From positions 32,001 through 96,000 of the IMG/VR virus record IMGVR_UViG_3300033074_001927: a DNA stretch of 64,000 nucleotides. One strand, written 5' to 3'. This document shows positions 1-64,000 of the stretch, in pieces; position 1 is the first letter of the stretch, and each line of letters begins with the position of its first letter. The position numbers and the translations under genes are program-made. Below the pieces are notes generated by a model, which was given only the letters and a program-made list of their open reading frames with translations, was not told where the DNA came from and did not search any database. The DNA is from a virus. Its lineage: Duplodnaviria > Caudoviricetes.

Positions 1-664
1 CCGCATCAGTTTCATCTTTTTTCCTATTTGTTATTTGGCCACCATGTATGCGATATCCCATTAGCACTTCGGGCAAAAGGCTGAATGACGTGTACTGGGC
101 TGCCCTTGTAGCCCACTCATAATCTTCGCAAACCTTATTCCAAAACGGGCCGGCTTTTAGCCACAAGTCTTTCGTATACAAAAAAGAAGGGCCAAGATCA
201 TAGCCATTAACAAGATCTTCTACTGGCTGAGTTTTTGCGTGCCGCAGCTCTCTTATTGGTTTGCCATTCTCAGTAATATACATAAAATCACTATATACAA
301 AGTGGATGCTGCTTAGTGAAGTTATGTGGTCATATAGCCTTTGCACAAAATTTGGAAAATAAAAATTATCTGCGCTACACCACGTAACATATTTGCCAGT
401 TGCAACCTCATGCCCAGCATTAAGGGCACTTCCAGTTCCGCCATTTTCTTTGTCTAGCGTCTTAAGCCTTCTATCAAATAGAAATTTGCTTATTGTATCT
501 TTTGTTGAATCGGTAGATCCGTCATTTACTACTATAATTTCGATATCTGAAAAATCCTGTTGCACCAAGCTGTTTAGACACGAAGCCAATAGACGTCCAC
601 CATTATATACTGGAACAACAATAGAAACTATTGGATCTGGATCCTCAATTAGGAATTGATGCAT
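1..664 (-). CDS. Glycosyltransferase family 2 (GT-A fold), 3' end runs off the window
   Basis: Not in the ORF track. Manual translation from ATG at 664 gives MHQFLIEDPDPIVSIVVPVYNGGRLLASCLNSLVQQDFSDIEIIVVNDGSTDS, a canonical GT2 N-terminus. Confidence 0.9.
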   Translation of the reverse strand, partial: MHQFLIEDPDPIVSIVVPVYNGGRLLASCLNSLVQQDFSDIEIIVVNDGSTDSTKDTISKFLFDRRLKTLDKENGGTGSALNAGHEVATGKYVTWCSADNFYFPNFVQRLYDHITSLSSIHFVYSDFMYITENGKPIRELRHAKTQPVEDLVNGYDLGPSFLYTKDLWLKAGPFWNKVCEDYEWATRAAQYTSFSLLPEVLMGYRIHGGQITNRKKDETDA

Positions 665-1265
665 TGCTAAATCTCCCAAAAACTTTTCTAAATGCCCACT
701 GCATCTCAGGCAGCACTCTGTCGTGAAAAAGAACAACTTGCGATGTATAGGCTATGTGTTCAGAATAGTCTCCTATTCCAAAAACGTCTGTTACGAATCT
801 ATTTGCTGCAGACTCTACAAATAGCGTTATCCCATGATAATATTGATGTTTATAGCACATTTTGTATGCTAGTAAAAATTCATCTATATTGATTAGGCTG
901 TCACCAGAGTCTCTTCCAATGTCATCTATATGATGAACATATTCATGTATGATTGTTGGTATGATGTCTTTTTTGATAAAAGATTCTGAAACAACAACCT
1001 TTCTTCCGATACCGTGACCAAGAAGCAAGCTCATTGTTTTACTTCCAAAACTCGTGCCGGCTGCATAGGCTGTTGATGCAGTAGGAGATACGACCATTGG
1101 TATGTCTTTTATAAGATCATAGGCCTCTTTTGTAAAATTAGTCCTCAACACATCGTCAACAGTTCCGCTATATCCGTAGTTGTCTAACCTATCCAAGGTC
1201 GTATAACATCCAGACATTAATATTACAAGAGATAATACAAGTAATCTATTTTTCTTTACTAACAT
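645..1265 (-). CDS. Putative lipoprotein with HExxH zinc-metallopeptidase motif
   Basis: Likely start ATG at 1265 gives MLVKKNRLLVLSLVILMSG-C (basic N-region, hydrophobic core, lipobox-like), followed by IIHEYVHHID. The ORF track extends the frame to 1325. Confidence 0.6.
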   Translation of the reverse strand: MLVKKNRLLVLSLVILMSGCYTTLDRLDNYGYSGTVDDVLRTNFTKEAYDLIKDIPMVVSPTASTAYAAGTSFGSKTMSLLLGHGIGRKVVVSESFIKKDIIPTIIHEYVHHIDDIGRDSGDSLINIDEFLLAYKMCYKHQYYHGITLFVESAANRFVTDVFGIGDYSEHIAYTSQVVLFHDRVLPEMQWAFRKVFGRFSNASIPN

Positions 1266-1911
1266 GGAAGTATCCTCCGCCATTTTCTGTGCCAACTTTT
1301 TGCATAAACGCCTGACACTCTTCATCTGGTGGCTTACCTCCAGCAGTGTAGTGCTTGTTTTCTATTCCAATAGATACGATAATAGCTTTTCCTAAACCGT
1401 TGTCCTCTCTCCATTTTTGCGCATCCTTAATGCATCTGTCTATTACTCCAAAGCCGCGATTATTGCAAGCCTCTGTGAAGCCGCCATCTGATATAAGCAC
1501 GATGGTTAATCTTTCTTTATTCTGCCTTATTGCTAAATCAATAGCAACCCTGCCGTATGAAAGGACTCCTTTTGTTTTTTGCACAAAATCATCGGCTTTT
1601 CTTATTGCTTCTGGAGACATCTCCATCCAGTCGAGCCGTCTTTCCATTCCTCTGTCATTAAAAGTAATGACGCTTATATTCATTTCATCTGTAGGAAACT
1701 TTAATGACTCAAAGAGTCCAGCCCTAACGAGACCAAATATATTATGTGTTGAAGAGCTGTTGTCTATTACAAATTGCCAATTTTTTGTCAATGGAACTGA
1801 TGGCATGTTAACATTTCTAAATACATAATTCTGTATTGGCGGCTGTTCGGCAAGAACAAGTAGTGGAAAAACAAGTATTGTTAGCCAGGTGGCTATTTTT
1901 TTTCGCATCAC
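1246..1911 (-). CDS. Secreted or membrane-anchored vWA-domain protein
   Basis: Signal-peptide-like N-terminus; MIDAS-like FVIDNSSS, then VITFND and VLISDG. Confidence 0.7.
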   Translation of the reverse strand: MMRKKIATWLTILVFPLLVLAEQPPIQNYVFRNVNMPSVPLTKNWQFVIDNSSSTHNIFGLVRAGLFESLKFPTDEMNISVITFNDRGMERRLDWMEMSPEAIRKADDFVQKTKGVLSYGRVAIDLAIRQNKERLTIVLISDGGFTEACNNRGFGVIDRCIKDAQKWREDNGLGKAIIVSIGIENKHYTAGGKPPDEECQAFMQKVGTENGGGYFHVSKEK

Positions 1912-2474
1912 ACCCTCTCAAAAATGAACGTGGCCCTTACTCTATGATTTGTTGAGCGTGTAAGCAATATTTCTCCGACCCTCTTCCAATCTGTCTTCTT
2001 ATACATCGGCATTCTCTCGTCTAGCCAGATCAGGTGTCCACCGCGCTCTGTTATTTTTGCGCACTCACTCATTACAACGCGCTTATTTGGGTGTTTTACG
2101 CCATAAATTTTACTGTCTTCAGGCTGATATGGCGGGTCCGCTATAACTAAATCAAATGAATTTGGCTTAAAATACTTGCTTGCCTCTTCCGCATTGCCAA
2201 CAACATCTGGAGAGAACCTGTCACTAACATCCATTCTTTTATAGTTGCCTGGTTCGAGAGAGCCGCTAAATATATGTAGAATATTTTTTTTGTCACCAAA
2301 CATCGACATCATTCTTGCCAAATATCCTCTTGGAAACTCTCCATAGAACTTGTTCTTGCTCCTATAGTCATTTCCAATATTAAAACAGCCTACTATCCAA
2401 CCCTTGTCATATATAAGTTTAGGATATTTGTGATATAAGCTATTATAGCAATCAACCCTCTCTTGATAGTCCAT
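1908..2474 (-). CDS. Small SAM-dependent amino-methyltransferase (N6A/N4C-type motifs)
   Basis: ILHIFSGS (motif I-like) followed by FDLVIADPPY (motif IV). Confidence 0.7.
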   Translation of the reverse strand: MDYQERVDCYNSLYHKYPKLIYDKGWIVGCFNIGNDYRSKNKFYGEFPRGYLARMMSMFGDKKNILHIFSGSLEPGNYKRMDVSDRFSPDVVGNAEEASKYFKPNSFDLVIADPPYQPEDSKIYGVKHPNKRVVMSECAKITERGGHLIWLDERMPMYKKTDWKRVGEILLTRSTNHRVRATFIFERV

Positions 2475-3487
2475 TACACATCCAACCAGTTATAAAATGG
2501 CTTCATTTTAACATCGCCAAATCCACCACTCCACATCCATTGTGGAATTGTTGGCATGCTTCTGTGTTGACTGTAATACTTGCTACCTGTTTTCCAGTTC
2601 TTGAACCCCATATTTTGGTATAATGGATCTTTTACACAAAATAATGGATGATTTTCCATTACTCGAGGATGCGGCCCATCAAATTCAAGTATCGTGTCTA
2701 GACTCTCAGTCCCATTAACATATTCCTCAAATTTTGCATCAAAAGCCTTGGCAGCATTTCCTCCTCCTGTTGCAGGAAATTTTTCCAATTCTTTTCTGTA
2801 GAACTCCTGCTTCATTTTGTGAAATTTTTCACCTTTCGCGTGCCCATAGTGATATATAAAGACGGGGATCATATATCGCTGTATTTGTATTTCTGGTGAA
2901 AAATAGCTACAAGAGCCATCAGGCAGCGTTGCTACTGGATGCGTATGATACCTCATTCCCCTTACATATCTAATTATTCTTTGGTGATTCAAGACCCATT
3001 CAGGATGGAAGTCCTTTATATGATAAAAGTCTCTATAAAAATGCAGAAATGTGGGAATAAATTCTATTGCAGATGGGCGAATGTGCGCTGCACGCCTTAT
3101 CCTGTCAACATCTCCATCTACATAGAACTCGTCAGCATCCACGATGCAAAGAATCTCGTCTTCATTTGCTACATCTAAAAATATCTGCTTCTGCTCTTCT
3201 AGAGACCTGAAGTGTCGACCTATCTGATATAGTTCTATTTTGTTATGTGGATCTGGAAATGATTTTATTATTTCTATTGTAGAATCTGTGCTATGCCCAT
3301 CGCTAGTGCTGTTTGGCCTACCTTCGACTGCGCCTTCAACAATTCTTATTTTATCAAACTCTTCATAATTGTTTTTTAATACATACTCTATCCAATCCTC
3401 TTCGTTGTGTGCGCCAACACACTTAATCAACTTTATGTTGTCTACATCTCTATTTATTTCTGAGTTTATTAAGTCTATCTGTTTCAT
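2474..3487 (-). CDS. Glycosyltransferase family 2-like
   Basis: AHNEEDWIEYVL, STDSTIEII, DxD motif IVDADEFY, IYHYGH. Confidence 0.8.
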   Translation of the reverse strand: MKQIDLINSEINRDVDNIKLIKCVGAHNEEDWIEYVLKNNYEEFDKIRIVEGAVEGRPNSTSDGHSTDSTIEIIKSFPDPHNKIELYQIGRHFRSLEEQKQIFLDVANEDEILCIVDADEFYVDGDVDRIRRAAHIRPSAIEFIPTFLHFYRDFYHIKDFHPEWVLNHQRIIRYVRGMRYHTHPVATLPDGSCSYFSPEIQIQRYMIPVFIYHYGHAKGEKFHKMKQEFYRKELEKFPATGGGNAAKAFDAKFEEYVNGTESLDTILEFDGPHPRVMENHPLFCVKDPLYQNMGFKNWKTGSKYYSQHRSMPTIPQWMWSGGFGDVKMKPFYNWLDV

Positions 3488-4157
3488 TTTTTATTGATTC
3501 CTCGCATAGGGCGGCAAAATCAGGATCTTTTTCAATTACTATATACTTCCTACCTGTCCTCAATGCCGCGACAGCGGTGGTTCCACTACCAGCAAATGGA
3601 TCTAAAACAACATCTCCTTCGTTAGTAAGTATTTCTAGTATTTCTGTAAATAGTCCATCTGGCTTTTTTGTAGGATGTTTTGATCTCTGAGACGCATAAT
3701 TAAAAACTCCAGTTTCTCTTTTAAAGCCGTCCCTTCTCCTAAATGTCCACTTGCCTTTTGGCTTAACTGCCCAAACAGCAAATTCTAGACATGAAACAAA
3801 AAGTCTATCAAGATTGCGCGGTGCTGAATTTTTCTTAACAAGGACAAGGGGGCGCTTAACAAGCATTCCGCACCGCTCAAGCTCGTCTACAACATGAGAC
3901 ATATAGAGAAAAGACGTCCATATGACAATGCCACCACCCTTCTTAAGGGTTGCTACTGCATCCTTTATCCAGCCAGTTAGGTCGAAGCCGACATCCCATT
4001 CGCCAAACATTACTCCATGTTGTTTGATCTTCATGGTATGAAAATTGTTTGCCTTGCTGATGTTGTATGGCGGATCTGTTAATATAAAATCAATTGATTC
4101 AGGCTTTATTGTCTTTAGGACTTCAAACGCGTCCCCATTAATTACAGTATTGATCAT
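3450..4157 (-). CDS. DNA methyltransferase, beta class (N4C/N6A)
   Basis: ILTDPPY, then HPTKKP, then VLDPFAGSGTT (motif IV before motif I). Confidence 0.92.
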   Translation of the reverse strand: MINTVINGDAFEVLKTIKPESIDFILTDPPYNISKANNFHTMKIKQHGVMFGEWDVGFDLTGWIKDAVATLKKGGGIVIWTSFLYMSHVVDELERCGMLVKRPLVLVKKNSAPRNLDRLFVSCLEFAVWAVKPKGKWTFRRRDGFKRETGVFNYASQRSKHPTKKPDGLFTEILEILTNEGDVVLDPFAGSGTTAVAALRTGRKYIVIEKDPDFAALCEESIKNETDRLNKLRNK

Positions 4158-5230
4158 ATATTTGCCACAATCTTGTCTGCGGTATTTTGCCAGGATAGAG
4201 CTCGAGCCGACTCAACTCCTGTAAGATTTGGAAGCAGCTTTCCAGTCTGCTTTTCTTCGTGCACTTTTTTCATTTCTGACGCTAGATCCTCTATATTAAA
4301 AGTACACCAACTTCCATTGTTGTGAAACCACCTTCCATCATTTGCTAGCTCAAATCCTGTAGGATTGATAAGTCTTGCATTATCTTTGTTGCAAAATTCT
4401 GTATGGCCAGCATAGTTGGTGGCTATAACATGTCCTCCGCACGCCATAACCTCTAGCGCCTCAAGATTCCACCCCTCTGCATGACTTGGAAATACTCCGC
4501 AATCTATATGCGAAAATATTTCAGCCATTATGTTTTGCTTCTCAAACCTCGGAAAGAACTTTATATTCCTCCCCATTTTTGATGACAAATATTTATTTTT
4601 CCACACATCGTTTTCTGAGCCAATAAATGGATTTTCATTTATCATCCAAAGTTCTACGTTGTCATCGGTGGAAAACGCTAGATTAAACGCCTCTAACAGC
4701 TCCTCGTGTCCCTTTCTTTTTTCCCACTTTCCAGCATTCAAGAACACCGTAGACTGCCTGGTGTAAGCCGGCCTTCTTTTTCTTGCCGCTTCAGAAAACA
4801 CAAAAGGATCTCCAACGCCAAGCGGAACAACATGAACGTTCTTGTGTCCGGTTTGCAGCTCTACAACCTCTTTTGCCCAAGAAGAACATACAAACACAGC
4901 ATCCAGAGACGAGATTTGATGCTTCTCTCTATCTGTAAATTCTCTAAGTTCAAATATTGGCCATCCAACCTTCAGCCCATTTCCACATGGAAATAAATCA
5001 AGCTGATGTTGATGCCAGATACGTATTGATGGAGCACTTCTGTCGTAGAAATGTGAGTTATTAATTGCAGACTCTATTAATTTTTTTGACTCAACACTTC
5101 CATCAAAATGCGCATCCCCTATGGGAAATAATGCCACATTATGACCAGCTATGCTTAGATGTTTTAATACATTAAAGCCAACAACGCCATACCCTAAACT
5201 GTTTATTGGCGCAACAAGGTTTATATTCAT
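4154..5230 (-). CDS. Glycosyltransferase family 4 (GT-B fold)
   Basis: GKWEKRKG, FPSHAEGWNLEALEVMACG, VIATN. Confidence 0.9.
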   Translation of the reverse strand: MNINLVAPINSLGYGVVGFNVLKHLSIAGHNVALFPIGDAHFDGSVESKKLIESAINNSHFYDRSAPSIRIWHQHQLDLFPCGNGLKVGWPIFELREFTDREKHQISSLDAVFVCSSWAKEVVELQTGHKNVHVVPLGVGDPFVFSEAARKRRPAYTRQSTVFLNAGKWEKRKGHEELLEAFNLAFSTDDNVELWMINENPFIGSENDVWKNKYLSSKMGRNIKFFPRFEKQNIMAEIFSHIDCGVFPSHAEGWNLEALEVMACGGHVIATNYAGHTEFCNKDNARLINPTGFELANDGRWFHNNGSWCTFNIEDLASEMKKVHEEKQTGKLLPNLTGVESARALSWQNTADKIVANI

Positions 5231-5231
5231 T

Positions 5232-6371
5232 CTATACTCCAGCCCTATAATGCTTTTCTATAACAGATAGAAGTGTTTTCCCAACGCCTTCTACAGAAAA
5301 TTCTGACATTTTTTCTATGCACTTTCTTTTTCTATCAGACCATTTACAGTGCTTGTTGCCTGAAAACTTATATATCTTCCATTCGTTATAAGCAGCTCTC
5401 ATAGCCTCCATCACCTTTGAGGTAACAGGTTCTGCCCACATGTCTGATCCGGTATACATAAAACTATGAGGATGTGGCATATCTATGCATGGCGATGGAT
5501 TTTGCGGAATTAGCCATCCGCAGCTATCATCAATGAAGTGCGTTGGCCCGCCCCAATTTGTAGCAATAACAGGAGTTCCGCGATGCATCGCCTCCATGTA
5601 TGGAAGGCCCCAACCCTCCCCCCTGGATGGCAGACAGAAGAGATCAGCCGTAGAATATAACCTATTCATTTGGGCCTTGGAATATACTTCTGGCAACAGC
5701 ATTACGTGAGCATAATCATTCATCCTCAGGGCTTCTTTCATTTTATCTACCTGAAAAAACAGCTTTTCTTTGTATTCCTTATTTGAAACCGTATTAGCAT
5801 ATGTTTTTAGAATCAAAAGAACTTTGTCTGTTTTCCTAAACTCGGCAAAAAATGACTTAAGCAAAACATCTATGCCTTTCTTTTTAGAATCTTGGCATAC
5901 AGCCAGTATCTTGAAGTGACTTTCAAATCCATCCACAGCATATGGAGCCGCAACCTCTGGCGGATTCATGCATAGTGGAACATACTCTACTGGAACATAG
6001 ACGCCTGATTTTTTTGCCGCAAGGACGTTCGCTTCACAAGAAACTATAACAAGATCCATTCTATTTAGTTTGTTTACCCACTCAGAAGGCATCCTGTCTG
6101 TTTCCCAAGATATACAATTTACATTAAAAACTCCATCTTTTCTTTCCGTCTCATTAGGAGTCGTGTGCTGAACAACAACATCTACGCCACTGGCTGGCTT
6201 TAGATAAAGAGTGGCGAGCTCTGCGTCAAACTCAATAGAACCGCCGTCGTAAACCAGTGGACGAACCACCACGTCCGCTCCTGATCTAGTCAAGGCTCTT
6301 GCGTAGTTCCTTGATGCTTCGGCATATCCGCTTATGTCTTTTAATGGACCTACATAAAGTATTTTTTTCAT
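5232..6371 (-). CDS. Glycosyltransferase family 4 (GT-B fold)
   Basis: SGYAEASR, KKGIDVLL, LPSRGEGWGLPYMEAM (EX7E), PVIATNWGG. Confidence 0.92.
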   Translation of the reverse strand: MKKILYVGPLKDISGYAEASRNYARALTRSGADVVVRPLVYDGGSIEFDAELATLYLKPASGVDVVVQHTTPNETERKDGVFNVNCISWETDRMPSEWVNKLNRMDLVIVSCEANVLAAKKSGVYVPVEYVPLCMNPPEVAAPYAVDGFESHFKILAVCQDSKKKGIDVLLKSFFAEFRKTDKVLLILKTYANTVSNKEYKEKLFFQVDKMKEALRMNDYAHVMLLPEVYSKAQMNRLYSTADLFCLPSRGEGWGLPYMEAMHRGTPVIATNWGGPTHFIDDSCGWLIPQNPSPCIDMPHPHSFMYTGSDMWAEPVTSKVMEAMRAAYNEWKIYKFSGNKHCKWSDRKRKCIEKMSEFSVEGVGKTLLSVIEKHYRAGV

Positions 6372-8005
6372 TTTAATATTCCACTAAGCCGATCAGATAC
6401 AAACTCTATGGTTGGCGCCTCAATCGACATTCCTCTTATCTCCATAGATCTTGAATATCTCTTCTCCTCAAATCTATTATCTATTTGCGCCTCTCTTCTA
6501 AAGTAATTTTCTACGTCATCCCTGCTTTTACCAGCAGCAATCTCTTTTAGCCAATATTTTATGCCATCCGTGTCTGGTTGGCGATTAAGAATAAGTTTAT
6601 AGCACGCGACTATAAAATCATCTGCAGATGTATTTGCAGGCAATCTTCCACGGACAGGACTCTTGAAGAGCGGGCGAACATCCCACGTTTTACTTCTGTC
6701 ATATGGCTTTATTTTGTCAATAATGCTCATTAGCTTGTTTGCAGAGATGTCCCATGCGTGCATTGATTGCGCGCACTTTATGGCTGCGGCTGATAAATCA
6801 TTCCTCTTCTTTTTGTCTGTAACTAGCAGTAATAGCTTCTTTACAAAATCCTCCTCATCTGGCAGAGACCTTACCGCCATTGTATTTGGTTCTGTATAAA
6901 ACTTCTTAACAGATAGAGGAAGTCCCCCACCATTTGCAATATGGTCTTCCATAGCCGAGTAGTTTTGGTATATGCCCGGCACGCCGCAAGCCTTCGCCTC
7001 AACTATTGGCAGACCCCATCCCTCGCATATTGCTGGATGAACATAAACGTCCATTAGGTTATATATTTCTGCTAAATCTGCCGCGTCTACTCCGCTATGC
7101 GTGTTTGGCATATGCGCCTTATTGGCTCCGCAAAAAATACATTGCGCAAAACCGTCCTTTGACGACGGCAGGAACCATTGCAAAAACACCTTTGAGCAGG
7201 CGTCACACTTGTATGTAAAGATAACATCCCTCTTTATTTTATTCCTATTTAAAAGTTCTGGAAGATCCCAGCCTGAATCTGGCCATGATGTGTGACACAA
7301 CAAAACAGACTTATTCACCTCTGGTATTTTACTGTGCCTCTTCTTCAAGGTAGCAAAGGCAGAAAATAGCTCTGGGAACAACTTACGAGACTGATTTCTC
7401 ATAACTGTTCCTATAACAACAATATTTTTATTTATGCCCCAGTCTGCACGCACAGCGTCTTTATCTAGTGGCCTAAATAAAGACAAGTCAACTCCTGGAC
7501 TTATAACATCCGCTACAGGCACTCCTTGCTTCTCTAGAGTTTTTTTGCCAAAATAGCTGTAAGCGCAAACCACTGTTGCCTTTTTAAATATGTCGTCTAT
7601 CCACTCGACCTTTTGTGGCGCAGAGTCTACTGTTGGAATAAGTATTGTTTTGTAATTTGACGCAAACCTATTGTTTACATCATGCGACATCATCCACGGG
7701 TCTCTAAAATTTATAACAATATCTGGTTGAAAGTCTGCTAAAAATCCCTCTATTTTGTAACCGCCAAAGTGCGCAGCCCTATCCCTTGCTACAATCTCCT
7801 TTTCCGCATCGTTTGTTGGCAATACTCCGTAAAACTTCCAAGGAAGCTTAGATGCCCTCGCGTCTTTCTCGGATCCCCACGATCCGACCTCTGCGAGCTC
7901 ATACTTTTTGGTTGCGTGCAATCTTCGCATGAACTCGTTCTGCATTACTGCAAAACCAGTAGAAAGCCAGCTAGCCTCACCGCTAAACATTATTCTTTTC
8001 TTCAT
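6368..8005 (-). CDS. Glycosyltransferase family 4 with Zn-ribbon insert and C-terminal DUF4214-like domain
   Basis: RNQSRK, EGWGLPIVEAKACG; CDAC...CIFC insert; C-terminal FIVACYKLILNRQPDTDGIKYW. Confidence 0.88.
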   Translation of the reverse strand: MKKRIMFSGEASWLSTGFAVMQNEFMRRLHATKKYELAEVGSWGSEKDARASKLPWKFYGVLPTNDAEKEIVARDRAAHFGGYKIEGFLADFQPDIVINFRDPWMMSHDVNNRFASNYKTILIPTVDSAPQKVEWIDDIFKKATVVCAYSYFGKKTLEKQGVPVADVISPGVDLSLFRPLDKDAVRADWGINKNIVVIGTVMRNQSRKLFPELFSAFATLKKRHSKIPEVNKSVLLCHTSWPDSGWDLPELLNRNKIKRDVIFTYKCDACSKVFLQWFLPSSKDGFAQCIFCGANKAHMPNTHSGVDAADLAEIYNLMDVYVHPAICEGWGLPIVEAKACGVPGIYQNYSAMEDHIANGGGLPLSVKKFYTEPNTMAVRSLPDEEDFVKKLLLLVTDKKKRNDLSAAAIKCAQSMHAWDISANKLMSIIDKIKPYDRSKTWDVRPLFKSPVRGRLPANTSADDFIVACYKLILNRQPDTDGIKYWLKEIAAGKSRDDVENYFRREAQIDNRFEEKRYSRSMEIRGMSIEAPTIEFVSDRLSGILK

Positions 8006-8018
8006 GTAAGATCGCCCA

Positions 8019-8390
8019 CTAAATGTTATCGCTATCTTTTCTTGTAGCCCTTATTAAAACATCAAAGGCAAAAGCTCTTCTATCTCCTGCCACGCTAGAG
8101 TCGCCATTCCTATACTTGTGGTAATCTATGTAGATGTCTTTTGACAGTGACACAACCCCGGCCCCACCGCCATGAAGCCTTGCCATCTCTTCTATTATTT
8201 CATTCCTTGCGCAAGCTCTTGCATAGCCATAAAAATTCTTTTTATTAGAACCAGATGCGTAAGCCTTGAGCAGACCTAAATACGCGGCCTGACGACAGTC
8301 ATCAAGGAGGTATGGCGGCACCCTTTTTAAGAGTGCCGCCACAATCCTGTGGTCTTCTGTTGACAGGTCGTCTTTAGAATGGAAGGTCAT
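8019..8390 (-). CDS. Short sigma-70 region 2-like protein
   Basis: DDCRQAAYLGLLKAY...NFYGYARACARNEI matches the region 2 pattern DLxQEGxIGLxxA...FxTYAxxxIRxxI. Likely start ATG at 8390 overlaps the ssb end; the track start at 8501 lies inside ssb. Confidence 0.6.
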   Translation of the reverse strand: MTFHSKDDLSTEDHRIVAALLKRVPPYLLDDCRQAAYLGLLKAYASGSNKKNFYGYARACARNEIIEEMARLHGGGAGVVSLSKDIYIDYHKYRNGDSSVAGDRRAFAFDVLIRATRKDSDNI

Positions 8391-8805
8391 AAGACTGGCT
8401 ATCATCTCCAGCCGGATTTGGCCTTCTGCCCTTTTGTTTCTGCGGACCACCATCTCTTGCGTCGGTGTCTGCATTCTTCTTGTCGGCAGAATGAACAACA
8501 ACTTCTTGCAGTTTTACCTGAATGCGACTAGTCTTTTTACCAGTCTCTTTATCTGTCCACTCCCTTGATTCGAGACCACCTCTTACCGTAAGCGGCGTTC
8601 CCTTTGTAACTGATCTTTCTAGTCGCTCAGCAAGGTGTCCCCAAGCATCGCAATCAATAAAGAGCGGAACTTCAACCCATTCATCTCCCTTTTTATATGA
8701 CCTATTGACCGCAATGCGAACAGTTGCAACCTTGTTTTCTCCGAACTCTTTTACGACCGGATCTGAAACAGCCCGTCCAGCACCAACCCACTGATTTAAA
8801 CTCAT
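8374..8805 (-). CDS. ssb: Single-stranded DNA-binding protein
   Basis: MSLNQWVGAGRAVSDP...FIDCDAWG...GGLESREWTDKETG...DDSQSYDLPF (OB fold plus acidic PF tail). GGAG lies upstream of the ATG at 8805. Confidence 0.93.
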   Translation of the reverse strand: MSLNQWVGAGRAVSDPVVKEFGENKVATVRIAVNRSYKKGDEWVEVPLFIDCDAWGHLAERLERSVTKGTPLTVRGGLESREWTDKETGKKTSRIQVKLQEVVVHSADKKNADTDARDGGPQKQKGRRPNPAGDDSQSYDLPF

Positions 8806-9267
8806 ATACAACTCCATGCCATCGACTTCAATGAGCCTTAAGAAATCCTCAAACAATCCAACACTAATTGACTTTAATATGAATTTATTAAGCAAATAAA
8901 GATTATTGTCAACGTAATCTCTATAGAGAGTAGACAAATTTTCTTTTGCCAATAAATCAACGGCCAAGTCAAACACAACACCGTTTATATTGTTACATTT
9001 TGAGTCTATTAAGATAATATTTGTTAAATCACAGTCGTCCAAACTAAGCAAAGTTTTTATTTCTTCTTCTACTAAAACTGTTGCAGCCAGCAATGTTGTT
9101 TTTACCGGCCTGCCATAAGGCAGTGTTAAAATCCCATTATTAAACGACCACTTTAAAGACTCTCCATTGAAAGAAAAATATACAACGCCATTGTCGGTAT
9201 CGCAGCATACTATATTTTTAGATTTTTTTTCTTTATATCTACCAAGTATCGCTTCTATATCATGCAT
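8806..9267 (-). CDS. Hypothetical 154-aa domain in frame with ssb, with no intervening stop
   Basis: ORF 8374..9267 is continuous and has its own AGGAGA SD upstream of the ATG at 9267. Confidence 0.6.
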
Positions 9268-9276
9268 TAGTTTGTA

Positions 9277-9299
9277 TCTCCTATATATGTAATAGGAGA
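9277..9299 (-). promoter_or_regulatory. Hairpin sequestering the Shine-Dalgarno of the 9267 gene
   Basis: Perfect 8-bp inverted repeat TCTCCTAT-(7 nt)-ATAGGAGA; the downstream arm on the minus strand contains AGGAGA 9 nt before the ATG. Confidence 0.55.
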
Positions 9300-9303
9300 A
9301 AAA

Positions 9304-10917
9304 CTATATATGTTCAATCTTATCTACAAGAAAGCTTACTCCGTCTTTTCTTCCAGACACAAGAACAACTTTTCCTGGCTCTATTATCCATGCGCATTTT
9401 GGATATGTAGACGCAAATACAACAGCTCCGTCCAAGAAATATGTTGAATCACTGAGCTTTAGAAAGCACATCCAGTTACCATTCTTGTCCTTTATAGTCC
9501 TAACATCCTCTATAAGAACTCCAAGTGTAGCTCTGGTCTTATTTGGCATCTTTAGAAAATCTCTACATGTTGTAGTTATTTTATCGCTACTGTATATATC
9601 TACCTCACTACCAGTAACAGTTAGGCCCAAGCAATATTTTTCATACGCAAGCGCCAACCTCTTTCTATTACTAACCCCCAATTCTTTAGCTATAGCATTT
9701 CTAAGCTCTTCAATTTTAACTTTCCTGTTTTTATTGGGTATTTTTGATTCTAAAAGAATGGCCACCCAATCATTCATTGGCCTGTCGATTAAATTAGACG
9801 ACAGTAAAAATTCAACCTCCCTATCAGTCAGAGCTCTCAAAAACCTATATCTTGCCAGTGTTCTTATTCTGTCGCTTACTATATTATCTATGCTGCCAGA
9901 CTTAATAAGTGCTTCAACTACATCTGTTTTTATTTTTACCTTGCCACCAAATATTGATGCAAACAGTTCTGCCTCGCTATTTATTCCCTTCAATTGCTTT
10001 ATTGATGGTAAAGCAGAAGCGCCAATGCCCTTTACGTGTATAATGCCAAAACGTAAACTATCTCCATCAAATGAGAAGTCTTCTGCTGGATTCAATATTG
10101 ATGGCGGAAGAACTTTTATTCCAAAAAGTTTAGCCTCATAAACTAGTTCTTTGATCTCCTCAAACTCATCTATTTTACTATCACTGTATGTCAGCATGCT
10201 CTTGAAAAATTCAACAGGTGCATGAACCTTTGCCCATGCTGTCTGATAGGCATTGAAGGCGTAGCTAACTCCGTGAGCTTTATTAAATGAATAACCGCTA
10301 AACTTGTCTATCCATGAAAATATTTCTTTTGCTATCTTCTCATCATTGTTTTGTTTCTTGGCGCCTTCTATAAAATCTTTTTCAACCTTAGCCATCAAAG
10401 CCGGTATTTTTTTACCAATAGCTCGCCTAACATCATCTGCCGCCTTTAGTGTGAAGCCGGCAAAATCCTTGCATATGTCCATTATTTGTTCTTGATAGAC
10501 AGGTACGCCGTATGTTTTAGACAGTATGGGCTCTAGGCTTTCATGTATATATTCCGGCTTTAGCGAACCGTCCTTGGCTCTGGCGTATGCATCAACAATT
10601 GTAAGTGTTTTCCCATTATCTGGATCTTCTCTATATTCGGCTTCTAAGCATCCAGGGCGTATAAGGCTGATAACGTCACTAAGCTCTTCTATCGTGCGCG
10701 GCTTCAGCCTTTTGCACCACTTCTTACCAAGCTGCTTCTCTAGCTGAAAAACGCCTTTTGTAAGTCCTTCGCCAATCATATCCCATGTACGAGGACAATC
10801 AAGAGATATGTCATCTATGCGAAGTGATCCATTTATTATGCAACCACACTCAAATGTTACCTTTTTGCGACCAGTGCTTAAAGCAGCGAGATTCGTACTT
10901 TTCTGCTCCACCAACAT
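9304..10917 (-). CDS. dnaE: DNA polymerase III alpha, C-terminal half (fingers, HhH, OB)
   Basis: GVFQLE, LIRPG, TYGVPVYQEQIM, ADDVRRAIGKK, FSGYSFNKAH, LRFGI..VKGIG, C-terminal OB fold. Confidence 0.93.
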   Translation of the reverse strand: MLVEQKSTNLAALSTGRKKVTFECGCIINGSLRIDDISLDCPRTWDMIGEGLTKGVFQLEKQLGKKWCKRLKPRTIEELSDVISLIRPGCLEAEYREDPDNGKTLTIVDAYARAKDGSLKPEYIHESLEPILSKTYGVPVYQEQIMDICKDFAGFTLKAADDVRRAIGKKIPALMAKVEKDFIEGAKKQNNDEKIAKEIFSWIDKFSGYSFNKAHGVSYAFNAYQTAWAKVHAPVEFFKSMLTYSDSKIDEFEEIKELVYEAKLFGIKVLPPSILNPAEDFSFDGDSLRFGIIHVKGIGASALPSIKQLKGINSEAELFASIFGGKVKIKTDVVEALIKSGSIDNIVSDRIRTLARYRFLRALTDREVEFLLSSNLIDRPMNDWVAILLESKIPNKNRKVKIEELRNAIAKELGVSNRKRLALAYEKYCLGLTVTGSEVDIYSSDKITTTCRDFLKMPNKTRATLGVLIEDVRTIKDKNGNWMCFLKLSDSTYFLDGAVVFASTYPKCAWIIEPGKVVLVSGRKDGVSFLVDKIEHI

Positions 10918-11419
10918 CTATCTGTGACTCCATTTTTATCTTTGAGTAAGTTCTTGTTGCGGAATTTAGCTCTCTACACTCGCTGCATACGGCCTTTAAA
11001 CAGATCACCTCGTCTGCTATAGCCATAATATATGGCATACTCCCAAATGGCTTTCCATTTGCGTCGCATGACAGTCCGGCCACAAAAACCCTTCTTCCAT
11101 GAACATATAGAAGAGAATATATTGCCGCCTCTATGCTCGGCGCAAAAAATTGCGTCTCGTCTATCAGTACGGCATCTATATTGTCTTCGTGTACAGCGTA
11201 TACATAGTCTAAAATTTTCAGCGGCCCATCTGTCGGAATAGTGACGCACGCTATTGACTCTCCGCTATGAGCAACTATTCTACTTTCTAAACCATACCTA
11301 TTATCTATGGATGGCTTAAATAGCATTATTTTTTTCTTTGCAACAAGAAGAGAATTGGCCGCCGCTATTAGCGCAGAAGATTTCCCCGAGTACATCGGGC
11401 CAACTATTGCTGTAAGCAT
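10850..11419 (-). CDS. tdk: Thymidine kinase
   Basis: GPMYSGKS, KPSIDNRY, IDETQFF, CSEC...VGGAEKYESRCFKH. Confidence 0.96.
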   Translation of the reverse strand: MLTAIVGPMYSGKSSALIAAANSLLVAKKKIMLFKPSIDNRYGLESRIVAHSGESIACVTIPTDGPLKILDYVYAVHEDNIDAVLIDETQFFAPSIEAAIYSLLYVHGRRVFVAGLSCDANGKPFGSMPYIMAIADEVICLKAVCSECRELNSATRTYSKIKMESQIDVGGAEKYESRCFKHWSQKGNI

Positions 11420-11637
11420 TACTTGCCACCAAGTAAGTCTTTTCCAGTTTTATTTCTGTACCACTTCCCAAGCGTTTCCCTTTCTATAACAAAAGAGCTC
11501 GACGCTCCGATAATCCTCCTAGAATCACCGCCGCAATCACATATTACAGCAATGGTGGGGTCAAAGGAAATTGGAAGAGTTCTTTCGAGCCTTTTACCAC
11601 ACTCTCTTGCTGTGCATTTATATATGTAGTTTGGCAT
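11419..11637 (-). CDS. FmdB-family zinc-ribbon protein
   Basis: MPNYIYKC..ECG...CDCGG. Confidence 0.8.
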   Translation of the reverse strand: MPNYIYKCTARECGKRLERTLPISFDPTIAVICDCGGDSRRIIGASSSFVIERETLGKWYRNKTGKDLLGGK

Positions 11638-11842
11638 CCTTAGCCTCCATAATTAGGTGGTATGGCGGAGCCTCCGCCGCACCGTCAAGATCATCCCACC
11701 TATATGTTGTAGTATGAATAATTGAACCGTTATATAGCCAGTCTCTTGTAAAGAGCACGCTACCATTTATTACGCGCGATGTTTCGTTCATTTTAACGTC
11801 CGGTACTACCAAAGCCGCCTTCCCCCCTATCTGTTTTTTCAA
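11618..11842 (-). CDS. Hypothetical protein
   Basis: Fills the gap in the operon and overlaps both neighbours. Confidence 0.5.
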   Translation of the reverse strand: MKKQIGGKAALVVPDVKMNETSRVINGSVLFTRDWLYNGSIIHTTTYRWDDLDGAAEAPPYHLIMEAKDAKLHI

Positions 11843-12494
11843 GCTCTGCGCCTTCTACGAAATCACACGAGTCAACACGAGAAAATACGGCTTGAGCTAT
11901 CCTATCTCCCACATTGACAACAAATGTTTCCTTTCCAAAATTATGTAATATTACTTTCCATTCACCCCTATATCCGCTATCTATCGTTCCAGGGGAATTG
12001 AGTACTGATACCGAGTGCTTTGCCGCCAAAGACGACCTTGACCTAATTTGAAACTCAAATCCTTCTGGGATGTTTGCCGCAAAGCCTAATGACACTAGAC
12101 GAGTCTCTCCTGCGGGTATTTCTAATGCCTGAACGCTATATAGGTCTAGGCCTGCATCCGTACTGTGCGCATATGTCGGAAGTCTTGCGCTCTCGTGTAG
12201 GCGCACAAAACCAACCGGCCTTTTGCTTCTGTCTGTAAATGTCATTCCTATTAGACCCTCCTCATATAATCTCAATAGACCAAAACCAAGTTCTTTTTCT
12301 GTTGGCATCTCATACGAGGTTCTGTTGTTTTCTACAAAGTGCTTTATTCTTCCTGCAATCTGATGTAATGTTAGATAGTCATCTCCTATTAGATTTCTCC
12401 ACAGTCCATACTGAGATGTTCTACATAAAACGTCCTGTACAAAAGTTACGTCTTTTTTGTCTACGTCTATTTTATAAAACCTATTCTTGCTCAT
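11793..12494 (-). CDS. dut: Trimeric dUTPase with ~90-aa N-terminal extension
   Basis: AGLDL, RSSLA, GTIDSGYRGE, GDRIAQ, RGEGGFGSTG (all five motifs). Confidence 0.95.
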   Translation of the reverse strand: MSKNRFYKIDVDKKDVTFVQDVLCRTSQYGLWRNLIGDDYLTLHQIAGRIKHFVENNRTSYEMPTEKELGFGLLRLYEEGLIGMTFTDRSKRPVGFVRLHESARLPTYAHSTDAGLDLYSVQALEIPAGETRLVSLGFAANIPEGFEFQIRSRSSLAAKHSVSVLNSPGTIDSGYRGEWKVILHNFGKETFVVNVGDRIAQAVFSRVDSCDFVEGAELEKTDRGEGGFGSTGR

Positions 12495-14367
12495 CTAGTC
12501 CATTCCTCTTATTAAAGTCTTTTTCAATCAAGGCTAGCACGTCAAGAGTCTTAAGACCAAGAACGTCGGCTTTCAGGTATCCCATCTTGTCCATCGTGTT
12601 GCCATCCCATTCAGTAATCAATTCTTTTTTCTTTGCATCCCATCTAAGTGGTACCGATCCTGTAGAGAAGTCTTCATCGCTTATAATTATGCCGGCAGCA
12701 TGTTTTCCAGAGCTTTTTGGACATCCTTCTAGCTTTTTCGCTATACTGAACAGATCTGGATTTTTGTTTTCATATTCCTTTAGTTTTTCACTTCTATCTA
12801 CGGCATCCTGTAGATTCTTTGGCTTATCTGGAACTAGCCGAGTCATTACGTTGGCGTCTGCGTGTGGCATACCTCTCTTTCCAAGAACCTTTGATGTATC
12901 CTTAAGTGCAGCCTTTGGTTTTAGGCCATTAAACGTGACCATTTGCGCAACTCTGTTTTCACCAAACCTTCTTTTTATATATGCAACAACCTCATCTCGC
13001 CTATCCATAGAAAAATCCATGTCTATGTCGGCCAAAGATCCAGCACGACCAACATTGTAGAATCTTTCCCAAATTAGTCCATACTTCATTGGATCTATTT
13101 TTGTTATGCCTAAGCAGTAAGAAACAAGACTTCCGGCAGCACTGCCACGACCAGGACCAGACGGTATCCCCTTTGATTTTGCCCAAGCAACAATATCCCA
13201 TACTATGAGGAAGTAATCTGCAAGTCTAGCAAACTTTATGTCACCGAGCTCTTTCGCTATTCTTTCCCTGTGTTCTGCTGGTGCGTCAAACACGTCTATT
13301 CCATAGATTTTCTTATATCCATCATGGACTAGTTGAACTAAATAATTAAACGAAGTAAGATCCTCTACTGTTCCTTCTGCCTGCTCTTGATGGTGTGTAC
13401 AAGAATCTTTTGTTGCACATCCAAGACTATATTCTGGAACAAATTCATACTTCGGCAAATGCATTTTATTTTCTATCTTAACGTCTCCTATGCGATCGGC
13501 GATTTCTAGTGTAATATCTAGTTCTTGCTCAGTAAGAGTTGTCTTTCTCTTCTCTCCACCTTCTGTTGTAAGCTCCTCTTTGAGGATGTGCTCAAAATCC
13601 TTCAACCAATATTCTCTTGTTGAATAGTATGGTCTAAATTCCTTACCTTTCCCATATCCTATTGGCGTATCAAGACTGTGTTTTGTTCTAATTGCCCACA
13701 ATGCTTCATGAGCTACGACGTCGTTTCTATCTATGTAATGAGCATCCTGACATCCCACGACCTTTATGTCTAACGATTTACCTAGCGCCCTCATTGCAGA
13801 ATTGATCCCTGGCTGTATGTTTAGCCCGCCATCCTGGGTTTCAAGATACAGCCTATCTCCAAATATAGATTGGAGTATTTTAGCATGCCTTGCCGCTTCG
13901 TCATATTTCTCTATTGAGAGATTATATGGAACAATGCCCTTAAGGCATGCCGTCAAGCAAATAAGTCCATTGCCATGCTCTTTAAGATCGTTATAATCTA
14001 TTCGAGGATTGAAATAGAATTTTTCATTTGCCTTTGTGTTAAGAAGCTTTATGTTGGTCCATCCCTCATCATTCATTGCCATCAGTATTAGGTGGTATGG
14101 ATTACGTTTTTCTTCTCCTGCGGCCGCCAATCTTTTGTGCTCTGCAGCATCTGGAACCATATAAAATTCAGAAGCAAGTATTGGCTTAATCCCCTTCTTT
14201 TTGCAAGCGTTGTAAAATTCAGGAACCCCAGCTATTGTTCCATGATCTGTTAATGCAGCCGCCTTGTGACCATATTGAGAAAGTCTGTCAACTATCTCAT
14301 CTATTTTTGACACGGCATCAAGTATAGAAAAGCTTGAATGCATATGTAGGTGCGCCATTTTACTCAT
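12481..14367 (-). CDS. dnaE: DNA polymerase III alpha, N-terminal half (PHP and catalytic palm)
   Basis: HLHMHSSFSILD, ALTDHG, DAHY, GPGRGSAAGSLVSY, ERF, ADIDMD, HAAGIII, KADVLGL. Confidence 0.95.
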   Translation of the reverse strand: MSKMAHLHMHSSFSILDAVSKIDEIVDRLSQYGHKAAALTDHGTIAGVPEFYNACKKKGIKPILASEFYMVPDAAEHKRLAAAGEEKRNPYHLILMAMNDEGWTNIKLLNTKANEKFYFNPRIDYNDLKEHGNGLICLTACLKGIVPYNLSIEKYDEAARHAKILQSIFGDRLYLETQDGGLNIQPGINSAMRALGKSLDIKVVGCQDAHYIDRNDVVAHEALWAIRTKHSLDTPIGYGKGKEFRPYYSTREYWLKDFEHILKEELTTEGGEKRKTTLTEQELDITLEIADRIGDVKIENKMHLPKYEFVPEYSLGCATKDSCTHHQEQAEGTVEDLTSFNYLVQLVHDGYKKIYGIDVFDAPAEHRERIAKELGDIKFARLADYFLIVWDIVAWAKSKGIPSGPGRGSAAGSLVSYCLGITKIDPMKYGLIWERFYNVGRAGSLADIDMDFSMDRRDEVVAYIKRRFGENRVAQMVTFNGLKPKAALKDTSKVLGKRGMPHADANVMTRLVPDKPKNLQDAVDRSEKLKEYENKNPDLFSIAKKLEGCPKSSGKHAAGIIISDEDFSTGSVPLRWDAKKKELITEWDGNTMDKMGYLKADVLGLKTLDVLALIEKDFNKRNGLDEQE

Positions 14368-15286
14368 TTTCTTCTATCGCCTTTTCTTCTGCAGTTACTG
14401 GCGGCGGCATAATAAACCTGCCACCATCATCTACGTAATTGTTCCTAATTTTGCCACACTCTTCATATCCTACGCAAAATCTACATAGCCAACTTTTATT
14501 CCTTGACGGATTCGTGTCCTCTAGTATTTTTTTGTAAGCTCTAATTAAAAATTCTCTAGTGTCTGCGTCTTGCTTTGGCCCAAACGCAACTGAAACTGGA
14601 GAGTATTTTAGATAATCAAGTGTCATGATAGCATATTTGTATTGAGGAAATATTGACTTAACTATAAGACTATATATCCTCATTTGCAAATCTACTTTTG
14701 CTTCATCCTCGTTTTTGCTTCGACCAGTCTTGTAATCTATTACTTCGACAGTCTCTTCATCTATTTCAATAATTAGATCTATAAATCCAACAGCCTTAAA
14801 TCCTTCTATTTCAAAATCAAATGGAACCTCTGCTCCAACAATTTTTTTACTAAGCGGACTGTCTTCTCTATATATGGCATACTTGACAAGCTTAAGGTCT
14901 TCTTCAAAATTTGGCCTTGGACATCCATCAAATGACTTTATATCTCTTTTTGCTATAGAGCATATTGTTTCTTTGCCGGCACTTACGGCCCATTTACATC
15001 CATTGCAGCTCTTTTCTACAGGATGTATGTATCCGGCCTTTCTATCGTCGGCTTCCCAAACCTTGTTATCTGCGTAAAAGTCCTTAAGAACACTCTCGTA
15101 GTCTTCTCCACCTACATGCTTTTCTAAAGCCTCATGCACAGCCGATCCCTTAAGGGCGCTTATTCCGCTCTTATTTAGCTCTGGCAGTTTTAGGTGGTAT
15201 TGCAAAAAATACTTAAATGGACATGCTATATAGGTATTAAGTCTTGATGCACTTAAATAACTTATTTTCATTTCATACTCTTCCAC
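14360..15286 (-). CDS. PD-(D/E)XK exonuclease, Cas4/RecB-like with Fe-S ligands
   Basis: LSASRLNTYIACP, GSAVH, GFIDL...IDYKTG, Q..IY, CRFC.....C. Confidence 0.88.
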   Translation of the reverse strand: MEEYEMKISYLSASRLNTYIACPFKYFLQYHLKLPELNKSGISALKGSAVHEALEKHVGGEDYESVLKDFYADNKVWEADDRKAGYIHPVEKSCNGCKWAVSAGKETICSIAKRDIKSFDGCPRPNFEEDLKLVKYAIYREDSPLSKKIVGAEVPFDFEIEGFKAVGFIDLIIEIDEETVEVIDYKTGRSKNEDEAKVDLQMRIYSLIVKSIFPQYKYAIMTLDYLKYSPVSVAFGPKQDADTREFLIRAYKKILEDTNPSRNKSWLCRFCVGYEECGKIRNNYVDDGGRFIMPPPVTAEEKAIEENE

Positions 15287-16188
15287 GGAACAGGTAGCGA
15301 GAGTATGGCAAGTTTTGCCTCAAGCTCTTCTCGCTCTCTATTTCTTTTAAGGTTGCCATTCTTGTCTCTTTGCAGCCAGCCAAAGTCTGTTGCCAAATTT
15401 ATTGCGCCGGTCCCAGTAACGCCTATTGCGGCTATTATTTGGGCCTCCAGCCTAGATAGTGAAATGGAATCTAGCCTATAATCCTTAAAGGCATCCCAAG
15501 TCATTGGCACCCAATGCGCAACGATCTTTTCTCCTATCGTTGTTGCATAGTCCCTAATTTCCTGTTGTGCATGCGGATCCATCCTAAGTCTTAGGAAATG
15601 CAGCAAGTTGTGGAGATCAATCTTCCAGTACGCTTCGGTATAAGTAGACAGCGGCAAAATCTTTCTGGCCTGCTCTCTAGCTATGCCAAGTTCTAGCATT
15701 TTCTTGTATATGTCATGCGTTTTTTGATTGTGCACGGCCTCTGCAAGACTTATGTCCTCTCCCGTATCTGTATCAAGATAACCATCACTTCCTTGCTTAT
15801 TGTCTTTTGCCTGCAGTCTCCATTCTGATGGTCCAGTTATTTGCCACGACTCATCTACAACAGAATATCTGGTGCTGACTTCGTTTATTTTTGCTGTGCG
15901 ATGCCTTACCCACTGCCTCCAGCAGTCCATAGGAGCCCTTATATGCAACTTAATGCTGCACATTTCTAACGGAGACGTATGATAATTTCTTACGAGATAT
16001 CTTATCAATGACTTGTCTTCACTAACCTTTTTGGTTCCACCACCATACGAAACCCTTGCGGCCTGGACGATAGAAGAGTCGCTTCCCATATAGTCAACAA
16101 CCCTAACAAAGCCATCATCTAATACCTTAAATTTTTCTCCAATAATAGAATCTAGGAATGTGCTTTTAAATCTTTCTAATTCTGACAT
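15268..16188 (-). CDS. thyX: Flavin-dependent thymidylate synthase
   Basis: AARVSY, HTSPLE, RQWVRHR...NEVSTRY, AREQAR, NLLHFLRLR...AQQEIR. Confidence 0.96.
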   Translation of the reverse strand: MSELERFKSTFLDSIIGEKFKVLDDGFVRVVDYMGSDSSIVQAARVSYGGGTKKVSEDKSLIRYLVRNYHTSPLEMCSIKLHIRAPMDCWRQWVRHRTAKINEVSTRYSVVDESWQITGPSEWRLQAKDNKQGSDGYLDTDTGEDISLAEAVHNQKTHDIYKKMLELGIAREQARKILPLSTYTEAYWKIDLHNLLHFLRLRMDPHAQQEIRDYATTIGEKIVAHWVPMTWDAFKDYRLDSISLSRLEAQIIAAIGVTGTGAINLATDFGWLQRDKNGNLKRNREREELEAKLAILSLPVPWKSMK

Positions 16189-16607
16189 TATACCTTCTTT
16201 CTAAAAGAAAGCCAATTTTCTTGAGATCCATCATAGTCGGGACAAAGATCGTTCATTGCCGCTGGCAACTTGTTGTTCGCCATCATCTCTTCATAATGAA
16301 CGATAAACATCGCATTGCACAAGATTGCTGCAAGATGATCTTCCGTTCTGTCTCCACCCAGATACATAAATGAATGCCTAAGAAGACTGTCAAAAGTCCT
16401 TCCAATAGGCATGCCTTTTTTCCAGTTATGGGCATCATATTTTAGCGCACCCTTTTCTAGATGTAGCGCTAGTCTCCTCATTGCTATTGGGCTTATAAGA
16501 TCATAGCGACCCTTTCCGTCCTGCACATCTCTAACAGCGCCAGTTTCAAACTGATCTCTTTTCCCGCTATCTTTCAATGGTTTACTGTCTATAGAATTAG
16601 AATCCAT
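16188..16607 (-). CDS. DUF5664-family dATP/dGTP diphosphohydrolase-like protein
   Basis: FETGAVRD..DGKGRYDLI, GALKY..HNWKKG, SLLRH, EDHLAAILCN. Confidence 0.8.
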   Translation of the reverse strand: MDSNSIDSKPLKDSGKRDQFETGAVRDVQDGKGRYDLISPIAMRRLALHLEKGALKYDAHNWKKGMPIGRTFDSLLRHSFMYLGGDRTEDHLAAILCNAMFIVHYEEMMANNKLPAAMNDLCPDYDGSQENWLSFRKKV

Positions 16608-17148
16608 TACATTCTCCCAGGTGTTTTACTCTTAAATAATCTCCACGAACATGTCTATTGTATTTCCAATCTATCATGATGAGTGGGCATCTTGTATTAA
16701 GCAACACGTCCTCAGCGACGTACGGAGAGTCATCTATATGATAGATAGGCCTTATTATATTTAGGTGCTTACTCTTTTTTGTTGACGTAAATATAAGTGT
16801 AGGATTTTCAAAACCAGCCAATTCTAGTGCGTCTATACTTTGAGCGTATGCTTCTAATGGTCTTTTCGACAAAAAGATTAGGTTGTATTTTTCTGACAAA
16901 GACCTTAATACTTTTACATTTTTTTTCATTACCGGCGTATCTCTATATTTTTCTGCTTTAGTATACGCATCAAACTCTATTTCAAACATATCTTTTGATA
17001 AGATGTCTGGGTATTGTTTCCACCAGTAATACTCTTCTATTTTTAGGTAATCCAATCCAAGATCATACGCAATATTTAAATGATCACAAAAATGTGAAAC
17101 AAAATCAAACATAACTCCGTCGAGATCGACCGAAATACTCTTTCTCAT
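16597..17148 (-). CDS. HAD-family 5'(3')-deoxyribonucleotidase
   Basis: ISVDLDGV, HIDDSP, WKYN. Confidence 0.8.
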   Translation of the reverse strand: MRKSISVDLDGVMFDFVSHFCDHLNIAYDLGLDYLKIEEYYWWKQYPDILSKDMFEIEFDAYTKAEKYRDTPVMKKNVKVLRSLSEKYNLIFLSKRPLEAYAQSIDALELAGFENPTLIFTSTKKSKHLNIIRPIYHIDDSPYVAEDVLLNTRCPLIMIDWKYNRHVRGDYLRVKHLGECNGF

Positions 17149-18134
17149 TATGCACCGCCAAACGCAGATAGAATAAGCTCTTTGCTCGCATCTCCTACAT
17201 CTTTTACGCCTTCGACATTTACGGTTTTTACTCTAAAAAACGAAGAAAGTAAAGATTTTGCCTTTTCAGCTCCAGTCTTTCCGGCTATATCGTTGTCTAG
17301 TGACAACACAACGTCTGTTGCGCACGCAGTCATTAGTATAGTTACCTGTCTATTTGACAGCTCCCTGCCCATTAAGGCTACACTATTATGAATGCCTGCC
17401 TCTTCAAGCCTTAAAACATCAAATGGCCCTTCTACCAGAATTGCAGTTCCACTATCTTGAATGTAAGATGATGCTCTATCTATATTAAATAGATTTTGAG
17501 ATTTCACAAACCCCTTGCTGTGTTCCCATTTGCTTACGCCCCTTTCCTTCCAATCTTCAAAAAGCGTTCTTCCAGAGAACCCAACTAAGCACCCTTCTAT
17601 ATTCCTTATAGGAATAATTAGCCTATTTGACATTTTGCCATATTTTGAATTTGATACGCCTATCTGATAGTCTTCAACTATTTTGCGACTAAAACCTCTA
17701 GTCTCGAGGTATGGGTGATACACAAGTCTGTCCAGCAAGCTCTCATCATATGTAACCGGCTCGCGCTCTTGTTTACTAAGCCACTTCTTGTTCTCTTCAA
17801 CAGATATGGAAGTTTTTGTCACTACTATGTTTTTGCGACTTAATATTTTTTCTACGACACCTACCGCAGTCAGAAAGTCGCATTTTCTGACTCCTCTGAC
17901 AAGACCAAACACATCTATGCCCCACTTATCCTGACAGCTTTTCGTAAAGCACCTGTAGATACCCATCTGAAGGTGCCAGCTAAATGCTCCGTCGTTATTC
18001 CCATCGTGTATTGGGCACCTTCCAACAATATATTGGTATCTTTCACTATACTGTATGTCTAGTGCTTCCAAAATAAGACATATGTTTTCGTTTGCTGTGG
18101 ATTTTATGGCGGCTATTTGTATTTTGGTATACAT
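17148..18134 (-). CDS. dnaG: DNA primase
   Basis: CHC2 zinc finger CPIH...CFTKSC, VGFSGR, TOPRIM VEGPFD...LDND. Confidence 0.93.
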   Translation of the reverse strand: MYTKIQIAAIKSTANENICLILEALDIQYSERYQYIVGRCPIHDGNNDGAFSWHLQMGIYRCFTKSCQDKWGIDVFGLVRGVRKCDFLTAVGVVEKILSRKNIVVTKTSISVEENKKWLSKQEREPVTYDESLLDRLVYHPYLETRGFSRKIVEDYQIGVSNSKYGKMSNRLIIPIRNIEGCLVGFSGRTLFEDWKERGVSKWEHSKGFVKSQNLFNIDRASSYIQDSGTAILVEGPFDVLRLEEAGIHNSVALMGRELSNRQVTILMTACATDVVLSLDNDIAGKTGAEKAKSLLSSFFRVKTVNVEGVKDVGDASKELILSAFGGA

Positions 18135-19558
18135 TAGAACTCTTCTTCCTTCACGCTTGAGAACTTCTTGAGTTCAACATCCACCTTCTTTTTTATTTGC
18201 GAGACAACGCTTTGCGTCTCACTATTCTTTTTATCTTCTTTGAACTGTCCACAAGACTTATCAAAGTGCACATTTATCCATTCGCCAAAATCATGACCAG
18301 GCCCATTTCTCGAATAGGTAACCTCCATTGCGTGGCTTCCTCTGGCCTGACCATCAGTCTCTATTTCTTCTGGTTTTTTTGGCCTTAGTATCGTAACAGA
18401 ATCAACGTTGTGGACTATTCTGTCTATACCAACCTCTTCTTGCTTATTTAACTGGCCCAAGGCTATTATAGGAACATTAAGTCCTGCAGCACAATCATGT
18501 AGCCCGCTTAGTAAGAGTCCTATAAGCTGATACTCTTGCATATTTTTTCCAAGGTCATTTGATGACATTAGCTTAATGTAGTCATATATTACTAAGCACT
18601 TTGGATCATCTCCAATAAGTGGTCCACCAAAATTTTTGTATACAAACTTTCTTATTGTTGGAATAACATAAGACAATGGGCGACCAGCTATGTTTTTGTA
18701 GTAAAGAGGTGCGTCTTTAACTAGATCAAATGCACGATATATTTTATCGACCATCGATCTGTTGCCCTTCCACTGCCCAGACTCAATTATGTTGTATGGA
18801 ATTCCACTTATGATTCCGCACAACCTCATCTGCTGCTGCCTAGCCTGTAGTTCTGTATCTAGATACAATACTGGCTTTTTCTGCTCTATTGCTGCCTTAA
18901 ATGCAGCCCACATAGAAAATTGAGACTTTCCAACTTTTGATCTTGCAAATAGTCCTGTTATAGCCCCATTCCTTATGTGACCAATATCTTCTTGCCAGCG
19001 AGGAAATCCAACATCTATGCCTATCTGTCCATCTCTGTCTGCATAGAAATTTACAGTATCTTCAAATCCATTTGACAGCAAGTCTATGTCGTCTGCGCTG
19101 CCGTCAATAGACTTTAGACAATCTAGTATGGAAGTCTCTACCATCGACCTGAGTTCTATAGAAGGACCAACATATTCATCTATATCCTGCTTTAGATCAT
19201 CACACTTATTTATTAGCGCACGTTTAATTGACGCCTGTTTTACGTCTGCAACATACCTTTTTAGGTTAGATGGATTTGTTGACATCTTACAGATAGCGAA
19301 AACAAGTTCTCCACCAATCGTCTGTGTAAGAAAGTCTGATAAGCCCTTTGCTTCTGCTGTTGACAGAATTAGATACGGGTCTATTGACGTCTTTCCAAGA
19401 CCTGGTGCCAGATCCTTCACTATAGTAAAGATCATTGATGATCCTGTGTTTGAAAAATCTGCCTCGCTAATTATATCATTGATCTCAAAAAGTTTTTCTG
19501 GATCTTTGATTATAATAGAAAGAATGGCGCGCTCAGCACCATGAGCCTCAGTTGACAT
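18134..19558 (-). CDS. dnaB: Replicative DNA helicase
   Basis: AERAIL N-terminus, Walker A ARSKVGKS, YLDTE, IYDYIKLM, QLN, RNGP. Confidence 0.92.
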   Translation of the reverse strand: MSTEAHGAERAILSIIIKDPEKLFEINDIISEADFSNTGSSMIFTIVKDLAPGLGKTSIDPYLILSTAEAKGLSDFLTQTIGGELVFAICKMSTNPSNLKRYVADVKQASIKRALINKCDDLKQDIDEYVGPSIELRSMVETSILDCLKSIDGSADDIDLLSNGFEDTVNFYADRDGQIGIDVGFPRWQEDIGHIRNGAITGLFARSKVGKSQFSMWAAFKAAIEQKKPVLYLDTELQARQQQMRLCGIISGIPYNIIESGQWKGNRSMVDKIYRAFDLVKDAPLYYKNIAGRPLSYVIPTIRKFVYKNFGGPLIGDDPKCLVIYDYIKLMSSNDLGKNMQEYQLIGLLLSGLHDCAAGLNVPIIALGQLNKQEEVGIDRIVHNVDSVTILRPKKPEEIETDGQARGSHAMEVTYSRNGPGHDFGEWINVHFDKSCGQFKEDKKNSETQSVVSQIKKKVDVELKKFSSVKEEEF

Positions 19559-20003
19559 ATTTATCTCTACTCCTTCTATCTGCCATTCTTTTCAATGTAT
19601 CTATTTTAAGCCAGACGCCCTCGCATATCGGCTCTAGCATGTCTTTTTTCGCCCTCTCTTTCGCAATTGTGTCCTCCATCTTTGCATATTCTATATTAGA
19701 GGCTAGCACCAATGCTTTCTTTTCTTGTACATACCCTGTCTTTATTTTATGTGACTCGAAAGCTACAACTCTTTGCAAAGAAGTGTCTATGTAGTTTATC
19801 CTACTATTAAGTTGGCCAAGCTGGTATTTAAGGTACAGATAGTAGGAAGATAGTATTAATATCTGTCTATCTAGTTCACGCGGGCCCATAGAGTCAATTT
19901 CTGCCGGCGTAGCCTCTAGCGCATCGATAAGTTCATCTTCATCTCCCCTGCTTATTCTATCTATACAAACCGATGCCTTCCAGCTTTCTATTTCTTCTTT
20001 CAT
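19548..20003 (-). CDS. Helical protein, possibly a UvsY-like recombination mediator
   Basis: All-helical 151-aa protein between the recombinase and the helicase; assignment rests on context. Confidence 0.4.
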   Translation of the reverse strand: MKEEIESWKASVCIDRISRGDEDELIDALEATPAEIDSMGPRELDRQILILSSYYLYLKYQLGQLNSRINYIDTSLQRVVAFESHKIKTGYVQEKKALVLASNIEYAKMEDTIAKERAKKDMLEPICEGVWLKIDTLKRMADRRSRDKYVN

Positions 20004-20425
20004 TGCGCGCTACTCCGCTTGACGCTATTTCTTATACTCATCAACTGGTCTACTACGTTCTTTTCGTCGTACCGTATGATGTTGTATTGAATGTTATTTA
20101 AGTCGCACCACAACTTCTTTTTATTATCTCTTGCTTGAGACATTTTAAAATCTGCGGCATCTTTGTGAAAGAAGCTGCTATAGCCATAGTGTTGCTGGCC
20201 ATGAACCTCTATTGCAATCATCAGTCTTGGCAAGAAAAAGTCTATGTATAAGTTGTCTATAGGTATATAGAATTCTTCAAGAACAATCTCGTTAACAAAA
20301 ACAAGTCCTATAGCCTTTGAAACAGCCTCCTGCAAAAAGCTTTTGTGTTTTCCATCATCTTTTTTATTTTTAGACGGTCGCAGGTTTATAGAATAGGTCT
20401 TTCCTGTAGTCGACACAAACTTCAT
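20000..20425 (-). CDS. DUF559/Vsr-like endonuclease
   Basis: YIDFFLP...AIEVHGQQH...RD..K..WC. Confidence 0.8.
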   Translation of the reverse strand: MKFVSTTGKTYSINLRPSKNKKDDGKHKSFLQEAVSKAIGLVFVNEIVLEEFYIPIDNLYIDFFLPRLMIAIEVHGQQHYGYSSFFHKDAADFKMSQARDNKKKLWCDLNNIQYNIIRYDEKNVVDQLMSIRNSVKRSSAQ

Positions 20426-21435
20426 TATATCAGTTCTTTTATCATGCCATTTATGATGGCCCTAAATTCTGCATCTTCTTTTAGCATTTTTACCAATTCT
20501 GCTTCCCTAAACTTTTTATCTCCACCAGGAATTGTATACCATCCGCCGCTATAAGATCCTATAACGCCAACATCAACGGCGAATTCCAACAAATCTAGAT
20601 CTTCGTCTATACCCTTCCCATATACTAGCGGGAATTCTATAGTGACAAATGGTCTATTAACATTGTTTTTTACAACTGTAGCCTTTACCTTCTGGCCATA
20701 CTGCTCTCCTGTTTTTGTGTCTTTCATAGCTCCAGCAGCCAAAGTTTTTAGCTCTATTCTTTGCGCTGCTCTATTTTTAATAGCGTTGCCTCCATGAGTA
20801 GTCGTAGCGCCACCATACGGATTCATTGTAGCCGTGAGATGATTCAAGAAAATAGTCACGCATTTGTTTCTAGAATTTATTCCAGTAAGTTTTCTAACAA
20901 GCTTGTGACACAATCTTGCAACCTCTCCCATACCACTTCTATTGAAGCCCTCAGCATCTTCTGCCTCCGGAAGAAGACCTCCAACAGAGTCAAGTATTAT
21001 AACACATCCAGGACATGATATCATTATGTCATGCATTATGTTTAGAGCCTCTTCTCCATTGTCTGGAAAAATAAGAGTTATTTTACTCTTGTCAAGGCCA
21101 CTAATCATATTCAACTGAGATTCTCTTAGCTTATACTCAAGATCTAAATAAAACACCCTCTTGCCCATCTTAATTGCATGCTTAGCAACATTTAGTGCGA
21201 GTGTTGTTTTGCCAGCCGTTTGCGGCCCATATATTTCTACCATAGAGCCTTCTAAGAAGGGCCTATTAAGGGCCCAATCCAACTTTACCGAACCGGTGGA
21301 TATGGACAAGAGGTCGTCATCCTTAAAATCTGTCCCCTCTTTTACTTTGACTCCCCACTGCTTCTTAAACGCCTCTATATCAAACTCAACAGATGGTTCT
21401 GGTGCGGCGCTGTCTTCTTTTTTTCTTCTACCCAT
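20425..21435 (-). CDS. recA: RecA/UvsX recombinase
   Basis: ISTGSVKLD, VEIYGPQTAGKTTLAL, IILDSV, GGNA, VVKN. Confidence 0.95.
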   Translation of the reverse strand: MGRRKKEDSAAPEPSVEFDIEAFKKQWGVKVKEGTDFKDDDLLSISTGSVKLDWALNRPFLEGSMVEIYGPQTAGKTTLALNVAKHAIKMGKRVFYLDLEYKLRESQLNMISGLDKSKITLIFPDNGEEALNIMHDIMISCPGCVIILDSVGGLLPEAEDAEGFNRSGMGEVARLCHKLVRKLTGINSRNKCVTIFLNHLTATMNPYGGATTTHGGNAIKNRAAQRIELKTLAAGAMKDTKTGEQYGQKVKATVVKNNVNRPFVTIEFPLVYGKGIDEDLDLLEFAVDVGVIGSYSGGWYTIPGGDKKFREAELVKMLKEDAEFRAIINGMIKELI

Positions 21436-21871
21436 CTAATTTTTCCATTTCGTTTAATTTTAAAAAAAGACTTTGTCTTGGCGAAACATTATTTTCCCGA
21501 TGTCTAAAATCTCCGTCAGCAATCGGAGGCTTAAAGGTGGCAGGGCTGTCATCTTTCGGAGACATTATTCGATTTAATCGCTCAACTGCTTTTTGAAGTT
21601 TTACCTCAACATCTCCATAGGAAGTAAATGTCTGAATGTCTTTGTTTGCCACAACAACAAATTTTACAACATCTTCACCATATCTCTTAATAAACGTAGA
21701 TACGGCCTTCAGCTCATTTACAAACTGCCATTTAAATTTCTGAACTTTCCAAAATGCCTCTGGTAAGCGCCCCTTGTGCTTCCTGTACATTACCAGCTCT
21801 GCAAGCCATTGACGAACAGGTAGGAAAGAGTTTGGTGTCGTCGCTGACGGAAGTTTATTCTGCTTAGCCAA
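21428..21871 (-). CDS. Hypothetical protein, first gene of the replication block
   Basis: 147-aa ORF with TTG start preceded by GGAG; overlaps the recA start. Confidence 0.7.
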   Translation of the reverse strand: MAKQNKLPSATTPNSFLPVRQWLAELVMYRKHKGRLPEAFWKVQKFKWQFVNELKAVSTFIKRYGEDVVKFVVVANKDIQTFTSYGDVEVKLQKAVERLNRIMSPKDDSPATFKPPIADGDFRHRENNVSPRQSLFLKLNEMEKLDG

Positions 21872-21949
21872 TATTTAACGCTCCATCCGGTACTACCGTT
21901 TTCATATACATCTCCTGTATACTACTGCTGTGTACCTGTACATTAGGGG

Positions 21950-22276
21950 TTAAAATGGCAGCGTCCAATCTTTCTTTATTACGATAGAAAAAAAGTTTGG
22001 CGATTCTTCTGAACCAATATTACATGTTACTATGTTGCCAGAAGATAGGTCTGAATTGCGAACACAATCTAATTTTTTTCTAGTAATCTCTGGTGGCTCA
22101 CCATTTATTTTTGCAGCAATACGAATGCGCCTCAGTGTATCTTTGATGTCTATATCGCACGCGTCTGTTTGCGGCTGGTTGCCAACCGTAGTAACATGCC
22201 TGGCTGGCTCTGACAATTCATTAGAAGCCCCCTGTTGAACAGTAAAATGCTCATTGGGTACTTGTGCACACGGCAC
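21950..22276 (-). CDS. Hypothetical protein at the end of the tail module
   Basis: 108-aa ORF with AGGAG directly upstream of a GTG start. Confidence 0.6.
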   Translation of the reverse strand: MPCAQVPNEHFTVQQGASNELSEPARHVTTVGNQPQTDACDIDIKDTLRRIRIAAKINGEPPEITRKKLDCVRNSDLSSGNIVTCNIGSEESPNFFSIVIKKDWTLPF

Positions 22277-22311
22277 TCCTGTTAATTTTGGCCTTCACCT
22301 TCTTTTGGACA

Positions 22312-24105
22312 TTATTTTGCTCCGCAATTACCGAACTTTGTTGTTGGAACTGGTGGAGGGTCATTATCGCAAGCGCGACCAGCGACAAAGTTCTCATCAT
22401 CCATGCACGGCCCCTGAAGGTGTGTTCCGTGACAAATAGCGCAGTCTAGTGCTGGAACTCTGCCAAGAGTTAGTGTGCAACTTCCAACACTTATTCCGCC
22501 AAGAGGTAGATTTATTACTGGACCTGACTGTCCACCAATAATAGGTGAAAACAGTTCCGCCTCGCATCCACAGAATTCTAGTGCGGCCTTTATATTTGCA
22601 ACAAGCTGGTTCATGGCTGTTTGAACGTCGGACTTCAGCTTACTTATCTTGTCATTTGTTGAAACTATTACTTGATTAACATAGGTTGTGGTAGATGCGG
22701 CCAATCCCTGAACCTCTCTATTCAAGCAGTCAATGGCCACACCAACGCTAAGAAAATTGCCATCAATGGCACCCTTAAGATTTTCTGTATAGCGAGTTAT
22801 TTCATTACAAGTCTCACTAATTCTTACCGCCAAATTGATGTCGTTTTGTACAAACTTTAAGAAGTGTTGGCCGACTAGCTCGCACTCATCTATTTTTATT
22901 GCAGGAACCCACATTCTATCGGGTTCATCCGAAACTGGACCGGCTGGCAAGTCTCTTGGGTCAGATCCGGCAGATTCGCAATAGTTAAGACTGACATCCA
23001 TCCACAACATTTCACCAACAAAATATTTACCACTGTTTGGCTTGCAACACACATCTTCTTCTGATGCTTTGGCTCCAAACTTTATTGGCCCGTCTTTTCC
23101 AATTTCTTGAAAGAAATGAACTGTGGTGCGTATGTCTATGGCCTCTCCATCACCCGTTATTTCTCCACCTACGCTACATTCTTCTCCTTTTGGATGCAAG
23201 TCATCATCTGTTGATATAGAGTGAGGTATGATAAAGACGCTTGACAGGCTTGCCGCACCATTCTCTTCTTCATCGAAAAGTCTGTGCGTTAGTTTTGTCA
23301 TTACCTCTGCTGTCTGGGCTCCCTGAGTTCTTCCATTAGTTGCAGACTTCTCAAAAGTCTTTCTTACCCACCAAACGTCTTCTAGACGCCCCCTAATAAA
23401 TGGGTAGCCCTGATCGCTGTCAGGGTTCGTGCCAAACACCCACGTACCAATGCCGACATCTTGGTTGTCAGCAACCAGGTCGTTGTAGGCCGACCACACA
23501 CCTCTTCTGTAGTCCCATCGATAATCAACCGGGCCAAACTTCCATGTTTCACGAGCCAGCTTATGAACCTCGTCATTTCTCCTGCCTGTGGAGTCCTCAG
23601 ATGTTTGTGGATCTGTTGGAAGACCATCAATCGTTCTTCCCCACCCACCAGCGATGGAAGGTATTCTTACTCCGATACCTCTTACGCCAGTTATAGATCC
23701 GTATGTTTCCTCGTCATCATATTCTTCTATGGTTGGTTTGCTGACAAGCATGGAGATTTGTTGAATATCTGCCTCGTCTGTTGATACAGGTATCCATGTA
23801 TTGTTGTCGAAGGCATTAGATGAGCCGTCTCTATATATGCCGTTCAGACTTATTGAATCTATTGCTTCCTGAATTTTCTGGCCATTTATTATTGCCATTG
23901 TAGAGTCTAAAGAGGCGCCAAACGTAGATTGCCATGCGTCTGTAAATATTCCTGGCGGATTAAGGTCCACATACATTGGAGGGCCGTTTGGTACAAGCTT
24001 GCCAGCAGTTGTTTGCTGAGCAACGCTTGGCTGTCGTCCGCTAATGGCGTAAGAAGCTCTGTTGTAATCTAGACCGTATAGAAAGTCTCTATTTACATTA
24101 TCCAA
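22312..24105 (-). CDS. Tail-tip protein, Cys-rich C-terminus with coiled coil
   Basis: Last large gene of the tail operon; many Cys (CC, CGC, CAICH) and a heptad segment. Confidence 0.55.
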   Translation of the reverse strand: MDNVNRDFLYGLDYNRASYAISGRQPSVAQQTTAGKLVPNGPPMYVDLNPPGIFTDAWQSTFGASLDSTMAIINGQKIQEAIDSISLNGIYRDGSSNAFDNNTWIPVSTDEADIQQISMLVSKPTIEEYDDEETYGSITGVRGIGVRIPSIAGGWGRTIDGLPTDPQTSEDSTGRRNDEVHKLARETWKFGPVDYRWDYRRGVWSAYNDLVADNQDVGIGTWVFGTNPDSDQGYPFIRGRLEDVWWVRKTFEKSATNGRTQGAQTAEVMTKLTHRLFDEEENGAASLSSVFIIPHSISTDDDLHPKGEECSVGGEITGDGEAIDIRTTVHFFQEIGKDGPIKFGAKASEEDVCCKPNSGKYFVGEMLWMDVSLNYCESAGSDPRDLPAGPVSDEPDRMWVPAIKIDECELVGQHFLKFVQNDINLAVRISETCNEITRYTENLKGAIDGNFLSVGVAIDCLNREVQGLAASTTTYVNQVIVSTNDKISKLKSDVQTAMNQLVANIKAALEFCGCEAELFSPIIGGQSGPVINLPLGGISVGSCTLTLGRVPALDCAICHGTHLQGPCMDDENFVAGRACDNDPPPVPTTKFGNCGAK

Positions 24106-26704
24106 AGGTAAACGCTCCTCCTCTCATTGGATTCCCACCATTTCCATTGAGAGGCTGTTTATTGACGGGCACATTGTAAGAAGACATAAAGTTAGTAAGA
24201 CGCTCTGGCAATATTCTGGCACCACCGCTATTTAGAAACAGAGCAATAGTAGCCCAGTCTTCTTTTGTCAGCTCTCCAAATTTCCTTGTATATGACTGTA
24301 ACTGGTATGTTGTTGTACATCCACCGTCAGTGCTAAAAGTCATTGAAATAGAACTTATGTTAGAATTTCTATCAACAGCTTGTCCAAGAGTATATTTTGG
24401 ATATGATTCCACTGCTATTGTGCCAGAGAACAGCTCTTTTTGTGCAGACGCAATGTTGTCAACCTTGGCTTGCATGGCAAGAGCCATGAGCGATATTGAA
24501 CCAAATTCCCACGGAGCAAACCCATCATCCTGAATAACTTCAAGACGACCGAACTCTATTTCATTGATGCGCGACGGAAATATTGGACCATAGCGCAAAT
24601 ATCTAGAACGGGTCGGTATGTATACGTTAACTGGTTGGTATGCCTTTGGATGACTTATTGTAAACCCAGGGCCAACAACGGATGCTATGTTTTGCGCTAT
24701 CTTGCTTACAACAAATGCCTGGTTTCCATCTGCCTCCACGCCTATCACGTCTTCGTTATTTACTTCATTTCCGCCATTTATTCTTGCCTGTATCGCAGAG
24801 ATTTTTGCCACAACGCTTGTTCTTTGAGAACTAACTCTATCCAGCTCTCTTATTTTGAGAGTTCTCTTAGTTCCATCTAGAAGTTCATCAATCTCAGCAT
24901 TAAGATCTCTTTGCCTGATCGCTAGAGATTCCTCCCTCTCTTGTAGTGCGCTTAATTTTGATAGCAGATAGTTTGATGTGTCAGACTCAGCTATGTTTAT
25001 TATTTGCTTAAGTGCATCGTCAGCCGATGGATCTAGAGTTTTTTCCGTAATTGGTGACTCTATTCTCACAACGCCATCCTTATCTATTGTGCATGCAACA
25101 AATATGGATGTTGTTGGAGATGCTGCCTCGTAAGTATAGTGGGACTTATCCATTTTTATTACATAGTTGGTAGGATCGAGTACGTCGTTTTCCATTCGTA
25201 TGATGGCATTATTTGGCTCGACGCCAGTATTTTCGAAGGTTTTGCCATAGGAGGTTATGTTTCGGAAAACAACACTATCTCCAAAAGATTCTCTAGGAGT
25301 GGATATAACATTTATTACTCCTGTAGGCGCTCCATACAAGAACTCTACAAATGCCCTCGTCCTACCATCTTCCTGTCTAAAATATTCTAGTGGGTTGTTG
25401 TTAAAGCTAGTTGCATCTCTTGTCCAACACGATTCTATGATTTCATCAAAAACATCCTCGTGAACAAAACGCTTACCATATGTTGATGTCGCATGTCCGC
25501 TTAGCTTTTCATAAACCTTTCCCACCACCTCTGAAAAGTCCGTTTGCAGATCCCTAGTTTTTCTATTTTTGTTTTTGAAAAGATTGTTAACGCTTACATT
25601 TTCTTGAACATCTGCAAGATTTGGTATTATTGTTTTTGCATACGAGTCTAACAGCGTCCCACCATACCTAGAGAATCCACCACCTCCTCCGCTTTCTGCC
25701 GGTATTGTTATCCACGCCTCCCACGACTGCTTACCTCCTAGAACAGCCCTCATTTCATCTTCGGTCATCAGGTACGCAGCAGATCCGCTCTCCTGACTAA
25801 GATCTAGAGGCTCATTAGCAAGTCCAGCTATCGGAACTCTTTTAATAGATTCTATAGCAGCCCCAAGCAAAACCGCACATGCAGAGTCGGTCTTGAGTTC
25901 AACTCCAGACGTTGCAGTAATTACCTTTTCTGGATGATCGTCTAAAAATTCTTGCAAACTAAGTTCTATATTGTCTTCTTTTCTATCTATTACCTTAACT
26001 GTAACAACAATTGTGTTATTTACCACAGAGCTTTCAACAAACCAGTCAAAAGAGTTCTTTTGTGCAATGTCTTCAATGACAGAAGATAGCGGCGAAAAGT
26101 TGGTATTGATTAAAAAGTCGCCAGACACATAGTTGTCAACTTCACTTAAATCGAAACTGTATGTGTCTCCCAAGATATTTACTGTCTGCTGCGGGAAGCT
26201 AAATGTAAAATTACCAATAGTAAGCGAGCCACCGCTTATTGCTTTTGAAAAGCTTCTATATGGCATTCCAGCCTGTGTCCAACCAGAAAAGTTCCAGGCT
26301 TGAGCATCTACGCTAAATGCTCCAAATACATCTATAAGTTTACAGTTAGTATTTCTTACGCCATCTATTATAGCGCTTGATCCTGGATTGATAATAACAG
26401 GTAGGTTAGACATTATTTGTCGTGGATCGCTAATATTTATTCTTATAAATCTACCACCAACATTCCTTAAGTCCAGATCATATTTTGTTATGATTCCACC
26501 AAAGCTCCAATTATTCCCAACTTCTACTGTGTAGTATCTGCCAACCTCTGGGTGCTGGAAAGCAAAGCCGTTCTGAGGGTCTTCGGCCAATGTGACGGTT
26601 ATTGAACTAGGGTTGCTTGAAAAACCAGTATTTGCGCTAATATGCTTAATATATGCGCCTAAAAACGTTGGTGGAGAATTCAGTCCAAGAGTTGTTACTG
26701 TCAT
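24098..26704 (-). CDS. Tail-tip/baseplate hub-like protein
   Basis: Downstream of the tape measure; N-terminal hub-like pattern (SSITVTLAED...FGGII...INISDPR). Confidence 0.55.
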   Translation of the reverse strand: MTVTTLGLNSPPTFLGAYIKHISANTGFSSNPSSITVTLAEDPQNGFAFQHPEVGRYYTVEVGNNWSFGGIITKYDLDLRNVGGRFIRINISDPRQIMSNLPVIINPGSSAIIDGVRNTNCKLIDVFGAFSVDAQAWNFSGWTQAGMPYRSFSKAISGGSLTIGNFTFSFPQQTVNILGDTYSFDLSEVDNYVSGDFLINTNFSPLSSVIEDIAQKNSFDWFVESSVVNNTIVVTVKVIDRKEDNIELSLQEFLDDHPEKVITATSGVELKTDSACAVLLGAAIESIKRVPIAGLANEPLDLSQESGSAAYLMTEDEMRAVLGGKQSWEAWITIPAESGGGGGFSRYGGTLLDSYAKTIIPNLADVQENVSVNNLFKNKNRKTRDLQTDFSEVVGKVYEKLSGHATSTYGKRFVHEDVFDEIIESCWTRDATSFNNNPLEYFRQEDGRTRAFVEFLYGAPTGVINVISTPRESFGDSVVFRNITSYGKTFENTGVEPNNAIIRMENDVLDPTNYVIKMDKSHYTYEAASPTTSIFVACTIDKDGVVRIESPITEKTLDPSADDALKQIINIAESDTSNYLLSKLSALQEREESLAIRQRDLNAEIDELLDGTKRTLKIRELDRVSSQRTSVVAKISAIQARINGGNEVNNEDVIGVEADGNQAFVVSKIAQNIASVVGPGFTISHPKAYQPVNVYIPTRSRYLRYGPIFPSRINEIEFGRLEVIQDDGFAPWEFGSISLMALAMQAKVDNIASAQKELFSGTIAVESYPKYTLGQAVDRNSNISSISMTFSTDGGCTTTYQLQSYTRKFGELTKEDWATIALFLNSGGARILPERLTNFMSSYNVPVNKQPLNGNGGNPMRGGAFTFG

Positions 26705-28692
26705 GTTTGAGTATGCGTCCAGGAAACGTTACGAGTAAATACCAGGGTTCGTTTATTAAATGTATACTGATCAGCTGTCTTAAACACCCCAGAGGCTATC
26801 GGTTTCTCGCCCCTCGAGTGTTCAAGCATTGTGTTGTTTACCAAAATATCAGATTCGGATAGTGCAGCAAGCTCCAATTGATATTGAGTGGCCGTTGATA
26901 TTGGTCCACAGGTTATTCCGCTTGGGGTCATACTATATTGGATACGTAGACGTTTTTCTCTCTGCGTAACTGTACCTTGGTCCTGCAATATTGGACCGGT
27001 AGACTTGAGTGGTATTGGAATAATCGCAATAACCTGTCCAGGAAGTTGATAATCAACCTCAATGACTTCGTCAGAAATAAGTGGATTGTCTGACAGGTAT
27101 CTATTGTCATACCTGTAGTCGTATGTAACTATGCCTCCGCGCTTATTGTACCCGATCGTTGTGCTTATTGGATTTATTCCAAGACACGATCCGCTTGGAA
27201 TAAGGTCTTCTGCTCTTCCGCGAATAAGCGGCATGATTGTGTTGTAAAATGCGCCAGAAGCGTTAGTGAATCTGTCTGTAGAAGATGTAGAACTTTCTGG
27301 CGAAAGTCCATATACACTACCATTTATGCTTATTGTTACTGTAGCAGTTTCTATGTTTTGTTCCCTGCTTGACTGCCACTCTTCCCAATATCCAGATACG
27401 CTTTGGTCTCTGTATACTTTTGTCAGACTAAAACTTTTTTGCAGATCATCTCTTTCTGCACTAACAGATTCTATATTACCAGAATAGGAGCTAGAAAAAT
27501 ACGGTTCTATATAACTATCAATTGGGTAGTTATTAGCGACACAGTAATTAATGGCGTGCTCTATGCCAGACGTGCTGGACAGGGAGACTCTTGCGGATGT
27601 TGTAACAGACTGAGTAACACTACCATCATCATTGCGCGTTAGTGAGCGCGTTATTGCCCTATCTTGTAGCGGGTCTTGCTGATCAACACCATAGTCTACT
27701 GAGTATGTTACCGTGCCTGCAAACCTGTTATCGGACCTGCTCTTGCTTAAGATGCCCGTAGTACTATAGAAGCTTATTTGTGGAGCTACAATGTCTTCAA
27801 ATGCAGTAATGGCGTTGTCTAGGCGAGAGAATGTATCGTCTCCGTAGCCTTGCACTGTTCCATTGACCGCAGTAGACAGTTGTAGTATCCCACTACCAGT
27901 CAGCTCCCATGAGCTCTCTATGGTCCTGTCGTCTTTATAGTTTCCAGAACTTAATACCCAGCTCTCATCTATAGAATATGATCCGGCCGTAGTGTCTGAG
28001 TTTTCAGAACGAGTATGATTGAACTCAAACAGATTGTCTACATCTAATATTGAAGAAGTGTAGGGGCTTTTAATAAAAAAGCTTAGTGTTTTGTCTATGG
28101 TATTTGATCTAGATAAAACAAAATCTTTTGCATTCTCTAATGCGCCAGTTGGTGCTCCAATGTCATTTATGCCAACAGCGCTTATTGAGTGAGTTACAGT
28201 TACGGTATCATCGTCTTGTTGCTGAAATGCCCAAGTATCAGAGAATGTACTTATCCTTGCGTCGGCGTCTGAATAATGTTCTGTAGAAAATGCAACAGTA
28301 TAGTCGCGCTTAGTAACAATTTGACTTAGATCAAAGTTTATAGAATCTACTCTTACATGTTCCGAAAGAACGGCATAACCAGATGCATCTACGATAAGAA
28401 GATTTCCATAGTCTTCATCTAGAGCCGATTTTAGCTGATCGCTTTTACGATCCAATAGCTCAAGACATGTTGCTTCAGAATTTACACCAGACAACTCTGG
28501 AAGGTCTGGAAGTAACGTGCCTTCAAACGTAAATGTCTTTGTAGTCGCAATCCTTCTTTGCTCGCCATCTATAATGAGAGATGTAGATTCAACGTCTTCT
28601 GACATGAACGGAACCGGACTGAAACAGTAGGCCAGCCCATCTGACCGCCTAATGTAATACATTCTTGTTCCAGAATTAAAATTTACAGGCAT
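26701..28692 (-). CDS. Distal tail/baseplate structural protein with repeated beta modules
   Basis: Position; recurring segments such as VTHSISAVG, AVNGTVQG, INGSVYG, AGSYS/AGTVTY/GGIVTY. Confidence 0.55.
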   Translation of the reverse strand: MPVNFNSGTRMYYIRRSDGLAYCFSPVPFMSEDVESTSLIIDGEQRRIATTKTFTFEGTLLPDLPELSGVNSEATCLELLDRKSDQLKSALDEDYGNLLIVDASGYAVLSEHVRVDSINFDLSQIVTKRDYTVAFSTEHYSDADARISTFSDTWAFQQQDDDTVTVTHSISAVGINDIGAPTGALENAKDFVLSRSNTIDKTLSFFIKSPYTSSILDVDNLFEFNHTRSENSDTTAGSYSIDESWVLSSGNYKDDRTIESSWELTGSGILQLSTAVNGTVQGYGDDTFSRLDNAITAFEDIVAPQISFYSTTGILSKSRSDNRFAGTVTYSVDYGVDQQDPLQDRAITRSLTRNDDGSVTQSVTTSARVSLSSTSGIEHAINYCVANNYPIDSYIEPYFSSSYSGNIESVSAERDDLQKSFSLTKVYRDQSVSGYWEEWQSSREQNIETATVTISINGSVYGLSPESSTSSTDRFTNASGAFYNTIMPLIRGRAEDLIPSGSCLGINPISTTIGYNKRGGIVTYDYRYDNRYLSDNPLISDEVIEVDYQLPGQVIAIIPIPLKSTGPILQDQGTVTQREKRLRIQYSMTPSGITCGPISTATQYQLELAALSESDILVNNTMLEHSRGEKPIASGVFKTADQYTFNKRTLVFTRNVSWTHTQT

Positions 28693-28700
28693 TTGATCAC

Positions 28701-31700
28701 CTAGTTAAAGAAATTTCCTGTTGGTATAGACGCAACTAAGGTAGCAGGTAGTGGGAAGTAGTTGTGCGCAGGACACGCCTCTTTACTATTAACTCCGCTT
28801 GTTGTTCCTATCATTGTTCCGTATATGGTTGATATGGGGAAGTTTGACCCAATAACGAATCCATTAATGCTATCGCTAAATGTTCCACTAATGCCAAAAA
28901 GCCATCCATTTATTTCGTCTCCAACAAATCCGGCCCCACTCATGTATGCATTTATTGAACTAGCCGCTTCTTCATGCCCAACCAAGAATCCATGTATTAT
29001 AGAATCGTCAGCTCCTGCGGATACGTATCCAAAAATATGCTCCCAATAACCTGGCGGCGCCATTAGATAACCATTTATTTGCTGAAATCCATCATGTGCC
29101 TTTAGATAGCCATTAATCCAGTTGGTGCCTGGAATGACATTTGATGTTGAAGAACCTCCACCTCCTGGGCCTCCACCAACCAATCCACCTCCACTAGGAA
29201 CTAGCGCCTCACTGCCCAAATATCCCCATATACTAGATATTGGATAGTTGCCCATCAAATACCCGTTTATACTAACGCTTTCCAAATCCTCCGCGCTCAA
29301 ATAACCATTTATTATTGACTGTGGTCCAATAAAAAACTCGCCATTTCCATTCCAGCCAGGTAAATACGAATTTATATAGCTTACATCTCCAGAGGGTGTA
29401 AACATATATCCATTTATTACTTGATCGCCAATGCCAAAACGAGCATTAAGATAACCAGCTATGCTACCACTAAATACACTTTGGCCATATGTATTCACTA
29501 TGCCATTTATATAACTCTCGGCATCAAAAGCTTTTACATAACCGAATATTTGATTTTGTCCGCTTGGTATGTCTCCTGGTGCTGATGCGCCGATAATATA
29601 GCCATTTATTCCTTGATCCCAGTTTGCAAGTAAAATTCCATTGATGTTAGATTCATCCCATCCAGTCCAAACAAGCATGTAACCATTTATGGATCCAGTT
29701 GGATATGTAACAGCAAACTCGCCAGAATTGACTGCAAGCATGTAACCATTTATAGAGCCATCAGTATTGGCATATAAGTAACCGTTTATTGAACTAACAA
29801 AATCTGGATCTACAGCTGATAGTAAATATCCATTAATCGAACTATCGAATGGCGCGCCATACATGTAGCCATAAATTTGTTCTGAATAGTTTGTATTCAT
29901 GTAGCCATTTATGATGCCAGTTGCAACGCCCTGCTCACCTTTTATGAAACCGTTTACGGACCATAGTGGCGGACCCGGCACGCCACTAACATTATCTATC
30001 CAGGCCGCTCCATACGTAAACGGATCAGTCGTAGAGCCCCTTATATATTTCCATCTTGCAGTATATGTTGATGCGTCTAGAGTTGTTGTATGAGTTAGCC
30101 AATTGTTAAATGATCCAGTCACACTAAGATGAACTGTTTCTGTATTAAATTCATCTATTGTAGAAAATTCAAAAACATCATCTTGATTTTGATCAAGCCT
30201 ATAGTCAAACGCTATATACCTCTTGTTGGCATTAAACTCTTCTACGCTAATATCAAGGTCTACCTCTACAACCCCGCTTGAACCAGGATATATCCCGCTT
30301 GATGGTATTGGGCCAACTGGAGAAACTAGTCCCGATGCGTCTGCTGCAGGCTCGCTGATTAACGAAAAACCATCTCCATTTCCGTTTGTTGCGGCCAAAT
30401 AATAAAATAGCCCAGATGGGACTAGGCCATTAGCATATGATGGCTCTTCTTGCGTTGGCAGCACAACGTCATGCGTAAAATCGCCACTAGCTACCGTATA
30501 CCACGTAAAGTCTCCATAAGACCTCCATGTTGCTGGAAGCTCTCCTCGTTTTCTTCTAAACCTCTCTATATATTGGCGACGAACTTGCGGAACGTTAAAA
30601 TATGTATGGTCTGCTGTTGTAGTTTGATGTGCAGTAGTCGAAGGGCCAAACAGCCTTATTTCACTTATTCTTCTGCCGCTAGTTGTATAGGCTGTCGTAA
30701 AATTAAGCCTAACATACCTTGCGCTTATCGGATCAATGAGTTGATAGAATCCCTGCGACCCCGGCTGAACTTCTACTTCTAGCTCATTTGCAGTAAAGCG
30801 CCTAAGCCTAGTTCCAAGACTCGCATTACCAGATGGAATTGTTTGAATATAAGAAAAGTTTGTGCCATCATGCGAGGCATACAGATCTATCTGCCCTATG
30901 TCTCTATTGTTTGTGGCCGCGCTTGAGCTGCTTTGACCAACAATTTCTATTCTATCTATTACTCTACTCTTATCCATTTCAAGAGTTAGATAGCTGCCGC
31001 TACCAACAAGCCCGTAAGTATTCACATCTCCATCAAACATGAGAGGGATGTCTGCATGAAAAAACGCATCTGATACGCCAACAAATATGTTTTCGTCACC
31101 AGAGGTTGCGGTATAATCTATTTGATAGTATGGCTGATTGTAGTGTGAGCGAACGGCAGGAGACTCATCCATGTTCCATATAACTAAATTTGAGCCACTA
31201 GGATAAGTTGATGTATAGCTGTTTGTTACTATTAGTTGAGATTTAAAATCATTACCACTTGGAGCAGTAGGATGCTTAAGAGCCTTGAAGTTTTTATAGA
31301 AGCACCTTCCGTTATATCCACCAGCAACATCATGCGAAACTTGTGACGTAAAACGCATGCCGGATGGATATATGTCGGCAGGAGCCGTATAGATGCGATA
31401 GCTGGTGCCATCATGGAATGGGCGTGAAGCTGTTCTTACGATGCATTGATGGCCGGCACTATTTTTTTGTTGCCAATACCAATACATGTTGCCGTAGCTG
31501 TCAAATGAAAAGTCACAATTTGTTCCAGATCCAGGAAAGTCGCCACCAACGCCATATATACCAGACTGTGGTATTTGGTCCCGCCAATCTATAGTCGCAG
31601 TTTCTACTACCTGCCCATCATAAAGAACGGACGACCTGGAGTCTAGGCGCGTAAATGTTTGACCTCCGCTAATTTGATAGTTTCCCCACAAATCATTGCC

Positions 31701-32516
31701 AGAAGAAGAACAGGTAAAGGAAGTCAGGCCAGTATATGGCAGCGTGCCACTTCCAATGCCCATCTTGCCGCAAAACGGCTCTTCTCCAGACCCAAGGTAT
31801 CGTGGGAAAAATCCCTGAACATGCCAGAAATCAAAAGAACTATTTCTTATTACTGGTATTATTTTTCTGTCTACATCATCATAGTATGCAACACCTGCGC
31901 CATTGCCATTATCACCATCAGCATAAGTGATTGGGTAGCCTCCATTAGTGCCAGCATTATCTTCTCCTATGGTTTCTTTTAAGAAGAAGCCGCTAGAGTG
32001 CGGGTAGCCCATATAGTAGAGGTCAACGTCATTTGCGGCATCTTTTGCACCCACGATACAGGTAGGGAAAGTTGTAAATGGCAGGTCAAAGCCCGACTCA
32101 AATTCCTTTACGCTTACTGAGCCCTGAAAGCCAGGCGCGGTGCCAGAATCGCCAGCCGTGCAAAATCCAACAGGGTCGGCTTGGCCGCTAGCCTTGGTCC
32201 AGCCGCCGCCAGACTGCTTGCCCAAAAATTGGTAGCAGCCGCTATCGTTATACCTAAACACACAATGGACATGGCCGCGCGGATCCATGAATGTGTCAAA
32301 GTTGTTGTGCACACTAAAGTCGTCGATAGGCCCAATGTCCTCTGGCTCACTCCACCCATTTCCACTATTTGTTGAGCGAATGAATGCTAGGCGAGAAGTC
32401 CCCGACGCAAAAGCCAAAAACAACTCTCCGTCGTTTGGGTCTTGCCAAAACGATCTGCCCCACTGAGGCAGGCTTATGTTGTAAAGGCCAGTTACGGCGG
32501 TGGAGAAAATATACAT
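28701..32516 (-). CDS. Large tail fibre/receptor-binding-like protein (BNR-like N-terminus, discoidin-like domain, C-terminal INGY repeats)
   Basis: STNSGNGWS Asp-box-like motif; FDGD...YASHDGTNF...ARYVRL...ISEIRLFG (F5/8-like); about 25 INGY repeats. Confidence 0.65.
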   Translation of the reverse strand: MYIFSTAVTGLYNISLPQWGRSFWQDPNDGELFLAFASGTSRLAFIRSTNSGNGWSEPEDIGPIDDFSVHNNFDTFMDPRGHVHCVFRYNDSGCYQFLGKQSGGGWTKASGQADPVGFCTAGDSGTAPGFQGSVSVKEFESGFDLPFTTFPTCIVGAKDAANDVDLYYMGYPHSSGFFLKETIGEDNAGTNGGYPITYADGDNGNGAGVAYYDDVDRKIIPVIRNSSFDFWHVQGFFPRYLGSGEEPFCGKMGIGSGTLPYTGLTSFTCSSSGNDLWGNYQISGGQTFTRLDSRSSVLYDGQVVETATIDWRDQIPQSGIYGVGGDFPGSGTNCDFSFDSYGNMYWYWQQKNSAGHQCIVRTASRPFHDGTSYRIYTAPADIYPSGMRFTSQVSHDVAGGYNGRCFYKNFKALKHPTAPSGNDFKSQLIVTNSYTSTYPSGSNLVIWNMDESPAVRSHYNQPYYQIDYTATSGDENIFVGVSDAFFHADIPLMFDGDVNTYGLVGSGSYLTLEMDKSRVIDRIEIVGQSSSSAATNNRDIGQIDLYASHDGTNFSYIQTIPSGNASLGTRLRRFTANELEVEVQPGSQGFYQLIDPISARYVRLNFTTAYTTSGRRISEIRLFGPSTTAHQTTTADHTYFNVPQVRRQYIERFRRKRGELPATWRSYGDFTWYTVASGDFTHDVVLPTQEEPSYANGLVPSGLFYYLAATNGNGDGFSLISEPAADASGLVSPVGPIPSSGIYPGSSGVVEVDLDISVEEFNANKRYIAFDYRLDQNQDDVFEFSTIDEFNTETVHLSVTGSFNNWLTHTTTLDASTYTARWKYIRGSTTDPFTYGAAWIDNVSGVPGPPLWSVNGFIKGEQGVATGIINGYMNTNYSEQIYGYMYGAPFDSSINGYLLSAVDPDFVSSINGYLYANTDGSINGYMLAVNSGEFAVTYPTGSINGYMLVWTGWDESNINGILLANWDQGINGYIIGASAPGDIPSGQNQIFGYVKAFDAESYINGIVNTYGQSVFSGSIAGYLNARFGIGDQVINGYMFTPSGDVSYINSYLPGWNGNGEFFIGPQSIINGYLSAEDLESVSINGYLMGNYPISSIWGYLGSEALVPSGGGLVGGGPGGGGSSTSNVIPGTNWINGYLKAHDGFQQINGYLMAPPGYWEHIFGYVSAGADDSIIHGFLVGHEEAASSINAYMSGAGFVGDEINGWLFGISGTFSDSINGFVIGSNFPISTIYGTMIGTTSGVNSKEACPAHNYFPLPATLVASIPTGNFFN
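28807..29960 (-). repeat. About 25 copies of the peptide repeat (S/I)-I-N-G-Y-(L/M)
   Basis: Counted in the translation from SVNGFIKG to TIYGTMIG. Confidence 0.9.
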
Positions 32517-35500
32517 TAGAACCCAGAGCCTATGATGTTATTAAGTGCCGTTCCCCTATTTATCTCTACTTGAACTAATTTTTGCAAAGTAGACCTTATT
32601 TCATCTAGTTTCTTTGTTAGCTCAGATACAGTATTGTTCTTAAATTCTTCTATACCAAATCCACCAGCAAATTCATGTCTAATGACGTGAGTTAGTTGTA
32701 CTTCAAGGTCGTTTAGGTCCACTTCTATCTTATCATTCTGGATTACGTCTTTAAGAGTATTTATTGTTTCATTAAACTCTTTTGTTCGTTCACCGAATGA
32801 GTCAATAACGGTAGCGTTCGCACCAAGAGCCTCTGTATAGTCCGTTAAAACATCGTTTGTGCTAGAAATGGTCGTCTGTAGGCGCTTGTTAAAATCTGAT
32901 GCGTCGAATAGTGCCCTATCTCCAATACCAGTCTTCTCAGACAGTTCTTTTATTTTGTCAGAAAAGTTTTCTATTGAGGTTGTGCCATTTTTTAATTGCG
33001 TGGAGAGCTCTTCCGCCAACATCGCCGTCGTTCTTAGTTTTTCAAATTCTGCCTCAAGCTCTTTTGTTTTTGTGGTTATGGCGTCAAAAGCCGCTGGTAG
33101 TTTTGTGTTTTTGAATATGTTATTTTGTTCCTCTAGCACTATTTTTCTATTCTTTTCAAGATCTAGTAGAGCCGACTCTAGCCTTATTCTTTCTCCAGTA
33201 ATGTTAATGAGGCGCGTATTTTCTGCCTCGATTGCATTCAGGGCTTTATTTGCTCCTGCCTCCGCTCCTTCTCTCTGTCTAATTATATCGCCGCCCTGAC
33301 CTGGGCGTGTTACTGGCGCGCGTGCAACGATGTCGCTTAATAGTTCTGGCGGTATAATCAGTTCAATGCCTGCCTGGGCGGCAAAATCCAAACTCTTTAA
33401 TATTTCTGGCACAATGGATGGGAATTGCTTGCCTAGTTGCCTGACTCTTTCCTGCAGTATGTCCGCAACGATTGGGAGATTTTTCTCTATTTCCTGCCTA
33501 CTCAAGTCTCCGCTTCTATCAGTGTCTAGCTGTCTTGATCTGTCGCCAAGCCTTCTTCCACCGATTGTTCCTTCAAAAAGAGCCCTTAAAGAAGACGCAA
33601 GCTTTGTTGAATTTTTTACAAATTCTTGTGGAGAATTGATGATAAGCTTGCCTACTTCTGCCTCTTTCTTTATCCTGGCATCCAGTATGGAGATTAGTTC
33701 TTTTTGTTTTTGCAGCTCTATGCGACGTTCAGACAGTATAGCTTGTACTGACTTTTCTTGGTCAGACAATAATTTTTTGTCTTGCTCAATTTTGTCAGTA
33801 AGTGCTTGAACCTCTCTCTTCAAGTTGTCTTCTTTAAGCCTTAATTCAGTAGAGTCGGCAGTTATTAGTTGTTGTTGAACCTGAAGAAGTTCTTTGAATT
33901 TTTTGCTAACGTCTTGAACATCAGCATTTAGTGCCTGAAAGCCCTTTTGTCCTGGTCCAAAATTATTTCTACGAGCATCAATGCCTCCAGCAACACCTAT
34001 TTTGGCTATAGAATTTGCGACGAGTCCAAGGCTTTTGCTTATTTCAGATACTTGCTCGCCAAATGATTGCGGCAATATAGAAAATCTTTCACCTTCCCTA
34101 ATTCTTGATCTATCGTTTTGTTGTGTAGCACTAGTAAGGCGTAGTCCAAATATGTCGCTCAATAGTTTTCTAGATTCTTCTGCACTAGACCTTAGTTGGT
34201 CTGCACCAGCTTTGTATGACTCAAATATTCTCTTGGCAGAATTTTCAGAGGCAGTAAGAAGCTTTTCTCGTTCCTCTATTTGTAGCTTAATTAGTCCTAC
34301 GGAAGCCTTAAATGTAGATGTTTGAACCTTGGAAAGCTCCCTTGTTGCCGTTGTTATGTCAGAGATGTTGCCCTTTGCTTGCGCATCAGTGAGGGCACTT
34401 ATCCTGATTGCAGACTTAATAGCCAGAGCTTCTAGTTCTGACCTCAGCTGCAATTTGTCAAATTTAACATCTATATTAATTTGTTCTTCTTCAGATATTC
34501 TCTTTATCTTTCCAATAGTATTTTCTATTTTTCTTAAGCTATCTATGCCAGCAGATCGTATTTCACTAAATATCGAAACATCTTCTAATCGGCTTTCAAT
34601 TCTTAGCCTTCTCTCTGCATCGTCCGCTTCTGCTTTTGATAGTTTTGCAGAAACGAGCCTCAGTGCCTTGTTTTTTTCAAGCAACGCATTCTGCGAACCT
34701 TCTGTAGAAAGGCCGATCAGCCGATTTTGTTGAATGCGGTTTTCTAGTTCAGATATCGACGACAAAAGTCCTTCACGCGTTCTCAGTGCATCTTTTATTT
34801 CTTTAGATGCTCTTTCTTCTGCCGCTCGCTGAGACTCTATTTGTCTGGCCGTGCTAGCCCTTGCCTCATTAGCAATTCTTAACTGCCTATCTCTCTCTTT
34901 AGATCGAGCGGTCTCCTTTAGCCTCTTCTCAAGATCATTTTGTCCACCAAGGCTAAATAGTGCATCTCCAATAGATTCGGCCGCCCCCCCTACAAGGCCT
35001 AGTATTCCACCAATGACGGCTCCTTTTGGCCCAAACGCAGATCCAAGTTCTGCGCCAACGGCCGCGCCAAATCCTGCACTAGCAACACGTTCATTCCCAC
35101 TAAACGAAGCAGCGGCACCTCCAGCAGCAATTATATTTCCTGCATTGCGTTTAGCAAAAGCAGCGACTCTGTTTGCAGCATTTGTTTTTTCTAATATTGT
35201 ATTTCGTATTGATGCTTCCTGCTTCAATAACAGATTTCTTTGAGCGATAAGGTTGTTTACCCCACTCTCTGCACGAGCTATCTGTCCACGAGTTGCTACA
35301 GAAGATGTTTTTAACTTATTTACAACCTCTTCTTGAGCTACTATTTTTGCAGAAGTTTTCTGTATATTTTCTTGTATTTTATTATTCTGTAAATTAAGAG
35401 CGAGCGCTTCTTTTTGCGTTATTAGCTTATTCTTCTCCAATTCGGTCGTAGCATTTATTAAATTTTCATTATCCTTACCGGCAAAAGACAGTCCAGAGAC

Positions 35501-38500
35501 CTTTCTTATGTCTTTAGAAAAATTAGTAAAATTGATAAATGGTGTTGCAAGAGCTCCTGCTGCGCTTTTAGCTAGTCTTGAGAAAACAAGTGTCGCGATA
35601 GCCCCGAATGTTTTAGCAGCATTGCCAGAAGCTATAAAAGCATCTATGAACGTCCTTAAATCATTTATGGCGCCGGCCAGTCCGGTAGTTAGAGATTTTA
35701 CTATTTCTGTTGCGCCAGAACTTTTAGCCAACCTAATTATTGCATTTTCTAACCTATTTATTGAAGTTGAGGCGTCTTCAGCTACAAATTCTGTAGCATT
35801 AAAGAGAGCCAACACCTGTTGTGCAGAATTTTCAGAAGCAATTGCCGCATTTCCAAATTTCTTAAATGATGCCTCGACTTCTCCGATAACAGACGCGAAG
35901 GCTATGATGTCAGACCTTTGATCAGTATCTCCAAGTAGGCGAGTTAGTGGCTCTACAGCTATCGTGCCGCTCGCCCTCTGAACTTCTTTAAATACATCAA
36001 TGACTGTTTGAAATGATTTTAACTGTCCACCTTCTGTTGCAATATCTATTCCAGTTAGTTTTTCAAGCTCTTCCCTGCTTTGCAATATTTTGGTTGTTAC
36101 CTGCCTCAACACAGTTCCAAGCCTAGAGGCGTTTGTGCCAAATGTTTTTGCGGCTATAGCAGAGATGGCCAACGACTGATCTATATTGAGGTTTTGAACA
36201 TTAAGTGCCGCAGAGCCGAAGCGCGTAAGAACCGTAGCCAATCTCTCAACGTCAAAAGATGTTTGAAGTGATACCGTGCCTAGTTTTGCTGCAACAAGTA
36301 GCGCGTCATCTGACGATAGTTTAAATTGCGCAAGCGTTGCATTAAGTAATTCTGCGGCCGTGTCTGCGCTTAATGCTCCACCCTCAAGCTTTGTTAGTGC
36401 TGTTACAGCCTCAAGGAACCTGCTGGGGTCTCCTCCTGCATCAAATGTTTGCTGGCCAATTCTAGCGACAGTATTGGCCGCTTTCGCAACATCTTTAACG
36501 CTAACGCCAAATTTATCTGAAAGATTAATTAATGAATCAAAGTTCTTTTGAAGAGTTCCTTTGATTATTTCACTTTGCTTTATTTTTGAATTAAACTCAT
36601 CGATAGACTGGCTGCCTATAGAAAAGAATGTTAGGCGCCTTATTTCTTTATCCAAATTTATTATTTCTGTTACTGCATTACGAAGCGCACCTATTGTGAG
36701 AAACAAAAATGCTGCTGGCGTGCTCCATGCCGCAAGTCGAACTGCCGCCAAGCCGGTTCTTTCTGCAAAACTCTGCATTGACGCATTGCCAATTTTTAGC
36801 TCGCCATTTATTCTAGAAATAGTTTTCTCGAACCTTGACAGACCTCCATCATCAAACGGGTTTGTCCCGCCTCCAAATCCTCCGCTAGCACCTCCTCTAC
36901 CACCTCGACCACCACCGCCGCCGCCGCCGCCGCCAACACCAAATGATTTTGAAATAGATGACAGTTCTGATTGCAGTTTTGCATTTATAGATGCTACTGT
37001 GTCCGACAGTCTTCGTCGTTCAATAGTTTCTTTTTCAACGGCCCTTATTCGTTGTTTTTCTTTTGATACAGCATCTCTATAAGACATTCTTAGATTGTCT
37101 AGTTCAATAGATAGCCTATCCTGGCTAGCCTGAGATGACCCAAGACCTTTGAGATCTCTGGCGCCAAATTTTACCTGCCTAATAAGGTCTCTGGCTTGGT
37201 CAAAATTGCCAGCAGCTATTGCGCTAATGGCGTCATTGCGGGCCGTTACAACCTGTTGTATTTTTGCAACACGCAAGCGAGTATTTGCGGCTATATTTGC
37301 CGCAGCCTCTTCTTTCTTAATGGCCTCTCTTAAACTATTTATTTCCATAGTCAAAAAGGCTCTGGCTCTTTTTCCAGCCTCTGTTTGAGGTATTGAATTT
37401 CTTATTGAAATTGCTTCAATAACAAGTTGTTTTGCAAGATCAATTTGTCCATTTTTAAGCGCCTCCCTAGCCCCACCATCATCTCCGCCAAACGGACCAC
37501 TAAGCCTAGAAAATGCAGCAGTGGCAGTCGCCGCAATCCTTTCTCTCTTGCTTTGATTCAATATTTTTTGTTTTTGTATGTTTAGTGCCGCCTCTACACC
37601 TCTTTGTGCCGCAACTATGCGCCTGTCTGCCTCTCTTTTTCCCTCAGGATCTTTTGCATTCGCGGCCGCAACTCTTGATGCCTCTAGACTGGCTGCAGCC
37701 TCGGCAATTTTATTTTGAGCTATAAGAGTCTCGGCCTCTCTTATTTTATCAATTGCGTCTTGCCTACTGACTGTTGATTTTGCAGCATTTGCCTGCTTTC
37801 TAAGCTCGCCTTCTAGAGAGTTCGCCTCCTTGTTTATTTGCTTAAATATAGAATTGAGAACGCGAAGATTGCGGCCGTTTACTTTTGCGTTTTCGGCATT
37901 TTCAATAACAGCCTGAGCGTTGCGTTTAATTGCTTCAACTACTGTAGTATCTCCCCTGGTTTTTGCGCCAGCCAGCTGTACTGCGATCGCATCCAAATTC
38001 GCCTTAGCGCTAGCAAACTCCGCTTGTCTCCTTGTTCTTTCGTTAATTGCCGCCTGATTTTTTTCTGCAGCCTTAACCAGCACCTCTTGTGCGGCCAGGC
38101 TTTTATTGAGGTTTGCGCGAAGCGTAGCCTCGTCATCTCCAAAAGTTTTTGATTTATCAAAAGACTCCCTGGCCTTATTTAGCGCTTCTCTGGAGCCGGC
38201 AGTATCTCCACCTCTTAGACGTCTTTCGGACTCCTGAAGACTTGCGGCTGAACCTCCAAGCAAATCTCCCCTACCTCTTCCAATGGCAATAGGATCTCTT
38301 ATATTTTGATTAAACGATGATGCAACAGAGGCGGAGGCTCCTTTAGTCTCTTGAGCTAGCTGCTTTAAATATCTGTTCCATTCAGATATAAAATTAACAG
38401 ACCGCTGTTGTTCTGTCTGCATCTGCTTATTTATTCGCTTTTGAATTTCGGCGTCTCTAGCAGATTCTCTTTCTAGCTCCTCCTCGGTCAATCCTCTTCT

Positions 38501-39115
38501 TCCGGTAGTTTCTCCTTTTTCATTTCTTACAGATGCTACGCCAATGTTTGCGGCAGCCAACTTGCCAGGATCTAATTGAACACCGCCAAGACGAATCTGT
38601 TGTTTCAGCAAATTTGAAAAAGCGGCCGGAGCTCGCGCTATAGATGCTGCCGCTAGTGCTGTGCTTTGTTTTAAGTCCTCTAGCCTATCCCTGCTTTCAT
38701 TGTGTGCCGCAGTAGCGTTACGAACAGCCGTAACATATCCGCTAATCTGTCTTGCAGCCTTCCTGTCTCCGTTTGCCGCAGCAATTCTAGCATCTTCTAG
38801 CTTCTGCGTTGCCTCAGCCAGTCGTTGACTACTTGTCATTGACTTAGCCTCTTCTGCTGCGACCGCTTCTCTCATCCTAGCAATTGCTTCGTCAGCCTTG
38901 CTCTTTTTCATCGCCTTTCTGACTATGGACACATCTTCGCCGCGCTGACTAGACTCGTCTGCGCGAGCGCCGCCTCTTCTTGCGACAATGTTTGGCTCAA
39001 TTCTTATCGGTATTCCTAGTTTAGAAAATGCCGTCTGAATGCTGTTAGATATATTCCTGACAGAGTTTTTGCCTAGAACAAGGTCTATTTGAGCTTGTAT
39101 TTGCGGATCAGCCAC
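32516..39115 (-). CDS. Tail tape measure protein
   Basis: 2199 aa, Ala/Lys/Glu/Arg-rich helical; TMP core (LSDKFGVSVKDVAKAA...), hydrophobic Gly/Ala segments; directly downstream of the tube and chaperone genes. Confidence 0.9.
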   Translation of the reverse strand: MADPQIQAQIDLVLGKNSVRNISNSIQTAFSKLGIPIRIEPNIVARRGGARADESSQRGEDVSIVRKAMKKSKADEAIARMREAVAAEEAKSMTSSQRLAEATQKLEDARIAAANGDRKAARQISGYVTAVRNATAAHNESRDRLEDLKQSTALAAASIARAPAAFSNLLKQQIRLGGVQLDPGKLAAANIGVASVRNEKGETTGRRGLTEEELERESARDAEIQKRINKQMQTEQQRSVNFISEWNRYLKQLAQETKGASASVASSFNQNIRDPIAIGRGRGDLLGGSAASLQESERRLRGGDTAGSREALNKARESFDKSKTFGDDEATLRANLNKSLAAQEVLVKAAEKNQAAINERTRRQAEFASAKANLDAIAVQLAGAKTRGDTTVVEAIKRNAQAVIENAENAKVNGRNLRVLNSIFKQINKEANSLEGELRKQANAAKSTVSRQDAIDKIREAETLIAQNKIAEAAASLEASRVAAANAKDPEGKREADRRIVAAQRGVEAALNIQKQKILNQSKRERIAATATAAFSRLSGPFGGDDGGAREALKNGQIDLAKQLVIEAISIRNSIPQTEAGKRARAFLTMEINSLREAIKKEEAAANIAANTRLRVAKIQQVVTARNDAISAIAAGNFDQARDLIRQVKFGARDLKGLGSSQASQDRLSIELDNLRMSYRDAVSKEKQRIRAVEKETIERRRLSDTVASINAKLQSELSSISKSFGVGGGGGGGGGRGGRGGASGGFGGGTNPFDDGGLSRFEKTISRINGELKIGNASMQSFAERTGLAAVRLAAWSTPAAFLFLTIGALRNAVTEIINLDKEIRRLTFFSIGSQSIDEFNSKIKQSEIIKGTLQKNFDSLINLSDKFGVSVKDVAKAANTVARIGQQTFDAGGDPSRFLEAVTALTKLEGGALSADTAAELLNATLAQFKLSSDDALLVAAKLGTVSLQTSFDVERLATVLTRFGSAALNVQNLNIDQSLAISAIAAKTFGTNASRLGTVLRQVTTKILQSREELEKLTGIDIATEGGQLKSFQTVIDVFKEVQRASGTIAVEPLTRLLGDTDQRSDIIAFASVIGEVEASFKKFGNAAIASENSAQQVLALFNATEFVAEDASTSINRLENAIIRLAKSSGATEIVKSLTTGLAGAINDLRTFIDAFIASGNAAKTFGAIATLVFSRLAKSAAGALATPFINFTNFSKDIRKVSGLSFAGKDNENLINATTELEKNKLITQKEALALNLQNNKIQENIQKTSAKIVAQEEVVNKLKTSSVATRGQIARAESGVNNLIAQRNLLLKQEASIRNTILEKTNAANRVAAFAKRNAGNIIAAGGAAASFSGNERVASAGFGAAVGAELGSAFGPKGAVIGGILGLVGGAAESIGDALFSLGGQNDLEKRLKETARSKERDRQLRIANEARASTARQIESQRAAEERASKEIKDALRTREGLLSSISELENRIQQNRLIGLSTEGSQNALLEKNKALRLVSAKLSKAEADDAERRLRIESRLEDVSIFSEIRSAGIDSLRKIENTIGKIKRISEEEQINIDVKFDKLQLRSELEALAIKSAIRISALTDAQAKGNISDITTATRELSKVQTSTFKASVGLIKLQIEEREKLLTASENSAKRIFESYKAGADQLRSSAEESRKLLSDIFGLRLTSATQQNDRSRIREGERFSILPQSFGEQVSEISKSLGLVANSIAKIGVAGGIDARRNNFGPGQKGFQALNADVQDVSKKFKELLQVQQQLITADSTELRLKEDNLKREVQALTDKIEQDKKLLSDQEKSVQAILSERRIELQKQKELISILDARIKKEAEVGKLIINSPQEFVKNSTKLASSLRALFEGTIGGRRLGDRSRQLDTDRSGDLSRQEIEKNLPIVADILQERVRQLGKQFPSIVPEILKSLDFAAQAGIELIIPPELLSDIVARAPVTRPGQGGDIIRQREGAEAGANKALNAIEAENTRLINITGERIRLESALLDLEKNRKIVLEEQNNIFKNTKLPAAFDAITTKTKELEAEFEKLRTTAMLAEELSTQLKNGTTSIENFSDKIKELSEKTGIGDRALFDASDFNKRLQTTISSTNDVLTDYTEALGANATVIDSFGERTKEFNETINTLKDVIQNDKIEVDLNDLEVQLTHVIRHEFAGGFGIEEFKNNTVSELTKKLDEIRSTLQKLVQVEINRGTALNNIIGSGF

Positions 39116-39118
39116 GCG

Positions 39119-39823
39119 CTATTCCTTTTTGCGGCGCACCTTTTTAACCGGTGTGGCGTCTTCTACCGCCTCCGCAACTTCTTGCTTCTTGTCTTCTGCT
39201 TCTTTTTTAGCAACATCCTCTAACCATACGTCTTCTGGGAATGATGTCGCAGCAGACGCGTCTATGCCATAATTCAATTCAATATTATGCATTAAGGCCT
39301 GCAGGTATGCGTCTTTGGCAATCTGTTCTTGCGTTCTAGACAAAAAATCATCTAGAGAATTAAAAACCTTTTTGCCACTATCATAATACACTACGCATTC
39401 AGATGCCCAGTATTGCAACCTATATTCGTTTGCAACCGATTCTGCCGTGCTGTCATATATACTACTTATCTTTTGCGTAAGCTCAGATAGGGAAGCTCTA
39501 CTTATTTTAAGTTTGGCCGCCTTTTCCATTAACTGGTCTTCTGTATACTTATCTCGCTCGTCTTTTGCAAAAACGCCCTCTAGTTCTTTTACAAGCTCAC
39601 GAAGGTCTCCAAAATTCTTGTCATCCTCATCATCCCAAAGTCCATTTTTCTTCATTAGCTTTGTTGCCTCGGCCGTTGTAATTATGCCGTGGCGCAAACA
39701 TTTAGAGAAGTATTGCTTAAATACAAAGTCGCTGTCTGCCAAAACCTTTTGGGTTGGCTTAATAAACTTTAGCCGCACATCTTTGCCATCTTTATCCTGT
39801 GATACAAATTCCTTCAAACTCAT
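39119..39823 (-). CDS. Putative tail assembly chaperone (short paralog)
   Basis: Immediately upstream of the TMP; aligns by eye with the N-terminal half of 40125..41300. Confidence 0.55.
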   Translation of the reverse strand: MSLKEFVSQDKDGKDVRLKFIKPTQKVLADSDFVFKQYFSKCLRHGIITTAEATKLMKKNGLWDDEDDKNFGDLRELVKELEGVFAKDERDKYTEDQLMEKAAKLKISRASLSELTQKISSIYDSTAESVANEYRLQYWASECVVYYDSGKKVFNSLDDFLSRTQEQIAKDAYLQALMHNIELNYGIDASAATSFPEDVWLEDVAKKEAEDKKQEVAEAVEDATPVKKVRRKKE

Positions 39824-40128
39824 TTGCCCGCTCCTTCGTCCTTTACATCAACTGAACGTGTACGAAATTCCACATGGTATGGAATAAACTCTATGTTGTA
39901 TTTTTCAAGTTCCGCCTCCATGTTGCGGATCTGATCATTGCCCTCTCTCAATATGTCTTTTCGCAGCCGCCTAAATTGCTCGCTATCAGCGCCAAGCTCA
40001 TCCTCGAGGCATTCTAGTGCCGCAATAAATGTTCGCCGTATCTTATGCCGCATCGAGGCCGCCAATTTTGCCCGACTGCCGACAAAATAGCTCGATACAT
40101 TTTTCTCTATATGTTCTTTTAAGCTCAC
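39820..40128 (-). CDS. Hypothetical protein
   Basis: 102-aa ORF with 4-nt overlaps on both sides. Confidence 0.7.
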   Translation of the reverse strand: MSLKEHIEKNVSSYFVGSRAKLAASMRHKIRRTFIAALECLEDELGADSEQFRRLRKDILREGNDQIRNMEAELEKYNIEFIPYHVEFRTRSVDVKDEGAGK

Positions 40129-41300
40129 CGTTTTTTCTTTCTCCTATCAATTAGAGTGCCTCCAGGCAGCACTTGATCTACATTTTTTCTAGCTCGGCCA
40201 TCTCTGCCACGCTTAACACTAACAACGTTGTCTTCTGAGCCGCCAATTCTTCGCGAATCTGGTGTCGCACGCAAATCCTGTTCTTTTACAACACCAGCCT
40301 CTTTTATTTTCTTGCCCTGCCATTCCCTATATTTTTTAGTTACTTCGCTATTCAAGTCATTTATTTCTCCAACATCAATGCGATTTTTCCACGGTGCAAT
40401 AAAAACTTCGCCATGTTTCATGATGCGGCTGCTAGCAATTTTTGCACTACCAGATTCTATATGGCGAGTTTTGGCAGACTCTTTAGATTTTTTAGCCTGA
40501 TCCTCAAGCCACGCATCAAGCTTATCATCATCTTCTATAACCTCGTCAGATGGGCGCTCGTATGCATCGTAAACATTATCATATACTGAGGACCAATATA
40601 TTATTGCGTGCTGTTCATCAGTAAGCTCTACTATAGGCTTATCAAAAAGTCCGCCAACAGCTTTTGCTGCTATCCACTTATTTCTCCATATTGGATGTCT
40701 TGCTAAAGCTCTTATTTTTTTTGCGTCAACATGATTGTTGGCAAATATTTCTCCAGCTATCTTAAACACATCGTCATTAGAAACAGTTTCAATAAATTCT
40801 TCCCATGTGCTCCAAAACGACTTATTATCTAAATTATAACAAGACCTAAAAACAATGGCTTTTATTTTCCATTCCTGAGCATATTTTTCAGCACTATGAT
40901 GCAGAATAGCAGCCTTGCGCATTTCTAGTTCTTCAAGCCTTTTTTTGCTTATCTTTACTATGTTTGAAAATTTATTGCGCTCAGAATTGCTTAAATCTTT
41001 AACATCCTGCTTGGATGCCTCCTCGATGTTGCGTTTTAGTAGATTTATAGACTCATCGTCCTCCTTTACCCAAACGCCATTAGACATGGCCTCTGCTAGC
41101 ATAGCAGATTCCTTCAGGAGGCCGCTATTAAGCGCCTTTTTCATATATTTGTCGTAGATAAAATCTACCCATACGCGGGCAGAAGAAGAAAGGGGCTTAA
41201 CTACTAAGTCAAACCCCTTTCCATCTTCTTTTTCTATTTCTACGACCTTACCCCCGAAAATTATCCGGGAAATGGCGGAATCCGCCTCTTCATAATCCAC
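40125..41300 (-). CDS. Putative tail assembly chaperone (long paralog)
   Basis: Between the tube and TMP genes; charged and helical; paralogous to 39119..39823. Confidence 0.55.
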   Translation of the reverse strand: MDYEEADSAISRIIFGGKVVEIEKEDGKGFDLVVKPLSSSARVWVDFIYDKYMKKALNSGLLKESAMLAEAMSNGVWVKEDDESINLLKRNIEEASKQDVKDLSNSERNKFSNIVKISKKRLEELEMRKAAILHHSAEKYAQEWKIKAIVFRSCYNLDNKSFWSTWEEFIETVSNDDVFKIAGEIFANNHVDAKKIRALARHPIWRNKWIAAKAVGGLFDKPIVELTDEQHAIIYWSSVYDNVYDAYERPSDEVIEDDDKLDAWLEDQAKKSKESAKTRHIESGSAKIASSRIMKHGEVFIAPWKNRIDVGEINDLNSEVTKKYREWQGKKIKEAGVVKEQDLRATPDSRRIGGSEDNVVSVKRGRDGRARKNVDQVLPGGTLIDRRKKKR

Positions 41301-41340
41301 AAGCTGCCCTCAGTTAAGAGAAAAACCTTCTACACTCCTA

Positions 41341-42465
41341 TTATGTGAATGTGCTGTGCGTGATTGTTAGATCGTTAAAGTTGCTGTAGTTATAGGTAAT
41401 GGTCATGTTATCGCCGCCAGCTTCACCACCACCCATCTCAACGCTAGTCAATCTATTCTTTTGCCCAAGATCAACTCGCAAGCCCTCACAAAGCTCAAGG
41501 ATTATTTCCTCGTTAACTGTGTTTTGTGAACGCTGACAGTTTTCGTCAAACGCTACTGCGTTAACGAAATCGCCCTGAGAAGTGATAACCTCTATAGCTG
41601 TAGTTACTTCAACTGGGAATGTAACATATTTAGTAAACGGCCGCTTTCGACCAAGCTCAAAAATATCTTCTCGACCAAGATCAACAGTGACCGTAATGTT
41701 TTGGATATGCTCTACGATACCTTCTAGCGTGCCTGAAGAGCTGACGCCTGGTATCTGAACAGGTAGGCGAGAGTTGTCCAGTCTCCAGCTCTCGCGACGC
41801 TGAACGCCAGAGCCAATAACCTGGGCGTCCTCTAGGACTTGGAACTGTGTGCCTGACGGCCATCCAACAGGCACTGCGTCGGTGCTTGCGCCTTCCGCTG
41901 GATAAGAGTCTGCAGGACCGGTAACGCCTTCAAAGTCTGCCCAAATCTTGTCGTTGCCTACTAGTGTTACAGACTCGGTAAAGTTGCCGTCTACCGGCAT
42001 TGTAAGGGTCCATGAACTCAGATACATGCCTGAGCCAAGCACCATAGACAGTGGTAGGCCGCTGGCGCGCGTCTGAGTATCTGAATAGATGCTAATGGCC
42101 ACGTCTGTCTGATAGTTGGCTGTTCTGTCAGTAAGAAGGCTGGTGCCACGAGGACCAGTCGTCATAAACCATAGAGGCTTGGTGCCATCAAGCACTTTCT
42201 CTACTGTAACTTCGATCTCTGGCTCGGCCTCAATATATTCGTAAATCTCAAGCTGGCCTAGCTCGAAAACCTGCTCAAAGTTAAACGTGGTTGTCATGCC
42301 GACGGACTGAACGCCACGACCAACTTCCCATATCGCTTGTCCAAGCGTTCCGGTTGGCGCAACGTCAACGCCAGGCTGTATAACAACAACCTCGTTTGTT
42401 GCAGGACCGCTGTTGTCCTTAAAGGCCACGCTATGAATAGCGTAGTATACTCTGTTGTTGGGCAT
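41341..42465 (-). CDS. Major tail tube protein with internal duplication
   Basis: Beta-rich and acidic, with its own promoter and strong SD; duplicated motif FEQVFELGQ / REDIFELGR. Confidence 0.75.
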   Translation of the reverse strand: MPNNRVYYAIHSVAFKDNSGPATNEVVVIQPGVDVAPTGTLGQAIWEVGRGVQSVGMTTTFNFEQVFELGQLEIYEYIEAEPEIEVTVEKVLDGTKPLWFMTTGPRGTSLLTDRTANYQTDVAISIYSDTQTRASGLPLSMVLGSGMYLSSWTLTMPVDGNFTESVTLVGNDKIWADFEGVTGPADSYPAEGASTDAVPVGWPSGTQFQVLEDAQVIGSGVQRRESWRLDNSRLPVQIPGVSSSGTLEGIVEHIQNITVTVDLGREDIFELGRKRPFTKYVTFPVEVTTAIEVITSQGDFVNAVAFDENCQRSQNTVNEEIILELCEGLRVDLGQKNRLTSVEMGGGEAGGDNMTITYNYSNFNDLTITHSTFT

Positions 42466-42496
42466 CTTTCACTCCTGGTGTTTTAAGGTCTATAGA

Positions 42497-42510
42497 CTTA
42501 TACACATAAA
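42497..42510 (-). promoter_or_regulatory. Putative late promoter TTTATGTGTATAAG
   Basis: Intergenic, upstream of the tail tube gene; identical 14-mer at 53155..53168. Confidence 0.7.
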
Positions 42511-43419
42511 CTAAAAATTCGGGTATACCTTGGCAGTAAACCTAATGGCAAGTCTTTCAATATTTTGTAGCGATTCTAGTTTTCTACTACTTATTTCGTC
42601 AATATATATTCGTCGCCAAGGAAATGCGCCCTGAGCATAAGAATAGGATGAAAAATTCTCATTTATGTCACCCATATAATTAATTGGCGTTGGCGCAGTA
42701 TTAAAATCTATAGATCTTAATACACTATGCTCATGTAGTCCAATCAAATCATCTACTTGATCTATTTCATAAGTAGACGTAGCATAAAGATATATGTGAC
42801 CTTTTAATACCGTCACATTTGATGCCGCGCCAAGCTCATATCCCTTATGGTCCATAGTATCTATGTCGATGACTATGTGCGGCAATGTTTTTACATCTTT
42901 TTCTGGATAAATAATAACGCCGGTAATTTCAGGATTGTCTTTCCATGAAGTTTCAAGTAACAGATCTTTTGTCTGGTCTTGAAAAAGGTTAGAAAGGCTG
43001 GTTCCAAACGTTTTATATGAAAATGCAGCTTCTACTGTGCCAGATGGTATGCCTGACGTAAAAATAACGCGGCCATTTTCAAAATCAACAGAGTGGTCGA
43101 AGGCGGCATCATAGTCTGGATGCGCACTGTCCTTTGCCCTAAAAACGCCATTATAGTATATGCCGCTGCAAACAACTGGCTCAACACCACTTCCAGCAAC
43201 TATGCCACTTTCCCATACCCAGTTTTTGAAGGCGCTTTGCCACACATAAAGGTCGGGATATGAAGAATCTTCAACAGGCACCAGCTCGCTAATATTATTG
43301 CCGTAAACATCGACAGTGCCACTTTCTACTGTTGAGAAAAACCCATCTCTCAACAACGTATCATTTAGCCACAGTAGCATGTTTGCTTTTACTTGGGCTT
43401 TAGGTCTGTAGCGCGGCAC
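42511..43419 (-). CDS. Neck/tail-terminator-like protein
   Basis: Directly upstream of the tail tube; LPHIVID...GYELG pattern. Confidence 0.5.
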   Translation of the reverse strand: MPRYRPKAQVKANMLLWLNDTLLRDGFFSTVESGTVDVYGNNISELVPVEDSSYPDLYVWQSAFKNWVWESGIVAGSGVEPVVCSGIYYNGVFRAKDSAHPDYDAAFDHSVDFENGRVIFTSGIPSGTVEAAFSYKTFGTSLSNLFQDQTKDLLLETSWKDNPEITGVIIYPEKDVKTLPHIVIDIDTMDHKGYELGAASNVTVLKGHIYLYATSTYEIDQVDDLIGLHEHSVLRSIDFNTAPTPINYMGDINENFSSYSYAQGAFPWRRIYIDEISSRKLESLQNIERLAIRFTAKVYPNF

Positions 43420-44128
43420 GAATAGCCTTCCTAATCTGCCCCAACATGTAGGTAGAAGTATATTTTTTCTCTAACCTGCGCTGAAGGGCTCCAAATGTTG
43501 CGTCGCGTCCAACCGGACTTACCAGCAGTGGGCTGCCACTTATTCCTACTGGCAACATATGTCCAACTCCGGTTCTAGATCTTTTGGCATTAAATCCAAT
43601 GTCGCCCCTACCAACATATTGATGCTGTGGTGAATAAACGCCATCTTCTATATAATTTTTCATCCACATTATTTCACTACCCTCTCCTCGGCCAGAAGGA
43701 TTGTTTTCTGCACTATTTGAGCGGGTAGATATGTATTTGTTTATTGTGGAATTGTAAAATTTTTCAGTATTGATGTTGTAAGATGCGACTATTGACTGTT
43801 TGTTTTTAAAGCTAACCCCAACATTGGCAACGCCAAGCTTTGGAATAAGCGGCACCGTTACTTTATCTAGTTTGTTAAAATCTGGACGGCCGCCAATACC
43901 TATGCCGAGCTGGCCGACTAGCTCCAATCCGTTTGGTTGCTTAAATGGGTTGAATAGGTCATTGGCGGCCAATACAACTCTTTCTGTCTCTATCCTAAAC
44001 ACTTTTTCTACGTTTTTTCTAGCTTCTGTTTTTTTTCTATTAATATGGTTGATTACAACTTCTTCTATATTTTTCCTATCTTTTGCGGAAATTCTCGCAT
44101 TAATTTTCATTACTATTTTATTGGCCAC
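43400..44128 (-). CDS. Basic neck/tail-completion-like protein
   Basis: Position between the head-closure and terminator genes; Lys/Arg-rich. Confidence 0.45.
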   Translation of the reverse strand: MANKIVMKINARISAKDRKNIEEVVINHINRKKTEARKNVEKVFRIETERVVLAANDLFNPFKQPNGLELVGQLGIGIGGRPDFNKLDKVTVPLIPKLGVANVGVSFKNKQSIVASYNINTEKFYNSTINKYISTRSNSAENNPSGRGEGSEIMWMKNYIEDGVYSPQHQYVGRGDIGFNAKRSRTGVGHMLPVGISGSPLLVSPVGRDATFGALQRRLEKKYTSTYMLGQIRKAIRAALQT

Positions 44129-44654
44129 TGTTTATTACCTTCCAGAATGCCACAACATAGAGGAGATTTGGGCCCCAGCCAGTTTGGCGAGGCTCCTCAA
44201 ATAGCTGCACTCTTACACCGTCTATGGTGGCGCCAATAGAATTTTTTATATGTTCAAAAGACTCTATGGTTGTTTTTGTTCTAACAAAATTGTATCCAAG
44301 GCGCCCATAAACCGGCTCTGTTACAGCTAATGGTCCAGATCCTTTATTAAATGGTTCATCAGTCCATCGTATATTGGCTCTATATATAGTATAGTTGGGT
44401 TCTATGATAAAACCTTGACCCTTACAGGTGGAGCAGACAATGCCGTTGGTGCTCACATATTTTTTGTAAAATGCGTCAAAGCGACAGTCCGGCGCAACAC
44501 AAGGCTGTTTGGATGGCTCGAGATGAACAGAAATGTCTCTTCCTATATCTGTAAGTACAGTATCCATAGCTCGGCGAAAATTATCGCCGTTATCCAATAC
44601 TCCAGATGTTCCTGGCAGAAAGCTCTGCATGTTGCTTATTAGGCCCATTACCAC
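44118..44654 (-). CDS. Head closure/stopper-like protein with Zn-finger insert
   Basis: Follows the adaptor-like gene; CVAPDC...CSTCKG. Confidence 0.5.
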   Translation of the reverse strand: MVMGLISNMQSFLPGTSGVLDNGDNFRRAMDTVLTDIGRDISVHLEPSKQPCVAPDCRFDAFYKKYVSTNGIVCSTCKGQGFIIEPNYTIYRANIRWTDEPFNKGSGPLAVTEPVYGRLGYNFVRTKTTIESFEHIKNSIGATIDGVRVQLFEEPRQTGWGPNLLYVVAFWKVINSGQ

Positions 44655-45061
44655 ACATCCAGCATAGAGTCCATGCGGCGTAGCTTTTCTAACTTAATGG
44701 CTTTTTCCAGTTCTGCGCACGGGTTGTGGGCGCTATTTAGATAATTTGTGCGGGCGTTGGCGCGGCTTGCGGCTTCACCTCTGTCGTCCAGCATTTGTTC
44801 GCCGTCTTTTACCATGCGGCCCCAGCCGGCGGATGAGCTATTGCCATCGCCATTGAAGTCACTATTAATATCTATATTCAAAATCATGCATTCGGCTTGT
44901 AAAAGCACAAGATCGTGCAGATCATTACCGCTAGGATAAACGTTACCAGAGGCGTCAACAGATAGTTCCTCCTCCGTACCTGTCAAATACAAAGTTCTGT
45001 TTATGCGTCTAGTTGCTTTTTCTAGCACCTGTATTAGTTGTTCATTGGTAAAACGAGGCAT
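44648..45061 (-). CDS. Head-tail adaptor-like protein
   Basis: FTNEQLIQVLEKATRRIN...LVLLQAEC helical adaptor pattern; AAGGAG SD. Confidence 0.55.
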   Translation of the reverse strand: MPRFTNEQLIQVLEKATRRINRTLYLTGTEEELSVDASGNVYPSGNDLHDLVLLQAECMILNIDINSDFNGDGNSSSAGWGRMVKDGEQMLDDRGEAASRANARTNYLNSAHNPCAELEKAIKLEKLRRMDSMLDVW

Positions 45062-45072
45062 GTCACATCTCC

Positions 45073-47937
45073 TTACGATGGATCTAGAGTTATACTAACT
45101 CGTTCGCTGCCAGACATTTCTGCCTCCACTCTGTCAACAAGGCCGTTCAAAGACTTGAACCTAACAATAGTTGGAGATCCGGCGTCTATTTCAGTTAGTC
45201 CCGCCATAACTGCTAGTTGTATTTTTTGAACATCCCTCATTGTAAGTGTGCCTTCCACTATGGAATCTAGTGGATCCGATCCTCCAACAACATACACTTG
45301 ATTTCTCCATACAAGATCTATACCACCGCCACCAGTAGTTGGATTTTCTACCGGATAAGCAGCATCTGTTATATATATTCTTATGTTGTCTGTCTGGAAA
45401 ACGTTTGTTGTTGTAGTATTGTCAAATTTTAGGTTTAATACAGTTGAGTCAATTTTGATATTTCCCTCATCTATTGATGTTAGGGCTCCATAGAAATATC
45501 TAATGCCATCTTCTGTTGTTAGATTATAATTCCACCAAGCGTAAAATTCTGCACCAGAAAAATTACTACCAACAATAAGATCTACATCATCATCTATGTA
45601 GTCTGGATCAAATTTAGTAACCAATGATCCATCTATCCCATACGCTGTATAGGTGGCGTCTGCTTGTTGATTTATCACAAACCCAATAGATGAGCTAGAA
45701 AATACCGCTGTCGCCTCCACCTCTTCGTAGCCAAGCTTGCAGACCCTTATCCTTATAATGTCACCATCTGTCGCCTGAGATGTAATTATAAAAGAGTAGG
45801 ATGTTGTTGATTCAAAAATATTGTCTATTTCAGTGTCTTGAGTAACATTGTATAGCTGCACGCGAGAGTCGGAAAGAATTGTGGCACTAACGGTGATTGG
45901 TGGAGCATTTATTGTTGTACTTGCGCTAGGCCCATTCAATACGGTTGGAGTGGCGTCTCCAGCACCCAAATTAAGTATTAGGAGTCCACTGCTATTGTTG
46001 TATATGGCTGCATCGCTTGTAGAGTTAGACCCATATCCATTAAAAACATTACCCTGAAAAGTATATTCTCCGCTCTGCAGAACTTCTATGGCGTGCCCAT
46101 TTCCAGGGCTTGTAAAAGTGCAGTCAGAAATTAGGGATGGGTCTGAAAAAACAAAGTGCCCTCTAGATTCGGACACAGAGCAAGAATCAAGTCCGCCTCC
46201 AATAAACTCTCCAGAGCACCTAATTAGCGAAGAGTTGTTAAGCTGAATACCGGAGGAATTATTGTAGATGTCCCATCCTATTATTGATGCACCAGCAAAA
46301 TTGTAAGAAGCATCAAGGCTAGAAGATGGACTTATAACAAAATTTTGCACATTGTCTGTTGCAGTTATGCTTGCAGACATGTCTATAAAATCGCCAGAGC
46401 CTGCATGAAGGTAGACGCCGGCATTAGGATTATTGTTATAAACTTGCCAAAACCTTCTATTGATTGCAGAAGTTGGGCTAAGTGGGAGTTCGTGTGACAC
46501 TGCTGAATTTTTAAAATATACTTTTCTTGTTCCATTGCCAAATTGAACAGCACTGTTACATAGTGCCTGTCCTTTGCCCTGAAGAGATCCGAGCAAATAT
46601 GGCCCATGCCCATTGGCTACTTGTGAAAAGATAGCAGATGAGCATGGAGAGCTTTCACATCCGTCAACTAAAATGATGGGATTGTTTACGATTAAGTTTT
46701 TAATCCTAAATATAAGTGCCGTTATACTTGTTCTTATCTTATGTAACAAATATCCAACATTTACTATATCTGAAAAGTCTATTGGGCTGGCACTAGCATC
46801 AAGTTGTGGAGCATTTTCAACATCTATAAATACCACATAGCTAGTAGCTGCAACAAGTCGTTGCCTCCTCGATATATTATAGGCCACCCACTCTCCAGAC
46901 GAATCCTCTAGATACAGCACAAGCCCATCTGGCCCAAATTGGTTGGTGTTTACGCTAGACATCATAAATTCTAGTGATATTATTTTACTAGACATGTCTG
47001 TTGACGCTATTGTGTGAGATACTCCCATCCACCGACCTGATGTGTCTACCGCGCTACCCCCCATAGATAACCCAGTCATACTACCCCAAGTAGAAGCACG
47101 TGTGTTTTGGAAAGCAACCTGTGTAAAAGTAGGAACAGCTATAACGCTTCTTCCATCTATAGAGGTTGGAACTATGCCTGTAGATGCGTCAGTAAAAGTA
47201 ACCGCATCATGTCTTATGAATGCAGCGACGTTCGTGGCCGCTGTAGTTATGCCTCCATATCTTTTAATTATAGAATAATTTTGCGCTACGAATGGCCCCA
47301 TTTGTGCGGCTGATGGATTTGCATCATTTATTGCTATCTGCCAAGCAGACCCTCCCTCGCTCTGAACCTCGCTGAGGGCGGTTATTGCCGGAGTGGCACC
47401 AGCAGAAAGATGGTTGAAATATTCTACTATCTGTACACATCCTGCATTTATTTCTTTACTTAAATTTATAGTTGAGCTTGGATTTGAATTTATTAATTTT
47501 GCTACACCATCAAATCCGAATGCAACAAGAACTAGGCAATTGTCTTCTGTTGTTGTAACAGTTCCGCTAGTTAATGAATTGCTGGTTGAGTCTACCGAAT
47601 CTGTTCTGTCGCTTCCATTTATTGGCGTAGTTGTATCTATTCCACGCACAAGCACAGCACAAACGATCCAGTCATCTGTTGCGCCAGTCATTGATATGTC
47701 TGGCTCAGAAGATGAAGTCGCTACCTTATAAAAACACGCAGTCCTTTGCCCTTGAGATACGGCCTGAGTATTTATTATAGTAAATCCGGTAGGTGTGCTT
47801 ATTGTTGTGCCGCCACCATCCTGCGTAACAATTAAGACAATAAGATCATCTGTTTGGTGTCCTGCAGGAATGGACACATCAATAGAGTTTGCGGCTCCGT
47901 CAGAAAGAGTTGTTTCTGTTGCAACAACATATGCCAT
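45073..47937 (-). CDS. Large virion appendage protein (beta-sandwich and beta-helix segments)
   Basis: 954 aa, Ser/Thr-rich; IPAGHQTDDLIVL...TPTGFT domain and beta-helix-like ISDCTF...FQGNVF. Confidence 0.6.
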   Translation of the reverse strand: MAYVVATETTLSDGAANSIDVSIPAGHQTDDLIVLIVTQDGGGTTISTPTGFTIINTQAVSQGQRTACFYKVATSSSEPDISMTGATDDWIVCAVLVRGIDTTTPINGSDRTDSVDSTSNSLTSGTVTTTEDNCLVLVAFGFDGVAKLINSNPSSTINLSKEINAGCVQIVEYFNHLSAGATPAITALSEVQSEGGSAWQIAINDANPSAAQMGPFVAQNYSIIKRYGGITTAATNVAAFIRHDAVTFTDASTGIVPTSIDGRSVIAVPTFTQVAFQNTRASTWGSMTGLSMGGSAVDTSGRWMGVSHTIASTDMSSKIISLEFMMSSVNTNQFGPDGLVLYLEDSSGEWVAYNISRRQRLVAATSYVVFIDVENAPQLDASASPIDFSDIVNVGYLLHKIRTSITALIFRIKNLIVNNPIILVDGCESSPCSSAIFSQVANGHGPYLLGSLQGKGQALCNSAVQFGNGTRKVYFKNSAVSHELPLSPTSAINRRFWQVYNNNPNAGVYLHAGSGDFIDMSASITATDNVQNFVISPSSSLDASYNFAGASIIGWDIYNNSSGIQLNNSSLIRCSGEFIGGGLDSCSVSESRGHFVFSDPSLISDCTFTSPGNGHAIEVLQSGEYTFQGNVFNGYGSNSTSDAAIYNNSSGLLILNLGAGDATPTVLNGPSASTTINAPPITVSATILSDSRVQLYNVTQDTEIDNIFESTTSYSFIITSQATDGDIIRIRVCKLGYEEVEATAVFSSSSIGFVINQQADATYTAYGIDGSLVTKFDPDYIDDDVDLIVGSNFSGAEFYAWWNYNLTTEDGIRYFYGALTSIDEGNIKIDSTVLNLKFDNTTTTNVFQTDNIRIYITDAAYPVENPTTGGGGIDLVWRNQVYVVGGSDPLDSIVEGTLTMRDVQKIQLAVMAGLTEIDAGSPTIVRFKSLNGLVDRVEAEMSGSERVSITLDPS

Positions 47938-48123
47938 CTACCACCCACCAGGAAAATAGCTGTTGGTTTGCGCTACACCCGACACATCAAGCTCTGATTG
48001 AGGCGCAGTCAACGGCCCACTGTTGTCGTAAATTATAACCTCTCCGCTTGAACCAGCAAGTCCTATTGGGCCACCGTCTGTTGTAAAAACTACTATTCCA
48101 CTACCGAATCCAGCCCAACTCAC
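47938..48123 (-). CDS. Small virion-associated protein
   Basis: 61 aa, tightly packed between fibre genes, ends NSYFPGGW, contains four SG dipeptides. Confidence 0.6.
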   Translation of the reverse strand: MSWAGFGSGIVVFTTDGGPIGLAGSSGEVIIYDNSGPLTAPQSELDVSGVAQTNSYFPGGW

Positions 48124-48124
48124 A

Positions 48125-48982
48125 TTACACTATATTCCACTGTGTTCCATTATAAATGAGAGTAAAAGAGCCATAATTTTGTCTAATTTTTATTGTTGCA
48201 TTTCCATCTATAGTGTTGCCATTACCATCTATTGTGACTGGGTTTGGGTTTGTGGCATTGCCATCGCTGTCCTTTATATAGTGGATCTGACCATTATTTG
48301 GAGATGGATCTAAGTCAATAGTAGTAGGAGCGGCGGTAACAAATACAACATAGTCTGATTTGCCAAGAGTGATGCCAGAAGACGTGGAACGTATTTTTAC
48401 ATTTTGGCCAAAATCAAGCGTTGCTACGTCATTTATACCATCTATTTGTAGTTGCAATATGCCGTTTGCTGATAGTCCAAGCACTCCAGACGAAACAGAA
48501 TAGAGGCCAGCAGTATTGTCACCAGAAAAAGTAACTGACGGAAGCGCCGCAGTTCCATTTTCAAACTTTGTAGACTGGCCAAGTCGCACATACTCTATTG
48601 TTGTGCCATTCGATCTTATTACATATTCTTCTGGACCAACTGGAAGGGCATCCCATAACGTGCCGGTAGTGCCAACAATGAGATCTCCCTCTGAAGGAGA
48701 GTGCGGAATTGTGTCAACGTGATATATACCTAGAAGGTCGTGCGGACCAATTCCTCCACCTTGTCCAGAAGAAAAAGCCCATTGGCTTCCATCAAACCTA
48801 AAATAGTCGCCAGAAGATGGAACTCCACTTTGAAATGGAAGGCCCCAAATGCCGCTAACAATGGTTGTTTTTAGTCCACCAAAAACATCTCCGCCGATAG
48901 GCTCGGCACCAATAAGTCTATCATCTTGCGTACTATGGTATATATAACCGCTTGGTCCAACTCCAGGCCAACTCATAGACAC
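48125..48982 (-). CDS. Fibre-like virion protein
   Basis: GDLIVG...WDALPVG, GTAALPSVTFSGD fibre motifs; C-terminal domain ending YNGTQWNIV. Confidence 0.65.
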   Translation of the reverse strand: MSMSWPGVGPSGYIYHSTQDDRLIGAEPIGGDVFGGLKTTIVSGIWGLPFQSGVPSSGDYFRFDGSQWAFSSGQGGGIGPHDLLGIYHVDTIPHSPSEGDLIVGTTGTLWDALPVGPEEYVIRSNGTTIEYVRLGQSTKFENGTAALPSVTFSGDNTAGLYSVSSGVLGLSANGILQLQIDGINDVATLDFGQNVKIRSTSSGITLGKSDYVVFVTAAPTTIDLDPSPNNGQIHYIKDSDGNATNPNPVTIDGNGNTIDGNATIKIRQNYGSFTLIYNGTQWNIV

Positions 48983-48986
48983 CTAC

Positions 48987-49709
48987 CTATATAATATTCC
49001 ACTGAGAGCCGTTAAAAATCAAAGAGATAGATTGATAATTATTTGAAAAACGAAATGTGCTATTTCCATCTATTTGATGTGATGCACTAGTAACAAATAT
49101 ATTATACACCCAGGCATTTCCGCCAATATCTTTGATAACAAGCATTTGGCCAATCGATGGGCTTGTGTCCAAGCTAACATATAGAGGAGCTGACTGCGTG
49201 TTGTTAACAAGAATGACGGCATCGGAAGGCAGCGCCGAATAATTCGTATTTATTATGGTTGGCGTTATAGACAGCGAGCCGTTTATTACTATGGTGCCGT
49301 TAAATATACCAGAGCCTCCAACAACAATGTTGTCAATACCTGGAGGATCGTAAGAATCAGATCCGGCGCCATCGTCTGATATATCGACGCGCAACAAGTC
49401 TATAAAGCTTAGCGCCCCACTAATGCTACTAAGCACAGTCCAGTCGTCGTCAATATTGACCCTAAGATGACGCATTAGGCTCATTTCGCCACTACTTTCA
49501 GTATATGTTCCGGATGAATAAACATCTCCCACATCTATCCTAAGCAAATCCATCATGGAAGAAGATGTCATTATGCCGCTGGCGATGCCTGAGTCGTCTC
49601 CTATGTTAACTCTTACGTGTGACAGAAGAGATGAATTGATTACGCCAGTAGTATAAACCACCTCTGCATCGTCCCTAACATTTACTCTTATGTGGCCAAG
49701 TAAACTCAC
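48987..49709 (-). CDS. Virion protein with five LRVxIxDD repeats and a fibre-tip C-terminal domain
   Basis: HIRVNVRDD, HVRVNIGDD, LLRIDVGDV, HLRVNIDDD, LLRVDISDD; C-terminus FNGSQWNII resembles that of 48125..48982. Confidence 0.65.
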   Translation of the reverse strand: MSLLGHIRVNVRDDAEVVYTTGVINSSLLSHVRVNIGDDSGIASGIMTSSSMMDLLRIDVGDVYSSGTYTESSGEMSLMRHLRVNIDDDWTVLSSISGALSFIDLLRVDISDDGAGSDSYDPPGIDNIVVGGSGIFNGTIVINGSLSITPTIINTNYSALPSDAVILVNNTQSAPLYVSLDTSPSIGQMLVIKDIGGNAWVYNIFVTSASHQIDGNSTFRFSNNYQSISLIFNGSQWNII

Positions 49710-50071
49710 CTTAGCGGCTCTAGTCTCAGTCCAATTGATTTTATCAAACTATTACGCTCTTTTATTGACCCAACAGTTTTTACTGGACCTACATATTGTA
49801 CACCCACATATTTTGCTATAAGAACTAATTCTCTAAATGGCATCTTGCGCAAATCGCTAAATGTAAAAGATACATTACGTTTATTTGGCCCAAAGTGCTT
49901 TTCTAACCATTCTACAGAATATGTGGCCTCTTCTAATATGTCCTTGTGCGCCTCCCACTCTTTCATTCCTATGTCTGTAGGGCCCATAGTGCCATAGGCA
50001 TATGACTTGCCATATACTCTTTTACCACCAATAGTTGTATAGCCGTATGGACTTTTAAGATAGACTAACAT
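49706..50071 (-). CDS. Hypothetical protein
   Basis: 121-aa ORF following the capsid terminator. Confidence 0.7.
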   Translation of the reverse strand: MLVYLKSPYGYTTIGGKRVYGKSYAYGTMGPTDIGMKEWEAHKDILEEATYSVEWLEKHFGPNKRNVSFTFSDLRKMPFRELVLIAKYVGVQYVGPVKTVGSIKERNSLIKSIGLRLEPLR

Positions 50072-50079
50072 GGTTCACC

Positions 50080-50115
50080 AAAAAAAATAGCCGCCAACCT
50101 CTTCAGATTGGCGGC
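50080..50115 (-). terminator. Rho-independent terminator after the major capsid gene
   Basis: Minus strand reads GCCGCCAATCT-GAAG-AGGTTGGCGGC followed by TATTTTTTTT. Confidence 0.85.
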
Positions 50116-50140
50116 CACCTTAAGTTTAACTGCCTTCTTA

Positions 50141-51142
50141 TTAGAAGGTTCCGAGAAGCAGCCTACGATTATCAAGAACAGCAAACCCGTGCTCCATCCA
50201 CCCATAGAAGCCAGCCCTTTGCTGACGATGAAGGTTCGCGGCGTCGTCAAACACCTGCAACTCCTGCCTAATCGGTGAAACAAAGCTGTCGTTCGTGGTG
50301 CGATCAAGACCAACGACAAACTCCTGGTCAGTAGCGTCATTGACCGTAACTGACGCACCCAATACGTTAGTCAAATATAGTTGATATTCTTGACCAACGC
50401 CAAACTCTGTCATAGCGTGGAGTATGACGCCATAGAGCTTCATCATGTTGGCTCCGGCACTTGTGAGAATCTCACGACGAGTGACATCATCTATTTCGCT
50501 GATATCCCAAGCCCTAATGTCCTCAACAGCCTCCATTGAGAGATATACGTCGGTAAGGCGACCTGACTGACCGTTTCCACCAGCATTACGGGTCATTGCC
50601 GTAATCATCTTAGAAAGCAGTTCTTTTGTAAACTGACCAGCTTGCGCAACTGAGTCATTTACAACCAGTCCACGACCATTAGCCGCAGCCAACAGGGTGT
50701 GCCAGCCGTCCTCATTGATCTTGCGAACAAAACCCATTTTGAAGACGTCTAGTGCTCGAGAAACGATATCCCAACGAGCGTCACGAGCATAACGCAAACT
50801 CCAGTCAATAGAGTTGGCTATCTGGAAGGTTGGAACCCAAAGCTCGTCACCCTCAACGTGACGCTCTGGAACTCGACCCTGCTTTGGAAGAGTATAGGCT
50901 GTAAAGTCTATATCTTCCTGGCCTGGTCGAATAAAATCCAGCTGGTAGTTGGCTTGCGCGCCAGGAGCAAGAACGTGGCGAGCAAATATGCCGCCAAGAT
51001 TGTCCTCGTCAAAGATTCCTTTGCGAAGCGGCTCAGTTAGGGCCGCAGCGAGCGCATTTTGCGCTGCAACCGCCGCTGCTGGATTCTCTGACGCGGTAGC
51101 TTGAAGCAGTTTTATGCTCTCATCACTCATGTTATACTTCAT
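50141..51142 (-). CDS. Major capsid protein (HK97 fold expected)
   Basis: Follows protease/scaffold and decoration genes; strong AAGGAG SD; downstream terminator; C-terminal GFYGWMEHGFAVLD pattern. Confidence 0.85.
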   Translation of the reverse strand: MKYNMSDESIKLLQATASENPAAAVAAQNALAAALTEPLRKGIFDEDNLGGIFARHVLAPGAQANYQLDFIRPGQEDIDFTAYTLPKQGRVPERHVEGDELWVPTFQIANSIDWSLRYARDARWDIVSRALDVFKMGFVRKINEDGWHTLLAAANGRGLVVNDSVAQAGQFTKELLSKMITAMTRNAGGNGQSGRLTDVYLSMEAVEDIRAWDISEIDDVTRREILTSAGANMMKLYGVILHAMTEFGVGQEYQLYLTNVLGASVTVNDATDQEFVVGLDRTTNDSFVSPIRQELQVFDDAANLHRQQRAGFYGWMEHGFAVLDNRRLLLGTF

Positions 51143-51153
51143 TGCTTTTCTCC

Positions 51154-51594
51154 TTATAGATCCACTAGGACGCTAACATACCCGTTAGCATCTGGTGCTG
51201 TCCTAAATCGACCTACAAGCGGAGCTGGATTAACTCCGTCAGTCAACTGAGTTGCACCAATAAATCCTGATGGGTGTAGATAGGCAAGTTGACCCTGCGT
51301 TGGTGTTCCAACCACCATGTTTGTTTGAAATTCACCCTTATTTGCGATACCGACTACGCTGCCGACATCAACTACGTTACGTTGCAAATACTCGGGATGA
51401 CGATCAAAGTTTAGTGCTTCTACATCATCAAGCAATATGCCAACCGGATTTACGCTAGTTCCTGTTGGAACCGCAGCATAAGTAACCGCACCAGCCGTCG
51501 CTGAGGTGCAGACTATTCCGCCCCTAGCAGCAACCTCGTTCATTGCATACTTTATTGTGGTTTGAAAAACCTGCCTGTTTGGTCCTAGAGCCAT
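51154..51594 (-). CDS. Capsid decoration/cement protein
   Basis: 146 aa, beta-rich, PVGILL...GQLAYL...VGRF; directly before the capsid gene. Confidence 0.65.
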   Translation of the reverse strand: MALGPNRQVFQTTIKYAMNEVAARGGIVCTSATAGAVTYAAVPTGTSVNPVGILLDDVEALNFDRHPEYLQRNVVDVGSVVGIANKGEFQTNMVVGTPTQGQLAYLHPSGFIGATQLTDGVNPAPLVGRFRTAPDANGYVSVLVDL

Positions 51595-51602
51595 TAGTCC
51601 TC

Positions 51603-53135
51603 CTATTTTGACTTTCCAGCAGCAAGAAGTTCTTGTGCCAATGTCTTCATTCGCTCAACAACATCTTCTGCTAGATTCGTGACCTCGACTCCGGCAGAAA
51701 CGTGTTCATCAACAGTTACATTTTCTAATACACTTGTGTCTACAAATTCTGCTTCTGTTTTTGTTTCAGGAGCAGGAATGTTTTCTTGTGTCTCGGCAAC
51801 AGTAGCCACAGCCTCTTTCTCAACAAGAGAAAGCAACTCTTCTGTTTCCGCAATGTATTCGTCAAAAAGCTCATCACTCATTGACTCACACTTTGTATAC
51901 ATTTTGTCTTTTTTGCCCTTCATTTTCGCGGCATCGGCACAAAAACGAGAGAGTAGAGAATCTATGCGAGCACTGCGATCAGCCATAATTTTTTCTTTTG
52001 CAATCGCAGCAAGTTGCGCAACAGCCTCTTCTAGCTTTTTCTGAGTTTCGGCGTGACCAGCAAGTTTCTTGCCAATTATGGAGGCAAGAACCTCAAAAAA
52101 CCTGTCCGCTCCAACATCATTAAGTTCTGATGCGTCGGCACCAAGAACTTCCTCGAGCAGTTTTGGTGCGCCAACAATGACTGACATTAACGAGTCTAGG
52201 CCTGACTGCGCCTCAGCATATTTATCAAGGACCTCTTTAAGCTCGGCTCCTTTTGTCTCAAGTGACGTGTTTGCCTCAGCTATACGATCAAGCATGTTTT
52301 TATACTCGTCGGCTTCAACCGAAACTTCTGCTTTTGTTTTTGGTTCTGACATCTTTGTTACTTCCTCCGAGTGCGTATTAAATACTTCGCCAATTGTATG
52401 TTTTATTACTACATCATCAATAGTGTGTTCAACAACTGACGCATTTGAAATCATATATATTACAGAGTCTTTGTTCGCGGGGTTCTCGACAAGTCCAACT
52501 CCACCAAACGTTATATCTCTTAATACCCTACTTATCTTGTTCCCTCTATAAAAACCTTCGCCACCTTTCGACCTAAGGTAAGAGTCAAGAAAGGATGTTT
52601 CTTCATTTCTTGCAACTATTCTAGAGCCAATCTTATAGTCGTAGGCTTTGAACCACGCCTCCATAGAAACAAATAGCTTTCCTTCAGTTGCAAGCTTAGC
52701 TATTCTTTCTGATGTTTTAGGAAACAAATACTTGTATATTACAGCTTGATTTACTATGTCGTAGTCTTGTGGAACGGAAGCTATCGCAAGATCGTCTGGA
52801 AGTCTATTACCGTCTTTTGACGTGGCGTATGAATTAAACATTACGCCAATGATTTGATTGTCCTCAACGATACTTTTTTTATTGCTAAGGTCAGCAAGAG
52901 CGTTATCTATTACTTCTCGTCCGGTATTGTGTTCCCAATCTACTGGCTTAAATACTGGTGACTTGCGCGCCTTCCACATCTCTTCTGGCAAAAACACATC
53001 ATCATTTTTATTTTCGCCAGCACTTACCAGCACGCTGTCCATATACATAAGGTCTGGCTGAACCTCAACAGAGGCTACAGCCCTTTCAGGCCTTGTTTGT
53101 ATGGAAAGCTTTGCTAGCACAAGTGTTTTATCCAT
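51603..53135 (-). CDS. Prohead protease fused to scaffold
   Basis: NKNDDVF, KPVDWEH, VSME, FGGVGLVENPA protease-like N-half; acidic coiled-coil C-half. Confidence 0.75.
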   Translation of the reverse strand: MDKTLVLAKLSIQTRPERAVASVEVQPDLMYMDSVLVSAGENKNDDVFLPEEMWKARKSPVFKPVDWEHNTGREVIDNALADLSNKKSIVEDNQIIGVMFNSYATSKDGNRLPDDLAIASVPQDYDIVNQAVIYKYLFPKTSERIAKLATEGKLFVSMEAWFKAYDYKIGSRIVARNEETSFLDSYLRSKGGEGFYRGNKISRVLRDITFGGVGLVENPANKDSVIYMISNASVVEHTIDDVVIKHTIGEVFNTHSEEVTKMSEPKTKAEVSVEADEYKNMLDRIAEANTSLETKGAELKEVLDKYAEAQSGLDSLMSVIVGAPKLLEEVLGADASELNDVGADRFFEVLASIIGKKLAGHAETQKKLEEAVAQLAAIAKEKIMADRSARIDSLLSRFCADAAKMKGKKDKMYTKCESMSDELFDEYIAETEELLSLVEKEAVATVAETQENIPAPETKTEAEFVDTSVLENVTVDEHVSAGVEVTNLAEDVVERMKTLAQELLAAGKSK

Positions 53136-53154
53136 TTTTCACCATAACTAAATT

Positions 53155-53168
53155 CTTATACACATAAA
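53155..53168 (-). promoter_or_regulatory. Putative late promoter TTTATGTGTATAAG
   Basis: Intergenic, upstream of the protease-decoration-capsid operon; identical to 42497..42510. Confidence 0.7.
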
Positions 53169-53207
53169 AGTGCACATTTGCACAGGTATGGAAAAAGTGT
53201 GTCGCAA

Positions 53208-53612
53208 CTACTTTTGCTTCTTCTGCTTGCGCGAAGGCTGCGGAACATCATCATCTAGTGGAATTATATTGCGGGCCTCGTCTTTTTGTGGTTTATGAAC
53301 AAGTTTTGCGCCATCTTTTCCGTTGACCGTGCGCTTGGCCTCGCCCATCTTCTTGTTATTAATGTTTTTAGGATAGATATTTAAAGAGTTCGCAACAATT
53401 GGCTCGTTTTTTGGATCAATCTTAATAAGATCACTATAGGATATTTGAGAAATTTTGTCTCTCCTATCTATTGAGTGAAAATTATTCACCTTGGTAGGCT
53501 CGAGCCTAGACGGATCCTTTGCTGAAAGAAAAGCTTCTTTAGCTATTCTTTTTTGCTTTTCTATAGCTTTTTTTGTTATAAACGGATTTGATTTATCCTT
53601 ACTCATTGTCAT
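53208..53612 (-). CDS. Hypothetical basic protein
   Basis: 134 aa, Lys-rich, overlaps the portal end. Confidence 0.6.
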   Translation of the reverse strand: MTMSKDKSNPFITKKAIEKQKRIAKEAFLSAKDPSRLEPTKVNNFHSIDRRDKISQISYSDLIKIDPKNEPIVANSLNIYPKNINNKKMGEAKRTVNGKDGAKLVHKPQKDEARNIIPLDDDVPQPSRKQKKQK

Positions 53613-55851
53613 TCTCCATCAGTATGTGTGTCATGGTCGTAATTGATATAGCTCGTCTCTCAGATATTGTTGAAGACGGCATGCGCTCCTTAAAGGAATT
53701 TAATAGAGATACGTATGAGCTGTCTAGTGTGGAAAGGTCTAGACTGGCCTCTATTGAGGCCGAACTCAATTCTAGTGGGTTTGAATTTATATAAACCAAA
53801 GACACTAGATTTTCTAAGTCAAGCTTGTCTTTGCGAGACAATTGTTTTTTATATTTAACTCCGCGAGCATCCAACATTCTTTTTGTTACAGCCGCCTCAA
53901 CCATCAAAAACGCGTCTTCTGCGATGGCGCGTATCTTTGCAGCGTCTATAGCCCCCATACCCATGCCGGTTGGCTTTGTATCCCGCTTCTTTTTGTGGGG
54001 AATTCCCTTTGTTCCAGATGGGCGCCCATTTTTCCTTACATGTAATGGAGATTGAGATGGGCGATTCCTTTGATTCGGACCGTCTGTTGGTTTCGCCATC
54101 TTGTTTATTTCTCGCTGCTTTTCAATCTCTAGATCTTTTTGCAGCTCCATTGTTTCTTCCTGGTCCATCATGTTCATGGGTTCTCTAAATGGACCAAATT
54201 TTGTAAAGACGCCTTCTTTTTCAGAAAGCTCTTTTTCTCTACGCAATCTTTCTATTTCTATATTTGTTTCAACGTCAAATATCTCGTGAACGCGCTCTGC
54301 GCTAATTATATTACGGTCCAGTAGCTGAACTATTAGTTGTTTTTCAGCTTGCTCATCTCTTAGAGACATGTGGCCAAATTTAACAGTAGGAATTTCTCTA
54401 TGTCCCATTGTGCGGGCAACTAGGCGCAATTGAGCGTTTAGCCACCTCATTACGGCATTGCGGCCGTCCTCGAGACGCTCTAAAAGGGCGCGAACCTGGA
54501 GGAAGGCGTTAGAGAAGCTGCCGCCTTCAGATCCAGACACAAGAATAGATGGAACGCCAAGACCAGCCAAAATGTCACGGTCAACGCTCTTGTACTTGTC
54601 TTGTGACAATATTTTATCAACGGGCGGATAGCTTGTCTCCATACTTATTGCGTCATTCCACACAATGTTATGCGAATAGGTAGGAGTTCGCAACATTTCA
54701 GCAAGCTTCTTTACCTGTTTCTCTGTTGCAACATATCCGTCTTTTATTGAGCCGAGTTTGAAGATCGTTATAGCGTTTATGATGCTATTTGTAACACTCA
54801 TGTCCATTGAGCGCAGCTGTTGCTTATATAGCACATCGTTCATGACAGGCCAGACCATAGGATCGGCCCAGTCCTCATGATCGTCCTTCATGTAATGAAG
54901 GGTGGCCAGTTTCATCGGATCTAGAGGTATATAGTCTTTCTTTTTGTTTGCCTTCTTAAATTCTGGCGGCAGATTTACCTTTGTTTCATCTAAAACATCA
55001 GTGGTGTCATATTTATATATATCTTTTCTTTTTATCTCTTCTGATGTTTCTATATCTGGAATAAAAACCCACCTGCTTTCTCCAAAATATTTTGTGCCAA
55101 CAATGTCCATTTGAAACGGATTTAGTAACGTATACCTCCAAGGTATCTGTCTGTCTGAAAATTTTTCAACCTCATGCGGATTGTTTACATCCTTAATGTC
55201 CGAGTCTTTTGAAATACCCTCCTCATCTTTCCCTACGCTCTTTTTCATCTTGTTGTAGGTTGTGGCATCTATTTTGCCATTGGATGTATATATAAATACA
55301 TTGCCGTATTTGTAATAATATCTAAGAATGTCTTTTACACGCCCCTGTATGTCGGTAGCCTCAAACCATCTCTCGTAAAACTTTTGAACCGCAGGTCGTG
55401 GATGAATGACTTTTACGCCCTCAGATGCAAAATTACACATCAGGTCAATTACATTTTTTATTATACCAAACCCCTTATACGCCTCTACAGCCATAGCCAT
55501 CTTGACGTGCGCAAGGCGCGTAGTCTTTGTAAATTTAACCCTTGCTCCCTTGTCATCAAAGATGGATGGCGTAAGAGACTGTGACCAAAGATTTTGTGTA
55601 CCTATTCCGAAAGGCTGGAGACAAAATCCCTCTGGTATTCTGCCAAGGCCATCCACGAATGACCTGCCGTGCCCATTAAGACCCCAGCCACCATCTCCAG
55701 TATAATTAAATCCTCGTTTTTGAGAAACGTCCGCTGCTGATGCTGATGAAATATCGGCGTTTGCCTTTTCATAAGCTTCCATAGTATCTTCAATTGCATT
55801 GGATAATCCAAAGTCCATATTGCTAAATACTATCTTACTGTCGTATTTCAT
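53599..55851 (-). CDS. Portal protein
   Basis: 750 aa directly after TerL; IKNVIDLMCNF, YYKYGNVF, ILAGLGVP patterns. Confidence 0.82.
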   Translation of the reverse strand: MKYDSKIVFSNMDFGLSNAIEDTMEAYEKANADISSASAADVSQKRGFNYTGDGGWGLNGHGRSFVDGLGRIPEGFCLQPFGIGTQNLWSQSLTPSIFDDKGARVKFTKTTRLAHVKMAMAVEAYKGFGIIKNVIDLMCNFASEGVKVIHPRPAVQKFYERWFEATDIQGRVKDILRYYYKYGNVFIYTSNGKIDATTYNKMKKSVGKDEEGISKDSDIKDVNNPHEVEKFSDRQIPWRYTLLNPFQMDIVGTKYFGESRWVFIPDIETSEEIKRKDIYKYDTTDVLDETKVNLPPEFKKANKKKDYIPLDPMKLATLHYMKDDHEDWADPMVWPVMNDVLYKQQLRSMDMSVTNSIINAITIFKLGSIKDGYVATEKQVKKLAEMLRTPTYSHNIVWNDAISMETSYPPVDKILSQDKYKSVDRDILAGLGVPSILVSGSEGGSFSNAFLQVRALLERLEDGRNAVMRWLNAQLRLVARTMGHREIPTVKFGHMSLRDEQAEKQLIVQLLDRNIISAERVHEIFDVETNIEIERLRREKELSEKEGVFTKFGPFREPMNMMDQEETMELQKDLEIEKQREINKMAKPTDGPNQRNRPSQSPLHVRKNGRPSGTKGIPHKKKRDTKPTGMGMGAIDAAKIRAIAEDAFLMVEAAVTKRMLDARGVKYKKQLSRKDKLDLENLVSLVYINSNPLELSSASIEASLDLSTLDSSYVSLLNSFKERMPSSTISERRAISITTMTHILMENDNE

Positions 55852-55884
55852 ATACTCTCCAATTGTATTGGTAACTAGATTACA

Positions 55885-55891
55885 AATACAC
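55885..55891 (-). promoter_or_regulatory. Putative late promoter variant GTGTATT upstream of the portal gene
   Basis: Same core motif, overlapping the TerL stop codon. Confidence 0.45.
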
Positions 55892-57699
55892 TATATAAAG
55901 TCTATCCAGTCACCAATAAATGGCTCTATCTCGTGTTGTGATTCTGATTTATATGATCGTCCAGCATAAGAGGCCAAAAGAAGGGCGCTGTATCTATCTT
56001 TCCTTTGCACGGTCTTAATATTTGCCGCACTTGGAGTCTCTGGCAAATCAAAGTGCTGAATGCCGGTCTTCGTTGCACTAACAACTATCATGCACATTTC
56101 GTTTATTTGTTCGGCTATTTCATCCCAAACAGCATCCTCATCAACGTTGTGCGCAAATGAAGATGTGGACAAATAAGGGAAAAATATCCTTTTATGCTCA
56201 ATATCTGCAGCCAGCCCGTAGTTTGCGTCCGCTATCCAGGAAGGGGTAAAATTGACCATGTCCAGTATGTGAATGCCGTCATACCGCCTCTGCTCTTTGT
56301 CATTGTATCTAAATATGGGTTTTTCTCCAGGCTGTAGCAATTCTACGTTTTGCAACAAGTCCTCTACGGAAGTGCCTCCGCCGCCAGAGTCCATAGCTAT
56401 TCTGACTATGTTAAACTTGGTGAGTAATTCGCGAATCTTGCGCGTACAAGAAACAAAGTTTTTATTATTTGCCGTCCAACAATATACGTTACGCATAGAC
56501 CCGTCTGGCATTAGCTTAACTATAGATATTGCAAAATTGTCGGTTTTTCTTGCTGGATCGATGCCCATCACATATTCATAAGAAGCGTCTCCAACAAGTT
56601 CAACAGAAAAGGATTCTCCTCCATCAACTTCTCCTGGTGTCGCATCCTTTATTGCTGTGCGCTTAAAAAATCCGTCAGAATCAGTCGGAAACTGACATTC
56701 ATACTCCATCTGAAACATTGCCTTTGGCATGGTTGCCATAGCTTGCGCTATCTGTTTGTCATCCATAAATCCCTTCGGCAATCCCGTATATGGCAATTGC
56801 ACAATTGCGTAATCCCTATAGTCTATGTGCCCTTGCTCTTCTCCAACGGCCTCTCCAAATGTCTTATTCAAGTCTCTTGCATCTCCAATAAACTTGCTAT
56901 CAATAATGGCTTTATGCATACTGTATAGTTTCCAAAAATGATTGAACTGATAGTATGCTGTCCCACTATATATTATTTTGTTGCCTCTTATTCTTTTTCG
57001 GTCCGATGCTTTCATCTTGCCGCGCTTAATTAAATCATCTTCCATTTGTATCTGCTTGGCGGCTTTTACCGGGTCTGTAGAGACTGCGGCGAAACCTCTA
57101 ACAACTACCTGAAATATCTCTTCAGGTATGGAAGCATACTCGTCGCAAAGGATGTCTGACGCACGAATTCCGCGTATACGCTCTCCATTACCCAATGGGA
57201 GCGCAATTACGCTAGATACGCCTCCTCCAAATTCCATAATGCACTGGTCGTTTGGAGTCTTAATCATGCTAACACACTGACGCATGATTGGGGATTCGTC
57301 ATAAATCTTTTTGAGATAGTCAAAAACTATTTTGCTCTGTCTAAAAGACGCCGCAACTATTACAATCTTTGAGCCAGGACATAACATCGCTCTTAGAGCG
57401 CAATAGACGGCCAATAGCCAACTCTTTCCGGCTCCACGAGAAGCAAGAAAGACAGGAAATGTTTTATGCCATAACGTCTCTAATATAACGGACTGGAACG
57501 GCGCCAAATCCATCGGCGAGCCCTTCCACTTCAAAAGATTGTGCGCAGCAAATGTGAGGTTGTTATCAAATATGTCTATTAGTTCTTCACCAATATCAGA
57601 GAACTTGCCAAATCTTTCTAGAAACGGATTTACTAGCCTCTCGTTTAGGTCGTAATAGGCTGGAAGTCTGCCTCCATTAAGTATTAACTTGTCGCCCAT
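55891..57699 (-). CDS. terL: Terminase large subunit
   Basis: PFQ, Walker A ASRGAGKS, IRGIRA, Walker B ILCDE, FQMEY, nuclease VMGIDPA...KDRYSA. Confidence 0.93.
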   Translation of the reverse strand: MGDKLILNGGRLPAYYDLNERLVNPFLERFGKFSDIGEELIDIFDNNLTFAAHNLLKWKGSPMDLAPFQSVILETLWHKTFPVFLASRGAGKSWLLAVYCALRAMLCPGSKIVIVAASFRQSKIVFDYLKKIYDESPIMRQCVSMIKTPNDQCIMEFGGGVSSVIALPLGNGERIRGIRASDILCDEYASIPEEIFQVVVRGFAAVSTDPVKAAKQIQMEDDLIKRGKMKASDRKRIRGNKIIYSGTAYYQFNHFWKLYSMHKAIIDSKFIGDARDLNKTFGEAVGEEQGHIDYRDYAIVQLPYTGLPKGFMDDKQIAQAMATMPKAMFQMEYECQFPTDSDGFFKRTAIKDATPGEVDGGESFSVELVGDASYEYVMGIDPARKTDNFAISIVKLMPDGSMRNVYCWTANNKNFVSCTRKIRELLTKFNIVRIAMDSGGGGTSVEDLLQNVELLQPGEKPIFRYNDKEQRRYDGIHILDMVNFTPSWIADANYGLAADIEHKRIFFPYLSTSSFAHNVDEDAVWDEIAEQINEMCMIVVSATKTGIQHFDLPETPSAANIKTVQRKDRYSALLLASYAGRSYKSESQHEIEPFIGDWIDFI

Positions 57700-58162
57700 C
57701 AGTTATAATGCCTTCCTCACAATACTTCCATAGCTTAATAAGCAACTGGCGAACATATGCCTGCGCTATGTCCTTTCTTTTCGATGTAAAAATTACATGG
57801 ATGCCATGCTTTTGTTCTAAGGAAATAAGTTTGCTTATTATCAATTCTGGCTTGACCTTGCTATAAGGTATGCCTGACATAACATCAGCAAGAGTTGCTT
57901 CCACGACCAAATATCTGGCTGGTATAGATTTTGCCCTCTCCATTTCCTTCATGAAGCGGTCATTTTGCTGTATAAGTGAGCCCCAAAGATCTGTTATTGA
58001 CTTTCTTTCCACCATGATGAGGTGCTCATAGCCGCCAATACTATAGTCTCCAGTATCAAGCTTTTTTATTTCCATGCCGGCACAAGTAGAAGAGGCTCTG
58101 AACGACCAGCCCGTTCCCGGCTTCTCTCTAGTGTCCCTTATTATTGTTGGTAGTTTTTTCAT
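57677..58162 (-). CDS. ERCC4/XPF-family nuclease
   Basis: IIRDTREK, LDTGDYSI, MVERKSITDL. Confidence 0.88.
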   Translation of the reverse strand: MKKLPTIIRDTREKPGTGWSFRASSTCAGMEIKKLDTGDYSIGGYEHLIMVERKSITDLWGSLIQQNDRFMKEMERAKSIPARYLVVEATLADVMSGIPYSKVKPELIISKLISLEQKHGIHVIFTSKRKDIAQAYVRQLLIKLWKYCEEGIITDGRQVNT

Positions 58163-58929
58163 TAGTCACCAAGAAGATAGCGGTAAGATTTCATTTCTTC
58201 TTTACACTTGTCCTTATAAACATCCATTAATGCAGCCTGCCGCCCCATCTCTTCTCTTGCCTGCCTATTCCTATACATTTGGACTAGGCTTATAAAAGTT
58301 TCTTTTTCTTCTTTGTCTTCCTTGAGTCGCATTTCTCTAGTGACTTTTAGTATTTTTTGATACTCTATGAATTTTTTTTCGGCCTTGTCTAACGCTTCGT
58401 ACATTCCGTAAATGAGCGGCTTATTGTCTTCGTCATTCGCTTCCTCCATCTGCTTAATGCGCTTGCGAGTGCGACTTATAGAGATGTCTGACATAATCAT
58501 GTGATGTAGGCTGTCTTCTTCTTGGATAGTCAGTGTGTCAACGCTATCGACAAATTCTACATACTTGTGCTTGTAGTAGTCTATCTCATGAGGCATTAGC
58601 TCTTGGAGCAATTGCACGTAGCGAGGATTTTTGCTAAAATTCTCCTTAAAAATACGCAAGCGCTGATCTTTGTCCATGTTAGCGAGTGAAAATTCAGATA
58701 TGCCATGCTCTTGGATGGACTCGCTCATGCCCTTTTCTATATGTTCGGCTGTAGGCCTTCCTTGCGGCTTACTCCACCCCCGCATTTTTCTTTGGCGTCT
58801 TATAGCTTTTTCTGTTCTGTCTAAAATACGACCTATTTCTTTGTCGCTTTTAAATTTCCAGTTCTGTTCAATAAACTTAATTTCTTCTTCAGTAAAATGA
58901 TGGATCTTAGCCACCATCCCTCCAGTCAT
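58162..58929 (-). CDS. HTH plus coiled-coil protein, putative terminase small subunit
   Basis: FTEEEIKFI...SDKEIGRILDRTEKAIR HTH; position upstream of TerL. Confidence 0.55.
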   Translation of the reverse strand: MTGGMVAKIHHFTEEEIKFIEQNWKFKSDKEIGRILDRTEKAIRRQRKMRGWSKPQGRPTAEHIEKGMSESIQEHGISEFSLANMDKDQRLRIFKENFSKNPRYVQLLQELMPHEIDYYKHKYVEFVDSVDTLTIQEEDSLHHMIMSDISISRTRKRIKQMEEANDEDNKPLIYGMYEALDKAEKKFIEYQKILKVTREMRLKEDKEEKETFISLVQMYRNRQAREEMGRQAALMDVYKDKCKEEMKSYRYLLGD

Positions 58930-59326
58930 ATATCGTAAATGGCTCTCCAGGATCAGCCTCTATAGACGAGGTGGAACTGCCATCTGAGGCTACCGTATGT
59001 ATGAGCGCATTGCCTCTTCCGTCAGTGTAGCCTACGCAGAACTTCTCTATATACGCTCCAGGAGTGGCGCACACCTTCTTTTTTTGTATATATCCTGGCT
59101 TGTGAGGATCTATGTGTAGCTCCAATTTGCCAAGCTGCACCCTCAGGCGAGTTATTGCCAGTTTGTTTTCCTTAACATAATGAGACAGGCGCTCCCAGGC
59201 TGGCTTTATCCCGGGAGTCCTGTCCTCAAATACTGTTAAACCATTAGATAGCGAAGCTATCCACCTACATGCCGGAACGTGCACACCAACGCTGGTGTGC
59301 AGTCCAAAATCCTCTGTTGTTTTCAT
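58907..59326 (-). CDS. Hypothetical protein
   Basis: 139-aa ORF coupled to its neighbours. Confidence 0.7.
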   Translation of the reverse strand: MKTTEDFGLHTSVGVHVPACRWIASLSNGLTVFEDRTPGIKPAWERLSHYVKENKLAITRLRVQLGKLELHIDPHKPGYIQKKKVCATPGAYIEKFCVGYTDGRGNALIHTVASDGSSTSSIEADPGEPFTIYDWRDGG

Positions 59327-59919
59327 TATACAAATTCTGTCTCGAAGTAAAATCCAAGATTTGTTTTTTCACCAATACTTGTTGGTGTAGCGGTTAGTCC
59401 AACATACCAATAATGAACACCAGTAGGCGTTGTTTGGTCATCAAGAGATAGGGTTGAACCGCTACCAGCTATTGCTGTCCAGTTCTGGTCTCCAGACCCT
59501 CTTACTACCGGATTTGGCTTTATTATTTCGGCAGCATAAACAATAACGCCGCTTGGATCATTATCTATGTTGCTTCTGTCAAACGCCCTAAACGATGTGT
59601 TTTGTGTTTCTACAGAACTATCTGTAATTAGACGTATCTCGAGTGTTGCCTCGCTATCATCTACCTCCAACAGTTCCGTTCCAACAAGTTCGCTTGCTAC
59701 ATATGCGCCAGATGTGTTTAAATATCTTAGGTTTGGAACTTGCCCATAGTTGGTGGTTCCGTTGTCGTCTGTAACAAAGCAACTGTTGTTGTATTCTCCA
59801 ACTCTTATAGAGAATCCAAAACCTGCACCGAAAAATCCTAAAGTGTCATTTGCGCCAGATCCGGCAGGCAGTATTTGATTTACCTGATCTCCGCCTCTCC
59901 ATTCAACCGTAGTTGCCAT
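59326..59919 (-). CDS. Probable virion structural protein
   Basis: Acidic, beta-rich, Ser/Thr/Gly-rich, five SG dipeptides. Confidence 0.55.
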   Translation of the reverse strand: MATTVEWRGGDQVNQILPAGSGANDTLGFFGAGFGFSIRVGEYNNSCFVTDDNGTTNYGQVPNLRYLNTSGAYVASELVGTELLEVDDSEATLEIRLITDSSVETQNTSFRAFDRSNIDNDPSGVIVYAAEIIKPNPVVRGSGDQNWTAIAGSGSTLSLDDQTTPTGVHYWYVGLTATPTSIGEKTNLGFYFETEFV

Positions 59920-60015
59920 AAATCACCATCCATTTTGTCAATGTAAAACTATGACTATTCACACGCCTCTGGCCTGCTATGAATGAATAACAAATTCAAA
60001 CAACGCAATCAGAAA

Positions 60016-60579
60016 TTATTCAATTGATTTTAGTATAGATGAAACTGCATCCCTTATTGATGCGCGTTGTTTTTGTGTTACGTTTTTTGCACCGCTTAAC
60101 ATCTTATTAAATATTTTTTTATTTTTGCTGTCTAGCTTTTCATACACAAATAGCAAAAGGTCTCTATATTCGCACTCATCGAACGTTTCCGATTTACCCA
60201 TTGCAACGTCAGTGATGGTATCTAGTGGTAGTGCGTGGCGAATATTTAAGCGTCGCTCAACAAGCTTTTGCTTTTCTTCGCATCCGGTATTATCGTACTT
60301 TATATAGTTGTCTCGCTTAAGATTTTTAAGCCTATTATCTACAGAGCGACCAAAAAAGTTCAGTATTTGTTTTTCTGTTTTTGCCTTCTCTGGATCGAAA
60401 TGTTTGATTGCATTAAGGCATATGATGCGTATCTCTTGGGCTACGTCGTCCCTTGTCCAGCCATAAAACACATTTGCGGAAGACTTGGCCGCGACCAGGT
60501 ATTCCACAACGTGTTCAATATCGCCGTATGATACTTTTTTATTTGCCAATGACGTTTCTTTCAATCCTGTCCTCTTCAT
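60016..60579 (-). CDS. Phage sigma-70-like factor
   Basis: DDVAQEIRIICLNAIKHFDPEK...NFFGRSVDNRLKNLKRD (region 2) plus a region-4-like C-terminal segment. Confidence 0.75.
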   Translation of the reverse strand: MKRTGLKETSLANKKVSYGDIEHVVEYLVAAKSSANVFYGWTRDDVAQEIRIICLNAIKHFDPEKAKTEKQILNFFGRSVDNRLKNLKRDNYIKYDNTGCEEKQKLVERRLNIRHALPLDTITDVAMGKSETFDECEYRDLLLFVYEKLDSKNKKIFNKMLSGAKNVTQKQRASIRDAVSSILKSIE

Positions 60580-60638
60580 CCTCTGCGGAAGCTACAGCTT
60601 TTCCGTCAAAGTGCTTTATCTCTGGGCTTTCTTTAACT

Positions 60639-60821
60639 TCAATTGAGGTAGACTTTATTTCTATCTTCATCTTGTTTCTCAACTATTCTATTGGCCTCAT
60701 CTAATGATACTTCGCGAAATTCGCACTTCTGAAAAGCACAGACCAAATCTTTATTATTTATTGAATCTGGCGCAACAAATATTTTTTCACACTCTTTGCA
60801 GAAAAGGTACTTACAGCTCAT
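60639..60821 (-). CDS. Small Cys-rich (zinc-ribbon-like) protein
   Basis: CKEC...CAFQKC. Confidence 0.55.
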   Translation of the reverse strand: MSCKYLFCKECEKIFVAPDSINNKDLVCAFQKCEFREVSLDEANRIVEKQDEDRNKVYLN

Positions 60822-60826
60822 ACAGT

Positions 60827-60834
60827 TTATACAC
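60827..60834 (-). promoter_or_regulatory. Putative late promoter GTGTATAA
   Basis: Same core motif, 5 nt upstream of the 60821 ATG. Confidence 0.5.
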
Positions 60835-61442
60835 TACTTCTTTCTTATTGTTTGCCATTCTATATTTCGAGCCTCGACGGCCTGTTTTATTTTCTTTTCC
60901 CTATTTGACAGAGTGGCTTTTCCTGTCTTAACCTCAAGAAAAATAATTTTAATTTCATCCTTTCCTTCTGTTAGGCCATCAAATACAATGAAATCTATGG
61001 GAGCGCCAAGAAACCTACAGTCGGATGGGTCGTATTTGAACTCGTCCAGGTAGGGAACAAGGTGCTCTGTCATATTGCCTCTAACTGTAGCGTGGCTTCT
61101 TTTTACCGCATCCTGACGTATCACACGCTCTTCTTTTCTCTTCCATTCTGCAAATTTTGCTTCTGCCGCCGCATTTATTTGTGCAGACCCAATATTTTCC
61201 AGTCTGCGTATTTTTTCTTCATGTTTTGCGTTAAGTTCATTCTGGCGGTCCGCCAGTAATTTTTTGTAAAGCTCCTTTGTTTTTTCAACTTCTTTCAAAT
61301 GCTCTTCATGTCTCAAATAGTCCTTCAATGTATCTTTGTGAATGTAGTCGCCAAAATTAACAGCGAGGGCCCTCTGATTAATGAGGGCCCTCGCCAAAAT
61401 AAAACATGTTGTTACAGATATGAGAAGTAGTATGTGTAGCAT
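60834..61442 (-). CDS. Holliday-junction-resolvase-like endonuclease (Endonuc_Holl type) with N-terminal TM helix
   Basis: DCRFLGAPIDFIVFDG...IIFLEVKTG..LS.RE..I; hydrophobic N-terminus and coiled coil. Confidence 0.85.
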   Translation of the reverse strand: MLHILLLISVTTCFILARALINQRALAVNFGDYIHKDTLKDYLRHEEHLKEVEKTKELYKKLLADRQNELNAKHEEKIRRLENIGSAQINAAAEAKFAEWKRKEERVIRQDAVKRSHATVRGNMTEHLVPYLDEFKYDPSDCRFLGAPIDFIVFDGLTEGKDEIKIIFLEVKTGKATLSNREKKIKQAVEARNIEWQTIRKK

Positions 61443-61448
61443 GTTACC

Positions 61449-63998
61449 TCAATTGCACTTTGTATACCCGCAATCCAAGCACTTGGGGCAACCTTCTTGG
61501 TAAAGCAGATTTGTGCTACCACAATTGCCGCAGACCTTGGACAGTGTGACTTTTTTTCCGTCCACCATATATTTTTTTAGAACCCGCGCTAGCACTCTGT
61601 TGATGTCATTAAGCTTGCCATCTTTAGAGAGACTATCTACTATATATTCGAGTGGAACGTTGTGCCTTAGAGACAAAGAAACTAATCTTGTTGCCCAAGC
61701 ACCCTGTGGGTTGTTGAAACTTTCAATGATGTTAGGGAAAACAACTTTGTCTTTTCCAGATTGTATTTCTAGATCATAGCGCCCCTTTGATAGCTTAACT
61801 ATGCTGGCAGAGTCGGGCTTAGTGTCCAAATTAAAATGCGAGGCTAGACCTGTAAACACTTCGTATGGCGCTCCATCCATTAGTCCAACCAACACGACCC
61901 ACTTGTTGCCGCCAACCGTTGCCGTATGCACTTCGGCATTTAGTGACTTATGACGTTTGGCCGCTCCATCCTTTGGTTTTTGCTTAGGCGCGCTCTCGGT
62001 TATCAACACTCCGTCCCTTGATCCATCAACATATACAGTGATGCCCTTGAGTCCAGCCTTCCACCCCTCCAAATATATTTGGCCTACGGTGTCAGAAGTA
62101 GTGCCTTTTGGCAGATTGGTGGTACTACTTATGCTATGGTCGATATACCGTTGTTCAACACCTTGAAGCTTTACCCTATATGTCCAGTCTATTTGATCTG
62201 AAGTAACAAAGTAAGGAGGAAGTTTGATGTCCAAAAGCTCTTTTATTTGCTCTTGAGTCATTTGGTCATCTGGGACGTTTAGCTTTAACCCGTGCACTCT
62301 CTCAAAGTAGTTTTTTACATTTGGATGAAAGACTGGATACTCCTGCCACTGGTCGCCAAGGGCGTCGACAAAGTCAACCCTTCCTCCTTGATTGCTATTA
62401 ATTTTTTTCCTTCTTATGTAGAAGTTGCGGAACACTGGCTCAACACCACTAGACACGTTGAAGCGATCAAATTCGCCACATTTGCTAATAATTGATATGG
62501 AGCCGGTTGGAGCCTGCGTTAGCATTGCTATGTTGCGACGGCCATGCTTTTGTATACGAGCCTTAAGTTCAGCCGGCAAGTTCTGAATGAACGCGTTGTC
62601 TTTCTCCACCTCCCATGACCATTCGGGAAATGGACCGCGCTCTATGGCCAAATCTACAGACGTATTATAGGCTTCAAAAAGCAATAGGCTGTATAGCTTG
62701 TCTACAAAAACAAGGGCCTCCTCTGAGTCATATTTGATGCAAAGCTGAGCCAACATGTCCGCCAGGCCGTGCGTGCCTATGCCAACGCGCCTTCCGTCTT
62801 TGCCAGCATCATGTAGTTTTTGCCAAAGACCTTTTTCCTCATCTCCATCACAGGACGCCTGTATGCGACGAATTAGCTCCAATTCTAGGTCCACCAAGTT
62901 GTCGGCCATTCTGGCCGCCAATCTTATGTCTTTTTTGAAGAGGTTAAAATCGAAGCTAGGATTGGTGAACGCACTACGGACATAGCCGGTAAGATTGAGA
63001 GAAATTAGTCGGCAAGAGTCATATGGAGACAGGGCAATTTCGGAACAATTGTGGACAGAAAGTCCATTTGCATCAAACTCCGACACTGATGGAATGGTGC
63101 AGTCGTAAACCGCCTCGCTTCCAATCTTTTCTATAGACACTATTGTCGTAACAAACCTCTCCCTATTTACTGACCTCTTATATGATGAAATAAGATTAAG
63201 AAGCCTAGATTGTTTTATTGGGTCTTTAAATCCAATGCGCTCAGCAAAAATCGCTGCATTTTCTCCAGACAGATGAAGCTCGTTAGTCGCATTTGTTAGA
63301 TATAGTGCACTTCCACCAATTCCATTCGGCAGAACATTAAATCCGGCGCTCTTTCTATTTTTATATATTTTTGAGATTATTCCTAGACGGGCCAACATTC
63401 TTTGAACGACCTTTAGGTTGTGAAGATGTATGGATGATAGCCTAACTGCAACGCCTTTGTTTTGAGATCCAAAAACCGTCCCGTCTGCATCAAACAGTCC
63501 TCTGATAAAGCCACAATAAAATGAAGAGCTAGAGGTTTCTATCGCTTCTCCTTCTATTATTTTTGATCTAACAATGCCATGTTTTTCTGCAAGACATTTT
63601 AGTCCAGTAGATGTAATATTTTTTATTTCAGACGCAGAGCCACGGCTAGTTCCAATATAAGCCCTGTGTGTAAGAGATTTTTTAATAGCCGAGACTGCAA
63701 CAGAGTGCATTTCACTCCTTGTTTCTCCCCAATATTGAAGTTTTGCATAGTCATCCGTGAACGTTCCATCTCCAAGGAGGTTTCCAAGAAGCCATCCCTC
63801 TTCTTCTGAGCCATGCCCAGGCCAAGAGACGTCGCGATGCTGCTGGATATCTATTCTGTCTCCGACGGCAAGGTCTTTTAGTTCAGTCCAGCTCGTTGTT
63901 TTTTTGTATCGTGTTAACGAAACAATTTTCTTTATTTTATGATTATCTGTGCATTTTAGCTCAAATCCGTGAGATGTGGTTATCTTGAATACATCCTT
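61449..63998 (-). CDS. nrdJ: Class II (B12-dependent) ribonucleotide reductase, 5' end outside the window, intein-interrupted
   Basis: CSEI..SCRL, RRVGIG, RRN....QAPTGSIS, SSGVEP, SISST.N, KGITVY, C-terminal Zn ribbon. Manual translation shows the frame stays open from 63710 to the window end. Confidence 0.92.
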   Translation of the reverse strand, partial: KDVFKITTSHGFELKCTDNHKIKKIVSLTRYKKTTSWTELKDLAVGDRIDIQQHRDVSWPGHGSEEEGWLLGNLLGDGTFTDDYAKLQYWGETRSEMHSVAVSAIKKSLTHRAYIGTSRGSASEIKNITSTGLKCLAEKHGIVRSKIIEGEAIETSSSSFYCGFIRGLFDADGTVFGSQNKGVAVRLSSIHLHNLKVVQRMLARLGIISKIYKNRKSAGFNVLPNGIGGSALYLTNATNELHLSGENAAIFAERIGFKDPIKQSRLLNLISSYKRSVNRERFVTTIVSIEKIGSEAVYDCTIPSVSEFDANGLSVHNCSEIALSPYDSCRLISLNLTGYVRSAFTNPSFDFNLFKKDIRLAARMADNLVDLELELIRRIQASCDGDEEKGLWQKLHDAGKDGRRVGIGTHGLADMLAQLCIKYDSEEALVFVDKLYSLLLFEAYNTSVDLAIERGPFPEWSWEVEKDNAFIQNLPAELKARIQKHGRRNIAMLTQAPTGSISIISKCGEFDRFNVSSGVEPVFRNFYIRRKKINSNQGGRVDFVDALGDQWQEYPVFHPNVKNYFERVHGLKLNVPDDQMTQEQIKELLDIKLPPYFVTSDQIDWTYRVKLQGVEQRYIDHSISSTTNLPKGTTSDTVGQIYLEGWKAGLKGITVYVDGSRDGVLITESAPKQKPKDGAAKRHKSLNAEVHTATVGGNKWVVLVGLMDGAPYEVFTGLASHFNLDTKPDSASIVKLSKGRYDLEIQSGKDKVVFPNIIESFNNPQGAWATRLVSLSLRHNVPLEYIVDSLSKDGKLNDINRVLARVLKKYMVDGKKVTLSKVCGNCGSTNLLYQEGCPKCLDCGYTKCN

Positions 63999-64000
63999 AT
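63048..64000 (-). mobile_element. Intein with LAGLIDADG homing endonuclease in nrdJ (partial)
   Basis: Block B LKCTDNHKI; LAGLIDADG motifs WLLGNLLGDG and FIRGLFDADG; block F VYDCTI; C-terminal VHN followed by extein Cys at 63047. Confidence 0.93.

Follow-up and report, generated by a model that had tools for sequence, protein, structure and literature searches.

The window analysed here is a 64,000-nucleotide stretch (positions 32,001 to 96,000) of the Caudoviricetes virus record IMGVR_UViG_3300033074_001927, and it carries a block of structural genes at 22312-59919 as well as a glycosyltransferase (GT) island that continues upstream of the window start (Table 1). The island covers approximately 16 kb and is larger than the cluster at 1..8005 that an earlier sequence-only reading had linked to SG-rich virion proteins in its proposal of a virion O-glycosylation system. 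That reading counted three GT4 and two GT2 genes, among which the three GT4s and one GT2 were recovered and the second GT2 proved a weak match. Upstream of the window lie gmd, a UDP-GlcNAc 2-epimerase gene and RmlC- and RmlD-like genes, together with genes for an SDR, a methyltransferase and a trypsin-like peptidase. The cysteines of the 545-aa GT4 insertion are invariant in the alignment (C267-x2-C270 ... C289-x2-C292). No membrane segments were detected in the island GTs or sugar enzymes by a hydrophobicity scan. The island is a genuine feature in its own right, a soluble glycan-building module.

Table 1 Genes of the glycosyltransferase island and the structural block discussed in the text (positions in the window).
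Feature	Position	Strand	Remarks
GT2	2-736	-	solid; full ORF 268 aa, continues upstream past window start
337-aa GT2-like protein	2474-3487	-	weak sub-threshold match (E 0.006)
226-aa protein, VWA-like protein with signal-like N-terminus, 188-aa protein	within 2..4157	-	island members
N6/N4 DNA methylase	3450-4157	-	between GT2-like gene and GT4 genes
GT4, tandem pair (358 aa, 379 aa)	4154-5230, 5232-6371	-	Pfam
545-aa GT4 with four-Cys insertion and C-terminal DUF4214	6368-8005	-	Pfam; lineage core gene
868-aa baseplate-region protein	24098..26704	-	SG 9, GS 4, expected 6.3; mild excess only
663-aa baseplate/tip protein	26701..28692	-	SG 12, GS 5, expected 5.2 (z 3.3); 2 PSG
1271-aa post-tape-measure receptor-binding fibre	28701..32516	-	strongest SG carrier
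2199-aa tape measure protein	32516..39115	-	internal control: SG 11, GS 8, expected 12.7
374-aa putative major tail (tube) protein	41341..42465	-	role predicted from position and high conservation
302-aa neck or tail-proximal protein	42511..43419	-	"neck" label from position only
Three small fibre-like proteins (61, 285, 240 aa)	47938..49709	-	between capsid and neck genes
333-aa major capsid protein	50141..51142	-	PHROG major head protein; marker defining the lineage

The 1271-aa fibre has a sialidase-like N-terminal region with an F5/8 type C (discoidin) domain (Pfam F5_F8_type_C) and INGY repeats in its C-terminal part. Its AF2 model is all-beta (pLDDT 82.7). A Foldseek search with the model ranked the Micromonospora sialidase 1eut first (E 6.6e-12) and also gave matches to phage tail proteins. 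The 285-aa and 240-aa proteins carry tail-fibre-like C-terminal domains (PHROG tail-fibre and baseplate matches), and no match to the tube protein was found in Pfam and PHROG searches.

Ser-Gly (SG) is the top over-represented dipeptide of the structural block, where 133 were found in the pooled proteins versus 87.9 expected (observed/expected (O/E) 1.51, z 4.8). The O/E is 0.93 for the reverse dipeptide GS and 0.70 for TG, and within-protein shuffling does not remove the SG excess, confirming the directional bias claimed earlier from hand counts. Non-structural genes of the same genome show no enrichment (SG O/E 0.94). At least 12 codon pairs are used for SG, at frequencies near the codon-usage expectation, indicating that the effect lies at the protein level and ruling out a DNA-level cause. 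The strongest signal is that of PSG (18 observed in structural proteins, 3.3 expected), so that the preference for this form, also claimed earlier, stands. Pro is 3.9x enriched before SG, and the motif typically takes the form hydrophobic-Pro-Ser-Gly, followed by Thr, Ile or Val. In eukaryotic proteoglycans, the Ser-Gly xylosylation site needs nearby acidic residues. The window's motif shares the dipeptide with that site but not its acidic flanks, D and E being depleted before SG (0.59x and 0.84x) and not enriched after it (1.07x and 0.84x). The likeness is superficial, and nothing in the analysis supports the proteoglycan-like coat that had been envisaged.

Among individual proteins, the hand counts of SG were reproduced exactly for the fibre, tip, 285-aa, neck, 61-aa, tube, 197-aa, portal and capsid proteins. 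The 1271-aa fibre holds 35 SG and 17 GS (16.4 SG expected, shuffle z 5.3), including eight PSG. The neck protein holds six SG and one GS (1.7 expected, z 3.6), the tube protein six and two (2.5 expected), the 285-aa fibre eight and two (4.1 expected) and the 240-aa protein six and four. Five SG are present in the 197-aa protein, four in the 61-aa protein and two in the portal. The major capsid protein shows no excess (one SG, 1.2 expected), nor was a Ser-rich tail noted at its C-terminus. For the tape measure, the earlier count of about eight SG was too low, but its lack of enrichment held, and tape measures of relatives are likewise not enriched.

The lineage to which the window belongs comprises more than 500 uncultured phages of approximately 120-200 kb, with at least 563 capsid-marker relatives in IMG/VR and at least 533 viral relatives of the 545-aa Cys-finger GT4. 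This GT4 is present in all five lineage genomes of 90% completeness or more, and homologues of the 358-aa and 379-aa GT4s occur in all deep lineage members checked. The island core, consisting of the three GT4s and, in most genomes, gmd, is thus conserved in the lineage like the capsid gene. Ten of 11 long lineage contigs are GT-positive; the sole negative is a 63%-complete fragment, and no GT-negative lineage member was found among the 11. All seven evaluable contigs with the fibre family also carry the island, making co-variation within this clade uninformative. Searches of isolate phages found no cultured member of the lineage. When 50,697 isolate phages were searched at the nucleotide and protein levels, the fibre, tip, tube and neck proteins had no relatives among them, and TerL (28%), MCP (26%) and GT (25%) had remote matches only.

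The SG excess is conserved in this lineage. SG ranks first of the 400 dipeptides in six deep members, and the excess is kept in orthologues at 29-36% identity. The fibre family is small (45 members among 1.84e9 representatives), and all 35 full-length members have an SG O/E of 1.7-3.0. Orthologues of the 663-aa tip retain 7-8 SG, and those of the neck protein have 5-9 versus 1.5-2.7 expected, with an excess in each of the nine lineage genomes examined. The invariant columns of the neck alignment are S-G or T-G, and in the tube protein (79-80% conservation in the clade) three S-G columns are near-invariant throughout the lineage; S/T-G is kept in both proteins in all nine genomes, every one of which has the GT core. 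In the 285-aa family, SG positions turn over and the counts remain above expectation. Moreover, five members (G010, G012, G015, G022 and G025) have large SG-rich fibres without detectable homology to that of the window, suggesting a persistent lineage-specific pressure and not just inherited sites.

A mild bias of SG over GS is generic in phage tail proteins, as pooled GT-less coliphages have an O/E of 1.18 for SG and 1.02 for GS. Larger SG values are reached in lambda tails (1.55), T7 (1.57) and Bacillus phage PBC4 (1.97), and single proteins stand at 1.9-2.4, among them T7 gp12, the PBC4 RBP and J and H of lambda. No GT4 or GT2 was found in the whole genomes of lambda and PBC4. In the PBC4 RBP family, the SG excess is not conserved (0.3-2.4) and Ser is conserved at 37%, indicating that the clade-wide signal of the window's lineage is different in kind. 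PBC4 therefore holds as a counter-example for the size of the excess and fails for its conservation.

On our best reading, to which we give about an even chance, the SG excess is a selected, lineage-specific loop motif with a probably structural role, not a glycosylation sequon, and the GT island is a separate feature. A small hydroxyl residue would precede a conserved Gly at strand-loop junctions of all-beta tail, neck, baseplate and fibre proteins. Where Gly is kept at S-G sites, the preceding residue is Ser in 81% and Thr in 8%. S-G columns are shared at 67%, similar to D-G (75%), T-G (69%) and G-G (67%), as would hold for structural x-Gly positions of any kind. Of the 27 SG sites in the confident fibre model, 23 map to loops of the all-beta, sialidase-like architecture, and several N-terminal sites fall in Asp-box-like hairpins as judged by reading the sequence. 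In the low-confidence AF2 model of the tip protein (pLDDT 54), SG is found mostly at hairpin turns or just before strands. The mapping onto predicted structures proposed with the original claim thus places the motif in loops, but it does not discriminate between a structural motif and a glycan acceptor, since both predict exposed loops. Six results count against a structural role: replacements at S-G columns are skewed to Thr (T:A 68:15 versus 162:134 at other Ser columns), tight hairpins hold only four of the 27 fibre sites, P-S-G and P-T-G reach 5.5x and 3.4x expectation in the structural proteins, where P-D-G, P-N-G and P-A-G are not enriched (GT-less phages enrich P-x-G broadly), the PBC4 RBP family conserves neither its excess nor its Ser, non-homologous fibres of the lineage are SG-rich as well, and S/T-G is retained in the tube and neck of all genomes examined. 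A structural role is nevertheless suggested by the virion-specific, protein-level excess, the x-Gly-like conservation and the loop placement, and further by the SG bias of GT-less phages, the GT4s of members without SG excess and the mismatch with phage Che8 described below. If the motif is structural, the lesson is one of method: directional dipeptide excess is common in the tail proteins of phages, including those without GTs, and reading such an excess as a sequon calls for conservation controls, lineage-matched comparisons and chemistry.

The view closest to the original claim is that the Ser/Thr of S/T-Gly, especially of Pro-Ser-Gly, are O-glycosylation acceptors to which the soluble phage GT4s would add phage-made sugars before assembly. 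We consider this unlikely, but several observations are consistent with it: the motif is virion-specific, its hydroxyl is retained, it persists in the non-homologous fibres and in the tube and neck of nine genomes, and the GT core is universal in the lineage. The gene content of the lineage genomes points in the same direction. PF00303 (thymidylate-synthase-like) and PF00145 (C5 methylase) are absent from the lineage genomes G000, G001, G004 (100% complete) and G005, with control genomes matched. PF12851 (TET/JBP) is likewise absent, a weak result as its control matched nowhere. The initiating phosphoglycosyl transferases (Bac_transf or WecA/MraY type; PF02397 and PF00953) of a lipid-carrier-dependent O-antigen/capsule pathway are absent from G000, G004, G005 and G006, although phage GTs could act on host-primed lipid carriers. 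Soluble enzymes, no DNA-base route and no priming transferase make a cytoplasmic acceptor such as a virion protein plausible, and we infer by exclusion that a virion protein is the leading candidate acceptor of the island. The PDB matches of the 358-aa and 379-aa GT4s are generic GT4 donor domains only and say nothing on the acceptor.

Both claims underlying the proposal, the motif and the island, are real, but SG in excess of GS is not diagnostic of glycosylation, as GT-less phages reach a similar SG excess. The co-occurrence of motif and GTs is confounded, as every GT-positive genome comes from a single lineage in which no GT-negative member was found. G026 has all three GT4s with a structural-block SG O/E of 1.03 and no PSG excess; G023 has the Cys-finger GT4 with an SG O/E of 1.01 and no overall PSG excess; G017 has three GT4s with an SG excess that is weak overall and no PSG excess. 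No GT tracks the motif across lineage members. Further points against glycan acceptors are that the major capsid protein, the largest exposed surface, lacks SG excess, and that neither SG nor PSG is clearly avoided in non-structural proteins.

Among known systems, virion O-glycosylation is described for mycobacteriophages Che8, Corndog and Myrna (Freeman et al. 2023, as summarised in PMC12619734 and PMC12363180), with glycans reported there at the C-termini of capsid and tail-tube subunits. These phages resemble the window in having their own cytoplasmic GTs, whose genes lie apart from the structural ones and which could plausibly act on virion proteins; they differ in that the window's island has nucleotide-sugar synthesis genes and its capsid lacks the motif. 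Che8 gp6 and gp11, reported as glycosylated, have no SG excess, and Che8 gp108, gp109 and gp110 gave no significant match to the island proteins by blastp and phmmer (best E 0.06). The island GTs are thus unlike those of Che8 and only generically similar to solved GT4s. Another precedent is TibC, a heptosyltransferase whose targets in TibA are serines and not threonines of beta-helix loops, with S313 in Q-N-S-G-G among the mapped sites, and which grips its substrate with a four-Cys metal finger (PMC4358343). TibC/AAH acting on TibA/AIDA-I would correspond to the window in using a cytoplasmic GT-B that modifies many serines of a beta-rich, outside-bound protein (PMC4358343), and the finger may correspond to the invariant four-Cys insertion of the core GT4. 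However, the TibC donor is ADP-heptose, whereas the island encodes GDP-mannose dehydratase and UDP-/dTDP-sugar-type enzymes, and a phmmer search of PDB sequences with the 545-aa GT4 gave nothing at E<=0.001, indicating no close sequence relative there, TibC included. The resemblance is limited to the working principle. On a wider view, the soluble core GT4s of the lineage might O-glycosylate Ser/Thr-Gly loops on tube, neck and fibre, with the Cys-finger gripping beta-rich substrates as in TibC and Pro-Ser-Gly-beta-branched sites preferred, a scheme that we consider unlikely.

Large GT islands with other proposed targets are also known. The large lytic aquatic cyanophages P-SSM2, S-SCSM1 and S-SCSM2R likewise have many GTs and nucleotide-sugar epimerases/dehydratases, but they are T4-like myoviruses, and their islands were proposed to modify the host surface or DNA, with no virion motif linked (PMC12801897). 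DNA sugar-hypermodification clusters (Pyle et al., bioRxiv 10.1101/2023.12.21.572611) contain phage GTs related to LPS/teichoic-acid enzymes, sometimes near structural genes, and the window's island also holds a DNA methylase. Hypermodification relies on either a hydroxymethylase or the pair of a C5-cytosine methylase and a TET-like dioxygenase (bioRxiv 10.1101/2023.12.21.572611); the island's own methylase is an N6/N4-type enzyme. Should the S/T-Gly serines be acceptors after all, virion glycosylation would reach past the mycobacteriophages into a large environmental lineage, and an acceptor code for it would be readable from sequence, with a bearing on receptor recognition, particle stability and the perception of particles by hosts and grazers.

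Asn-Gly and Asp-Gly deamidate or isomerise readily. Virion proteins, which last for long outside the cell, could therefore have been selected for chemical stability, swapping Asn-Gly/Asp-Gly for Ser-Gly/Thr-Gly in loops, with the GT island unrelated, which we regard as improbable. Consistent with such a swap, D-G is the top dipeptide of non-structural genes (O/E 1.48) and stands at 1.11 in structural genes, where S-G leads; P-D-G is at 2.3x in non-structural versus 0.8x in structural genes, with P-S-G showing the reverse; and in the fibre family, Ser stands before 23 and Asp before four of the 79 conserved Gly columns. However, the structural block still shows N-G enrichment (1.36), N-G recurs in the INGY repeat of the fibre, and G026 and G023 lack the swap overall. 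It is also lacking in GT-less phages with equally exposed virions, in which P-x-G is enriched broadly (pooled PDG 2.35x, PNG 1.8x).

That composition, chance or a generic beta-turn bias alone produced the excess, with nothing lineage-specific, is very improbable: the single-protein values of lambda, T7 and PBC4 would favour it, but it is largely refuted by the survival of the excess after shuffling, the deep-member rankings, the uniformly SG-rich fibre family and the lack of conservation in the PBC4 family.

Whichever role the motif has, hundreds of phages conserve the soluble gmd-plus-GT4 core as they do a capsid gene. In addition, a 217-aa gene upstream of the island, of no recognisable family, tracks the SG-rich state (5/5 versus 0/2), which could be chance.

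The sequence-only reading had counted an excess of SG over GS in predicted exposed structural proteins of the window, and all of its hand counts were reproduced on recount apart from that for the tape measure (about 8), where the number is 11. When each protein is shuffled internally, the fibre (35 SG vs 16.4 expected, z 5.3), the tip (12 vs 5.2, z 3.3) and the neck protein (6 vs 1.7, z 3.6) each show a significant excess on their own. Compared with shuffled composition, SG is enriched in the structural block and not in other ORFs; with the block pooled (133 SG vs 87.9 expected, observed/expected (O/E) 1.51) it is the top-ranked of all dipeptides, with GS at 0.93. As SG is encoded by many codon pairs, the effect sits at the protein level. 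The PSG context also recurred: Pro is enriched 3.9-fold before SG, Thr, Ile or Val are favoured after it, and the tripeptides P-S-G (18 vs 3.3 expected) and P-T-G (9 vs 2.6) are over-represented. Our leading reading, about as likely as not, is that selection has favoured a Ser/Thr-Gly loop motif specific to this lineage in its all-beta tail proteins, and that the role of this motif is most likely structural; the glycosyltransferase (GT) island would be an independent, conserved, soluble glycan-building module.

Features of the window and of related sequences
Feature	Location	Strand	Remark
Large terminase	55891-57699	-	PHROG/Pfam
Portal	53599-55851	-	PHROG/Pfam, weak
Major capsid protein	50141-51142	-	PHROG/Pfam
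Tail-fibre-like C-terminal domains	in 285-aa and 240-aa proteins	-	PHROG/Pfam
Fibre	28701-32516	-	1271 aa
Tip	26701-28692	-	663 aa
Neck	42511-43419	-	302 aa, label from position
Tube	41341-42465	-	374 aa, putative major tail protein, label from position and conservation
Cys-finger GT4	6368-8005	-	545 aa
VWA-like protein	1246-1911	-	
Trypsin-like peptidase	L001:16172-16990 (upstream stretch)	-	
217-aa protein	genome 20264-20917 (L001:5264-5917)	-	~11 kb upstream of window
1200-aa ORF	61449-64000	-	continues to ~65051
Long GT ORFs	G020:C1:123612-126389; G024:C1:67277-70207		958-1014 aa
GS-rich 981-aa ORF	G023:C1 ~107.5 kb		structural block
GS-rich 1803-aa ORF	G026:C1:28218		structural block

The fibre family has just 45 members among 1.84 billion representatives. 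Orthologues at 29-36% identity retain 30-35 SG vs 16-17 GS, and all full-length members (35/35) have an SG O/E of 1.7-3.0 (pooled: SG 2.05, GS 0.98, PSG 151 vs 27.5 expected). The SG excess is conserved in the window's lineage, unlike in the receptor-binding protein (RBP) family of the GT-less Bacillus phage PBC4, where SG ranges from 0.3 to 2.4, Ser at S-G is conserved no better than other Ser (37% vs 42%), and D-G and N-G are conserved. Conservation at the S-G columns of the window's orthologues does not exceed that at D-G, T-G or G-G columns, which is the general behaviour of structural x-Gly positions.

Residues 1-850 of the fibre gave a confident all-beta model (pLDDT 82.7), whose closest structural match is a Micromonospora sialidase and which tail proteins of several phages also resemble. 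In this model 23/27 SG sites lie in loops (background 62%) and 4/27 in tight hairpins; in the low-confidence tip model SG falls mainly at hairpin turns or strand starts. The surface mapping proposed earlier thus places the sites mostly in loops, but it does not discriminate between readings, since the glycosylation and structural hypotheses both predict exposed loops. At its N-terminus the fibre carries a sialidase-like region that includes a discoidin domain, and at its C-terminus ~25 INGY repeats; binding or cleavage of a host glycan is a possible function. The tip model, of low confidence, predicts a module of four strands and one helix in ~5 repeats, a pattern that recalls duplications of the tube or hub type.

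The island had been described as three GT4 and two GT2 genes at 1..8005; three GT4 and one GT2 (genes at 2-8005) are solid, and the second GT2 is weakly GT2-like. An N6/N4 DNA methylase sits among them, and upstream of the window the island goes on with GDP-mannose 4,6-dehydratase (gmd), UDP-GlcNAc 2-epimerase, RmlC-like and RmlD-like enzymes, another SDR, a methyltransferase and a trypsin-like peptidase. A hydrophobicity scan found no membrane segments in the island GTs and sugar enzymes. Four lineage genomes, one of them complete, yielded neither a thymidylate-synthase-like hydroxymethylase nor a C5 methylase; TET/JBP gave no match in lineage genomes in a search that had no working control, and no initiating phosphoglycosyl transferase was found in the lineage genomes searched. 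These negative results make it unlikely that the island follows a known DNA-glycosylation route or forms a self-contained surface-polysaccharide pathway. By exclusion, a cytoplasmic acceptor such as a virion protein is plausible for the island GTs, which could also act on host-primed lipid carriers. Within the otherwise soluble island, the N-terminus of the VWA-like protein resembles that of a secreted protein with a signal sequence or of a lipoprotein, and the trypsin-like peptidase has one hydrophobic segment; both are missing from deep lineage members.

The lineage, defined by its capsid protein, comprises at least 563 contigs, with no cultured member found among isolate phages. For the Cys-finger GT4, IMG/VR contains at least 533 relatives, and the enzyme occurs in 5/5 lineage members at least 90% complete; its four-Cys insertion in the catalytic region (C267, C270, C289, C292) is invariant between the window and four related loci (L043, L044, L045, L046). 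In the two contigs with long GT ORFs the match comes as two or three separate segments, a sign of a possible inserted element such as an intein.

It is unlikely, in our view, that the phage GT4s O-glycosylate these S/T-Gly loops of virion proteins. The hydroxyl and virion specificity of the motif and the TibC/TibA precedent (PMC4358343) favour such a system, as does persistence of the motif in non-homologous fibres: G010, G012 and G015, genomes of the same uncultured lineage, encode SG-rich fibres without detectable homology to that of the window, and inherited sites therefore do not account for the whole excess. Against it, the argument is one of sequence and not of chemistry, the capsid is motif-free, some GT-positive members lack an overall SG excess, and GT-less phages show a similar excess. 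PBC4 reaches an SG O/E of 1.97 (its RBP has 21 SG and 9 GS, 8.7 expected), and no GT4/GT2 was found in the complete genomes of PBC4, lambda, T5 and T7. The size of the excess is therefore not diagnostic of a GT system, and SG>GS fails as a mark of glycosylation, being equalled in lambda, T7 and PBC4. Che8 served as the positive control: its capsid and tube proteins, reported to be glycosylated, contain 2 and 1 SG. The Che8 GTs are unrelated to those of the island, and summaries of Freeman et al. 2023 (PMC12619734, PMC12363180) place the Che8 capsid and tube glycans at C-termini.

SG statistics for the structural block of lineage genomes (deep members: major capsid protein 50-63% identical) and for coliphage tail proteins
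Source	SG O/E	GS O/E	SG rank	PSG observed:expected
Window	1.51		1	18:3.3
G010	1.70		1	23:3.8
G012	1.59		1	17:3.8
G015	1.53		1	20:6.5
G022	1.76		1	19:2.8
G025	1.49		1	14:6.2
G017	1.33		3	2:2.3
G026	1.03		143	11:9.8
G023	1.01		158	9:7.4
T4	1.01	1.06		
Lambda	1.55	0.92		
P2	0.96	0.96		
T7	1.57	1.34		
T5	1.21	0.98		
Pooled coliphages	1.18	1.02	16	

The proposed co-variation of SG with GTs was examined across the lineage. In 9/9 genomes the orthologues of tube and neck have 4-9 SG vs 1.5-3.7 expected, with S-G or T-G at the invariant columns. However, some GT-positive members lack an overall excess: the neutral G026 and weak G017 carry all three GT4s and gmd, and the neutral G023 has the Cys-finger GT4. 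The comparison is thus partly negative and still confounded by shared ancestry. No GT tracked the motif across the lineage genomes compared, and the neutral state of G026 and G023 stems from variable large fibres. Two structural-block ORFs, in G023 (94 GS vs 15 SG) and G026 (46 GS vs 12 SG), look like low-complexity repeats running in the direction opposite to the window's motif. The 217-aa protein, without a Pfam family, was found in 5/5 SG-rich deep genomes and is missing from G017 and G026, which could be chance.

At fibre-family S-G columns with Gly retained, the first residue is Ser in 81%, Thr in 8% and D or N in 2%; Ser replacements are skewed towards Thr (T:A 68:15 vs 162:134 at other Ser columns), and P-D-G, P-N-G and P-A-G tripeptides are at expectation in the window's structural block. 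That long-lived particles simply avoid labile Asn-Gly and Asp-Gly is a distinctly improbable account of the excess. Chance or generic bias is very improbable. In the rest of the genome SG stands at O/E 0.94.

The window comes from a single 118,892-bp viral contig (bases 32001-96000; CheckV completeness 57%, GC ~41%) with all long ORFs on the minus strand. Among 50,697 isolate genomes, no similar phage was found at the nucleotide level and no protein-level match to fibre, tip, tube or neck; Bacillus siphophage terminases share ~28% identity with TerL. Upstream of the terminase region, the 1200-aa ORF leaves the window at its high end, its in-window part not being enriched (3 SG vs 5.1 expected). 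Across the whole contig GTAC is strongly depleted (139 observed vs ~450 expected from base composition), TCGA is also depleted (238 vs 450), and GGCC and GCGC are ~2x over-represented, a bias that may reflect restriction avoidance.
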